From assembly GCA_019828565.1 (NCBI GenBank), contig JAHDYR010000061.1, positions 1 through 46,357 on the forward strand: 46,357 nt of DNA, given 5' to 3'. This document shows, one piece after another, positions 1 through 46,357 of this stretch; within the stretch, counting starts at the first letter, position 1, and every line of letters starts with the position of its first letter. The notes under the pieces were generated by a model. It saw only the letters and a program-made list of their open reading frames with translations. It was not told the DNA's origin and ran no database searches. A program made the position numbers and the translations under genes. The DNA is from Carpediemonas membranifera BICM. Taxonomy: Eukaryota; Protista; Fornicata.

Positions 1-55
1 TGCCGGTTTGCCTCATCATCATCACCAAATGTATCAACAAATGTAGAATGAAACG

Positions 56-176
56 CAACAACACCAACAACAACAATAACAACAACAATGCAGAAGAATG
101 GAATGGAATGGAATGGAAATGGAATGGAATGGAATGGAATGGAATGGAATGGCCAACAACAACAACAACAACACCA
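56..176. repeat. Compound microsatellite (CAA)n-(GGAAT)n-(CAA)n
   Basis: CAA runs at about 56-88 and 153-176 flank a GGAAT run at about 97-151. Confidence 0.95.
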
Positions 177-177
177 C

Positions 178-719
178 CTCGCCAGCCCGACCGACTTGAG
201 AGCCTGCGAGAAGGTGCTAGGCATCACAGCGGACATCGCAGATGGTGCCCCGGTGAATAGCAACCAGTCAGAGAGTTCCGGGGAATCTGGAGCTCGCTCA
301 CATCAATATCGCGGGCTGATGTGGCAGTCATGCCCGTGTGGCTGATGATAAGAGCCAGCGCATTGTAGGGGAAGACTAGTCGGACAATAGCTTCCGATGC
401 GACAGGCTCAAACTGCCCAAGCGGCTTGACATTGTCTCTGCCGGAGTTTCGGAATGAGTTGACGGCACTGAGAGTGACAGCAGCGGTTGCCTTGTTCAAT
501 GATGCAGCAAAACCGGGCACAAGCGATCTAACCTCCTCGGATCGGATCACGGAGAGCGCTTCATCCTCGGTACTCCCTCGCTCACGTTGTAAGAATTGAA
601 CGAACCGCGAAAGGTTGTTTTGCGACCGCTTTCCGGGAAGATTTCTTCTTAATCTTGTTCAACCAAGCTTCTTTCATAGCTTCCATGGTTGTTTCCATCT
701 CCTGCGGGCTTCCTTCCAT
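178..719 (-). pseudogene. Tyrosine-recombinase-fold protein, frameshifted and lacking catalytic motifs
   Basis: Joining frames gives MKEAWLNKIKKKSSRKAV/NLSRFVQFL...FAASLNKATAAVTLSAVNSF (core-binding-like), LALIISHTGMTATSARDIDVSEL (box A-like, T in place of catalytic R) and WLLFTGAPSAMS...FSQALKSVGL, then the microsatellite. Same layout as ORF 35330-35992. Confidence 0.5.
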
Positions 720-720
720 C

Positions 721-1052
721 GATATACGGATTTCAGACTTTCGTCATGCACAAAAATTCGAATCTCTCCAAATGCCCAAAACAGTGGTCAAACCGTGTTC
801 AGGGGTACAATAGAGTGCCATAGGCACGTTCTTGCATTTCAAAAATATTCTAGAGGTCGTTCATAAATTCTCAGATGGCCAACAGTACGAAAGTCTGAAA
901 TCCATTTATCATGAGACCCGACAAATTTGAAATCCATTTATCGGGTGGATACATCACTGTAGAGGGTATTCATGGATATAGGTGCCTTTTTCGGTGCCGA
1001 GGGGAGTCAACATTTGAGGTCGTGCAGGCAGAAAGTCTGAAATCCGTATATC
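721..1052. repeat. 22-bp perfect inverted repeat pair with internal partial copies
   Basis: gatatacggatttcagactttc (721-742) is the reverse complement of gaaagtctgaaatccgtatatc (1031-1052). Related copies at about 890-910 and 927-943. Confidence 0.85.
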
Positions 1053-1838
1053 TCATCACTGCTAATAGATCCTGGCAGACAACGGCCTCTTGGCAACGCC
1101 TGAGGTGTAAGGATTCGCTTGCCTCTGTGTTGTCGCATCAGCTTCGCTGAAAACGGGGGAACTTGACCCGCGCATTCGCGCACTTTATGCTCGCAACGAG
1201 ATTGAAATGGCGAACTTAAGAATAGAAAGAATACTGGCGGCTTTAACGTAGTAGGCATGTACACAACACTAAGAAACATCAGTTGGCGGGCGCAGAGCAT
1301 CACTAAAGCAACAATAATCCCTAAACAACATCAATCATCATAAGTCCATCAGGACCATACGATATGAACAATAAATGAACCACAGAGCAGTATAGATGAT
1401 TTGAGAGTACCAGGCATGGCCAGAATACCGCAATTATCGTCCGTTGATCCACGTGACCTCCATCTGGTCGGTATCCAGAGAACGCCCGTCAGACGCTTGC
1501 AACGGAACATTTAGGGGTGCATCCTGAATGGGGGCCAGATTTGAGGGACCCTTGGTCTGACATGCCATGACCGAGTACTCTAGGGGCCTCCACAGTGCGT
1601 CCCGAGGTACGTTATAGCACCACAGACTTGGTGTGTCTTAGCCTGCACCGCCCGAAAGCTCGCCGGATCACTCCCCATACGTTATATCGCCATTCAGTCC
1701 ACATAATGGGTGTTTTTCGGAGCGATTATATCCCCCGTTTGTATGGTATAACGTTTCCGACACCCTGTTGCCTACGGTTACTGGCAATTTTTCTCATCTC
1801 TGTTATATGTCCATTATTGGGATATAACGAAGAGAAGA

Positions 1839-3598
1839 ATGACGTTCGAATTCCTTCACGAGTGGATCGAGAGCACCTCAGATGATGTGATTGAGGCCGT
1901 TATCACCGAATTCAAGGAGAAGAAGACAAACAAGGCGAAGAGTGCCGTTCTTCGGGACAAATTGCTCGACGAGAACGATATCTTCGATATAGTCGTCAAG
2001 AACGGTACGTAATTGGTGCAAATGTTTATATAGGGATCAACTTCAACCACCTGTGCTCATATTTCGAGATTCAGGGCGAGAAGAAGGCAGAACTCGAGGC
2101 ATTGCTGTCTCAGCAGGTGCAGGATAAGACCTCGAACGAGATCATCGAGGCAACCTTCACGGAGAAGGAGATGAAGGCGTTTGAGTCGGCCGCTGTCACA
2201 GCCTTCAAGAACTCCAAGAGGGCTGAGTATGCCAAGGAGAATGAGGGCGCGCGTATCGAAAAAGAGGCGCTGAGTGTCAAGGTTCGGGCGTGGCGCAACG
2301 CGACATCCACCAACGCGCTTGTGCGCGACCATGTCACAGCAATGGTTGCCAGGGTGCGCAGCAAGGAGGCAGACCTTGCTTACATGAAGCACTCCTGCCG
2401 CTCGTACTTCGAAGAGTACATCATCGCCCTGGAATGGTTGGAGACCCCCGCGGGAGAAGGTACGCCCCTGCTCCCCCAGTTACTGGCGCTATCATCGATT
2501 ACTATCACAAAATTGTTCGAGGATACAAGAAGAGAGTCAAGCAGTTGAGGAAGAGCTTGACGGCAAAGAGTGAGGAAGTCATCACGCTGCATCGACGCCT
2601 TCTGCAGCAGCAGGCTGAGCGAGAGGCAGCCTATGACGCTGACAAGTCCATGGATGCATCACTCCCATGCAGCCCCATCCCGCCACAGTCTGGCACAGTC
2701 TCCAGGACTTCCTGTCCCCGACGCGATACGGACGAGGCGCAGGCAGCCATGTCTGTGAAGCGCAAGGCCCTCATCATCACGCCCGAGAAGGCCAGGCCAG
2801 AGGACTCGGAGGAGGAGTCAGAGGAGGAGGAGATAGAGGAGGAGGTGACTGTTGAGGAAGAAGGGTGAGTCAGATGAGGAGGACGTGACCAAATGCGACG
2901 CCTGTATCCAGACTGAGCCCGAGAAGGCCAGACCTGTGACCTGCGAGACTGGAACTGAGATGAACGAAGGTGACGACCGTACCCCGACAGATGACAAGGA
3001 TGTCCAGACCGAGGAGAGAGAGGACTGCCTGGACGAGTTCACACGTCACCTCCGGTCGAAGTTCAAGCCGTACAACCCCCCAGGCGATGGTGACTGTGTT
3101 GGCCACTGCCTCAGGCATGTGTCTAACGAGCGTGACGTACCGACAACAGATTGGCGTAAGCAGCTTCAAGCTGCTGCAGGGATTATGCAGAAGCGCGACC
3201 TACTTCCGGCAGACTATCAGCTCTTTTACAGCCATGCCAGTTCAACAGGCAAGGGTGGCAAGAACGACAGTCTTCCATACTGCCGGGACACCGCAATTCA
3301 GGTCTGGTCACAGATTCACAACATGCCCATTGCATCCATCCAGGACGGCACAATCGTCTTCTTCCAGGGTAGAGACAAGGGTTACATCACCCTGACAAAC
3401 ACTAATGCGAGCATGTCCGTCATCCGTGTCATTGCAAACGTAATTGGCGTCAATGACTACATTTATATCTCCGGCACGCCAACTGACGTCACAGCACACG
3501 CGGAAGTGTACCATGCAACACCTGTTGAGCTGAGGAAGGCAGAATCGCACCTGTCTGCCCAACAGAACACAGAGGATGACTGTTATTTTGTGGAATGA
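1839..3598 (+). CDS. Coiled-coil/acidic N-terminus plus OTU-like cysteine protease; one intron, two apparent frameshifts
   Basis: ATG at 1839; removing intron 2005-2033 joins in frame to ORF 2102. Frameshifts at a C-run near 2472 (5 C versus 6 C in the 14400 copy) and a G-run near 2863. OTU-like PGDGDCVGHCL...WRKQL...AIQVWS...YHAT. Confidence 0.75.
2005..2033 (+). other. 29-nt spliceosomal intron
   Basis: gtacgt...tatag; removal fuses ...VVKN|GINFNHL... into one open frame. Confidence 0.75.
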
Positions 3599-4210
3599 GT
3601 CAGTAGTAAATGAATGAATTGCGGTGGCGTCGTGGTGCTGCCGTGGTGCTGTTGGCTTTGGGGCGCTGACTGGACAGCTGGTGGCAGTATTGATGTTGTT
3701 TATGCAATTAAAGTTCCTATCGTTTCTTCTAGCTCGTTCCTTGTGTGGTTTCGTGGTTCCTTTGACTCGTTTGATGTTGTTGTTGAGTATCATGGGCCAT
3801 AGCGGCCGTCAGACGCTATTGATGTGTTATTATGCAAGCTTATATCCTCAATAAAGCTCTATAGCTCATTGGCACTGAGAAAATAGTGGGAAGTCGGTTC
3901 CCACTATTGGTGCACTTTATGGCTCGCAACGAGATTGAATGACGAACTCCGTCATCCGTGTCATTGCAAAAAGGTGATTAGCGTCAGTGACTACATTTAT
4001 CTCCAACTCATCTACAAATGCAAATATCGAGTGTCTCCACCCCATCATCTCTGCAATCTCTGCAAAGACTGCCATGAGAACTACTCTGCAATTGCGGGAA
4101 TCAAACTGAGTAAAACTGACTTGTGCTTGTGTTTTGGCGTGTCTTCGGTTGGGCTGTTGACTGACAGTGTTTATCGGCTGCTACAGGTTTCTCTCTATTT
4201 ACAGATCTAT

Positions 4211-4442
4211 TCACATCGAAAACTCGTTGTAATTTGCTATGTAGTATGAACAAAATGTCTTGATCCTTGCCGTGCAGCGCTTCATCTGCTCTAATTCACC
4301 ATCAATGCGAGAATCAATGAAGTGCGCTCGTTGAATCCCATAAACAACGTCTAGCTCCAATTCTATCCCTTCAATCGTTAATGCTATACGTTTCGCCGGC
4401 GATACCGGCGTCGCTCGTGTGTTTTTCTTCATCGGGCGTCAT
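4211..4442 (-). CDS. Small end-proximal ORF (copy of 16361-16591, one indel near the start)
   Basis: Identical peptide ...IQRAHFIDSRIDGEL... Confidence 0.5.
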
Positions 4443-5600
4443 CTGAAATGCGCAGTTTATGCGGAGCCTGGTTGGCTGTATAAAAGAGGTCCAGATGTGT
4501 ATCTATCCCTGTATTGACTATCGTGCGTGGAAGAGCGGCGAGCTTCTGGAATCAACGGGGCGAATCTGCCCTGTGTATTCCGGCAGCGCACGGCCCTGCC
4601 ACACGTCCTAACTCGTCATTAAGGTCGTTAGTGACCCTACAAACACTCATACGCGCATCATCCTACCTTTCATTAACGAGATTGACTCTCGCACCGCCCC
4701 AAATGGCCGTATGAACCAGGCGCTTGCCGGTCGCAACCTTTCGTCATCAATAGAACTCTATGCTCGCCACTTCACTGTTCCAGCAGGGTTATGTTGCCAA
4801 TCGGGACGTTTCAGATGTCTGAGCGAGCGATACTGAGTAAAAGCCGACTTGATATTGATTAGTTGTGGGAAAAGAGGCTTATGGCATCTAGAATGAGCGA
4901 AAGCATGCTCAGATGGGCAAATATCTCGAATGCTGTCTTGCTATGAGCTCTATCACAGTCATTTCTGGATATCTCCGACATTGCTTCCGTCATTACCATT
5001 TTTTTTCATGCAGGCGGCGTGACCTTAAACTGAACAATAACAATAACTCCCCCAATTGGAAGAGTTCACACCTGAAACCATTATGCCTGAGGTTTCAGCC
5101 AAGGGCGAGTACATTGCCGTCTTTTTTAATTCCAATAACTTTAACTTTTTTCTTCGCGTTGACCGCCCAAGAATGTTCTCCTTACACGACGGTCTGGGCA
5201 TCATCGTGTAGTAATACTTGTGTTTACTCGGCCTCTTGGTTTTTAGTTGCAGCGTAGAAAAATTCCCTGAGCTGTGCGCTCATCAATAACGCCTCTCGAC
5301 TCGGCCCGAGTCTTTTGCTAAAAATCTCGAGATCTGTTCTGTCCCCTTCGCAGATTTTTGTTGGATCACAAGCACTACTGGTGTAGATCAGATCCTGCAA
5401 AAAACTGCGAAGGGGACAGAGCCAAAGTGGTCGAACTTGAAAAAAATGGCTCTCGTCGTCAAGAAGAAGTCACCCATACTCAGGTCACAGCTTAGCCCAC
5501 AGTTAGCCATCAATGCAGTGAATAGAGAACTAGTACTGCTACCCAGCCATACCATTCTTATTTACTGACAGAGCCTGGTTCCTCTGATTAATTCAAACGT

Positions 5601-5676
5601 CTTGACTTAAAGTCAAGTTTTGGCCTTGACTTTAAGTCACAAAAACTTGACTTGAAGTCAAGGAATTGACAGTATG
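5601..5676 (-). repeat. Transposon terminus, subfamily 1 (TGACTTnAAGTCA palindromes)
   Basis: Ends ...ttgacagtatg at 5676, where identity to the 15127 copy stops abruptly; three palindromes. Confidence 0.85.
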
Positions 5677-7092
5677 GCGGCAGGGGGGGGCCTTCTCATC
5701 CGTGGACTGCCCGGCCACCCTCACCTGCCCCTGGTATTCTCTGATCTCTGCTCGGTCTCTGCCTCTGAAAGGCAAAACTGTCGGTCTAGTGTGGCCGCTG
5801 TGGTCCATGCACGCTGCTGAATCTGCTGGAGGTGCTGTTAGTATTTGTATGTTGCTGTTTGCTTTGGTCTCTGCTTATCTTTGAGGCATATCTGCATTTG
5901 GTCTCTGGATGTTCGTCGATGCACTGTCTCTGAAAGCTTCCCGGATGGTCTATGTTGGTCATATGGTTGCTTACTATAAATATGTTCGTTATCTGCGGTC
6001 ACTGTTTGTTTCTCTGTAATTCTCTGATACTTTTGCTGCGATTCTTCGTTGCCATTTTCGCCTGCATGAAAAAAAGTTGGCTAATGTATCGTCCTGAAAA
6101 TCGGTCAGCGTGGCCTTGTGCGGCTCCTGCAACTGTGTAGGGGTCTCGGTTTTCTTCTTTTTCTCTGGTTCGGCCGTAAACTGCGTTACGGCAAAATGGC
6201 GCGGTGTCCAAAAATGCACGCTGTTTTTCTCCGTGTACGGTCTCTGAATTTTGGGACTAACTTCACCCTAGGTAGTGCCTACCTAAGGACTATCTCTGGA
6301 CTCTGTGCCTCTGCTTGATCACTCCTCCTTCACTCTGAACATGCCAAAGACCAAAAGTGGTCGCGGCTTCTCGGTGTTCTCTGTGGGTTTCCCTGCTTAC
6401 TCTGATAAATATCTGTTCATTGTACTCTTGTATTGTCTCTGTGTTGGGCGTGGAGCTCCCACTCGCGCCCGGCGGAGATCCATGAATGCACCTTTGAGTT
6501 TGGCGGACAGGAAGCTGAGGCCGCTCCTTCTGAGCTGATGGGGGCGCTGTACCAGTTTACTGAGACAGGCCGTTGGCCTTTTATCCATCCCCGAACATAG
6601 TCTTTCGACTTAGCTGAATTCGATGGCGGACTCCTTAGCTGTCTTCCATATCTTTTCCCAGTCATCTCCTCTTTCAACCTCTGGGCACTCACACATAATG
6701 TGGGCCGCCGATCCCAGCGGCTGACCCCTTACCCACTCCCTGATTAGTGCCTGCTTCCTGGCTTGGTTTGGCTGCTCTCTCGCTATTTGCCACAGTAACA
6801 CTATCTCGCTCTCCTTTGTGCACAGGGGGCACCTCCTTTGTATCTTGTGTTTGAGTTCCTCACCCATCGCCAGGTCCGCCAGCGCTCGCTCTGGGCCTTC
6901 TCCCCTTTCCGCTGATGATGGAGACGGGCTGACATTCGCTGCCACCGACACTATTCTTTTCCACTCTGCCCTTGACTGCCACTTCCCTGTCTTCCTACTT
7001 ATGGCCGGTTTCCCCGCCATGCACTTTCCCATACGTTTGGGTCCTAGGACTTCCATGAGCCCCACCGCTGTCTTGCTCTTGCACCTGGACAA
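5677..7092 (-). pseudogene. Degraded retroelement-like coding remnant (possible non-LTR C-terminal CCHC finger)
   Basis: ORF 6610-7092 contains RRCPLC...AAHIMCECP, resembling the CxxC...HxxxC finger found after non-LTR reverse transcriptases. Surrounding frames are broken. Confidence 0.35.
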
Positions 7093-7094
7093 GG

Positions 7095-7262
7095 TACTAC
7101 ACAGTCGAGGACATAGTGTCTATCGACTGGAAGAATGGCACGGCCGTCGTTAAGTGGTTGAAATACAACGAGACGACCGTGGAGCCTATCAGCGCTGTTA
7201 AACACCTGGAAGTCGTTAAACGCAAGGCTCGCAAAGCGCGCAGATCCCTTGACAAATACTAG
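7095..7262 (+). pseudogene. Chromodomain at the end of a chromovirus (Ty3/gypsy) integrase, fragment
   Basis: Manual translation YYTVEDIVSIDWKNGTAVVKWLKYNETTVEPISAV...SLDKY* (absent from the ORF track), followed by a polypurine tract. Confidence 0.7.
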
Positions 7263-7311
7263 GTACATCCTCTTTTCCCCTTCCTCAGCGAGGCGGGGTT
7301 TTCTCTCAGTC

Positions 7312-7330
7312 AAGGGGGGGTAGTGACACG
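7312..7330 (+). other. Polypurine tract and probable LTR start (TG at 7324)
   Basis: aagggggggtag|tgacacg, 50 nt after the chromodomain stop, the usual arrangement for gypsy/chromoviruses. Confidence 0.6.
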
Positions 7331-7361
7331 TTGATTTCGGGATAAATCTCCGCAATATTCT

Positions 7362-7673
7362 CTCTCTATCAGCGCAGATCAGGCCAAGTCCAAGATCAAC
7401 CTACCACTCGTACCTGTTTTAGTGGGTAAGCAGAAGTTGACAGCGCTATTAGACTCGGGGGCTAACGTGTCGAGCATCCACCCTCGCCACGCAGCCAAGC
7501 TCGAGGTCACCTCCACCACACAGGAGCGCGTCGCAACAGCAGGCGGCGAGAAACAGTCACAGGGTCGAGTCAACGCTGCGATTAAGTTACAACCATCATC
7601 GTTCACCCCGCGCACTTGCACATTTAACGCCGAGTTACTCCTACTCGACACCGACTTCGACCTGATCTTGGGG
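7362..7673 (+). pseudogene. Retropepsin (LTR-retrotransposon aspartic protease), cut by a transposon end
   Basis: ALLDSGANVSSI...VATAGG...FDLILG; the frame runs into CATACTG at 7674. Confidence 0.85.
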
Positions 7674-7747
7674 CATACTGTCAACATCCCTAGATTATCT
7701 TTGCTAAACCCTAGATTATCTTCGACCTCAAAACGCTAGATAATCTA
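7674..7747 (+). repeat. Left terminus, subfamily 2 (TAGATWATCT palindromes)
   Basis: catactgtcaa, then motifs at 7691, 7712 and 7737. Confidence 0.85.
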
Positions 7748-7930
7748 CAATTTCTTGCTCAGAAATGAAGTATTCATTAAATTTAAGCTATTTAGAGATA
7801 AACGAAGGTCTTCTTTAGAGTCCATATGATGTACGTAGAGCATGGAAAGAAGCTCTGGCTCTGACTCCTTGCCTGGTTTGAGCATTTCGCCGTGCAGGTT
7901 AAGACGAAACGATAAAATGGACAATAACAG

Positions 7931-8034
7931 AAAATCTAACAGGTAGATTCACTACGATAGTGATTATGTGAGTAGTTGAAAGGAGGTACATATGCGCATA
8001 ATCACTTTCAGAGTGAATCTACCTGTTAGATTTT
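7931..8034. other. Long hairpin (23-bp perfect outer stem plus 10-bp inner stem)
   Basis: 7931-7953 pairs with 8012-8034; 7959-7968 pairs with 7997-8006. Confidence 0.9.
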
Positions 8035-8415
8035 GAGATATGGTCGATTTCTTGTTTTTTGACTTGGCTAGAGTCGAATTGAAGAAAAGGAGAGGCTATT
8101 ACTCAGGGAATATTGCTCGTCAAAGAAAAAGCAAGCAAGGCCGCGAGGTATGGCCACCCGACCTACAAGATGGGCTGGGTGTCATCGCGTAAGGACGACC
8201 GGTCGTGCGCGGTCAACGCTGACAAAACTTAGCGATTTAGAGAAATAAATGGCGCCACCGTATTCAGCACAAGACAGTGAACTCAGCTATATGGTTTTTT
8301 CTCAGTATATTTACCCAGCGGCTGATCCCACAGTTTAAGGACGGGTATTAGCCTGCACTTTGCATGAAAAAATTCTGCCTGAACACGACCAATTGTCCAA
8401 AACACAGCATTTAGC

Positions 8416-8622
8416 ATGCAACAGGAGCTGGAAGCAGCTGCAACATCTATTCTAGACCATTCCACAACGATTACGCAGGAAATTGACGCAATAGAGGCCA
8501 TTCAGTCCCATTACTTCATAGATTCACGCTTGAACGATATTACGAGCAGTATCAGGCAAGAAACAAGAAAGCTGAACGCGATTGGTGACTCCTTTCTCGC
8601 TGCGACATTTGCAGCATACTGA
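8416..8622 (+). CDS. Small end-proximal helical protein of unknown function
   Basis: EIDAIEAIQSHYFIDSRL aligns with ELDVVYGIQRAHFIDSRI of 16361-16591, at the same position in the element. Confidence 0.55.
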   Translation: MQQELEAAATSILDHSTTITQEIDAIEAIQSHYFIDSRLNDITSSIRQETRKLNAIGDSFLAATFAAY

Positions 8623-8891
8623 CAGCCACGACACGCCATTAAGCTTACGTCAGGGAGCGCCATCGCCAAGCAAGTAAATTGAGCTGTATACGACCACCAG
8701 AGACGGACGTATGAGTCAGAACGGTGTGCTACCGGAATACGCAGGGTGTTTTGTGCCCTGTTGATTCCAGGAGCACGCTGTCCTGGGTCACACAGGATTA
8801 TCACATAATCACTGAGCAATCGGGCTCATGGTACATTGTTTCATTGGATCTATCTTCATGAAAATATGTTTGAAAAGATTCAATTGTATCT

Positions 8892-10108
8892 TTACTGCTC
8901 CGACTGTTGAACCACCGACTTGAAGTTCTCAAGGCAATCGTCACAAAGACGGATCTTGGGAATATTCACGCCGTCAATGACGACCTTCACGGCAGTGGTG
9001 CCCATACAGCCCTTGTTACCACAGAACCAGTGCCCACACATCCGACAATGATATACCGAGGCGTTCTTCTGGCATGCGAAACAAGTCTTCTCCTGGACAC
9101 AAGCCTGGCATGTGAACTTCCACGAGGCCTTCTTTCTGTTGGCTTCTTTCGTCCAGTTGGCAGTCTTTAGAACATTTCTCCGGACGAGCAGGCACGCAAA
9201 CGGAATTGTCATGAAAGTTCCTGCCGCACTCTCCACACGAGACAAACTTTGACGTGTTGAGATTGCCAACCCAGTCCAAGCTGTGGCAATGGCCGCAACA
9301 GAAGGCAAGCATCCTCTTCTGCAAGTCAAGGAGGTTCTCTCCATCATCGTCAGAGTCTGAATCTGCGGTTACCGGCCGTTCTTTGAGCTGAGAGAGATCT
9401 TCCGACATGCGCTGTGTCATGCGATGGACGTCATCGAGTAGCATGACGTCACGCTTAGAGATAGACTCAGAGGGTCGAACGGGGTCAACCTTCACCTCCT
9501 GCTTCACTTGCGGCACGGAATGGGGGATTTCTGCTGTCTTGAAAAACGTCTTCGTCCGACCAGTAAATATGTCGGGTGCCGAAAGGTCCACCAGATTAAG
9601 GGACAGAGGACGCGAATCAAAATTCTGGGGGACGTCCAGGCCAACTCTCGTGAAAATCTTCTTCATCGCGGTCAGAAGCTCCGATCGCACCGGGTTGGGG
9701 GCCCGAGAGAGGTTATGAAACACTCTCGAAGGAGCCTGATCAGAAATGCCGATGTTGCAGTGGCAAGACTGGGTTGCCCACTCCTTAACATGCCCAATGA
9801 CAAGCCTACCCTGCGATACAGCCGTGAGGGACTTGATACCATCAAAGAATGTCGGATCAGGGTGGCAGGGCTGCAAGTACACCGAGATGATGTGATTGTA
9901 GGCATTCGCCACCTTACGGACAGATAGACCAGTCATATCCGTTCCAAACACATCAACGGTGATGCAAAAAGAATGCCTTGAGCATACCAATCATGAGAGC
10001 CGACCTGCATTCGCTCTTTGCGGCGTCATTCCACCTGACCATCGGCTTGCGTTTCTGAGAGTTCGTCTCTCGGGTGTCCGGAGTAGTTCCTTCATTTCCA
10101 CGCTTCAT
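8892..10108 (-). CDS. PHD-like plus FYVE-like zinc-finger protein (two apparent frameshifts)
   Basis: The ATG 10108 frame (CRSALMIGMLKAFF) matches the paralog (CRAIFAAAMLDTFF) and shifts at a T-run near 9967. CGHC...CGECGRNFH...C, then a shift to CQAC, CFAC...YHCRMCGHWFC...C...RLCDDC. Confidence 0.75.
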
Positions 10109-10203
10109 CTCTAGTTCCGTGGCTGGCATTAGATGATCTTCTCGAAGTCACGCATTTTTAGGATTTTTAGAATCTTTAGAATTCTTGAAAGAGCGACTGA
10201 CAG

Positions 10204-12759
10204 ATGGCGCTTCAACTGAAGTGGAAACTGTCTAACGGATCTATCTATGCTCCGGAGGGCACTGATGACATCAATACCATCCTTTGCAGCGTCTGGCTCT
10301 CGATTGACGCAGTGGATCGCCGTATTAACGGATTTGATACCTCCAAACACCAGCAAAGGCTCGAGCTAGCCCGCATCGCGCAGGAACTAATCAATATCGG
10401 CGCTGTATCGCGTGAGGCTATTTCTAGCAATCTCTACCCAGCGCCATCATCCACTAGCATCTCAAAGGAGAAGAAGGCACACCGCTCTGGTCCCAGTCAC
10501 CTTTACGTTGGTGCATATGTTCTGCATTCTGATAGCGTCGGCCTCGAGGCAGAGAATGCTCGTCTACGAAAGCGTATTGCTGACACTGAACGTCTTCTGC
10601 AGGTGTCCAACGAGCTCAGGGCCATCACGATCGGCGTGAATGCAGTCAATGACGAGATTCACATCATGCAAGCCCTTGCACAGAGACTCAACCTTGACAT
10701 TATCAACATCAAACAGGTCACAAACCAAGTCAAGTCGCTTCAGTGCAGCATTCGGAACATCGCAGACGTTGAAACCATTGTCAAGTCGCATAGGAACTTG
10801 AAAAAGGCCCTAAAGGGCTACATACCCATGGCGATCACTCAAGAGACACGAGCAAAGAGGACGGACAAGGATCACCGCGAGTATGACCTCGACCTGATTA
10901 CCCACGTCGACGCAGACCTCGAACAAGTCAACGCTACATTCGACGGCGACGACTATAACACTGAAGTGCTCAGAGGTACGACGGTGTGCATCTTCTACGA
11001 ATCGGCAATGAAGCGAAGTGCACATTATGACGTGATGAAGAGAGCCGGTCTCAACCCGCGTCTCCAGTCTAGCGGCAGGTATTCCCATGTGCAACACGCT
11101 GAGTTTGACCTCATGCGGTACTATCGCCAGGCGGTGGCTTCGCCTATCGATCTCGAGACGTCAAGGGCTGCTCGTAAGAACGTGGGCAAGCAGTTGACAG
11201 CGCAGACTCAAGCTGAAGAGACTCAGACAGTGCCGCTTGATCTTCTCGTCTGGGTCGATGGATGGCGAGGGTTGACTACATCTGTGAAGGTTCGGTTTGT
11301 CGATATCTCCGGCAAAGTCTTCCCGTCAGGCGGAACACCACCCTTCCGCATACTCGAGTACAACGGACCAGAGAAGCGCATTGGAGAATTCTTCGACTTC
11401 ATCGAGCGCTCAGTCGAGAGTACCCATCGCGAGGCACTTGAGGTGAGAAATACCGGTCTCCTGTGCCGTGTCACCCGCGTTATGTTCATCGCAGACCACC
11501 CAGCGATGTCAAAAGTCTGTGGAACCTTGATTGGCGGCAGCTATCCCTCTCCATTCAGCTCGGTACATGCTGACAACAAGGCCTGGAGCCCATTCGGTCT
11601 CACCCCACGAAACACGATTGCAGACGTGATGTATGCGAAGAAGATGTCTGTTGAGGACAAGACAGTCCTGGATAGAGAGAAGAAGTGGGGGTCGTTCTAC
11701 AACAAGAAGAATAAGTGCATCATGCCCAGCCTATTTGAGAACTCGGATGACCCAACTCTCGATAGGGGCAAAATCTTCCTTGTCCCGCCGATCATGCACC
11801 TCAGTCATGACTTCGTCTCCTTGATACACAACATTTGTCGGATGTTCAAGCCAATTGAGGTCGACCCAGACTCTACCCCGGAGGAAATCAAGACCAAGAA
11901 GGCCAGAAACGCTGACCTCGCCAGGCTGGCTAAGTTTGAACCTCCCAGTCGCACGACTGGCTGTAATGAGCAAGTGAAGGGGAGGAAGATGATCGCGTCA
12001 ATTGGAAACAGTCTCTACATGGCATTCCCTCCCCCCGTTCAGCCACTTTTCAGACTCGTTGCCTACCTGCAAGAGCATTATTACTCTCACGAGGAGGCCA
12101 CGGATGACATTATCACCTGGCATCGACTGACAGCGTTGCTTGTTCACCTCTTTTCACTGACAATGTGTCTGAACACGACCAGCACCGTGTCGGAGTCTAT
12201 TCCAATCCGGCCGCCGTCTAAGGTAGCCAAGAAGGCTCCCTCCATCGACACACTTCATGGCTTAGCGCGAGTTGCTGTGTTGCCGGAGATTCAGTCAAAA
12301 ATCCGAGTCCCACTTGGCCGGATCATTGAGGAGTCATTCGAGCGCGACTTTATTGGCAATCAGGACAGTAGAGTACACTTAAGGCGCAACCAGATGGTCC
12401 TTGAGAGAACGATATTGAAGGAGCAGGTCGAGTTGTTTTACCGATTCCTCCGTGGCGTCGTCTCGTATGGGCGACAGTCAACAGACGTTCCCCACCAAAT
12501 ACGTCTGAAGACAATGCGCGTCCATCGCTGCTGCAAGGACGCCAAACACTGGATCCGTATTCGGAGCGAGGGCACTGGAACATTGGACGAGGGAGACTGT
12601 CAGAAACTGTTACCTCTGTTTGAAGGTCAAGTGGATGGTCTATGGAAGAAGGTGTTGAGGCAGGTAGGGCTCGTGTTTGACGGGCAATGGTTAGACATCG
12701 ATGTCCATGAGGAAGGAGAGATCTCACTGGATGTGTGCATCTGCGGCAAGTATGAGTAA
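10204..12759 (+). CDS. Putative DDE transposase (CACTA/Chapaev/Transib-RAG1-like), subfamily 2
   Basis: 851 aa. VWVDGW (D352), IADHPAMSKVCG...GGSYP (D431), PPIMH (H532) and IEESFER (E713) mirror the D, DxPA, MH and FER motifs of that group and are conserved in paralog 17897-20476. Lies near a TIR-like end. Confidence 0.7.
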   Translation: MALQLKWKLSNGSIYAPEGTDDINTILCSVWLSIDAVDRRINGFDTSKHQQRLELARIAQELINIGAVSREAISSNLYPAPSSTSISKEKKAHRSGPSHLYVGAYVLHSDSVGLEAENARLRKRIADTERLLQVSNELRAITIGVNAVNDEIHIMQALAQRLNLDIINIKQVTNQVKSLQCSIRNIADVETIVKSHRNLKKALKGYIPMAITQETRAKRTDKDHREYDLDLITHVDADLEQVNATFDGDDYNTEVLRGTTVCIFYESAMKRSAHYDVMKRAGLNPRLQSSGRYSHVQHAEFDLMRYYRQAVASPIDLETSRAARKNVGKQLTAQTQAEETQTVPLDLLVWVDGWRGLTTSVKVRFVDISGKVFPSGGTPPFRILEYNGPEKRIGEFFDFIERSVESTHREALEVRNTGLLCRVTRVMFIADHPAMSKVCGTLIGGSYPSPFSSVHADNKAWSPFGLTPRNTIADVMYAKKMSVEDKTVLDREKKWGSFYNKKNKCIMPSLFENSDDPTLDRGKIFLVPPIMHLSHDFVSLIHNICRMFKPIEVDPDSTPEEIKTKKARNADLARLAKFEPPSRTTGCNEQVKGRKMIASIGNSLYMAFPPPVQPLFRLVAYLQEHYYSHEEATDDIITWHRLTALLVHLFSLTMCLNTTSTVSESIPIRPPSKVAKKAPSIDTLHGLARVAVLPEIQSKIRVPLGRIIEESFERDFIGNQDSRVHLRRNQMVLERTILKEQVELFYRFLRGVVSYGRQSTDVPHQIRLKTMRVHRCCKDAKHWIRIRSEGTGTLDEGDCQKLLPLFEGQVDGLWKKVLRQVGLVFDGQWLDIDVHEEGEISLDVCICGKYE

Positions 12760-13164
12760 AGAACGAAAACATGATTGGTAGTTATAGATCACGAGAATAG
12801 GCATTCTCATCCGCATTGCGGAGAAAAGGAGTTGATGTTGTATTAAGAAAAGGACGAATGCATTATCAGCCATTTGAATGCATGGCTCCGAACTACACGC
12901 GTCTCGGCGTTGATATTGGTTATTAAATGCACTGCTGGTAACATATTGAGGGATTTCGTCACTGTACTCGAATGCACAAGTGTGCAGTTTATGCTTTCTC
13001 GGCCAGCCGACGATATTTACCACCACAGACAGCTGCATACAGGCTGTAGACTAGACATATACAGCAGGCTGAGTAATATAGCACCATACCCACCTACAAA
13101 CCGCGAATCAACCTCAAGGTCACATAAACATAAGCGATACGGTCGGTATATCAATCCTTTACTC

Positions 13165-14709
13165 TTACTTCTTCACTGACCATCTCCTCCTCTTCAGCCC
13201 GGGAGGAACCTTGCGCAGAGTGGCGTGTCCCCTTGTCACTTCGACCGCATACTCGATTTCCCACTCGCGACACTGTTGGGCAAAACACGCCAGGGCGCTC
13301 TGGCCGTTTTCGTTGGGCTTAAACGCGACATGTGTCACTTTGCCCTCCTCAGACTTGCTAAAAACGTACATGCCGACGACTGGATCGATCTTTGGGTCAA
13401 AATCCCGGACAACATGGAGGTATGCAACGGACTTTCCAGTCATTGAGCACCAGGCTTCAACAGCCCACTGAGTCAACCACTTCTCCTGTATGATTGGCTT
13501 ACCGATGTTGCCCTCCTCCGTGACAGTGTGTACACTGCACACTTCATGGAAAAGTTCGTCCCGGAGACCCTCCTCGGGTCGCCTGTACCCCGGAGTGGCC
13601 CGCCGGTTCATCTCTATCGCTTCCTTGTATATCTGCTCGCGGTAGTTGTCCGCCTTCGTCTCCGCTGCACACTGCTCTTCATTCGTCATCGTCTCCCAGC
13701 TCTTGAACGCATGAGGCTCCGTGACGCCCTCGATCATCATGAGGCAGTGTGTTATACAGTTGCCGTGGGGCAGGGTTTTGTATCTGACCCACTGCTTGCT
13801 CTTCTCCAGCTGATTGGCGACGTCAACTCTAAACTTGACTTCCCTGCTCCTCATCTGCTCGGAAGCTGGGTCGACGTGGTCGACCTGGACATATTCAACG
13901 TCCGACTCAGCCTCGAATGCCACCTCGTTGTCTGCCTCTTGCTCCTTATCTGCCTCACGCTTCTCCTCTGACTCTGCATTCACCTCTGACTCAGCCATCT
14001 CGTTCTCCTGCTCCTCCTCCTCTGCCTCACCCTCCTCCACTGGCTCCTCTTCCTCCTCTGACTCCTCCTCCGAGTCCTCTGGCCTGGCCTTCTCGGGCGT
14101 GATGATGAGGGCCTTGCGCTTCACAGACATGGCTGCCTGCGCCTCGTCCGTATCGCGTCGGGGACAGGAAGTCCTGGAGACTGTGCCAGACTGTGGCGGG
14201 ATGGGGCTGCATGGGAGTGATGCATCCATGGACTTGTCAGCGTCATAGGCTGCCTCTCGCTCAGCCTGCTGCTGCAGAAGGCGTCGATGCAGCGTGATGA
14301 CTTCCTCACTCTTTGCCGTCAAGCTCTTCCTCAACTGCTTGACTCTCTTCTTGTATCCTCGAACAATTTTGTGATAGTAATCGATGATAGCGCCAGTACC
14401 TGGGGGGAGCAGGGGCGTACCTTCTCCCGCGGGGGTCTCCAACCATTCCAGGGCGATGATGTACTCTTCGAAGTACGAGCGGCAGGAGTGCTTCATGTAA
14501 GCAAGGTCTGCCTCCTTGCTGCGCACCCTGGCAACCATTGCTGTGACATGGTCGCGCACAAGCGCGTTGGTGGATGTCGCGTTGCGCCACGCCCGAACCT
14601 TGACACTCAGCGCCTCTTTTTCGATACGCGCGCCCTCATTCTCCTTGGCATACTCAGCCCTCTTGGAGTTCTTGAAGGCTGTGACAGCGGCCGACTCAAA
14701 CGCCTTCAT
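13165..14709 (-). CDS. Coiled-coil/acidic N-terminus plus OTU-like protease, 5'-truncated relative to 1839-3598
   Basis: About 14052-14754 is nearly identical to 2126-2828. C-terminus TLPHGNCITHCL...YREQI...WAVEAWC...RGHAT is OTU-like but divergent. Confidence 0.75.
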   Translation of the reverse strand: MKAFESAAVTAFKNSKRAEYAKENEGARIEKEALSVKVRAWRNATSTNALVRDHVTAMVARVRSKEADLAYMKHSCRSYFEEYIIALEWLETPAGEGTPLLPPGTGAIIDYYHKIVRGYKKRVKQLRKSLTAKSEEVITLHRRLLQQQAEREAAYDADKSMDASLPCSPIPPQSGTVSRTSCPRRDTDEAQAAMSVKRKALIITPEKARPEDSEEESEEEEEPVEEGEAEEEEQENEMAESEVNAESEEKREADKEQEADNEVAFEAESDVEYVQVDHVDPASEQMRSREVKFRVDVANQLEKSKQWVRYKTLPHGNCITHCLMMIEGVTEPHAFKSWETMTNEEQCAAETKADNYREQIYKEAIEMNRRATPGYRRPEEGLRDELFHEVCSVHTVTEEGNIGKPIIQEKWLTQWAVEAWCSMTGKSVAYLHVVRDFDPKIDPVVGMYVFSKSEEGKVTHVAFKPNENGQSALACFAQQCREWEIEYAVEVTRGHATLRKVPPGLKRRRWSVKK

Positions 14710-15126
14710 CTCCTTCTCCGTGAAGGTTGCCTCGATGTTCTCGTTCGAGGTCTTGACTCAGGTATTCTGGCCATGCCTGGTACTCTCAAATCATCTATAC
14801 TGCTCTGTGGTTCATTTATAGTTCATATCGTATGGTCCTGATGGACTTATAGTTGTTGATGTTGTTTAGGGATTATTGTTGCTTTAATGATGCTCTGCGC
14901 CCGCTTACTGATGTTTCTTAGTGTTGTACACATGCCTACTACGTTAAAGCCGCCAGTATTCTTTCTATTCTTAAGTTCCTCATTTCAGTCTCGTTGCGAG
15001 CATAAAGTGCGAAATAGTGGCCAATTGGCCACTACGATATCGGCAATTAAGACAGTAACAGGAGCGTTTGGTGCGCAGATCAAGACTTTTTAACAATATC
15101 AACAAACGGTTCACTCACTTTCTCGT

Positions 15127-15202
15127 CATACTGTCAATTCCTTGACTTCAAGTCAAGTTTTTGTGACTTAAAGTCAAGGCCAAAACTTGACTTTAAGTCA
15201 AG
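15127..15202 (+). repeat. Left terminus, subfamily 1 (nested insertion)
   Basis: catactgtcaa, with palindromes centred at 15149, 15170 and 15194. Interrupts ...ctttctcgt^ttaacg, which is intact at 29113. Confidence 0.85.
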
Positions 15203-15382
15203 ACGTTTGAATTAATCAGAGGAACCAGGCTCTGTCAGTAAATAAGAATGGTATGGCTGGGTAGCAGTACTAGTTCTCTATTCACTGCATTGATGGCTAA
15301 CTGTGGGCTAAGCTGTGACCTGAGTATGGGTGACTTCTTCTTGACGACGAGAGCCATTTTTTTCAAGTTCGACCACTTTGGC

Positions 15383-15465
15383 TCTGTCCCCTTCGCAGTT
15401 TTTTGCAGGATCTGATCTACACCAGTAGTGCTTGTGATCCAACAAAAATCTGCGAAGGGGACAGA
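15383..15465. other. Long hairpin (16-bp perfect outer stem); copy at 5338-5420
   Basis: tctgtccccttcgcag pairs with ctgcgaaggggacaga, with inner T/A-run and ggatc/gatcc pairing. Confidence 0.9.
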
Positions 15466-16360
15466 ACAGATCTCGAGATTTTTAGCAAAAGACTCGGGCC
15501 GAGTCGAGAGGCGTTATTGATGAGCGCACAGCTCAGGGAATTTTTCTACGCTGCAACTAAAAACCAAGAGGCCGAGTAAACACAAGTATTACTACACGAT
15601 GATGCCCAGACCGTCGTGTAAGGAGAACATTCTTGGGCGGTCAACGCGAAGAAAAAGTTAAAGTTATTGAAATTAAAAAGACGGCAATGTACTCGCCCTT
15701 GGCTGAAACCTCAGGCATAATGGTTTCAGGTGTGAACTCTTCCAATTGGGGGAGTTATTGTCATTGTTCAGGTTAAGGTCACGCCGCCTGCATGAAAAAA
15801 ATTGGTAATGACGGAAGCAATGTCGGAGATATCCAGAAATGGCTGTGATAGAGCTCATAGCAAGACAGCATTCGAGATATGTGCCCATCTGAGCATGCTT
15901 TCGCTCATTCTAGATGGCATAAGCCTCTTTTCCCACAACTAATCAATATCAAGTCGGCTTTTACTCAGTATCGCTCGCTCAGACATCTGAAACGTCCCGA
16001 TTGGCAACATAACCCTGCTGGAACAGTGAAGTGGCGAGCATAGAGTTCCATTGATGACGAAAGGTTGCGACCGGCAAGCGCCTGATTCATACGGCCATTT
16101 GGGGCGGTGCGAGAGTCAATCTCGTTAATGAAAGGTAGGATGATGCGCGTATGAGTGTTTGTAGGGTCACTAACGACCTTAATGACGAGTTAGGACGTGT
16201 GTGGCAGGGCCGTGCGCTGCCGGAATACACAGGGCAGATTCGCCCCGTTGATTCCAGAAGCTCGCCGCTCTTCCACGCACGATAGTCAATACAGGGATAG
16301 ATACACATCTGGACCTCTTTTATACAGCCAACCAGGCTCCGCATAAACTGCGCATTTCAG

Positions 16361-16591
16361 ATGACGCCCGATGAAGAAAACACACGAGCGACGCCGGTAT
16401 CGCCGGCGAAACGTATAGCATTAACGATTGAAGGGATAGAATTGGAGCTAGACGTTGTTTATGGGATTCAACGAGCGCACTTCATTGATTCTCGCATTGA
16501 TGGTGAATTGGAGCAGATGAAGCGCTGCACGGCAAGGATCAAGACATTTTGTTCATACTACATAGCAAATTACAACGAGTTTTCGATGTGA
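16361..16591 (+). CDS. Small end-proximal protein of unknown function
   Basis: Paralog of 8416-8622 (IQxxxFIDSR). Confidence 0.55.
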   Translation: MTPDEENTRATPVSPAKRIALTIEGIELELDVVYGIQRAHFIDSRIDGELEQMKRCTARIKTFCSYYIANYNEFSM

Positions 16592-17855
16592 ATAGATCAG
16601 TAAATAGAGAGAAAACCTGTAGCAGCCGATAAACACTGTCAGTCAACAGCCCAACCGAAGACACGCCAAAACACAAGCACAAGTCAGTTTTACTCAGTTT
16701 GATTCCCGCAATTGCAGAGTAGTTCTCATGGCAGTCTTTGCAGAGCTTATATGTCACTCTTCGGGCGTCGACAACTCCGGTGATCGTTTCGCTCTCTAAA
16801 CATCCCTTCAGACCGCAGTACCAGTGGCCACAGATCCGGCAGTGATAAGCTTTGGCGGCCAGGTTCATCTTGCCACACTCTGCGCACTCATCCCGAGCAC
16901 ACTCTGGGCAGACCTTCTTCTTCCAGGACTTGGAACACTTTGAATGGAACCAACGCTTGCATGAGTCACAGAATGGATGCATGCTGCTGCCAACGTTGGT
17001 CACCCAGTCTAGACAGTGGCACTTGCCGCAGCCGTAGCTGAGGCGACGGAGCTCCAGCTGCACAAGCTGCACGTTTTCTTCGGCGGGCTGGGCAGACCGA
17101 CCCTCTGCCTCTTCAACAACATCTTCATCGCTGGAATCATACTTCGACCGCTTCATGTCAAACTTCTCATTCAGCTGGAGAAGATCTCTGTGGACCAGCT
17201 GAAGTCTATCATCGAGGTCGTCACGTTCTCTGCGGGGAACTGGATCGGGTTTCACGTTGCCAAGGATGCTGTCTGGTGCTTCGCTCTTCACATCGGCACA
17301 TGCCGGAGGTGGAGTGCGAACGGCAACCATGGTTCTGACTGTCTTCTTGCTGCCTCGATACGGAACCATGTTTCTCACATCCTCACAAGGCAGACCACGC
17401 GGAACCTGAATCGATCTGCTTTCGATATCCTTCAAACCAACAAGATCCAGAATCTCTCGAACGGCATCCGTCATGATGGAGGTGTTGCTGTGCCTTTTCA
17501 GCGCGGTAACCTGATGGAAGATGCGACTGGTGTTGTAGGCGATGGTGTAGCCGATCCTCACACCCCACTTCCGCACGTGACACTGGGCAAATCTTCCAGT
17601 CGTCATGTTCTTGTTCTTCTCATCTTTGGAGACGATAAGAAGCTTCTCAAACATGACTGAGATCGGGACAAGGATATGCTTCACTTGGTTGTTGAAGGAG
17701 TTCACGATTGCTTCGGCGGATAGGCCAGATTGCTCATCATCAACGTCGTTTGAGATGACGAAGAACGTATCAAGCATTGCAGCAGCAAAAATGGCACGGC
17801 ATACGGTGATCTTTCTGTCAGAAAGAGACTTTATAGCCTTACTGTCTTCTACCAT
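16539..17855 (-). CDS. PHD finger plus FYVE-like finger protein
   Basis: CGKC...CDSCKRWFHSKC...CPEC (C4HC3), then CAEC...YHCRICGHWYC...C...KLCKDC. The true stop may be earlier, since the paralog ends soon after the last Cys pair. Confidence 0.8.
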   Translation of the reverse strand: MVEDSKAIKSLSDRKITVCRAIFAAAMLDTFFVISNDVDDEQSGLSAEAIVNSFNNQVKHILVPISVMFEKLLIVSKDEKNKNMTTGRFAQCHVRKWGVRIGYTIAYNTSRIFHQVTALKRHSNTSIMTDAVREILDLVGLKDIESRSIQVPRGLPCEDVRNMVPYRGSKKTVRTMVAVRTPPPACADVKSEAPDSILGNVKPDPVPRRERDDLDDRLQLVHRDLLQLNEKFDMKRSKYDSSDEDVVEEAEGRSAQPAEENVQLVQLELRRLSYGCGKCHCLDWVTNVGSSMHPFCDSCKRWFHSKCSKSWKKKVCPECARDECAECGKMNLAAKAYHCRICGHWYCGLKGCLESETITGVVDARRVTYKLCKDCHENYSAIAGIKLSKTDLCLCFGVSSVGLLTDSVYRLLQVFSLFTDLFTSKTRCNLLCSMNKMS

Positions 17856-17896
17856 ATGGATCTAAAGGAGAATTTCAGTGATTTTTGGTTTACTAA

Positions 17897-20476
17897 GTGA
17901 GTATGTCACAAATGAGGGCTACGCTTCGCTGGGAGCTTCAAGATGCTCTTATCTTTGCTCCAAGAGACGAGGAGAACGTGAATATTATTCTTGCTAATGT
18001 GTACCGCTCTCTTGATCCCGAGTTTGGACGTCGCGCTGTTGGAAGCGCCGAAGGAACGGGCTCCAAGGAACTGGCACGCCATACGTTCTCTCACATCGTT
18101 CATGAGCTCGTCAATTCTGCTATCATTGATCGAGAAGAGGTTGATCAGGCGTTCTTGGCTATCAACCCACGTAAGTTCGCTGGAGTCGTGAGGAGCTATA
18201 CCCAACAACGCTTTTGGACAGAGGCTTACGTCTCACGCCACCGTGAGATAGCACGCCTTCAGGATCGCATTGCGGTCCTCGAGCGGACAGTTGCTAACAC
18301 TGAACGAGTCATGTGCTTAGTGAACGCCCTTCGGTCGGTCTCAGAGGGTGTCAATTCTGTCTCTGACAGCGTTGTCATATTTAACAACATCGCGTCCAAG
18401 CTTGGCTGTGGGGAGGAGGTGATTCGACAGTCGAACAACCAGTTGAGGTTGATGAGCGTCGATGGTGACATCAGGAGACTAAGCGGCATCGAAGCCATTC
18501 TTTCCGAAAAACAGTTCGACTTCCTCGCCCCACTAGTGCCGACAACACTCGAAACAGGTCACAATACGTTCAGGTACAAGGATGACAAGGCGTACCCCCT
18601 AGAGCAGACGCTGCGCTTCCGTGCATCAGAGGATGACATCCCCCTTGTCAGAGACTCGGCCAGATCCATTGGTATTGACGCCGACGTTTCGGTGGAGGGT
18701 GCTTTCATGACGGTTTTCTACAACTCGGTGACTGCTCGCGATGCACACATCCCGCACCTGAAAACTCTCGGTTTCACGCTGAAGAAGCTCACGAGCGCCA
18801 CATGGCAGTATGTCCAAGAGGCACATTTTGATCTTCGTGCCCACTTCGAGAAACTTGTCGCATATCCACAGGCCGCTTGTCTGACCGTCAAGGAGCGTGA
18901 TGCAGTCAGTGCCGCTCTGAACCAACAGCGGTCACACGTTGACCCAGACGAACAGCCCCGGACCATTCCTCTCGTCCTCATTGTTTGGTTCGATGCCTGG
19001 AAGAGCCAGACGACAGCCCTGAAGTGCCGCTTCTACGATCCCAGTGGCTTCGTGTTTCCCTCGATTCTGACGCCCCCTTTTCGCGTGTTAGAATACCAAG
19101 GTAAGGAAAGTGACATCCGGTCACATTTCTCTGTTGTCGATCAGATCATTGACATGGCTTGCAAGGCTGTGCCAAAGGTACGAGACACACGTCACTACTG
19201 CTCGATCGAGAAGCTCATACTGATCGCTGACCACCCTGCTATGGCGAAGATGATCGGAACCACATGCGGCGGTGACTATCCCTCCCCATTCCAGCCAATC
19301 CACGCGGCAAACAAGGGGTGGAGTCCATTCGGCGTTAGATATCGTTTGTCGCTGTACGATGTTGTGAAGGCAAAGCAGATGGTCAGTGACGCAGAGCCTG
19401 GGGTCGACCTGACTCTTGAGTGGGGATCTTTCAAGGCCAAGAAGGAGAAAGTGATTCGCCCCACGATGCTCGCATCAACAGAGATACCGCTCTCGGAAGT
19501 ATATATATCCCCGCCAATCATGCACATCAGTCACGATCTGATCGAGCAGTTCGGAAATATCTTTAAGATGTTCCCCAGCTACACCGTTGAAGGGCGCGGA
19601 GAGGAGAGAGTGGCGATAGTCCGGAGAAACAAGATGCTACAGCGCGCAAAGAATTTTGAGGCGCCCGACCGCACTACTGGGTGCAACGAGCAAGTTAAGG
19701 GCAGGAAACTCATGGCCAACCTGGCTAAGGAGCTGTATACAGCGTTCCCCCACCGCGTCCAATCTGTCATGCGTTTGGCTGGGTATCTACAGGCACACTA
19801 CTACGCCATGGATCCAGTTACGGACGAGGTCGCCATCTGGCATCGTTACGCAGCTTTAGTCATCCACATATTTCACCTCACGTTGTGCTTGAAGGTGTCT
19901 GCTATCGACAGGGAGGACTACAGGTTCCCTATCCTCCGGCGCGCGCATGTGGGTGACAATGCACCCTGCATCCAAACAATACAAGCCAACGACCGCCTGG
20001 TTGCCTTGCCGGAACTTCAAGCTTCTCTCCGGATTCCTTTTGGTCGAGTCATTGAGGAGTATTTCGAGCGAGAGTTCATCTCTAACCAGGAATCCCGTGT
20101 TCATCTCCGCCGGAACAAGGTGTTGGGTCGCTTGATTTTGCTGGATCAGGTCAATCAGATCTACCGGTTTATGAGGGGCGTTGTCTCCCACGGTCGCAAG
20201 AATGGTAATGTACCCATTCTCTCCAAACTCAAGACTATGAGAGTCCACAAGTGTTGCAAGGATGTGAAGAAATGGCTGTCGATTCCGAGGGACCTGATTG
20301 TGACGACTATGTCTGATGCTGACTATTCTCGCTTGAAGCCGATATTCACAGTCGAGCTAGAGGGACTCTGGAAGGAGGTGAACAGGAGAGCCGGGCTGAC
20401 ATTTGATGACCAGTTCCTCGTGCTGCCAGTTCACGATGATGGGGTGGAGACACTCGATATTTGCATTTGTAGATGA
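17897..20476 (+). CDS. Putative DDE transposase, subfamily 1
   Basis: 859 aa. VWFDAW, IADHPAMAKMIG...GGDYP, PPIMH, RTTGCNEQVKGRK, IEEYFER, C-terminal HKCC...CIC; colinear with 10204-12759. Confidence 0.7.
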   Translation: MSMSQMRATLRWELQDALIFAPRDEENVNIILANVYRSLDPEFGRRAVGSAEGTGSKELARHTFSHIVHELVNSAIIDREEVDQAFLAINPRKFAGVVRSYTQQRFWTEAYVSRHREIARLQDRIAVLERTVANTERVMCLVNALRSVSEGVNSVSDSVVIFNNIASKLGCGEEVIRQSNNQLRLMSVDGDIRRLSGIEAILSEKQFDFLAPLVPTTLETGHNTFRYKDDKAYPLEQTLRFRASEDDIPLVRDSARSIGIDADVSVEGAFMTVFYNSVTARDAHIPHLKTLGFTLKKLTSATWQYVQEAHFDLRAHFEKLVAYPQAACLTVKERDAVSAALNQQRSHVDPDEQPRTIPLVLIVWFDAWKSQTTALKCRFYDPSGFVFPSILTPPFRVLEYQGKESDIRSHFSVVDQIIDMACKAVPKVRDTRHYCSIEKLILIADHPAMAKMIGTTCGGDYPSPFQPIHAANKGWSPFGVRYRLSLYDVVKAKQMVSDAEPGVDLTLEWGSFKAKKEKVIRPTMLASTEIPLSEVYISPPIMHISHDLIEQFGNIFKMFPSYTVEGRGEERVAIVRRNKMLQRAKNFEAPDRTTGCNEQVKGRKLMANLAKELYTAFPHRVQSVMRLAGYLQAHYYAMDPVTDEVAIWHRYAALVIHIFHLTLCLKVSAIDREDYRFPILRRAHVGDNAPCIQTIQANDRLVALPELQASLRIPFGRVIEEYFEREFISNQESRVHLRRNKVLGRLILLDQVNQIYRFMRGVVSHGRKNGNVPILSKLKTMRVHKCCKDVKKWLSIPRDLIVTTMSDADYSRLKPIFTVELEGLWKEVNRRAGLTFDDQFLVLPVHDDGVETLDICICR

Positions 20477-20995
20477 GTTGGAGATAAATGTAGTCATTGA
20501 CGCTAATCACCTTTTTGCAATGACACGGATGATGGAGTTCGTCATTCAATCTCGTTGCGAGCCATAAAGTGCACCAATAGTGGGAACCGACTTCCCACTA
20601 TTTTCTCAGTGCCAATGAGCTATAGAGCTTTAGTGAGGATATAAGCTTGCATAATAACACATCAATAGCGTCTGACGGCCGCTATGGCCCATGATACTCA
20701 ACAACAACATCAAACGAGTCAAAGGAACCACGAAACCACACAAGGAACGAGCTAGAAGAAACGATAGGAACTTTAATTGCATAAGCAACATCAATACTGC
20801 CACCAGCTGTCCAGTCAGCGCCCCAAAGCCAACAGAACCACGGCAGCACCACGCCCCCAGCGCCACAACGCCCCACGGCAGCACCACGCCCCCAGCGCCA
20901 CAACGCCCCCACCGCAATCCCCAGTCCCCAATGCAATGTAAAGCAGAGTAATAAAAAGTATTTATGTAAATGTGATCTAGTCTTGACAGAACGGA

Positions 20996-21799
20996 ATGCC
21001 ACTTGTTACTGAGACATCCATATCGGCTGGAGAAGCGTACTTAGCCCTGCAGGCTTTGAATGAATGCATTGAAACAGGTCTGCTAGAGAGATATACCAAG
21101 TTCCTCAACATCCAATTCAAAACTGCTGTGATGAAGGACTGGGCTGCTTCACCAGCCGGGTATGCGCACTACCGCAGTCGTACGATTGAGTTGTCTAGAT
21201 GCGCTAGCAACTCAATCCATTTCAACCTCCAGAGTGCCTTACTTACGATGCCGACGACCGACGAGGATTTCGATGCGACTGAGCGCGTACTCGAGATGGC
21301 ACCCGTGCTCCTCGCGCATGCAAAGATGCTGCGTAACCTTAGGAAGGAAGGTAACCCGGTAACACTTCAGCAAGCACTCAACATGACTGCCGCGTGCACT
21401 CCGTTCGACCGATACGCGGTATTTGTCAAGGACAAGGCTCCTTCTACATACTCTGTTTGGATGGAGCACTTACTGACTCTGCGGATTAGTCGCACTGAGC
21501 TCGATGAAGCCATGTTCAGCCTCGCCGTGAATGGTCCTGTCAATTGTGGCGATCACGCCATCCAGTTTACTGACACCAAGTTGCAGTATGCTCTGGAGAA
21601 GGTAACCCTCACTTCTGGGGATACAGGCCCCGACTGCCTGGTTAAGTGGATCGGCTTTCCAAAGCCCACAATCTGTCCTCTTGATTCGTCTCTGAAAAAC
21701 TTTGCCAAAGAGGTGGAAGCCCAATGTGGACCCGCAAGATCACATACACGCGCTGTTAGCGATCCATGGTCAGGTAAGGGACGCAGACTAAATGAGTAA
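20996..21799 (+). CDS. Helical domain plus C-terminal chromodomain-like protein
   Basis: QYALEKV...CLVKWIGFPKPTICP matches the chromodomain pattern YxVEKI...LVKWxG(Y/F)...TxxP. Confidence 0.75.
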   Translation: MPLVTETSISAGEAYLALQALNECIETGLLERYTKFLNIQFKTAVMKDWAASPAGYAHYRSRTIELSRCASNSIHFNLQSALLTMPTTDEDFDATERVLEMAPVLLAHAKMLRNLRKEGNPVTLQQALNMTAACTPFDRYAVFVKDKAPSTYSVWMEHLLTLRISRTELDEAMFSLAVNGPVNCGDHAIQFTDTKLQYALEKVTLTSGDTGPDCLVKWIGFPKPTICPLDSSLKNFAKEVEAQCGPARSHTRAVSDPWSGKGRRLNE

Positions 21800-21828
21800 A
21801 ACCTGGGAATTTGATTTATCAGTATATC

Positions 21829-22503
21829 TTACTGCGTGCAAGCATCAATGGCAGCCACAGCTTCCTCCCTAGTGACAGACTCTCTGATCTTTGGCATCGA
21901 GATGGGCCAAAGCATAAGGCGACCTCTGCAGGTCCAGTACTGATCGCCGTACGCGACGCTGAGGAACTGGAATTTGGTGATCTTCTTGGAGCTGAAGTAT
22001 ATCACCAGAGGCATGTTGATGACTCTGCCCGAGTCTGAAACATGCACGATGCAGCTCTGCGCCACCACATTAGTGAGACCGGCACTGTCGTTAATCCGGT
22101 GGAGTCCATGCTCCAAGCACCTGGAGTCAACGCAGTATCCTTTCTTCAGAGCGGTGGTATAGTCGGTGTCGGTCTTGCTGTCTTCTTTGCACACCTCGCC
22201 CATGTAGATGCCAAGGCATTGGTCCTTTTCGATATTCTGCATCGCCAGAAGGCCAACGCCGACATCACGTCCATCCAGGGCAGTCTGAGTGCACTCGATG
22301 ATGTCCAAGTCCACGTTGAGCCCGGCACTATTCACATGGAGGTCATAGCTCTCCGCAGATTCCTCAGACTTCATCAGCTCCCCAACGGCGAAATCGCCAG
22401 TCATGAGCTTCCTGTATTGCTCCAGTGTGATGGAGAATCCATCGTTGCTGGATAGGTGTAGAGTATCGTGCTCAAAATCGCCAGTATCGCGATCGGTCGA
22501 CAT
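21829..22503 (-). CDS. SET-domain lysine methyltransferase-like protein
   Basis: GVGLLAMQNI...GIYMGEV, YCVDS, HRINDS...TN, KKITKFQFLSVAYGDQYW. Likely ATG at 22503. Confidence 0.85.
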   Translation of the reverse strand: MSTDRDTGDFEHDTLHLSSNDGFSITLEQYRKLMTGDFAVGELMKSEESAESYDLHVNSAGLNVDLDIIECTQTALDGRDVGVGLLAMQNIEKDQCLGIYMGEVCKEDSKTDTDYTTALKKGYCVDSRCLEHGLHRINDSAGLTNVVAQSCIVHVSDSGRVINMPLVIYFSSKKITKFQFLSVAYGDQYWTCRGRLMLWPISMPKIRESVTREEAVAAIDACTQ

Positions 22504-22546
22504 TCTGAAGGACCTTTTCTGACAAAACCAAGGAACGACGAATCCT

Positions 22547-23674
22547 ATGAATTCTCGCATCTATTTAGAAGAAGAAGAGGCTCTGGCGATGTATTTTGCC
22601 CTGTACTATTCCGCACGCTTATCGAAGGCCTCGAAGAATGATCAGAAAGCGCTTATGAAGAGTGCGAAGGATAGTCTTGGTGCTGTGGCTGCACGACTTA
22701 CATTGCCCACACCTAGAGCCAGGCGTACCCCCGCCCGTACTCTTCGGCCGCGTAGAAACTTATCCACAGTGTCAGCCGCACTGAGTACCGAGGGACCAGA
22801 TGAGCCCCGCCAAACTGCTCGGCAGAAGGCCAATAAGCAGAAGCGCGTGACCCCGGACGTGCCGGAGAAGAGGGCCCACGTTGAGGAGCCTGCTGTCGAC
22901 GTGGAGATGTTTTCGACATGGTCTGAGCACCTGCTCACGCACTCACCCGCCGACGATGTCCAGACTGAGAGCAGCAGGGATCGCCCGGCTTCCGAGCTCA
23001 CACCGGATGATGGGTCCACCATGATCGCTGACGAAAATCAGGGTGACACAACCGGAGGCGAGATCATCGCCTACCCGACCCCTGGCGATGTCGTAGTGTA
23101 TATGGCGCGCGAAGCGCTTGCGGAAGAGGCAAAAAACTGCATTCAGGATGCCGCGACGAGCAGGCTGAAGCTGATATGGGTTTGCCATCAGCTTGCTCTC
23201 TATGATGTCTCGAAGGAGGACGAGGATATCAGCAAGGTCGAGACTGCGGCGTCAACAGAGCTGCTCGAGGGAATGCGGCCCACAGCGCATGGTGTTAACC
23301 CTCGGATGAAGCATAAGCCGAAGGTCCTGCTGAGACTTATGGATCTGCTGAAATCGTACGACGGTGGAGCTTTACTTGGGAAGAACTACACGCAGGTCCT
23401 AAGATACGCAGTTGCCTTCCCGGCAGACTTCAAGCGCCTCGTTTACGGCTCGTATCTGCCGGTTGACCGCGGGCTGCTATGCATCGGGAAGCTCATGTCA
23501 TACGTGACTCAGATGAGGATCAAGAGCTTCCATGGCATTGTTTCTAACGATGAGCGCGCGTCCATCATCAACACCATGCGCGAAAAGCTGGGAGATGCTG
23601 GCACAACCACCATTTCTCACTTCCTCTTCGGTCCGCCCTCACCCTCCTTGATAGCACATGAGCAAGTTGAGTAA
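22547..23674 (+). CDS. Unknown family E (SET-associated)
   Basis: Blocks VDVEMFSTW, IWVCHQLALY and LRYAVAFPADF...YLP are shared with 30000-31307 and 40476-41756. Confidence 0.7.
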   Translation: MNSRIYLEEEEALAMYFALYYSARLSKASKNDQKALMKSAKDSLGAVAARLTLPTPRARRTPARTLRPRRNLSTVSAALSTEGPDEPRQTARQKANKQKRVTPDVPEKRAHVEEPAVDVEMFSTWSEHLLTHSPADDVQTESSRDRPASELTPDDGSTMIADENQGDTTGGEIIAYPTPGDVVVYMAREALAEEAKNCIQDAATSRLKLIWVCHQLALYDVSKEDEDISKVETAASTELLEGMRPTAHGVNPRMKHKPKVLLRLMDLLKSYDGGALLGKNYTQVLRYAVAFPADFKRLVYGSYLPVDRGLLCIGKLMSYVTQMRIKSFHGIVSNDERASIINTMREKLGDAGTTTISHFLFGPPSPSLIAHEQVE

Positions 23675-23764
23675 ATATATGATTTGAGCAGGGTTACGAT
23701 TGCGCTAGGACTTCTGCCCGACAGCCTTGACGAGATCCCGTCGTCAAAATGTTATTGCCAGAAA

Positions 23765-24407
23765 AATAGTGGGAACCGACTTCCCACTATTTTCTCAGTG
23801 CCAATGAGCTATAGAGCTTTAGTGAGGATATAAGCTTGCATAATAACACATCAATAGCTTCTGACGGCCGCTATGGCCCATGATACTCAACAACAACATC
23901 AAACGAGTCAAAGGAACCACGAAACCACACAAGGAACGAGCTAGAAGAAACGATAGGAACTTTAATTGCATAAGCAACATCAATACTGCCACCAGCTGTC
24001 CATTGGATTCCAGAAATAGCCATTGTCTCTTCTGGAACGTCCGGGAGAGAGCCCGAGGGAGAGAGCCCCAGGAGAAGAGAGCCCGGGGGAACGTCCGGGA
24101 GAGAGCCCGGGAGAGAGCCCCAGGAGAAGAGAGCCCGGGGGAACGTCCGGGAGAGAGCCCGGGAGAGAGCACGGGGGAACGTCCGGGAGAGAGCCGCTCT
24201 ACTTGCGCTGGTACTTCAGCGTTTTCGGGGCCCTTTGCCCATCTTTCGTTGTCTGAATTTTTTCGTGCAGAATTCAGACGAGTGCCGCCTGGCAGAGGCT
24301 GAGCAGCGGAGCTTAGTCCCTGTGGCACCACTCGTCTGGCCCAGCTCCCGGGTATGCTCCAGAAAATTCAGGTGCAGATTTGGGAGCAGAAATGTCGACG
24401 AACCCCG
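23765..24407. mobile_element. Hairpin-ended non-autonomous module (hairpin, spacer, minisatellite, conserved ~205-bp block)
   Basis: aatagtgggaa-ccgac-ttcccactatt hairpin; 23765-24002 repeats 20576-20813; ~20-bp GA-rich array at 24036-24195; block 24200-24407 recurs at 29723-29927 and inverted at 32167-32365. Confidence 0.5.
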
Positions 24408-24500
24408 AAAACGCCATAACCGGCACCAGTGAGCGCATCTTCGTTGATAAAGCTCATTGGTGTTGGTATTATGGCGTTTTCGGGGTTCTAATACTGTACT

Positions 24501-25520
24501 CCTCATCCCTGGCGCCCTCATCCTGGCGCCTCATCCCTGGCGCCCTCATCCTGGCGCCCTCATCCTGGCGCATCATCCCTGGCGCCTCATCTCTGGCGCC
24601 CTCATCCTGGCGCCTCATCCCTGGCGCCCTCATCTCTGGCGCCTCATCCTGGCGCCTCATCTCTGGCGCCCTCATCCCTGGCGCCTCATCTCTGGCGCCT
24701 CATCCCTGGCGCCTCATCCCTGGCGCCTCATCCCTGGCGCCCTCATCCTGGCGCCCTCATCCTGGCGCTCATCCCTGGCGCCCTCATCTCTGGCGCCTCA
24801 TCCCTGGCGCCTCATCCCTGGCGCCCTCATCCCTGGCGCCTCATCCCTGGCGCCTCATCCCTGGCGCCTCATCCATGGCGCCTCATCCCTGGCGCCCTCA
24901 TCCTGGCGCCTCATCCCTGGCGCCTCATCCCTGGCGCCCTCATCCATGGCGCCTCATCCCTGGCGCCCTCATCCTGGCGCCTCATCCCTGGCGCCTCATC
25001 CTGGCGCCTCATCCCTGGCGCCTCATCCCTGGCGCCCTCATCCTGGCGCCTCATCCCTGGCGCCCTCATCCCTGGCGCCTCATCTCTGGCGCCTCATCCA
25101 TGGCGCCTCATCCCTGGCGCCTCATCCATGGCGCCTCATCCCTGGCGCCCTCATCCATGGCGCCTCATCCCTGGCGCCTCATCCATGGCGCCTCATCCCT
25201 GGCGCCCTCATCCTGGCGCATCATCCCTGGCGCCTCATCTCTGGCGCCCTCATCCATGGCGCCTCATCCCTGGCGCCTCATCCATGGCGCCTCATCCCTG
25301 GCGCCTCATCTCTGGCGCCCTCATCCATGGCGCATCATCCCTGGCGCCTCATCCCTGGCGCCTCATCCTGGAGCCGTCATCCTGGCGCCTCATCCCTGCG
25401 CCTCATCCCTGGCGCCTCATCTCTGGCGCCCTCATCCATGGCGCATCATCCCTGGCGCCTCATTCCTGGCGCCCTCATCCTGGCGCCCTCATCCTGGCTC
25501 CCTCATTCCTGGCTCCCTCA
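24501..25520. repeat. Minisatellite of 13-15-bp units (cctcatc[c]ctggcg[c])
   Basis: About 1 kb of head-to-tail variants. The same unit appears about 3.5 times in each 1096-bp repeat (e.g. 42927-42977). Confidence 0.95.
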
Positions 25521-25769
25521 TCGCAGCGCCCACAGCACCCCTACGCCAGCGCCATCTGCGCCACGCCACCGCCCTCTGCGCCACGCCCACACCGCAACCG
25601 CCAGCCCCACGCCAGCCCCGCATCACCGGCGCCCTCAACAGCAAGTTCCATCATCCACATCACTCCCTAACAACATCAACGACTCGCCTACCACCGACAG
25701 CGATGGCGAAGTCTGCGTTGATGTCGCCAGTGCCAACCCAGCTGGCATACGCGTCGCAATGAATGTAAA

Positions 25770-26101
25770 TGTTTACGTGTTCTCTTCGTCCCTTCTATCG
25801 TCCAGGATCTGCTGTCAGACGTCCATGAGCGATCATCCCTTATCCTGCGGAGCAGCCCAACATCAGCTCCAGCTGTTCAGAGCATGCGTACAATGCTTCT
25901 GGGGCATGTAGAGTGATCGTGTAGGAGCTTTATGACGATTCCAGGACGTGGAGTTCAGGAATATGTCCGTATTACCCAGCAAATTTCATCATCTCCATTA
26001 TTGCTGCAGTATTCAAAGTAAACGCGAACAACACGATTTATCTCCATTCATTGTCGCCTCGAGGAGCGCTTCAGTGCCTCTAGAGCGTGCTTCAGCAGCA
26101 T
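25770..26101 (-). pseudogene. Degraded paralog of the recombinase-fold gene 35330-35992
   Basis: MLLKHALEALKRSSRRQ*...MPQK/IVRML*TAGADVGLLRRIR versus MLLKHALEGLKRSTKEQY...MPQKALVRLLRTAGAETDLICRIR. Shares about 770 bp of 5' and upstream DNA (26063-26841 versus 35955-36733). Confidence 0.7.
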
Positions 26102-26985
26102 TTCGATCGAGATTAAAAATCACCCGAATTCTAGCTCTGTTCTGGCCGCTGCAGGCACCGCTGGGCGCGATAGAGCTCGGAGCGGCGTTGTCTGCCAAGA
26201 ATACCTATTTGCTCCCGGTGAAAATTGAACCCACGATCAGGAGGCTGTGTACAAAGTCTCTTCCCTCTATGCCATGACTTATGGGAAATCCGCCCTTATT
26301 AATCTCCCTACAGGGAATATAGGCCATTTTGGAGGTATGAGCGACCGGGAGGGGGAGATTGGGGGACATTTATGGTATGGCTGGACTCTACTCGGGCAGA
26401 CTATTATAACGAGGCTCAGATCAGACCTCTACGGCCGCTATACGAGGAGAAACGAGCCAGTAAGGGCACTAGCGGCCCATGGCCGCAGCAGCGCCCAGCC
26501 AAGCTCAGCTATAGAGTCACCTGAGGCCCCGAATGACGTGCTGATCAGGTCGACTCCCATCTATTGACTTGGTAATTGCAGAGGCCGTCTGAACGCGATG
26601 TCCTAATAACCGACTTGGTCGGAGCGGTTCGGCGATGACTCCGCTGTATTCCGCGCCTTCTTCTGATGCCGAAACATGCAGTCCTTTAGAGTCAACGCGC
26701 GTCCTGTCCGTCAGGCATGAAGGGCATTCAGCAGAGGCATTGCTGCGGTCTGCAGGCCGCCCCAGCGCTTCAGGATGGCCAACTGGATGATCTGGACCCA
26801 TGTCTATCAAATCCATTTTGATCACATCAATGTGTCAAATCTGACGATTCGACGATGAAGCGTCAGGGACGTTTTCAGGGCGGCAGAAGCGGCTTGTAGA
26901 CCTGTCATAGACCATAGAGCGATGACGCAGCATGTTTGTATTTTTTTGTCCGGTTGTTATATCTCCGTATCAATCAAATCTTTTA

Positions 26986-27928
26986 CTACTCCATCTGCGA
27001 GTGAAGCCAGGTCACTGCAGTTCTCGTCAGATACACCTTACGTGTCTTGCGCGGCTTCTTTGTTCCTTTTGTGACTGCCTCGGCAGTGGCCTGCGCCACC
27101 AACTCACGACAGGTAGACTTCGGCGTCTCGGTGCCACCCCGCGTGCATGCCCAATGTGTGTGAGCCACAGATTCCCCACACACAATGCATGATCCCGTCA
27201 AAACAGCCGGCGGCTTCTGCGGAGTCTTCAATATCTGTCGAAGCAGGTCGCACATTGCGGTATCGACTGTCTGCCGAGACAGTACAGGGCGTGCGTGAAT
27301 AGTCTGTGTAGACGCCTCCTCAAGGTCGCGCACCTCTGTCTGCGTCTGATGATCCGAGCCGACTGGCACCTTTGTCTGTGTCTGACCATCCGAGCTGACT
27401 GTCTTCTCCTGAGTGACTTGGCGGGATGTGACTAGCTTATAAAGATAGGGACGCGGCGGCATCGTGCGTACAGGCGCACGACCATACGTATACGATTCCT
27501 CGGGACGCTGGCGCGGTGCGTCTGTCCTCGTCGGCTGAACCCGCACCCTGGGCGCCCCCCCCGTTCACCTCACGTCGAATATCGTCCACAAAGTCAGTGA
27601 ACGCCTTATCCGGTCCCGTCCTCGTGGTCACACGCCTCGTGACTCCTTCGACCGCAGACAGGAAGTCCATGAATGACTCACCACCAAAAGAGGCAGAACC
27701 GTGGCATGCCTCGTTCCTGAAACGCTGGAGAGTCGTAATGTACCGTTGATTGATGCGATCAAGGTCCTTTCTGCAACTCAGAACGGCACATAGAAGCACA
27801 GAAGGATCGTCTGAATTATTGATCTTACCACTTGCTGCTATGATCTCCTTCAGCACAGGAACCATTCGCAACAACGTTTCCAGCATCATGCCAGCGTATG
27901 CAGCCGAATCCTTGTTGCCTGTGCTCAT
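26986..27928 (-). CDS. HEPN-domain protein, duplicate of 34359-35300 with a homopolymer frameshift
   Basis: Near-identical DNA; 8-C run at about 27555 versus 7-G run at about 34725. Confidence 0.7.
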
Positions 27929-28395
27929 ATCGAATTCTTTAGAACGAAATTCTAAAGAAATGTTCGCGGGTATGCCTGATCATCGCGCGTCGAAAGACAG
28001 CAGGAACGTACCCTACAGCTCAGGTTGAAGTAGGCTTGGCTTTGGTTCAACTGATAAATGCGCCATTGCTCCGTTTATATCATCCAATGTTAGGATGCCT
28101 TGCCATGATGATATGCCGGTCACTACGCTTCTGGGCGACGGTGGAGGCTGCTGCATGATCCAATATGTTGTTATGATTAACACCGTCCTGAAGGGTAATG
28201 CTGGGGGAATGGTGTTCCCGAGCACGTGATAGTGGACGGCCTTGTTGGTGAAGAGGGCGCGGCCCATGAGAAGAGGAAGAACTCATCGTCGCTCTCGACA
28301 TCGGCCTTGTTAACGAGCATAGTGCCGGCAGGGGCGTGGTCGTGAGAGCCCCGCCGCGGCGGAGTCATGAAAGCTTTACGTAATTGTTTAACGAT

Positions 28396-28943
28396 TTACA
28401 GTTCAGCCAATGTTCTCGGAGTACCTGTGAAGTAGTTTTTGGTGGCACGCTTGTGAGCACGCGCAGGACCTGCCGTTTCTTCCACCTCTCTTGCAAAACG
28501 TTTCAGCTCCTCTGTGGCCGGACACGTTGTAGGGTTATGGTAGCCTATCCACTTCACGCGACAAGTTGAGCCGTTCTGCCCATCCGGCAATGTGACCTTC
28601 TCGATGGCATAGTCTAGTTGCGTGTCAGTGAATTGAATCAGGTTGTCGCCCCTGTCTCCAAGCGAAGCATCCCTCTTCGCCAGCACAAAAAAGGCTAAAT
28701 CTAACTCTTCAATTGACGTGATGCCCAGCAGCAGACTCTCTACCCAAGAGGCATAGAGTGAGGGTGCCTTCTTCGCGACGTAGATCGCGTATCTATCGAA
28801 AATCGATAGACGCACCTTAGACGGAGCATTCATAGCATCTTTCAAAGAGTTGATACTCATACGAAGTGTCTGAAGTGCAGTGGAATGCCTTATGAGCATT
28901 GGCGCATGCTCGAGGATCTGCGTCGCCGCCTTGATCTGGTGCT
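28396..28943 (-). pseudogene. 5'-truncated duplicate of chromodomain-like gene 33058-33893
   Basis: Identity stops at 28943, where sequence matching 14958-15126 begins. Confidence 0.75.
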
Positions 28944-29274
28944 TATTCTTTCTATTCTTAAGTTCCTCATTTCAGTCTCGTTGCGAGCATAAAGTGCGAA
29001 ATAGTGGCCAATTGGCCACTACGATATCGGCAATTAAGACAGTAACAGGAGCGTTTGGTGCGCAGATCAAGACTTTTTAACAATATCAACAAACGGTTCA
29101 CTCACTTTCTCGTTTAACGTAGTGAATCATCAGTTTCAGCTGTGGCGTTAGTTGTTAGCCGTGCGAAGCACTGATGAGGCCTTATTACCATCAATAGGAG
29201 TAATAAACACCATTTAACTTCAATATAGAGAGCGAGCGGCCAAGAAACAAGCGCCGGGAGGATAACGGCGGTGG

Positions 29275-29652
29275 AGAGCGGCAGGAGAGCGCCGGGCGAT
29301 GGCGCACGGGAGGGAGAGCAGCATGAGAGCGCCGGGGTATGGCGCACGGGAGGGAGAGCAGCATGAGAGCGCCGGGGTATGGCGCATGGGAGGGAGAGCG
29401 GCATGAGAGCGCCGGGCGATGGCGCACGGGAGGGAGAGCAGCAGGAGAGCGCCGGGGGATGGCGCACGGGAGGGAGAGCAGCAGGAGAGCGCCGGGGGAT
29501 GGCGCACGGGAGGGAGAGCAGCAGGAGAGCGCCGGGGGATGGCGCACGGGAGGGAGAGCAGCATGAGAGCGCTGGGGTATGGCGCATGGGAGGGAGAGCG
29601 GCATGCGAGCGCCGGGGGATGGCGCACGGGAGGGAGAGCAGCAGGAGAGCGC
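29275..29652. repeat. 40-bp tandem array (about 9.5 units)
   Basis: Unit gatggcgcacgggagggagagcagcaggagagcgccgggg, no spacers. Confidence 0.95.
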
Positions 29653-29999
29653 ACGGAGGCGATTTGGGGCCCCGAAAACGCCAGCATCAGCGCAAGTAAG
29701 CTATTCTATTACAAAATGCTTCACTTGCGCTGGTACTACAGCGTTTTCGGGGCCCTTTGCCCATCTTTCGTCGTCTGAATATTTTCGTGCAGAATTCAAA
29801 CGAGTGCCGCCTGGCAGAGGCTGAGCTGCGGAGCTTAGTCCCTGTGGCACCACTTGTCTGGCCCAGCTTCCCGCCATGCTCCCGAAAATTCAGGTGCAGA
29901 TTTGGGAGCAGAGATGTCGACGAACCCCGGTAATATGGCGTTTTCGGGGCGCAAGTGCCACACGCCCCACAGCCACGACACCAGCACCACTTACTTACT

Positions 30000-31307
30000 T
30001 TACTCATCGTTGCTTCGCTTTTCGCCTGGAACCTCTTCTGCCTTTCTCTTCTCTGCTGTGGATTCTTGTAGCGTGAGCAGCGGTGCTGTCGTGTGCTCAT
30101 CACGACCGAAAATCAAACCCGAAACAAGATCCGCCTTGTCGCGGAAGGAACCAATGACCGTCTTGTGGAAGTGGTCGACCTGCGACATTGGCAGCATTTG
30201 GTGATCGATCATGATCCGCACCCGGCTAAGCTGAGTGAGCCAGGACGAGACCTTCATCCAGCTAGTGTTGGCTGGGATAATTTGGGAGGTGATCACCTGG
30301 GAGAAGTGCTCCGGGTGTACGATTGCAAACAGAATGAGCATCCTGGGTTTGAATGCCTTTGTGTAACCCATGCCAGTACAGATCTCCCTCATAAGGGAGT
30401 AGAAAGGGTTGGTGATTCTAGTCGTCGGGTCGGAAAACACCGCCGACGCTACGTCAGAGAACGCCGAAGACAGCTCAACAGAAAGACTGACGACACGACG
30501 CTCACGCTCCTCATCGGTCACGGTTTGGCCGATCAGACGCGCACTGAGGGTCTTCCTGACTGCCTGCCAGTAGGCAACGAACACGGCCATGAGGGTGTTG
30601 TGCGTGTTGGCGGTCGTCAGACTATTTTCCATCAGTTCGAGGGTGTTGGCAGAAGGCACTCCCTCTGCGAGGGATGGATCCGCGACGTGCACGGAGAGCT
30701 CCCTCTTTGTTGCCCCCACAGACAAAATGTCTGCCCAGCCCATCCATACTTCCTCCTCAATAATCGCGTCAGGCTTGCCTGCTGTTGAGTCTGCGCCGTC
30801 GCTTGCGGGCTGGTCGACTGCGGCGGCATCGTCTGCGACTGCGCTCTGGTCGGGGCGGGCGTCTTCGTCTGCGCCGTCGCTTGCGGGCTGGTCGACTGCG
30901 GCGGCATCGTCTACGACTGCGCTCTGGTCGGGGCGGGCGTCTTCGTCTGCGCCGTCGCTTGCGGGCTGGTCGACTGCGGCGGCATCGTCTACGACTGCGC
31001 TCTGGTCGGCGCGGACGTCTTGCTCTTCGTCTGCTTCTTCGGTGCCGAGTGAGGGTTGGTTGGGGGCTTCGTCTACTTCTTCGACAGAAGGAGCTACTGT
31101 GCCATCTGTGACGCTATCTTGGGGAGAATTGCCATGCTTGCTCAGTTTCACAGTGCGTGCATGATCTAGGAGGTTTATCTTAGTAGCGTCTCCCACTTTC
31201 GACCTCTCCGTCGCAGAGATCGTGTTGTCATAGGCGATAACGAATGCGAGAGAGAATAAACCTGCAAAAATGGCATCCTCGTGTGCTAGCTGATCTTGAT
31301 GAGGCAT
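30000..31307 (-). CDS. Unknown family E with three 26-aa (78-bp) internal repeats
   Basis: Likely ATG at 31307 (MPHQDQ). IEEEVWMGW, VFVAYWQAV, ILFAIVHPEHF...IIP, VSGLIFG. Repeats at about 30789-31020. Confidence 0.7.
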   Translation of the reverse strand: MPHQDQLAHEDAIFAGLFSLAFVIAYDNTISATERSKVGDATKINLLDHARTVKLSKHGNSPQDSVTDGTVAPSVEEVDEAPNQPSLGTEEADEEQDVRADQSAVVDDAAAVDQPASDGADEDARPDQSAVVDDAAAVDQPASDGADEDARPDQSAVADDAAAVDQPASDGADSTAGKPDAIIEEEVWMGWADILSVGATKRELSVHVADPSLAEGVPSANTLELMENSLTTANTHNTLMAVFVAYWQAVRKTLSARLIGQTVTDEERERRVVSLSVELSSAFSDVASAVFSDPTTRITNPFYSLMREICTGMGYTKAFKPRMLILFAIVHPEHFSQVITSQIIPANTSWMKVSSWLTQLSRVRIMIDHQMLPMSQVDHFHKTVIGSFRDKADLVSGLIFGRDEHTTAPLLTLQESTAEKRKAEEVPGEKRSNDE

Positions 31308-31359
31308 CTTCGACGACGAATCAACGTTCAAATCCAATTGCCAGAATTGACACATCTCG

Positions 31360-32020
31360 ATGAGCAACGATAATGAGACACGTGCCCGGCTGATCGCAAT
31401 CAACAAGGGTGAAATCAGCATGGAGGACTACAAACTCCTCATGCGCGACATTTCTTCTCTTGACTCGGTACGCTCCACGGATACTGTGCCCGAGAAGAGT
31501 CTTACAGTGACGCTTGACGAGCATGGCCTCAACACCAAGCTCCAGCTTGTGTTGGAGCCGCAAACATCACTCCAAGGCACTGATGTGGGCCAAGGCCTTG
31601 TAGCCATGCAGGACATCAAAGCGAAGACCTGCATCGGCGTCTACATGGGTGTTGTGTCTCGCGAAACCCATGAATCCTCGTCAACGTACACAACATCGCT
31701 AGGTAATGGATATGCGGTCGACTCATCCACGCTGCCGAACGGCGTGCACTTAGTCAACGATAACGCGAAAGGGCACAGCAATGTCACCGCGTCGGAGTGT
31801 GCGGTCAAGGTGGTCGATGGTGGGCAGTCGATGATCCTCCCTGCTTGTGGTGTATTTCGCCAAGGAAACGATCAGGAAGTTCCAGTACCTTTCAGTTGAC
31901 TACACCGCTGACTACTGGCGCGATCGCTGCAGGCTACTGTTGTGGCCTATTTGTATGAAACGAATACGGGAAAGCGCTACACGCGAGGAGTTGGAAGCAG
32001 CCGTTGCTGCTTCACTCTAG
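31360..32020 (+). CDS. SET-domain protein (frameshift near 31840)
   Basis: GQGLVAMQDI...GVYMGVV, HLVNDN...SN. The shifted frame continues LVVYFAKETIRKFQYLSVDYTADYW...LLWPI...AASL*, matching the paralog. Confidence 0.85.
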
Positions 32021-32432
32021 ATAAAATCGTTGATGATGTTAGCTGAAGTAGTGAGTGAGTATGCTTGCCGTTGCTGGCGCTGTGCTGGCGCCGGCATGGG
32101 ACGTCGTGTCAGTTGCGCAAGCGTAGGGGCGGCGGCGCTGGCGTAGCGGTGGTGGTGTAGCGGCGCTCGACATCTCTGCTCCCAAATCTGCACCTGAATT
32201 TTCGGGAGCATGGCGGGAAGCTGGGCCAGACAAGTGGTGCCACAGGGACTAAGCTCCGCAGCTCAGCCTCTGCCAGGCGGCACTCGTTTGAATTCTGCAC
32301 GAAAATATTCAGACGACGAAAGATGGGCAAAGGGCCCCGAAAACGCTGTAGTACCAGCGCAAGTGAAGCATTTTGTAATAGAATAGCTTACTTGCGCTGA
32401 TGCTGGCGTTTTCGGGGCCCCAAATCGCCTCC

Positions 32433-32774
32433 GTGCGCTCTCCTGCTGCTCTCCCTCCCGTGCGCCATCCCCCGGCGCTCTCCTGCTGCTCTCCCTCCCG
32501 TGCGCCATCCCCCGGCGCTCTCCTGCCGCTCTCCCTCCCGTGCGCCATACCCCAGCGCTCTCATGCTGCTCTCCCTCCCGTGCGCCATCGCCCGGCGCTC
32601 TCCTGCCGCTCTCCCTCCCGTGCGCCATCCCCCGGCGCTCTCCTGCCGCTCTCCCTCCCGTGCGCCATCCCCCGGCGCTCTCCTGCCGCTCTCCCTCCCG
32701 TGCGCCATCCCCCGGCGCTCTCCTGCCGCTCTCCCTCCCGTGCGCCATCCCCCGGCGCTCTCATGCTGCTCTCC
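32433..32774. repeat. 40-bp tandem array, inverted copy (about 8.5 units)
   Basis: Reverse complement of the 29275-29652 unit. Confidence 0.95.
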
Positions 32775-33057
32775 ACCGCCGTTATCCTCCCGGCGCTTGT
32801 TTCTTGGCCGCTCACTCTCTATATTGAAGTTAAATGGTGTTTATTACTCCTATTGATGGTAATAAGGCCTCATCAGTGCTTCGCACGGCTAACAACTAAC
32901 GCCACAGCTGAAACTGATGATTCACTACGTTAAACGAGAAAGTGAGTGAACCGTTTGTTGATATTGTTAAAAAGTCTTGATCTGCGCACCAAACGCTCCT
33001 GTTACTGTCTTAATTGCCGATATCGTAGTGGCCAATTGGCCACTATTTCGCAGAATA

Positions 33058-33893
33058 ATGCAACACTTCTCTATGCTGACCACAGAGCTCGATACCTCAC
33101 CGGCGGAAGCTTTTATGGCGTATTACACGCTTAACTCACTTCAGACTGAAAGGATTTATTCGTCCTCGCTTCAGTCACTGAAGTCCCGCACCTTGTGGCA
33201 GTTGAGAAGGAATGGGCCCAGTCCCCTGCTGGGAAACAGTATTTCGAGCTTCAGTCTGACGAAAAGGTGAAATGTGCCACAAACTCGATCCCCTTCAACC
33301 TTCAGAGTGCGTGCTATTCACTAACTGGCAAAGGAGCTCTAACAGAGCACCAGATCAAGGCGGCGACGCAGATCCTCGAGCATGCGCCAATGCTCATAAG
33401 GCATTCCACTGCACTTCAGACACTTCGTATGAGTATCAACTCTTTGAAAGATGCTATGAATGCTCCGTCTAAGGTGCGTCTATCGATTTTCGATAGATAC
33501 GCGATCTACGTCGCGAAGAAGGCACCCTCACTCTATGCCTCTTGGGTAGAGAGTCTGCTGCTGGGCATCACGTCAATTGAAGAGTTAGATTTAGCCTTTT
33601 TTGTGCTGGCGAAGAGGGATGCTTCGCTTGGAGACAGGGGCGACAACGTGATTCAATTCACTGACACGCAACTAGACTATGCCATCGAGAAGGTCACATT
33701 GCCGGATGGGCAGAACGGCTCAACTTGTCGCGTGAAGTGGATAGGCTACCATAACCCTACAACGTGTCCGGCCACAGAGGAGCTGAAACGTTTTGCAAGA
33801 GAGGTGGAAGAAACGGCAGGTCCTGCGCGTGCTCACAAGCGTGCCACCAAAAACTACTTCACAGGTACTCCGAGAACATTGGCTGAACTGTAA
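33058..33893 (+). CDS. Chromodomain-like protein (frameshift at about 33150-33195)
   Basis: N-terminal LTTELDTSPAEAFMA matches LVTETSISAGEAYLA of 20996; DYAIEKV...CRVKWIGYHNPTTCP. Confidence 0.75.
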
Positions 33894-34358
33894 ATCGTTA
33901 AACAATTACGTAAAGCTTTCATGACTCCGCCGCGGCGGGGCTCTCACGACCACGCCCCTGCCGGCACTATGCTCGTTAACAAGGCCGATGTCGAGAGCGA
34001 CGATGAGTTCTTCCTCTTCTCATGGGCCGCGCCCTCTTCACCAACAAGGCCGTCCACTATCACGTGCTCGGGAACACCATTCCCCCAGCATTACCCTTCA
34101 GGACGGTGTTAATCATAACAACATTGGATCATGCAGCAGCCTCCACCGTCGCCCAGAAGCGTAGTGACCGGCATATCATCATGGCAAGGCATCCTAACAT
34201 TGGATGATATAAACGGAGCAATGGCGCATTTATCAGTTGAACCAAAGCCAAGCCTACTTCAACCTGAGCTGTAGGGTACGTTCCTGCTGTCTTTCGACGC
34301 GCGATGATCAGGCATACCCGCGAACATTTCTTTAGAATTTCGTTCTAAAGAATTCGAT

Positions 34359-35300
34359 ATGAGCACAGGCAACAAGGATTCGGCTGCATACGCTGGCATG
34401 ATGCTGGAAACGTTGTTGCGAATGGTTCCTGTGCTGAAGGAGATCATAGCAGCAAGTGGTAAGATCAATAATTCAGACGATCCTTCTGTGCTTCTATGTG
34501 CCGTTCGGAGTTGCAGAAAGGACCTTGATCGCATCAATCAACGGTACATTACGACTCTCCAGCGTTTCAGGAACGAGGCATGCCACGGTTCTGCCTCTTT
34601 TGGTGGTGAGTCATTCATGGACTTCCTGTCTGCGGTCGAAGGAGTCACGAGGCGTGTGACCACGAGGACGGGACCGGATAAGGCGTTCACTGACTTTGTG
34701 GACGATATTCGACGTGAGGTGAACGGGGGGGCGCCCAGGGTGCGGGTTCAGCCGACGAGGACAGACGCACCGCGCCAGCGTCCCGAGGAATCGTATACGT
34801 ATGGTCGTGCGCCTGTACGCACGATGCCGCCGCGTCCCTATCTTTATAAGCTAGTCACATCCCGCCAAGTCACTCAGGAGAAGACAGTCAGCTCGGATGG
34901 TCAGACACAGACAAAGGTGCCAGTCGGCTCGGATCATCAGACGCAGACAGAGGTGCGCGACCTTGAGGAGGCGTCTACACAGACTATTCACGCACGCCCT
35001 GTACTGTCTCGGCAGACAGTCGATACCGCAATGTGCGACCTGCTTCGACAGATATTGAAGACTCCGCAGAAGCCGCCGGCTGTTTTGACGGGATCATGCA
35101 TTGTGTGTGGGGAATCTGTGGCTCACACACATTGGGCATGCACGCGGGGTGGCACCGAGACGCCGAAGTATACCTGTCGTGAGTTGGTGGCGCAGGCCAC
35201 TGCCGAGGCAGTCACAAAAGGAACAAAGAAGCCGCGCAAGACACGTAAGGTGTATCTGACGAGAACTGCAGTGACCTGGCTTCACTCGCAGATGGAGTAG
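34359..35300 (+). CDS. HEPN (Swt1-like) RNase-domain protein with TQT-rich linker and C-terminal Cys cluster
   Basis: ETLLR (ExxxR), DPSVLL, FRNEACH (Rx4H); C-terminal CIVCG...WACTR...C. Confidence 0.65.
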   Translation: MSTGNKDSAAYAGMMLETLLRMVPVLKEIIAASGKINNSDDPSVLLCAVRSCRKDLDRINQRYITTLQRFRNEACHGSASFGGESFMDFLSAVEGVTRRVTTRTGPDKAFTDFVDDIRREVNGGAPRVRVQPTRTDAPRQRPEESYTYGRAPVRTMPPRPYLYKLVTSRQVTQEKTVSSDGQTQTKVPVGSDHQTQTEVRDLEEASTQTIHARPVLSRQTVDTAMCDLLRQILKTPQKPPAVLTGSCIVCGESVAHTHWACTRGGTETPKYTCRELVAQATAEAVTKGTKKPRKTRKVYLTRTAVTWLHSQME

Positions 35301-35329
35301 TAAAAGATTTGATTGATACGTTTACGGCT

Positions 35330-35992
35330 TCAGTCATTCCATCTGTCGTCAGGGGTATCCAGATCGGACAGGGAGATGGGTTTTTTCAGACTCTGCATCC
35401 CCGCTTCGTGCAAGATGCGGTTCGCGTGCCTGACTGTCATGGGGGGACTACCCCAGAGCGAATCAAGGTCCTTGGACATCCGGATAAGGGTCTCAAAGGC
35501 AGGGTGATCCACGGCAGCCTCTTGCATCAACTCCTGTAGCGCGGGTAGGTCTAAGTCACGTAGGTCTGCGACATACGATCCCAGCCGGCAGAGAGCAACG
35601 ACTAGGGCGAGCTGACGGTGGGATTCGGCAATGTCGTACTTCAGAGCTCTCGTGAGCTTGTCGTACTCCTCGTTAGTCAGCACCTGGCGTGCCGGAAGCG
35701 TGTGAGACCTTATCCTGCAAATTAGGTCGGTTTCGGCACCAGCAGTGCGAAGAAGGCGAACGAGAGCCTTTTGAGGCATCGAGATGGACTTGTACCGTCC
35801 AAAACGGCGACAGAAGGACAGAGAGTCCAGAAACTGTTCGAATACGTCACTATTTTGTCGGATCTCTGTGATAATAACAACATCAGCATCCTCATCGTCG
35901 CACTCAAGGTAAACGCACAGTTTTTGATATGTCTGCTTGTATTGCTCCTTCGTAGAGCGCTTCAGTCCCTCTAGAGCGTGCTTCAGCAGCAT
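35330..35992 (-). CDS. Tyrosine-recombinase-fold protein lacking catalytic residues
   Basis: STKEQYKQTYQKLCVYL...FEQFLDSL (core-binding-like), VLTNEEYDKL, LALVVALCRLGSYVADLRDL (GxRxxEL with R replaced by Y), PMTVRHANRILHEAGM, then ISLSDLD instead of HxLR; ends before any catalytic Tyr. Confidence 0.5.
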   Translation of the reverse strand: MLLKHALEGLKRSTKEQYKQTYQKLCVYLECDDEDADVVIITEIRQNSDVFEQFLDSLSFCRRFGRYKSISMPQKALVRLLRTAGAETDLICRIRSHTLPARQVLTNEEYDKLTRALKYDIAESHRQLALVVALCRLGSYVADLRDLDLPALQELMQEAAVDHPAFETLIRMSKDLDSLWGSPPMTVRHANRILHEAGMQSLKKPISLSDLDTPDDRWND

Positions 35993-36993
35993 TTCGATCG
36001 AGATTAAAAATCACCCGAATTCTAGCTCTGTTCTGGCCGCTGCAGGCACCGCTGGGCGCAATAGAGCTCGGAGCGGCGTTGTCTGCCAAAAATACCTATT
36101 TGCTCCCGGTGAAAATTGAACCCACGATCAGGGGGCTGTGTACAAAGTCTCTTCCCTCTATACTATGAATTATGGGAAATCCGCCCTTATTAAGCTTCCT
36201 ACAGGGAATATAGGCCATTTTGGAGGTATGAGCGACCGGGAGGGGGAGATTGGGGGACATTTACGGTATGGCTGGACTCTACTCGGGCAGACTATTATAA
36301 CGAGGCTCAGATCAGACCTCTACGGCCGCTATACGAGGAGAAACGAGCCAGTAAGGGCACTAGCGGCCCATGGCCGCAGCAGCGCCCAGCCAAACTCAGC
36401 TATAGGGTCACCTGAGGCCCCAAATGACGTGCTGATCAGGTCGACTCCCATCTATTGACTTGGTAATTGCAGAGGGCGTCTGAACGCGATGTCCTAATAA
36501 CCGACTTGGTCGGAGCGGTTCGGCGATGACTCCGTTGTATTCCACACCTTCTTTTAATGCCGAAACATGCAGTCCTTTAGAGTCAACGCGCGTCCTGTCC
36601 GTCAGGCGAAGGGCATTCAGCAGAGGCATTGCTGCGGTCTGCAGACCGCCCTAGCGCTTCAGGATGGCCAACTGCATGATCTGGACCCATGTCTATCAAA
36701 TCCATTTTGATCACATCAAACATGTGTCAAATCCGGCAAATCGATTTTGCGATAAAAAAAGGGGCAGAGGGGAGGAAGCGACCCATAAGGCGTACCTATG
36801 GACCATTTCCTCCCCCCTGCCCGTTTGTTGAGTCTCAACTCTCAATTCGAATTTGTCCCTATGTTACTTTTTTCTAGCAGGATTTAAAGTTTGATACTGC
36901 GCATGCGTATTGCTTAGGTATAGCCAAGTACTACCATACCACTTTGAAGATCCAGCTCCGGCTCATCGTCGAGTTCATTTTTTCTTGCAACCG

Positions 36994-37067
36994 TAGATTA
37001 TCTAGGGTTTTTAGGCCCTAGATTATCTAGAAAAAATCGTAGATTATCTACCGACTTTCACAGTATG
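36994..37067 (-). repeat. Right terminus, subfamily 2
   Basis: tagattatcta at 36994, 37019 and 37040, then ttcacagtatg; mirror-image spacing of 7674-7747. Confidence 0.85.
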
Positions 37068-37125
37068 TTTGAGCAGCTCTGTAGCAGACTGCTCATCGAC
37101 GCCATATCCATTGACTCTGAATCTT

Positions 37126-38055
37126 TTATTTCTCCATCTGCGAGTTAAGCCAGGCCACTGCCTTTCCCGTCAAATATACCTTACGTGTGTCGTGCGCCTT
37201 CTTTGTTGCTCTTGCGGCTGAAGCATCAACAGTGGCCTGCTTCAACAAATCTCGGCAGCTAGACTTCGGCGTCTTGGTGCCACGTCGCGTGCAGGCCCAC
37301 TCTCTATCGTCCACGGACCCACCGCACACAACGCATGACCCTGCTAATACGATCGGTGGCTTCTCCTTCAGCTTCTGTCGAAGCAGATCGCACATCGCGG
37401 TCTTGACGACGCGTCGAGATAATTCATCCGTGCGCAGGGTACTAACAGGCTCAACCAAGAGCTCTGTCTGAGTAGACGCCTCCTCTAGGTCTCGCACAGT
37501 CTGAGTCTCTGCATGCTCACCCTGTGGCGAAAACTGCTGGCATTTTCCCACCATCCTCGGCTTATCAGGATCAGGACCCAGCGCAGTCATGTAAACAGGC
37601 ACCTCAACCCGCTTCTCGACTATCTTGACAGGCTGGGAGCCCCTGCGGGAAGGGGCTTGCGGGTGAACTCGCGTCCTGGTCGGCCCCCCGTTCGCCTCGT
37701 TGTGCAGAGCCTCCATGAAGGCATTGAAGCCGTCATCACGGCCCACCTTCTGCGTCACAAACGACATGACGCATGTGACCGACATCTCAAAGGATGCAAA
37801 ATCGTCAGCACTGGAAACATCGCGATTGTGGCAGATTGAGTTTCGAGCTGCCAACAGCTCGCGTATATGTCTCTTATCAGCGTGGTGAAGATCAGGAACA
37901 CGATGTAGGATCGCTTGCAAAAGCATAGCCGGATCCATCTCGCCACCGTCACCACGGTACCTCGCGATGTACTCCTGCAGCTTCGGAATCATCCTCAGTA
38001 GCGCTTCAAACATCATGCTGGCGTATCCTGCTGAATCCTTCGCCCCAGAGCTCAT
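37126..38055 (-). CDS. HEPN-domain protein, divergent paralog
   Basis: EALLR, MDPAMLL, ARNSICH, RDLEEASTQT, CVVCG...WACTR...C. Confidence 0.65.
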   Translation of the reverse strand: MSSGAKDSAGYASMMFEALLRMIPKLQEYIARYRGDGGEMDPAMLLQAILHRVPDLHHADKRHIRELLAARNSICHNRDVSSADDFASFEMSVTCVMSFVTQKVGRDDGFNAFMEALHNEANGGPTRTRVHPQAPSRRGSQPVKIVEKRVEVPVYMTALGPDPDKPRMVGKCQQFSPQGEHAETQTVRDLEEASTQTELLVEPVSTLRTDELSRRVVKTAMCDLLRQKLKEKPPIVLAGSCVVCGGSVDDREWACTRRGTKTPKSSCRDLLKQATVDASAARATKKAHDTRKVYLTGKAVAWLNSQMEK

Positions 38056-38315
38056 ATCGGTTTCTTCAGAACGAAATTCTAAAGAAATGTTCGGTGGTAA
38101 GTGAGATCACTGCGCGTCTAGAGACAGCAGAAACGTAACCTACAGCCCATATTGATGTGGGCTGGGCGTTGCTTCAACTGATAAATGCCACATTTCTCTG
38201 TTTACATGGTAAGGTAACACGTGAGTGCTTTGTACTGGCATACTTAAAGGCAAGGTAAGGTTGGCGGACGTAGTATCACCCGTGGCGCTTGACCATCACT
38301 CAATCAGACAGATAT

Positions 38316-39022
38316 TTATTTCTTCGTGGATACCTTGTCGAAGAACTGCAATGCCAAGGTCAACTTGCCTTCCTTCGTTATCTCTTTGTCGGTCAGCAGT
38401 GTCTCGAAGTCAGCGACAACGAGAGGCCGGCAAGCAAAGGGGTCAGCCCAATAGTCATCTTCGTAGGCGACCGAGAGGAACTCAAACGGACGAATGTCAA
38501 CGCTTGCTTCATATACAATGACAGGCAAGACTGCATCCTCCACACAAACATGGCACAGAAGAGCACTGACATTGTGGTACTAAATAATTGGGGGAGAGGC
38601 ATGTTACAAACAGCAGAGTTGTCGTTCACCGTGTGGACTCCAAGCTTGCCCATCAGTGAAGACGCATCCATCGCGAACTTCGTCGTGCCAACGCGAGTGC
38701 AGTACGTGGGGTCATCCGGCTGGAAGTCGATCAGTCGGCCGCAGTACAGGCCGATGATGCTCTTCGCAGGGATTTCGGCACGAGACGCGATGCCCTTGCC
38801 AGCGGTGCCTCCGTATAGCGTGCGCTGATCAGTCATGTACAGCTGTACGCTCTTGGAGACACCGTTGGCCGCTATCGTGATGTCCCGGTCCAGGAACGAG
38901 CTACCCTCCTGCTTCCAGTCAATATCCTTCAAGTCTGCCGGTATTTTGTCAAACAGCAGCTCATAGTCATGACGAGACATGCTAGAACCCTCCGAGGGGA
39001 TTACGATCGTTTCTTCCGACAT
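38316..39022 (-). CDS. SET-domain protein (frameshift at about 38550-38600)
   Basis: GKGIASRAEI...GLYCGRL, HTVNDNS...CN; second frame LPVIVYEASVDIRPFEFLSVAYEDDYW. Confidence 0.8.
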
Positions 39023-39440
39023 CGTTCTCAGAATTCGACCCGTTTATAAATCAATAATAAGCAAGCTAAGCTGCAGCTCAGGCACCCTCCATGCGCTCGT
39101 TCCCTGGCATCTTGGCCCGCGGCCTCTTCAGCGGCGTTTCGGCCCCTCTCGTAAATCGAGAGGTCTTCTTGATGTTGTTACTGTCTCTGTGCTCCCATTG
39201 CTTGCCAGTCTCATTGTAGTGTTAAGTTAGTGCCAAATGGTCTTTATTGCTGTTCGCTCGCATTAATACGGAAGAGAAAGAATGATGATGTTGATTAGCT
39301 TGCGGGGAAAGGCATTACCAAGCATTTGACGCGCACAACCTGCTTAATACTGCATAAACGCATCGCTGATCGCTTTCTCTTCTGTTCTTCAACGCCCAAG
39401 GAGCGGCTTCCAGGTCGGCAACCGTTGCCGACCTGGACCC

Positions 39441-40451
39441 GTGCAGTATATGCTTTTTCGGCCAACCGACGAAGTCAAGCTTGGCCAAGACACATACTGT
39501 GTACACGGACCCTGGCAGGCTAGTTACGCTGCTCAGACTATGTCTGGAGACGTTCGGCTGGGCTCTGCACGGATGGAAATGAACACTATCACGTCAAGCA
39601 CCCAACAGCAAGAGACAACGGCTTTTAAGGAAGCTTTTGAGCTCTTTATGGACAAGTACTCGCTATTCACAATCAGTAGGCTTAACGATGGCGAGAATAA
39701 CGGTAACACAGCCAAAATCAGGGCCGATGTCCGCAGCTCGTTCTTTTCCGCTTGGCTATGCACTCAGTGTGGCAGTAAGTGGATGATGGAGAGAACGAAC
39801 AGCCTTCTTGTGTCGTTCTCGGGCTCTGTGGCAGTCGACATTCAGACGACAGTCTTCGCAGGTTTCGGTGCTGGTGATCCGTCGTCAATGTCGATCGACA
39901 CCACCCTCGCACTGCTCAAAGACGTGCAGGACTTGGTTGTTTGGTGTGACATTGCTGCTAAGGTGAGGCGCATGAGACTACCGAGCGACAAGGTCAGGAA
40001 GGCGTGCATTACCATCGCACCGACGAGTGTGGCCAAGAGGGCTTACGCAATCGTCAGCCATCCTACTGCTTTCACGGTCTGGTGGGAGCACTATGCCCTT
40101 CGCAAGATTTCTCCTGAAGTCTTCAAGGACTTTATTGACTGGGCCAACTTTACGAGCACAGCCGATCTCGTCACTGGAGAGGTGACTGCTGTCCAGCTCA
40201 CTGACACTGTGATACACTATGCCATAGACTCTATCTCCAAGTTTGAGTCCGGCTATCACCTCACCAAGTGGGAGGAGCCGTGGGTGACCAGAACTTGGCA
40301 TAAACCGTGCGAGGCGACTGCAGACGCCAAACAAAACAATCTGGTCGAAAACAAAACTACTCGCAGCTGGTATTGTCCGCAGCCTTCGCCTCAGGCTCGA
40401 AAGCTGTTGGAGCAGTTTACCCGTAGCTCCTTTACTCGGTTTGGTAAGTAA
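39441..40451 (+). CDS. Chromodomain-like protein, divergent paralog (start uncertain, ATG 39540 or later)
   Basis: KRAYAI...PTAFTVWWEH...QLTDTVIHYAIDSI...YHLTKWEEPWVTRTW aligns with DRYAV...PSTYSVWMEH...QFTDTKLQYALEKV. Confidence 0.7.
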   Translation: MQYMLFRPTDEVKLGQDTYCVHGPWQASYAAQTMSGDVRLGSARMEMNTITSSTQQQETTAFKEAFELFMDKYSLFTISRLNDGENNGNTAKIRADVRSSFFSAWLCTQCGSKWMMERTNSLLVSFSGSVAVDIQTTVFAGFGAGDPSSMSIDTTLALLKDVQDLVVWCDIAAKVRRMRLPSDKVRKACITIAPTSVAKRAYAIVSHPTAFTVWWEHYALRKISPEVFKDFIDWANFTSTADLVTGEVTAVQLTDTVIHYAIDSISKFESGYHLTKWEEPWVTRTWHKPCEATADAKQNNLVENKTTRSWYCPQPSPQARKLLEQFTRSSFTRFGK

Positions 40452-40475
40452 CACTGATAAATCAATGGATATAGT

Positions 40476-41756
40476 TTACTCGTCAGGCTCTTCGACCTGA
40501 GGAACTGCCCCAGTTGAGACAACTTCCTCATCAGCTGTTCCAATCGCCTTATAAATGACAACTCTTCTGTCATCGCCCTCAAACTTCTTCTGGATGAGCG
40601 TGGTGAGGGACGAGTCATCCTCGGCAGGGGTGTCAAGCAAAAGATTCTTCAGACCAACATCCATGACAACGTTGGTGTAAGCGATGGTGTCAGGCAGACA
40701 GTGGCTCGAGAGCAGGTCCCAGAAGAGATTGGGGAAGAGAATCATGTATCTCACCACGAGAATATAGTGTCGCGTGACGGTCCCAGGGTCGATGAACAAC
40801 ATCGTTGCCATGGAGTCACAAATCGACTTGACCATGCCGGCGTACGTCGCCCTGTAATTCCACACCTTCCGAGTTCCATCGATAAGTTCTCTGGTGGGTC
40901 GCATCAAGGCCTCGCTAACCCTAGCCTGCAGTACCTCCAGCTGCTCGGTCGGGACGATGCAGTCGTCGATGGCCACACCGTCATTCTCCAGCTCATTGTA
41001 GAGCTCCATCTGATATGCCACCCATGCGATGTTGCAGATGCGCTCGACACTCTGGACCCTCTCATTCCGAATGACCGACTTCAGGTCCGACTTGGATATA
41101 AACTTCAGCTCCCTGGCGCCGGCTGCCTCAAGCTTGGTGGAACTAGCCCACGAGCTTAGGAACTGCTCCACATCAATCTCACTGGTAAGGAAAGGAAGCT
41201 TGCGCTTCGGCGCCTTGGCGCGGGCAGTGGGAGTGATGGCGGATGCGGATGCACCAGTGTCGGCGATGGCCACAGACGAGCTACCAACAGAGCCAGAAGA
41301 AGCTGACTCGGCGAGGGACATGGAAGGGACAGCCGAGCGGGTGCCAGAGCACGGGTCATCCGCTGAAAGCTGTCTGGCAGCAGAACCGGTGGGAGATGGG
41401 CCGGCGAGGGATGTAGCGGCGTCGCCAGCTGCGCGCCTGGCTGCGCGCAGGGCTCGGTCTGAAGGCTTGGCAGGAGAACTAGAATCGACTTGCTCTGCGC
41501 AATCGGCGGAGCGAAAGCGCTTTTCAGCAGGTTGCGGAGCTGCCTTGCGCACAATGAGCTCTTCGCGTACCGCTAACACGTTAGAATCTGGAACAAGCTC
41601 AAGAGCGGCGCGGAAGAGCTCCTCGGCACGTCCACGGGCGGAATCGTTGAAACGGTTGACAACGAGAACCGATTTCTCAGATAAATTGTCCCGTCGCATA
41701 CGATACGACGTACCAGTGAGGCAGTGAAGCTCCTGAAGCATGTAATTGCTTTCCAT
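40476..41756 (-). CDS. Unknown family E, divergent paralog
   Basis: IDVEQFLSSW, IAWVAYQMELY, VRYMILFPNLF...CLP. Confidence 0.7.
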   Translation of the reverse strand: MESNYMLQELHCLTGTSYRMRRDNLSEKSVLVVNRFNDSARGRAEELFRAALELVPDSNVLAVREELIVRKAAPQPAEKRFRSADCAEQVDSSSPAKPSDRALRAARRAAGDAATSLAGPSPTGSAARQLSADDPCSGTRSAVPSMSLAESASSGSVGSSSVAIADTGASASAITPTARAKAPKRKLPFLTSEIDVEQFLSSWASSTKLEAAGARELKFISKSDLKSVIRNERVQSVERICNIAWVAYQMELYNELENDGVAIDDCIVPTEQLEVLQARVSEALMRPTRELIDGTRKVWNYRATYAGMVKSICDSMATMLFIDPGTVTRHYILVVRYMILFPNLFWDLLSSHCLPDTIAYTNVVMDVGLKNLLLDTPAEDDSSLTTLIQKKFEGDDRRVVIYKAIGTADEEVVSTGAVPQVEEPDE

Positions 41757-41878
41757 GTCGATTCCAGCAATGCGCGAAGAACAAGAACCTTGGGAACAAC
41801 CATGGGAGCACCAGACGTACTGTTTACGAAGGCAGATGGTAGGCCAGGGTCCCCGGTCGATTCACCATGGCCTCTTCA

Positions 41879-44800
41879 GCGTCCTCTCCCTCATAAATCT
41901 GAATCATCTTCTTGTCTTGCTCCCGATGTTGTCATTGCTGTTTTCGTGTCCACAAGCATTCCAGTCTCATTATAATGTTTATTCAGTACCAAATCATCCT
42001 TTAGTGACGGGCATTCTCATCTGCATTGCCGAGAAAAAGAGTTGATGTTGATTAGATGGTGACGAATGCATTACCGGACATTTGACGCGCACAACCTGCT
42101 TAATACTGCATAAAAGCATCGCTGATCGCTTTCTCTTCTGTTCTTCAACGCCCAAGGAGCGGCTTCCAGGTCGGCAACGGTTGCCGACCTGGACCCGTGC
42201 AGTTTATGCTTTTTCGGCCAACCGACGAAGTCAAGCTTAGCCAAGACACATACTGTGTACACGGACCCTGGCAGGCTAGTTACGCCGCTCAGCCTCTGCA
42301 TCCAGTTGATAATCACTCGCCATTTACTTCTGGTGCTTTTCCTGCTCTCTCTTCTCCATCACGTCGTCATACTCGGCCCTCGTCAGCCTCACAGTTGTCA
42401 TCCCGGCATCACGGATGTGCTCAAAGGCCTCAACGGGCAGCTTCGGCATCCCGTCCTCGCTGTCGCTGCTGCTGCCCAAGTCTGACTCGCTCTCGTGATA
42501 GCGGCGAAGGCGAATGCGTCTGCTGGGCTCCCTGGTCTTCATAGCGTCATAGAGCGGAGCGAGCCCACTTCCATTGGCCCCGCTACGGACACCCTCATCG
42601 GTATCTCTCTCAGACATATCACACTCAACCTGTTGTGACTGAACAAATGACAGGTTGTCGACGAGGCTATCCTCGGCATCGCTGTCTGAACTCTCCTCAT
42701 CCTCCCACTCTCCTTCCAGCATCTCCAACCCGGCCTCATCGTCAAACTCGCCCTCCACTGCGGTCTCCGGCATCTCTGCCTCGCCAGCTGTCTCGTCAAA
42801 CAGCGCCTCATCGTCAGACTCACCCTCCCCGTGTCGACCCCATCGGGATTACGCTGGTCGTGGAGCTGGACCATCCTCATCCTGAGCTTTTTTGTAAAGC
42901 CACCAGGTCGGCAGAGCTTAAGGTAATCCTGGCGCCCTCATCCTGGCGCCTCATCCCTGGCGCCGTCATCCCTGGCGTCCTCTCCCTCATAAATCTGAAT
43001 CATCTTCTTGTCTTGCTCCCGATGTTGTCATTGCTGTTTTCGTGTCCACAAGCATTCCAGTCTCATTATAATGTTTATTCAGTACCAAATCATCCTTTAG
43101 TGACGGGCATTCTCATCTGCATTGCCGAGAAAAAGAGTTGATGTTGATTAGATGGTGACGAATGCATTACCGGACATTTGACGCGCACAACCTGCTTAAT
43201 ACTGCATAAAAGCATCGCTGATCGCTTTCTCTTCTGTTCTTCAACGCCCAAGGAGCGGCTTCCAGGTCGGCAACGGTTGCCGACCTGGACCCGTGCAGTT
43301 TATGCTTTTTCGGCCAACCGACGAAGTCAAGCTTGGCCAAGACACATACTGTGTACACGGACCCTGGCAGGCTAGTTACGCCGCTCAGCCTCTGCATCCA
43401 GTTGATAATCACTCGCCATTTACTTCTGGTGCTTTTCCTGCTCTCTCTTCTCCATCACGTCGTCATACTCGGCCCTCGTCAGCCTCACAGTTGTCATCCC
43501 GGCATCACGGATGTGCTCAAAGGCCTCAACGGGCAGCTTCGGCATCCCGTCCTCGCTGTCGCTGCTGCTGCCCAAGTCTGACTCGCTCTCGTGATAGCGG
43601 CGAAGGCGAATGCGTCTGCTGGGCTCCCTGGTCTTCATAGCGTCATAGAGCGGAGCGAGCCCACTTCCATTGGCCCCGCTACGGACACCCTCATCGGTAT
43701 CTCTCTCAGACATATCACACTCAACCTGTTGTGACTGAACAAATGACAGGTTGTCGACGAGGCTATCCTCGGCATCGCTGTCTGAACTCTCCTCATCCTC
43801 CCACTCTCCTTCCAGCATCTCCAACCCGGCCTCATCGTCAAACTCGCCCTCCACTGCGGTCTCCGGCATCTCTGCCTCGCCAGCTGTCTCGTCAAACAGC
43901 GCCTCATCGTCAGACTCACCCTCCCCGTGTCGACCCCATCGGGATTACGCTGGTCGTGGAGCTGGACCATCCTCATCCTGAGCTTTTTGTAAAGCCACCA
44001 GGTCGGCAGAGCTTAAGGTAATCCTGGCGCCCTCATCCTGGCGCCTCATCCCTGGCGCCGTCATCCCTGGCGTCCTCTCCCTCATAAATCTGAATCATCT
44101 TCTTGTCTTGCTCCCGATGTTGTCATTGCTGTTTTCGTGTCCACAAGCATTCCAGTCTCATTATAATGTTTATTCAGTACCAAATCATCCTTTAGTGACG
44201 GGAATTCTCATCTGCATTGCCGAGAAAAAGAGTTGATGTTGATTAGATGGTGACGAATGCATTACCGGACATTTGACGCGCACAACCTGCTTAATACTGC
44301 ATAAAAAGCATCGCTGATCGCTTTCTCTTCTGTTCTTCAACGCCCAAGGAGCGGCTTCCAGGTCGGCAACGGTTGCCGACCTGGACCCGTGCAGTTTATG
44401 CTTTTTCGGCCAACCGACGAAGTCAAGCTTGGCCAAGACACATACTGTGTACACGGACCCTGGCAGGCTAGTTACGCCGCTCAGCCTCTGCATCCAGTTG
44501 ATAATCACTCGCCATTTACTTCTGGTGCTTTTCCTGCTCTCTCTTCTCCATCACGTCGTCATACTCGGCCCTCGTCAGCCTCACAGTTGTCATCCCGGCA
44601 TCACGGATGTGCTCAAAGGCCTCAACGGGCAGCTTCGGCATCCCGTCCTCGCTGTCGCTGCTGCTGCCCAAGTCTGACTCGCTCTCGTGATAGCGGCGAA
44701 GGCGAATGCGTCTGCTGGGCTCCCTGGTCTTCATAGCGTCATAGAGCGGAGCGAGCCCACTTCCATTGGCCCCGCTACGGACACCCTCATCGGTATCTCT

Positions 44801-46357
44801 CTCAGACATATCACACTCAACCTGTTGTGACTGAACAAATGACAGGTTGTCGACGAGGCTATCCTCGGCATCGCTGTCTGAACTCTCCTCATCCTCCCAC
44901 TCTCCTTCCAGCATCTCCAACCCGGCCTCATCGTCAAACTCGCCCTCCACTGCGGTCTCCGGCATCTCTGCCTCGCCAGCTGTCTCGTCAAACAGCGCCT
45001 CATCGTCAGACTCACCCTCCCCCGTGTCGACCCCATCGGGATTACGCTGGTCGTGGAGCTGGACCATCCTCATCCTGAGCTTTTTGTAAAGCCACCAGGT
45101 CGGCAGAGCTTAAGGTAATCCTGGCGCCCTCATCCTGGCGCCTCATCCCTGGCGCCGTCATCCCTGGCGTCCTCTCCCTCATAAATCTGAATCATCTTCT
45201 TGTCTTGCTCCCCGATGTTGTCATTGCTGTTTTCGTGTCCACAAGCATTCCAGTCTCATTATAATGTTTATTCAGTACCAAATCATCCTTTAGTGACGGG
45301 CATTCTCATCTGCATTGCCGAGAAAAAGAGTTGATGTTGATTAGATGGTGACGAATGCATTACCGGACATTTGACGCGCACAACCTGCTTAATACTGCAT
45401 AAAAGCATCGCTGATCGCTTTCTCTTCTGTTCTTCAACGCCCAAGGAGCGGCTTCCAGGTCGGCAACGGTTGCCGACCTGGACCCGTGCAGTTTATGCTT
45501 TTTCGGCCAACCGACGAAGTCAAGCTTGGCCAAGACACATACTGTGTACACGGACCCTGGCAGGCTAGTTACGCCGCTCAGCCTCTGCATCCAGTTGATA
45601 ATCACTCGCCATTTACTTCTGGTGCTTTTCCTGCTCTCTCTTCTCCATCACGTCGTCATACTCGGCCCTCGTCAGCCTCACAGTTGTCATCCCGGCATCA
45701 CGGATGTGCTCAAAGGCCTCAATGGGCAGCTTCGGCATCCCGTCCTCGCTGTCGCTGCTGCTGCCCAAGTCTGACTCGCTCTCGTGATAGCGGCGAAGGC
45801 GAATGCGTCTGCTGGGCTCCCTGGTCTTCATAGCGTCATAGAGCGGAGCGAGCCCACTTCCATTGGCCCCGCTACGGACACCCCTCATCGGTATCTCTCT
45901 CAGACATATCACACTCAACCTGTTGTGACTGAACAAATGACAGGTTGTCGACGAGGCTATCCTCGGCATCGCTGTCTGAACTCTCCTCATCCTCCCACTC
46001 TCCTTCCAGCATCTCCAACCCGGCCTCATCGTCAAACTCGCCCCTCCACTGCGGTCTCCGGCATCTCTGCCTCGCCAGCTGTCTCGTCAAACAGCGCCTC
46101 ATCGTCAGACTCACCCTCCCCGTGTCGACCCCATCGGGATTACGCTGGTCGTGGAGCTGGACCATCCTCATCCTGAGCTTTTTGTAAAGCCACCAGGTCG
46201 GCAGAGCTTAAGGTAATCCTGGCGCCCTCATCCTGGCGCCTCATCCCTGGCGCCGTCATCCCTGGCGTCCTCTCCCTCATAAATCTGAATCATCTTCTTG
46301 TCTTGCTCCCGATGTTGTCATTGCTGTTTTCGTGTCCACAAGCATTCCAGTCTCATT
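41879..46357. repeat. Tandem array of ~1096-bp units (at least 4.1 copies, open at the window end)
   Basis: Units start at 41879, 42975, 44070, 45167 and 46265, differing mostly by homopolymer length. Confidence 0.97.
44516..45073 (-). CDS. Highly acidic low-complexity ORF carried in each tandem unit (also 42324-42773, 43420-43869; broken at 45613-46171)
   Basis: 149-185 aa, D/E-rich; start uncertain because a C-run differs between copies. Confidence 0.45.
   Translation of the reverse strand: MRMVQLHDQRNPDGVDTGEGESDDEALFDETAGEAEMPETAVEGEFDDEAGLEMLEGEWEDEESSDSDAEDSLVDNLSFVQSQQVECDMSERDTDEGVRSGANGSGLAPLYDAMKTREPSRRIRLRRYHESESDLGSSSDSEDGMPKLPVEAFEHIRDAGMTTVRLTRAEYDDVMEKREQEKHQK

Follow-up and report, generated by a model that had tools for sequence, protein, structure and literature searches.

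Large transposons with chromatin-type cargo genes and a predicted RAG1-like transposase in Carpediemonas membranifera

What kind of mobile DNA carries genes resembling writers, readers and erasers of chromatin marks beside a candidate RNase? The question is raised by a stretch of 46,357 nucleotides from Carpediemonas membranifera (JAHDYR010000061.1; the window), in which positions 7674–41756 were originally predicted to be a single giant transposon unit built from two diverged elements on one blueprint. Comparison with other genomic copies points to a real, recently active family of 9–21 kb, presumably cut-and-paste transposons, of which this region holds only pieces.

A nest of partial copies

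The single unit was not borne out: the region is a rearranged nest of at least four partial copies belonging to three subfamilies rather than two, none of which has both ends (Table 1). Element 2 sits within element-1-type cargo, with an empty site at 29113/29114 (also 32934). The end at 37067 belongs to the third subfamily and its flank, GT or GG versus TT, is unlike either left flank; compared with other copies in the genome, the terminal 1.75 kb behind it lies in inverted orientation. More family DNA lies outside 7674–41756, at about 1180–5676 and 41879–46357, and the 16748 to 20435 deletion of the former copy is common to at least 11 genomic copies.

The shared blueprint was largely upheld, in that both elements have the end, the small open reading frame (ORF) and a PHD/FYVE-type gene head-to-head with an ORF of 851 or 859 amino acids. 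The predicted hairpin at +256 is found in element 2, its counterpart in element 1 spanning +241..+377. Three perfect or near-perfect terminal palindromes were recovered in element 2 but not in element 1, where TAGATTATCT-type units pass the same test in one case of three.

Table 1 Features of the window (strand ".", none assigned; arms are given as left/right)
Position	Strand	Feature	Basis or remark
1180..5676	-	Internally deleted, transposase-less subfamily 2 copy with two-domain OTU gene	End at 5676; self-BLAST
2852..3598	+	Predicted OTU-fold domain, GDGDC Cys motif and C-terminal His	Model pLDDT 69
7335..7673	+	Element 1 target: aspartic-protease region of gypsy-type pol gene, broken at 7673/7674	LLDSGA-motif frame stops at element end; gypsy call based on known motif
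7674..7748	+	Subfamily 1 left TIR, 75 bp, begins CATACTGT	~30 genomic copies start at same base, flanks unrelated; 10 more 75-bp matches
7915..8050	.	Long subterminal hairpin, element 1	-62 kcal/mol
8416..8622	+	Small ORF of element 1, weakly like that of element 2	25% over 72 aa, E 7e-4
8892..9990	-	PHD/FYVE-type zinc-finger gene, element 1, two unjoined frames (frameshift or intron)	FYVE E 8e-5
10204..12759	+	Predicted subfamily 1 transposase, 851 aa, predicted triad D352, D431, E713	Alignment; model pLDDT 80; Foldseek RAG1 E 9e-9
12984..12994	+	Exchange core GCAGTTTATGC, arms A/B	14 genomic matches end at 12995; arms vary among copies
13165..14709	-	OTU-like gene, 5' part cut by 0.7-kb deletion	PHGNC motif without usual Asp
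15000..15010	-	Exchange core, opposite in orientation to that at 12984, arms E/C	3 genomic matches end there
15127..15201	+	Subfamily 2 left TIR, within element-1-type cargo	16 left ends in the genome, plus 3 isolated 75-bp matches
15383..15465	.	Hairpin, element 2	-48 kcal/mol
16341..16351	-	Core copy immediately upstream of element 2 small ORF	
16539..17855	-	PHD/FYVE-type gene, element 2, 438 aa	FYVE E 1e-3
17897..20476	+	Predicted subfamily 2 transposase, 859 aa	Shares 39% identity with the subfamily 1 protein
20562..20572	-	Core variant ending TGG, arms F/C-like	85 nt past transposase stop
20996..21799	+	Protein with C-terminal chromodomain-like segment	Y/W/F aromatic cage retained
21829..22560	-	SET gene, intact frame	Pfam SET E 2e-4
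22547..23674	+	Family E protein	Weak alignment to 30000-31421 and 40476-41756
24501..25522	.	14-bp tandem array, 72 copies	Belongs to elements
25835..26101	-	Decayed YR-fold copy	Stop codons
26966..28943	-	Recent inverted duplicate of 33346-35320	99.7%; joined to core-C arm
28987..28997	-	Exchange core, arms E/C	
30000..31421	-	Family E paralog	78-bp internal repeat
31360..32020	+	SET gene	Frameshift near 31850
33050..33061	+	Core variant GCA-N6-TGC	Left arm E joined to different right arm
33195..33893	+	Chromodomain-like paralog	47% identical to 20996-21799; dN 0.55, dS saturated
34359..35300	+	HEPN-like gene, Rx4H motif RNEACH, C-terminal Cys cluster	HEPN_Swt1 E 0.008
35330..35992	-	Tyrosine-recombinase (YR)-fold protein; Y in place of first R, SxxD in place of HxxR, Tyr helix absent	Atlas feature score 0.97 to integrases; residues judged by eye
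36993..37067	-	Subfamily 3 TIR	97% to TIRs in L011-L022
37126..38055	-	HEPN-like paralog, RNSICH	HEPN_Swt1 E 0.0014; dN 0.60, dS 2.1
38274..39022	-	Subfamily 3 SET gene	Two unjoined frames
39441..41756	.	Distant chromo-like gene, ending at 40451 (+), with family E gene at 40476-41756 (-)	
39443..39453	+	Core, arms G/B, opening ~2750-bp unit	Unit holds chromo-like and family E genes
41879..46357	.	Tandem run of four 1096-bp units to contig end; one core and one acidic ORF per unit	Like runs on C21, C67, C68

Ends and target-site duplication

The sequence CATACTGT occurs nine times in the window against 0.96 expected; true element ends lie at 7674 (+), 15127 (+), 37067 (-) and 5676 (-), and the five matches at 39493–45538 are internal look-alikes in a repeat unit. 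Genome-wide, copies start precisely at CATACTGT with 75-bp inverted repeats spaced 9–21 kb apart, and sharp common ends in unrelated flanks were found for about 30, 16 and 10 copies in the C. membranifera genome. Several of the 10 further subfamily 1 matches face a left end 9–21 kb away. Many copies are 98–100% identical with open frames, a genomic sign of recent activity.

A complete 11.6-kb relative in another genome (L063) lies inside a gypsy pol gene, with a 74-nt terminal inverted repeat (TIR) and the junctions GC-CATACTG...CAGTATG-GC. The RNase H frame of gypsy is recovered only if 2 bp are taken out, direct evidence of a 2-bp target duplication. For C. membranifera itself the evidence is indirect: in a nested insertion on C19 a 3-bp overlap corresponds to the 2-bp duplication plus the terminal G. 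Left-flank dinucleotides show no strict target, and most insertions seen are into mobile DNA of other kinds (the gypsy sequences at 7673 and of L063; the nests on C1, C19 and C62).

A predicted DDE transposase

The 850-aa protein models as a DDE transposase of the RAG1/P/Transib type. Fold comparison of the 851-aa model gave RAG1 (Z 13.4 over 449 residues), the P element (12.5) and Transib (9.1), and the model also matches RAG1, Transib, DUF1280 and Transposase_21 clusters. The predicted triad is conserved in at least 90% of aligned transposases and presumably corresponds residue by residue to that of RAG1. Relative to Transib and RAG1, the protein adds N-terminal ferredoxin-like and C-terminal Cys/His parts. 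The RNase H-like DDE fold foreseen for these proteins is thus present in RAG1-like form, and shared ends, TIRs, the 2-bp duplication and this fold together support the large TIR transposon of the original prediction. No Pfam or sequence link from the transposase to described lineages was found.

Transib makes 5-bp duplications; P elements make 7–8-bp duplications and have a THAP domain. RAG1 is the best structural match, but the zinc ligands are degenerate here and no RAG2 kelch partner was seen in the elements; membership in Transib/RAG/ProtoRAG was rejected on the CAT ends and 2-bp duplication, against CAC and 5 bp. The P element, tied with RAG1 in Z score, also starts with CAT, and was rejected on the 2-bp duplication and the absence of THAP from the Pfam search. 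[quoted passage not shown] PlavakaB, as described in the same source, likewise has CAT-starting ends (CATCA), 2–3-bp duplications and, in some cases, a TET/JBP epigenetic enzyme, but it is fungal, keeps both motifs and carries other cargo, with no detected sequence similarity. Among the passages of that source covered, no lineage is listed with a CATACTG end. We favour, for the best explanation as a whole at a probability of about 0.6, an undescribed lineage within the RAG1/Transib/CACTA (CMCT) fold group, one that behaves like CMCT transposons but falls outside the named lineages, carrying chromatin-type cargo in core-bordered blocks. The enzyme would bind subfamily-specific palindromes in the 75-bp TIRs, cut at the common CATACTG ends and insert with a 2-bp duplication; mobility is read from the genomics, and cut-and-paste chemistry is suggested by the fold.

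Chromatin-type cargo genes

The predicted writer, eraser, reader and RNase cargo fared unequally. The SET-domain assignment is strongly supported, the gene encoding a putative methyltransferase: the family profile finds EHMT1/G9a as its best SET match (E 5e-12), and C. membranifera copies keep GxG and YG. Their NH motif reads ND, which counts against a working chromatin role. Moderate support attaches to a putative OTU deubiquitinase fold with predicted catalytic Cys and His, for which the top 22 structural matches of the 2852..3598 model (VIA-align) are all OTU domains (Z 5.1–7.5) and both residues are invariant across five copies. The PHD/FYVE call is likewise moderately supported, a paralog of the element 1 gene in another genome matching PHD_4 (E 1e-4); the genes of elements 1 and 2 are 32% identical with saturated synonymous sites, and the head-to-head arrangement with the transposase recurs in most lineages seen (the window, L063 at the far end, and L068). 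Weak to moderate support goes to HEPN, as both paralogs have Rx4H but Pfam E values of 0.001–0.008 miss the cut-off. The chromodomain call is weakly supported by aromatic cage residues (Y, W, F/Y) and the sole PDB sequence match of the 20996..21799 segment, 4quc (E 1.4), which we take to be a chromodomain; Pfam and Atlas searches with that protein found none.

The YR-fold gene has about 20 close genomic copies, was not matched in a Pfam PF00589 search and, judged from its residues, is a cargo gene lacking the catalytic R-H-R-Y tetrad, that is, apparently dead. Pfam and homolog searches with family E gave no match. Two to four diverged paralogs had been predicted for each family, as found for SET (three), chromo-like (three plus a fragment), HEPN (two plus a duplicate) and OTU (two); the YR-like gene occurs once plus a decayed copy, and the three family E members are 19–24% identical and unlinked by BLASTP. 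Relatives carry GNAT acetyltransferase, kinase and caspase-like genes besides, and PHD, SET and OTU-type cargo is again found next to the transposase in another genome and in a metagenome of environmental origin. Cargo scattered independently of the ends would have spoken against the family; with a marker list covering three subfamilies only, of the 33 closest SET copies, 26 have a transposase or TIR marker within 20 kb, a zone that takes in at most 11% of the genome, the figure for more distant SET subfamilies being about 30%.

A repeated core between gene blocks

Gene blocks are separated by an 11-bp palindromic core, GCANTTTATGC, and it is here that copies have swapped flanks with one another. 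It has 12 matches in the window against 0.16 expected, and genome-wide 165 + 100 = 265 arm-linked cores were counted against none in the control. Arm combinations A/B, A/C, G/B and G/C all occur, arm C stands behind at least six unrelated left arms, and core-to-core units differ in number among copies. Bacterial shufflons and integrons place a number of short asymmetric sites, facing either way, between gene blocks whose flanks are exchanged. The cores resemble them in being numerous, short and bordered by exchanged flanks, but the elements show no active recombinase (the parts of the element read yielded only the dead YR), and any switching is hypothetical.

The core may serve in recombination, in protein binding or as a signal at gene ends. 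Our preferred reading takes it as a gene-end site or one bound by a protein, perhaps the dead YR; being repeated, it would double as a recombination hotspot. A plausible though less favoured reading is an ATAAA-type 3'-end or promoter signal, with exchanges arising by microhomology-mediated repair and then sieved by selection in favour of whole genes: read on the reverse strand the core gives GCATAAA, it lies 85–170 nt past the stops of four genes and is followed by a hairpin, and the L063 copies lie between convergent genes. No single polarity fits, however, because other cores are found immediately upstream of a start codon or within 5' regions, and the conserved 10–45-nt arms exceed what a poly(A) signal needs.

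That the core is itself a site-specific recombination site, at which a recombinase acting in trans or from an active subfamily would invert, add and remove cassettes, we regard as unlikely. The arm combinations and varying unit numbers agree with it, as do the inverted repeat GCA-N5-TGC, the OTU block in either orientation among copies, core junctions sharing 11–14 bp against 0–4 bp of microhomology at ordinary deletions, and three intergenic hairpin copies in L063, two ending GCAGTTTAT and one cut at GCAGT. The element also encodes a YR-fold protein, and the genome has about 97 Phage_integrase matches above the Pfam cut-off, but the element's own YR is without any catalytic residue. Of 70 distinct match ends, five lie no more than 4 nt from a core (0.3 expected), but this comparison is partly circular, 3 of 68 being left without the two motif-defining junctions (P about 0.002 by hand). 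Breaks are favoured in intergenic DNA regardless, inversion and copy-number change are explicable by 115-bp and 338-bp repeats, and the variable base falls within the putative overlap region. A lineage whose working writer, eraser and reader cassettes are reshuffled in shufflon or integron fashion at GCANTTTATGC would be distinctly unlikely.

What the cargo may do

Transposon-borne chromatin or anti-silencing genes are described in PMC12730594 and PMC5735166: SET in HarbingerS and oomycete MuDR, TET in fungal transposons, and VANC in VANDAL, whose own non-coding parts repeat the short motif that VANC binds. Those systems have one such gene type each and other transposase superfamilies, whereas here SET, OTU, PHD, chromo-like, HEPN-like, GNAT, kinase and dead YR genes are combined and reshuffled. 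Crypton-derived YR proteins (ZMYM-type DUF3504) have also lost the R-H-R-Y tetrad and are proposed DNA-binding regulators (PMC13465315); they are host genes, whereas the dead YR here is transposon cargo near phage-type integrases.

Cargo consisting mostly of captured host gene pieces that hitch-hike without a role for the element (Pack-type) would suit the fluid gene order and the many split or truncated copies, some of them in the window, but is very unlikely: it is weakened because dN is well below dS in every one of the seven paralog comparisons made, across five gene families, open frames and catalytic motifs persist in paralogs whose synonymous sites are saturated, the same functional classes occur in three genomes, and no close non-element homologs of the cargo were found. 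A role in targeting or host manipulation, with PHD and chromo readers anchoring the transposase in repeat-rich silent chromatin and with host silencing factors or RNAs as the targets on which SET, OTU and HEPN act in trans, is rather unlikely. The conserved PHD–transposase pairing, the insertions within other mobile DNA and the similarity to a repressive H3K9 enzyme (EHMT1/G9a) would fit, but repeat clustering is also expected from selection against genic insertions, a best match at such distance tells no lysine specificity, and the left flanks show no strict target. In the favoured reading each subfamily keeps a PHD-type gene near its transposase and a variable chromatin-type set that appears to be under purifying selection. 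It seems somewhat more probable than an even chance that the cargo proteins act on the element's own chromatin, which would keep the element expressed and mobile.

Architecture of the window

The original prediction of a single giant transposon over 7674-41756 does not survive comparison with the genome: its pair of TIRs does not match, the flanks differ and three subfamilies are present. Pairing the ends at 15127 and 37067 was also rejected, as the TIR bodies differ, the flanks read GT versus TT and the empty site continues otherwise. On sequence grounds the window, which is the whole 46-kb contig, is a nest and not one element. Element 1 (subfamily 1, left end at 7674, forward strand) breaks a gypsy-type protease frame, and element 2 (subfamily 2, left end at 15127, forward strand) is inserted into element-1-type cargo, the empty form of which lies at 29113/29114. 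An inverted copy of element 2 without the transposase extends from 5676 to ~1180. From ~33 kb onward the DNA belongs to subfamily 3; its terminal 1.75 kb are flipped compared with other copies, and it closes at the contig end with a run of four 1096-bp units. We do not accept this tandem as proof of cassette amplification, because its junction falls at the 14-bp array and the 338-bp direct repeats account for it. On another contig, C1:552596-578545 is occupied by a complete copy of subfamily 3 (16.7 kb once a nested subfamily 2 copy is subtracted, from coordinates alone).

In subfamily 3 (loci L011–L022) the PHD–transposase block runs opposite to the left-end segment that this subfamily has in common with subfamily 1 (82%), and the non-autonomous copies L032–L040 are subfamily 1/3 chimaeras. 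The contig start (56-175) carries CAA and GAATG microsatellites, at most a candidate telomeric repeat.

Ends, mobility and transposase

In a search of the C. membranifera genome (24.2 Mb, 69 contigs), ~30 copies of the 7674 end begin at the same C in unrelated flanks, and 10 further matches are exactly 75 bp long, several facing a left end 9–21 kb off; the 15127 end behaves in the same way. Examples of paired TIRs are C1:1466101-1481214, C1:552596-578545 and C6:1054150-1068847. The 37067 end (reverse strand) is 97% identical to the TIR adjoining the third transposase subfamily, which is 60% identical to the first. Beyond the first 8–10 bases and the way their internal palindromes are spaced, the TIRs of the three subfamilies have nothing in common. 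L063, a complete relative in a second genome (GCA_002919055.1), is 11.63 kb long with 74-nt TIRs and lies within a gypsy pol gene. Because GC flanks it on both sides and the RNase H frame is restored only by removing the element plus 2 bases, its target duplication is 2 bp. A copy on contig C19 of C. membranifera is interrupted by another CATACTG element with a 3-base overlap, which would correspond, as indirect evidence, to the 2-bp duplication plus the terminal G. At the level of sequence, these copies demonstrate TIR-bounded mobility, a 2-bp duplication and recent spread of the family.

The internal CATACTGT at 39493 and those in the 1096-bp units were ruled out as element ends, since they have fixed flanks and no TIR body. 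Further CATACTGT starts at L049:978 (C19; within a subfamily 1 copy) and L059:2998 have unrelated bodies, so additional subfamilies exist. Subterminal DNA of subfamilies 2 and 3 is 97% identical between L013:1-719 (C1:573386-574104) and window 36350-37067 and the 75-bp TIRs are different, so TIRs were swapped on that segment.

Searches with the ~850-aa transposase against Pfam and PDB sequences found nothing, and only 17 relatives occur among 1.8 billion representatives, where traced in these two genomes and in metagenomes. Their alignment conserves W-x-D352-G-W, A-D431-H, M-H532 and E710-x-x-E713. The DDE-type, RNase H-like fold proposed for this protein was borne out by a predicted model (pLDDT 80), whose best match is RAG1 (E 9e-9), followed by Transib; VIA-align gave Z scores of 13.4 for RAG1, 12.5 for P element and 9.1 for Transib, and Atlas matches were DUF1280, RAG1 and Transposase_21. 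CA..TG ends, duplications of 2–5 bp and the motifs C(2)C and H(3-4)H define the CMCT clade (PMC12730594). Our family has CA..TG ends and a duplication in that range, whereas its zinc motifs are half lost, with S-P-F in the window proteins, C-P-F in relatives and no second His. Given this combination, the modelled enzyme would work like a CMCT transposase while belonging to no named lineage, with DDE chemistry predicted. Recently active and deeply diverged, this relative of the RAG1/Transib/CACTA enzymes seems to manage without the zinc-binding motifs of the clade, a point that bears on the working and evolution of the fold.

Flank exchange at an 11-bp core

Copies of element 1 are 98–99% identical up to 12995 and then split abruptly into three different sequences at an 11-bp imperfect palindrome, GCANTTTATGC, the core. 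It occurs 12 times in the window (0.16 expected), in both orientations and without exception within or bordering intergenic DNA. Among genomic copies, 165 are followed by right arm C and 100 by right arm B, with 0 for both controls (arms are the sequences to the left or right of the core). In the window both left arm A and left arm G are linked to B; elsewhere A is linked to C (locus L002), and so is G (C1, C6 and C24). Arm C is further preceded by arms D, E and F, among others. Strong hairpins close three left arms, and intergenic sites of L063 carry a related hairpin-GCAGTTTAT. Of 70 distinct match ends, 5 fall no more than 4 nt from a core (0.3 expected), or 3 of 68 without the two ends that defined the motif (P about 0.002), a result that an intergenic background would weaken further; the remaining junctions are deletions with 0–4 bp microhomology. 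As read from these alignments, flanks have been exchanged at the core.

A second switch point, CATTTGA, lies ~105 bp upstream of the core, with common DNA in front of it and either arm A or arm G behind it; the latter arm contains an inverted core-like copy. Subfamily 3 also has a 2.8-kb block between two inward-facing core–C arms.

Positions of recurrent blocks, arrays and accessory reading frames
Feature	Sequence	Positions
2.8-kb core–C-bounded block (arms)	C1	557781/560601
2.8-kb core–C-bounded block (arms)	C6	187039/189787
2.8-kb core–C-bounded block (arms)	C24	18309/21129
2.8-kb core–C-bounded block (arms)	C26	1040345/1043162
2.8-kb core–C-bounded block (arms)	C32	4792/7612
CATTTGA switch point	Window	12800-12881, 42010-42086
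GA-rich tandem arrays	Window	24034-24195, 29273-29652, 32435-32774
Protein with HG and C motifs	L063	8643-9647
Protein with HG and C motifs	L064	7977-8957
Protein with HG and C motifs	L065	2172-3152
Short ORF, possible histone mimic	L064	3999-4370

The core is possibly bound by a protein of the element, by analogy with the protein-binding VANC motifs in VANDAL non-coding DNA (PMC5735166). As tyrosine recombinase (YR) folds that are catalytically dead act as regulators elsewhere (PMC13465315), the dead YR of the cargo (35330..35992) would be the natural candidate. Alternatively, the core may be an ATAAA-type gene-end signal doubling as microhomology, or a genuine recombination site whose enzyme is supplied in trans; the genome holds ~97 Phage_integrase matches above the Pfam cut-off, many in long frames, which are probably tyrosine-recombinase retrotransposons and a possible source of such a recombinase. 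Helitron ends or a nested CAC-ended element may have been the source of the core, although the flanks have no consistent target or duplication. Separately, GA-rich tandem arrays (12/52 bp and 40 bp) lie inside the elements beside hairpins and are candidate VANC-like binding arrays.

Cargo genes

The SET and OTU folds are predicted. A five-sequence SET profile matches EHMT1/G9a (E 5e-12), with GxG and the terminal YG retained and NH replaced by ND; Cys and His never vary among five OTU copies drawn from three genomes, and OTU domains fill all of the top 22 structure matches, with Z only 5–7.5. The PHD/FYVE gene matches at E 1e-4 to 1e-3, and the HEPN match is weak (E 0.001–0.008), with Rx4H in both paralogs. 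The chromodomain-like protein has the cage residues and a single weak match (E 1.4); an Atlas search with it gave no match, and the sole homolog retrieved was one other C. membranifera protein. Against integrases the YR-fold ORF reaches a score of 0.97, but it lacks the catalytic R-H-R-Y tetrad, which rules out an active recombinase for the window copy. Family E had no match, and homolog searches with it and the YR-like protein found nothing beyond the window's own protein. Genes in two frames were searched piecewise, with the pieces unjoined.

A kinase that has a Cys-rich tail is part of the standard subfamily 1 copies. Near subfamily 1 right ends on C6, C42 and C50, tandem repeats of the 3′ end of the YR-like gene occur with a 1.23-kb period. 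The relatives' cargo comprises SET, OTU-like, PHD, GNAT acetyltransferase and kinase genes and a conserved ~330-aa protein outside the window, whose HG and C motifs, read by eye, resemble caspase/CHAT proteases; two copies scanned against Pfam had no match. A short ORF in L064 starts (MARSKQPARAAP) like a histone H3 tail, a possible histone mimic judged by its sequence.

Paralog pairs have dN of 0.2–0.9 against dS of 0.65 to saturation; with dN below dS, codon comparison shows selection that has long kept the cargo genes as proteins. The expected tie between cargo and element ends held for the closest SET copies: 26 of 33 are no farther than 20 kb from an element marker (such DNA is ≤11% of the genome), and ordinary subtelomeric gene families were rejected as an explanation for these subfamilies. 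In distant SET subfamilies, judged against an incomplete set of markers, the share is ~30%. We favour a role in which the cargo would act on the element's own chromatin (probability roughly 0.55). That it serves targeting or host manipulation is rather unlikely, and that it simply hitch-hikes is improbable.

Transposon-borne SET genes have precedents in HarbingerS and oomycete MuDR (PMC12730594). The literature searched contained no report of the present combination, which the original prediction did not recognise either, and the main text of the C. membranifera assembly paper leaves transposons unmentioned (PMC8516963). No eukaryotic transposon lineage in the literature searched has a broader set of chromatin-type genes, each precedent there being limited to a single such type. 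The core suggests a route by which cargo is swapped between subfamilies and, if enzyme-driven, this exchange would be a kind of system without description in eukaryotes in the literature searched. The family makes transposon counter-silencing testable in a metamonad.

Follow-up and report, generated by a model that had tools for sequence, protein, structure and literature searches.

What are the termini that recur in a small, repeat-rich contig of Carpediemonas membranifera BICM, and why do they begin alike and then carry different palindromes? The window analyzed here is the whole 46,357-nt contig JAHDYR010000061.1 (GCA_019828565.1), read on the forward strand; nested and inverted repeats run throughout it, including 2-kb arms at 100% identity. 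The original prediction, made from the letters of this window, had distinguished two types of end with the same terminus and geometry and different palindromes, each of them preceding its own transposase paralog. In our best explanation, to which we assign a probability of roughly 60%, the ends are terminal inverted-repeat cassettes of sister families that belong to a single cut-and-paste lineage with a RAG1/Transib fold, and each family possesses private sites that would be read by its own transposase.

Anatomy of the four ends in the window

Direct reading of the sequence established that the ends at 7674 (forward strand), 15127 (forward strand) and 5676 (reverse strand) all start with CATACTGTCAA. 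The end at 37067 (reverse strand) starts with CATACTGTGAA and not with the form running into TCAA, so that the common start originally proposed for all four ends holds for three of them. The type A left end cassette (7674..7748, forward strand; octamer at 7674-7681) carries its TAGATWATCT sites at 7691-7701, 7712-7722 and 7737-7747; sites 1 and 2 are 9-bp palindromes, and site 3 measures 11 bp. The centers of these sites lie at nt 23, 44 and 69 when numbered from 1 at the first C; the earlier figures, numbered from 0, denote the same positions and are correct as given. In the type B left end cassette (15127..15202, forward strand; octamer at 15127-15134), palindromes with the core TGACTTnAAGTCA are found at 15141-15157, 15164-15176 and 15186-15202 (centers at nt 23, 44 and 68), and they extend to 17 bp at sites 1 and 3. 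The same core is present in a left-type B end on the opposite strand (5601..5676), which belongs to an inverted copy without a transposase; the corresponding part of the window (183-5676) matches L002 at 98.6%.

The end at 37067 had been taken for a mirrored type A end. It does possess the palindrome core and the geometry of type A, with three TAGATAATCTA sites at 37039-37051, 37018-37030 and 36994-37004 (centers at nt 23, 44 and 69), but its spacers differ, nt 9 is a G, and it represents a separate type, A2, which is associated with a third transposase clade. This right end cassette spans 36993..37067 on the reverse strand. The ends at 7674 and 37067 were considered as the two termini of one element and rejected, because the flanking dinucleotides disagree (GG at 7674; TT, as reverse complement, at 37067) and the ends are of different types. 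A CATACTGTGTACAC motif within the 1096-bp tandem repeats at 39.4-46.3 kb was likewise rejected as an end, since its upstream flank is identical or differs by one base in all copies and palindromes are absent.

The palindromes are far more frequent in the window than chance would allow. TAGATWATCT has 10 strand-wise matches, which correspond to six sites (0.07 expected), and TGACTTNAAGTCA has 6 (0.01 expected); every match to either sequence falls within the four ends. The three-palindrome geometry (nt 23, 44 and 68/69) is kept between types A, A2 and B, and within each family the site positions are identical at the left and right ends. The right cassettes of A, A2 and B each have an ATG about 13 bp in.

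End type, target duplication and transposase clade

We surveyed the genome by pattern searches with sequence of up to 80 nt. CATACTGTCAA occurs 85 times, compared with 7 occurrences for the control; the 27-mer terminus of type A is present in 45 copies, with 15 further copies that carry CATG, and 17 left ends of type B were counted. The octamer CATACTGT is common to at least five end types (A, A2, B, D, and E), so that the proposal of two types was too narrow. Types D and E follow another geometry, an inverted pair centered at nt 28.5 and one half-site 11 bp further in. Copies with two sites, in which a 21-bp deletion has removed one of the three, exist at more than one locus, and hence all three sites may not be needed. 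Matches to CATACTGTCAA on C17 and C13/C42 were rejected as ends because they lack palindromes. The ends of further transposase clades, at C39:7316 (38% identical), C3:46199 and C19:10520, lie outside this survey.

When 46 end pairs were matched by hand from their coordinates, a 2-bp target duplication was established at 44 of them (chance 1/16 each): 14/14 for A, B and A2 combined, 17/18 for D and 13/14 for E. As the original prediction required, identity between copies stops at CATACTG; beyond it the flanks differ and the 2-bp duplication is found. More than 250 ends are distributed over many large contigs with unique flanks and 2-bp duplications. Some ends share their flanks through duplication (C1:552596 with C1:574104; C13:5999 with C13:18711). 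The notion that the ends are merely the borders of segmental duplications, an assembly or duplication artefact to which the many nested and inverted repeats of this 46-kb contig and the duplicated flanks of some ends might point, is highly improbable in view of this wide distribution in unique surroundings and of an independent assembly that has the same design, in which an interrupted ORF was restored in silico.

The original prediction placed each end type ahead of its own transposase paralog, and this is what we observed. The A end at 7674 lies 2530 bp upstream of the gene for the 851-aa transposase A (10204..12759, forward strand), and the B end at 15127 lies 2770 bp upstream of that for the 859-aa transposase B (17897..20476, forward strand). 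The two proteins share 39% identity, and no second intact copy of B was found in the assembly. Genome-wide, the type A left arm (nt 1-2530; 98-100% identical) reaches the start codon of transposase A at 14 loci, four with a CATA start and ten with CATG, and B ends precede transposase B by 2767-2774 bp at three of three loci. A2 ends are located 1149-1151 bp beyond the stop codon of a 60%-identical transposase clade at 8 loci; at 5 more copies, which are truncated or rearranged, the distance to this clade is up to about 3 kb. D and E elements each enclose a transposase clade of their own (30-33% identical). No mixed-type pair was present among the 46; both ends were always of one type. Throughout the genome, each end type keeps strictly to its own transposase clade, at a fixed distance from it, and the covariation proposed for a genome-wide check is borne out. 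Since the copies within one family are identical by descent, this coupling rests on about five independent lineages and not on copy number. Despite only 60% identity between their transposases, types A and A2 have one palindrome core in common and may thus not be orthogonal; specificity between them, if any, would have to rest on the spacers.

Alignment of the right arms revealed where the ends stop. Between A and B, nt 1-8 are identical at 8/8 positions, nt 9-77 at 26/69, and the sequence from nt 78 inward at 162/163. From nt 78 inward, all three right arms (A, A2 and B) are 99% identical, whereas identity over nt 9-77 amounts to about 38% for A or A2 against B and to 70% for A against A2. 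The contrast between 99% and about 38% identity defines the end as a discrete cassette, whose established boundary is very sharp. Arms this similar next to transposases that are only 39% identical indicate a recent exchange that halted exactly at the cassette edge. The modular design anticipated for these ends is therefore present: an invariant octamer and, behind it, a block of repeated sites that is specific to the lineage and whose geometry is kept in A, A2 and B.

Transposases, distant relatives and the candidate readers of the cassette

The AlphaFold2 model of transposase A (pLDDT 83.9) shows a RAG1/Transib-type core, with a predicted RNase H-like fold, a DDE triad and a large insertion domain, that superposes on RAG1. 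The best Foldseek matches of this model were RAG1 (E 5.8e-9), BbRAGL (1.3e-5) and HzTransib (1.3e-3). VIA-align placed residues 124-755 of the model on residues 459-1008 of mouse RAG1 (Z 14.2 over 446 residues); the corresponding value for the P element was Z 12.3 over 346 residues. The candidate catalytic residues are D352, D431 and E709-713, and D352, D431 and the EExxE motif are kept in nearly all members that cover these columns, the EExxE exception being P0004 alone, whose profile match ends at position 563. Pfam contains no family for either transposase or for most of the cargo ORFs, PDB sequence searches with a single protein and with a 20-sequence profile gave no relevant match, and homology to Transib or RAG1 profiles was accordingly not detected at the sequence level in these Pfam and PDB searches. 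Transposases A and B are 21-29% identical over residues 1-300 and 40-65% identical in the catalytic part. Modeled alone, the N-terminal domain reached a pLDDT of only 47.5; this model is unreliable, and hence no DNA-binding fold can be named for it.

Relatives are rare: among 1.84 billion representative proteins, a profile search recovered only 18, and a word-based search of proteins yielded just two paralogues, both from Carpediemonas. In relatives from two other data sets (GCA_002919055.1 and ERZ23495434), the CAT[A/G]CTG start is kept and the first palindrome is again located near nt 23, with palindrome sequences that are unrelated. L051, an element of 11.6 kb, starts with CATACTGCCC, carries an inverted repeat of 74 nt and has palindrome centers at nt 22.5, 50.5 and 71.5; in an in silico empty-site test, taking out exactly 2 bp restored a 939-aa ORF across its insertion site. 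L053 starts with CATGCTGTCA, its first palindrome being centered at nt 23, and candidate ends were seen in L060 and L057. The CAT[A/G]CTG terminus is present in all ten lineages seen.

In the mechanism that we favor, the cassette of about 75 bp would work as two parts, the octamer and then the family-specific repeated sites. The first eight bases, CATACTGT (family-wide CAT[A/G]CTG), abut the duplication and would provide the cleavage signal for the conserved catalytic core, while the repeated sites would be bound as each transposase recognizes its own ends. They would most likely be read by the N-terminal third of the transposase, a fast-evolving part that is placed like the nonamer-binding domain of RAG1 and that would engage each palindrome as a dimer. 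From the sequences, we infer this binder, the dimeric reading and the orthogonality of the transposase/end pairs.

An accessory protein encoded by the elements might bind the palindromes instead, leaving the transposase to read the octamer only; we consider this unlikely. The candidate is a PHD/FYVE-like gene between the A end and transposase A (8892..9990, reverse strand; two overlapping ORFs), which has a counterpart of 438 aa between the B end and transposase B (16539..17855, reverse strand). This gene, too, differs by lineage: its A and B versions are 26% identical, a greater divergence than that of the transposases. Its product contains Cys/His-rich modules with a weak FYVE match (E 7.6e-5, below the Pfam cut-off), and the CACTA elements (En/Spm), in which TnpA binds the subterminal repeats, offer a precedent. 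PHD and FYVE modules, however, usually bind histone tails or lipids and not DNA. Moreover, the gene is not universal between end and transposase: 1.15 kb separate the left-type end of A2 from its transposase with no gene between them, and the transposase of L051 begins 400 bp from the end.

Still less probable is the idea that the palindromes do not determine specificity and that any transposase of the family acts on any CATACTGT end. They would then be, for example, promoter or terminator elements of the terminal genes, hairpin-forming sequences or sites for host factors, and their sequences would reflect descent only. This would fit the octamer common to all types, the existence of two-site variants, and the ATG inside the right cassette of A, A2 and B, by which the cassette could be a promoter region. 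It does not sit well with the absence of mixed types from 46 pairs, nor with an exchange between elements whose transposases are 39% identical that left 99% identical arms and yet halted exactly at the cassette edge. In addition, other organisms, with unrelated sequences, have the first palindrome at a preserved distance from the cleavage site, and this constancy fits a protein that bridges both points better than it fits a promoter.

Wider reading and comparison with known systems

Family-private sites read by the transposase may have a broader meaning. A heptamer with a second site about 12 bp further in, the layout of the V(D)J recombination signals on which RAG1 acts, could be an old property of RAG1-fold enzymes, and families could arise by joint replacement of the cassette and the N-terminal domain; we offer this as a tentative extension, possible but doubtful. 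The N-terminal domain would then read the palindrome at nt 23 as a dimer, with the rest of the element freely exchanged. If this is true, the elements constitute a natural set of orthogonal RAG-like transposase/end pairs. Their invariant cleavage signal and swappable address block would bear on how transposon families avoid or allow cross-mobilization, with the design of the address block readable directly from natural sequence in a rare lineage that has not been described. They would also offer a comparative system for the RAG-type coupling of end recognition to cleavage, and possibly for the origin of the heptamer/nonamer logic. The material comprises five cassettes in one genome and more in other samples, with concrete protein/DNA pairs named. 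A description of elements with CATACTGT termini, or of these assemblies, did not turn up in our literature search. That transposon ends can be bipartite, with subterminal sites particular to a family, is already well known; what is of interest here is the lineage itself, the geometry of three palindromic sites and the very sharp edge of the cassette.

Several binding sites at set spacings behind a cleavage-proximal sequence, with binding and catalysis separated along the end, are also found in Mu (L1-L3, R1-R3), Tn7 and the IR/DR ends of Sleeping Beauty. Their sites, however, are asymmetric, oriented and non-palindromic, and their transposase families are unrelated. En/Spm (CACTA) elements resemble the present ones in a short invariant terminus followed by family-specific repeated subterminal sites, some of them in inverted pairs suited to dimers. 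CACTA motifs are scattered over hundreds of base pairs, whereas the block described here is compact (75 bp) and lies within the inverted repeat; the terminus differs, the duplication is 2 bp and not 3 bp, and no TnpA homologue was identified.

The members of the CMCT clade share 5'-CA..TG-3' termini and duplications of 2-5 bp, with 2-3 bp and CATCA termini in the PlavakaB lineage (PMC12730594). The combination of CATACTG...CAGTATG with a 2-bp duplication agrees with this terminus and duplication pattern, and the kinship to RAG1 predicted at the fold level would fit as well. Unlike the CMCT clade (PMC12730594), our family has no CxxC zinc motif (0/20 members), and H(3-4)H is not conserved; an H-x-S-H motif is conserved in its place.

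RAG1, Transib and ProtoRAG are similar in their predicted fold, in a DDE triad with a long insertion before the E, in the 5'-CA...TG-3' element ends, and in a bipartite signal that combines a heptamer-like sequence with a second site at a fixed distance. The N-terminal domain also occupies the location of the RAG1 nonamer-binding domain. RAG1 and Transib differ in that our proteins show no sequence-level match to them and no CxxC zinc motif, and in that the inner sites here are palindromic and number three per end. In the strict sense, Transib has a target duplication of 5 bp, compared with the 2 bp seen at 44/46 pairs and in the L051 empty-site test, and its CACWRTG heptamer contrasts with CAT[A/G]CTG. 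CATACTG agrees with CACAGTG at 5 of 7 positions, the third base being T and not C; the original prediction had called this resemblance only suggestive. As the transposase model has a RAG1 fold, the hint is better founded than the heptamer match suggests, although the 2-bp duplication and the symmetric ends depart from it: both ends possess the same site positions, without the 12/23 asymmetry of the heptamer-12/23-nonamer arrangement of the RSS. The nonamer of the 12-RSS occupies nt 20-28, and the first palindrome of the present cassettes, at nt 18-28 (center 23), lies close to this position.

Transposon ends in the window and across the assembly

The window, an entire repeat-rich 46-kb contig of Carpediemonas membranifera, contains one type A end at position 7674 (forward strand), which begins with CATACTGTCAACATCC and has its TAGATWATCT sites at positions 7691, 7712 and 7737, two type B ends at 15127 (forward strand) and 5676 (reverse strand), which both start CATACTGTCAATTCC and carry TGACTTnAAGTCA sites, and a type A2 end at 37067 (reverse strand), which starts CATACTGTGAAAGTCGG and has three TAGATAATCTA sites. 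With the first C of each end counted as nucleotide 1, the palindromes are centered at 23, 44 and 69 in the ends at 7674 and 37067, and at 23, 44 and 68 in those at 15127 and 5676; the figures of the original prediction are identical once its 0-based counting is allowed for. Within the window, the two palindrome motifs are confined to the ends (six sites each versus 0.07 and 0.01 expected). The reading frames for transposase A (at 10204; 851 amino acids) and transposase B (17897-20476; 859 amino acids) lie 2530 bp inside the A end and 2770 bp inside the B end, respectively.

These ends are real transposon termini. The 24-Mb assembly contains 85 occurrences of CATACTGTCAA versus seven of its reversed control, and nearly all matches are of type A or type B. 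As had been anticipated, identity between copies does not run on past CATACTG; the flanks vary from copy to copy. Manual pairing of opposing same-type ends, based on coordinates, showed a duplication of the two bases that adjoin CAT... on its outer side: all 14 pairs of types A, B and A2 have it, as do 17 of 18 for type D and 13 of 14 for type E, against a chance expectation of 1 in 16 per pair; three-base matches fail. At the C35 locus, where two candidate partners were present, the one with the matching flank was taken. Nested elements conform to this 2-bp staggered insertion: C24:165525/192436 encloses C24:174163/183218, the type D element C6:1050991/1077030 encloses a type A element, and the type E element C38:92012/115483 encloses a type D element. 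Homodinucleotides (AA, CC, GG or TT) are frequent among the type D duplications, making up 11 of the 17, which may reflect a target preference.

The ends at 7674 and 37067 were rejected as the pair of a single element, as they are flanked by GG and TT, respectively, and are of mixed type. Hence, the window contig is a jumble of partial elements, a picture that its BLAST map likewise provides. A 170-bp stretch adjoining the B end at 15127 on its left recurs with 100% identity at 28944-29113 and there runs on uninterrupted, indicating that the B element at 15127 went into the cargo region of a different element of this lineage. Two arms of about 2 kb (26966-28943 and 33346-35320; 100% identity) form an inverted repeat, with 40-bp tandem arrays positioned between them (29193-29732 and 32355-32834); this repeat stems either from an inverted duplication of recent date or from a problem in the assembly. 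At 41879-46341, a 1096-bp unit is present in four tandem copies, with a diverged copy from about 39166; this unit derives from element-internal sequence (it matches positions 5863-6444 of locus L002), and the CATACTGTGTACAC present in each copy is internal and not a transposon end.

End types and their transposase clades

Distinct palindromes behind a common terminus had been predicted, and this part of the claim holds; the number of two end types does not, since pattern searches of the assembly revealed at least five cassettes with the common octamer CATACTGT. Type A is represented by 45 exact 27-mers, and 15 more copies, which form the left end of most approximately 19-kb A elements with a transposase (C6:1054150, C7:420594, C57:20085 and 12 more), start CATGCTGT. 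The latter variant has a G at nucleotide 4, which is also found at the terminus of the metagenomic relative L053; the right ends of the same A elements start CATACTGT. Type A2 accounts for at least 37 ends, and types D and E jointly for 99 (versus none for the control). Both D and E ends start CATACTGT[A/T]AGAATGGC and carry an inverted half-site pair centered at nucleotide 28.5 plus another half-site 11 bp inward, with one or two bases different between the half-sites of the two types.

Several variant arrangements were encountered. Ends with two palindromes, from which exactly one 21-bp repeat unit was lost, are present at L012:9020, C56:28748, C8:294217 and C16:235513, so that the third site may be dispensable. 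Two A2 ends stand back to back in a 112-bp unit (C55:47266-47377), and A2-ended units of 742-752 bp with left-type sequences at both ends are found at C13:68039-68781 and C56:71615-72367; the flanks of the former are inverted copies of each other, which looks like an inverted duplication and not like an insertion. At C67:749166-793918, the whole E element is arrayed in tandem together with its flank, as seen from five type E ends that share identical flanks and are spaced about 11.2 kb apart.

Genome-wide, each end type keeps to its own transposase clade, in agreement with the original prediction; this coupling counts as about five independent lineages, and not as hundreds of observations, because the copies of any one family go back to a common ancestor. 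At 14 loci, the left arm of type A (nucleotides 1-2530) directly adjoins the A-clade start codon, and the B end lies 2767-2774 bp upstream of a B-clade transposase at all three B loci. Only the copy in the window is intact in the assembly; C3:326194 (L009) is frame-broken and C6:1281291 is truncated. Since there are 17 B left ends, 14 of which lack a transposase, a single gene may drive the whole B family. A2 ends go with a clade of 879 amino acids that is 60% identical to A: left-type ends are located 1149-1151 bp past its stop codon at eight loci, and within about 3 kb of five more truncated or rearranged copies. D elements enclose their clade at L003, C6:701550, C35:119721 and C26:1082117, and E elements enclose transposases at C7:387411, C59:27026, C34:138245, C42:152442 and C16:498897. 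Numerous copies have lost the transposase through internal deletion and must therefore be moved in trans.

The cassette as a module

In an alignment of right ends, A, A2 and B were identical at nucleotides 1-8. From nucleotides 9 to 77, A and B match at 38% (26/69) and A and A2 at 70%, while the sequence from nucleotide 78 inward is 99% identical (162/163 and 161/163); the BLAST match between A2 and B extends inward for about 1 kb. Given that transposases A and B are only 39% identical, the common arm must stem from a recent exchange between families. The point where this inter-family identity ends coincides exactly with the third palindrome's inner edge. That exchange stops at the cassette edge and that mixed-type pairs are missing is the strongest, albeit indirect, evidence that mobility would require a matched cassette; as a rival, the palindromes might serve a function other than specificity. 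The octamer and the palindromes were retained between A and A2 and the first two spacers changed, a pattern that acts as a footprint of functional positions. In view of their common palindrome core, A and A2 elements may cross-mobilize.

CACTA, Mu, Tn7, Sleeping Beauty and the RSS provide well-known examples of bipartite ends with family-specific subterminal sites. Novel features are a compact cassette of three palindromes, a very sharp transition from this private cassette to the common body, and the lineage itself, with its RAG1 fold, 2-bp duplication, missing zinc-motif signature and almost complete lack of relatives in public data; a literature search found no published description of it.

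The transposase and its relatives

Neither transposase A nor B has a Pfam match or a PDB sequence match. A model generated with AlphaFold2 from 20 family members was confident (pLDDT 83.9; pTM 0.75), and a Foldseek search with it returned RAG1 chains first (E 5.8e-9), followed by amphioxus RAG-like proteins, Helicoverpa Transib and the P element transposase. VIA-align placed model residues 124-755 onto mouse RAG1 459-1008 (Z 14.2; 446 residues). Of the members covering the respective columns, nearly all conserve D352, D431 and EExxE (709-713); the sole EExxE exception is P0004, whose profile match reaches only position 563. CxxC and H(3-4)H motifs are the signature of the CACTA-Mirage-Chapaev-Transib clade, whose elements have CA..TG termini and 2-5 bp duplications (PMC12730594). 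The present elements fit these termini and duplications, whereas both motifs are absent or not conserved in their transposases.

Identity between A and B is lowest over residues 1-300 (21-29%) and reaches 40-65% in the catalytic part. We suggest that the conserved core would recognize the octamer and cut at it, and that the divergent N-terminal region would read the palindromes, probably as a dimer. The nonamer-binding domain of RAG1 is located where residues 1 to about 110 of the present transposase lie. Sites 1 and 2 are spaced by 21 bp, two helical turns, and sites 2 and 3 by 24-25 bp. In the 12-RSS, the nonamer occupies nucleotides 20-28, a place that would resemble the constant position of the first site (nucleotides 18-28). 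Alternatively, an accessory protein might bind the palindromes, the candidate being the PHD/FYVE-like neighbor, whose A and B versions are 26% identical; this is weakened by the A2 family and locus L051, in both of which the gene is not placed beside the transposase.

Among 1.84 billion representative proteins, a profile search identified only 18 relatives, some from the NCBI assembly GCA_002919055.1 and an ENA metagenome. Locus L051 of the former holds an 11.6-kb element with 74-nucleotide inverted repeats that start CATACTGCCC and contain AT-rich palindromes centered at nucleotides 22.5, 50.5 and 71.5; its five cargo ORFs have no Pfam match. It sits within the pol gene of a Ty3/gypsy retrotransposon (L051:677-2206 and 13748-15128), and in silico removal of the element plus exactly 2 bp restored a 939-amino-acid ORF. 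Weaker evidence, a single end each, comes from L053 (CATGCTGTCA, with a palindrome centered at nucleotide 23), L060 (CATACTGCCC, then a 19-nucleotide inverted repeat) and L057 (CATGCTGTGGAA, then two GGCCTAGCCAT motifs). Hence, the CAT[A/G]CTG terminus and the position of the first site outlast a complete turnover of the site sequence.
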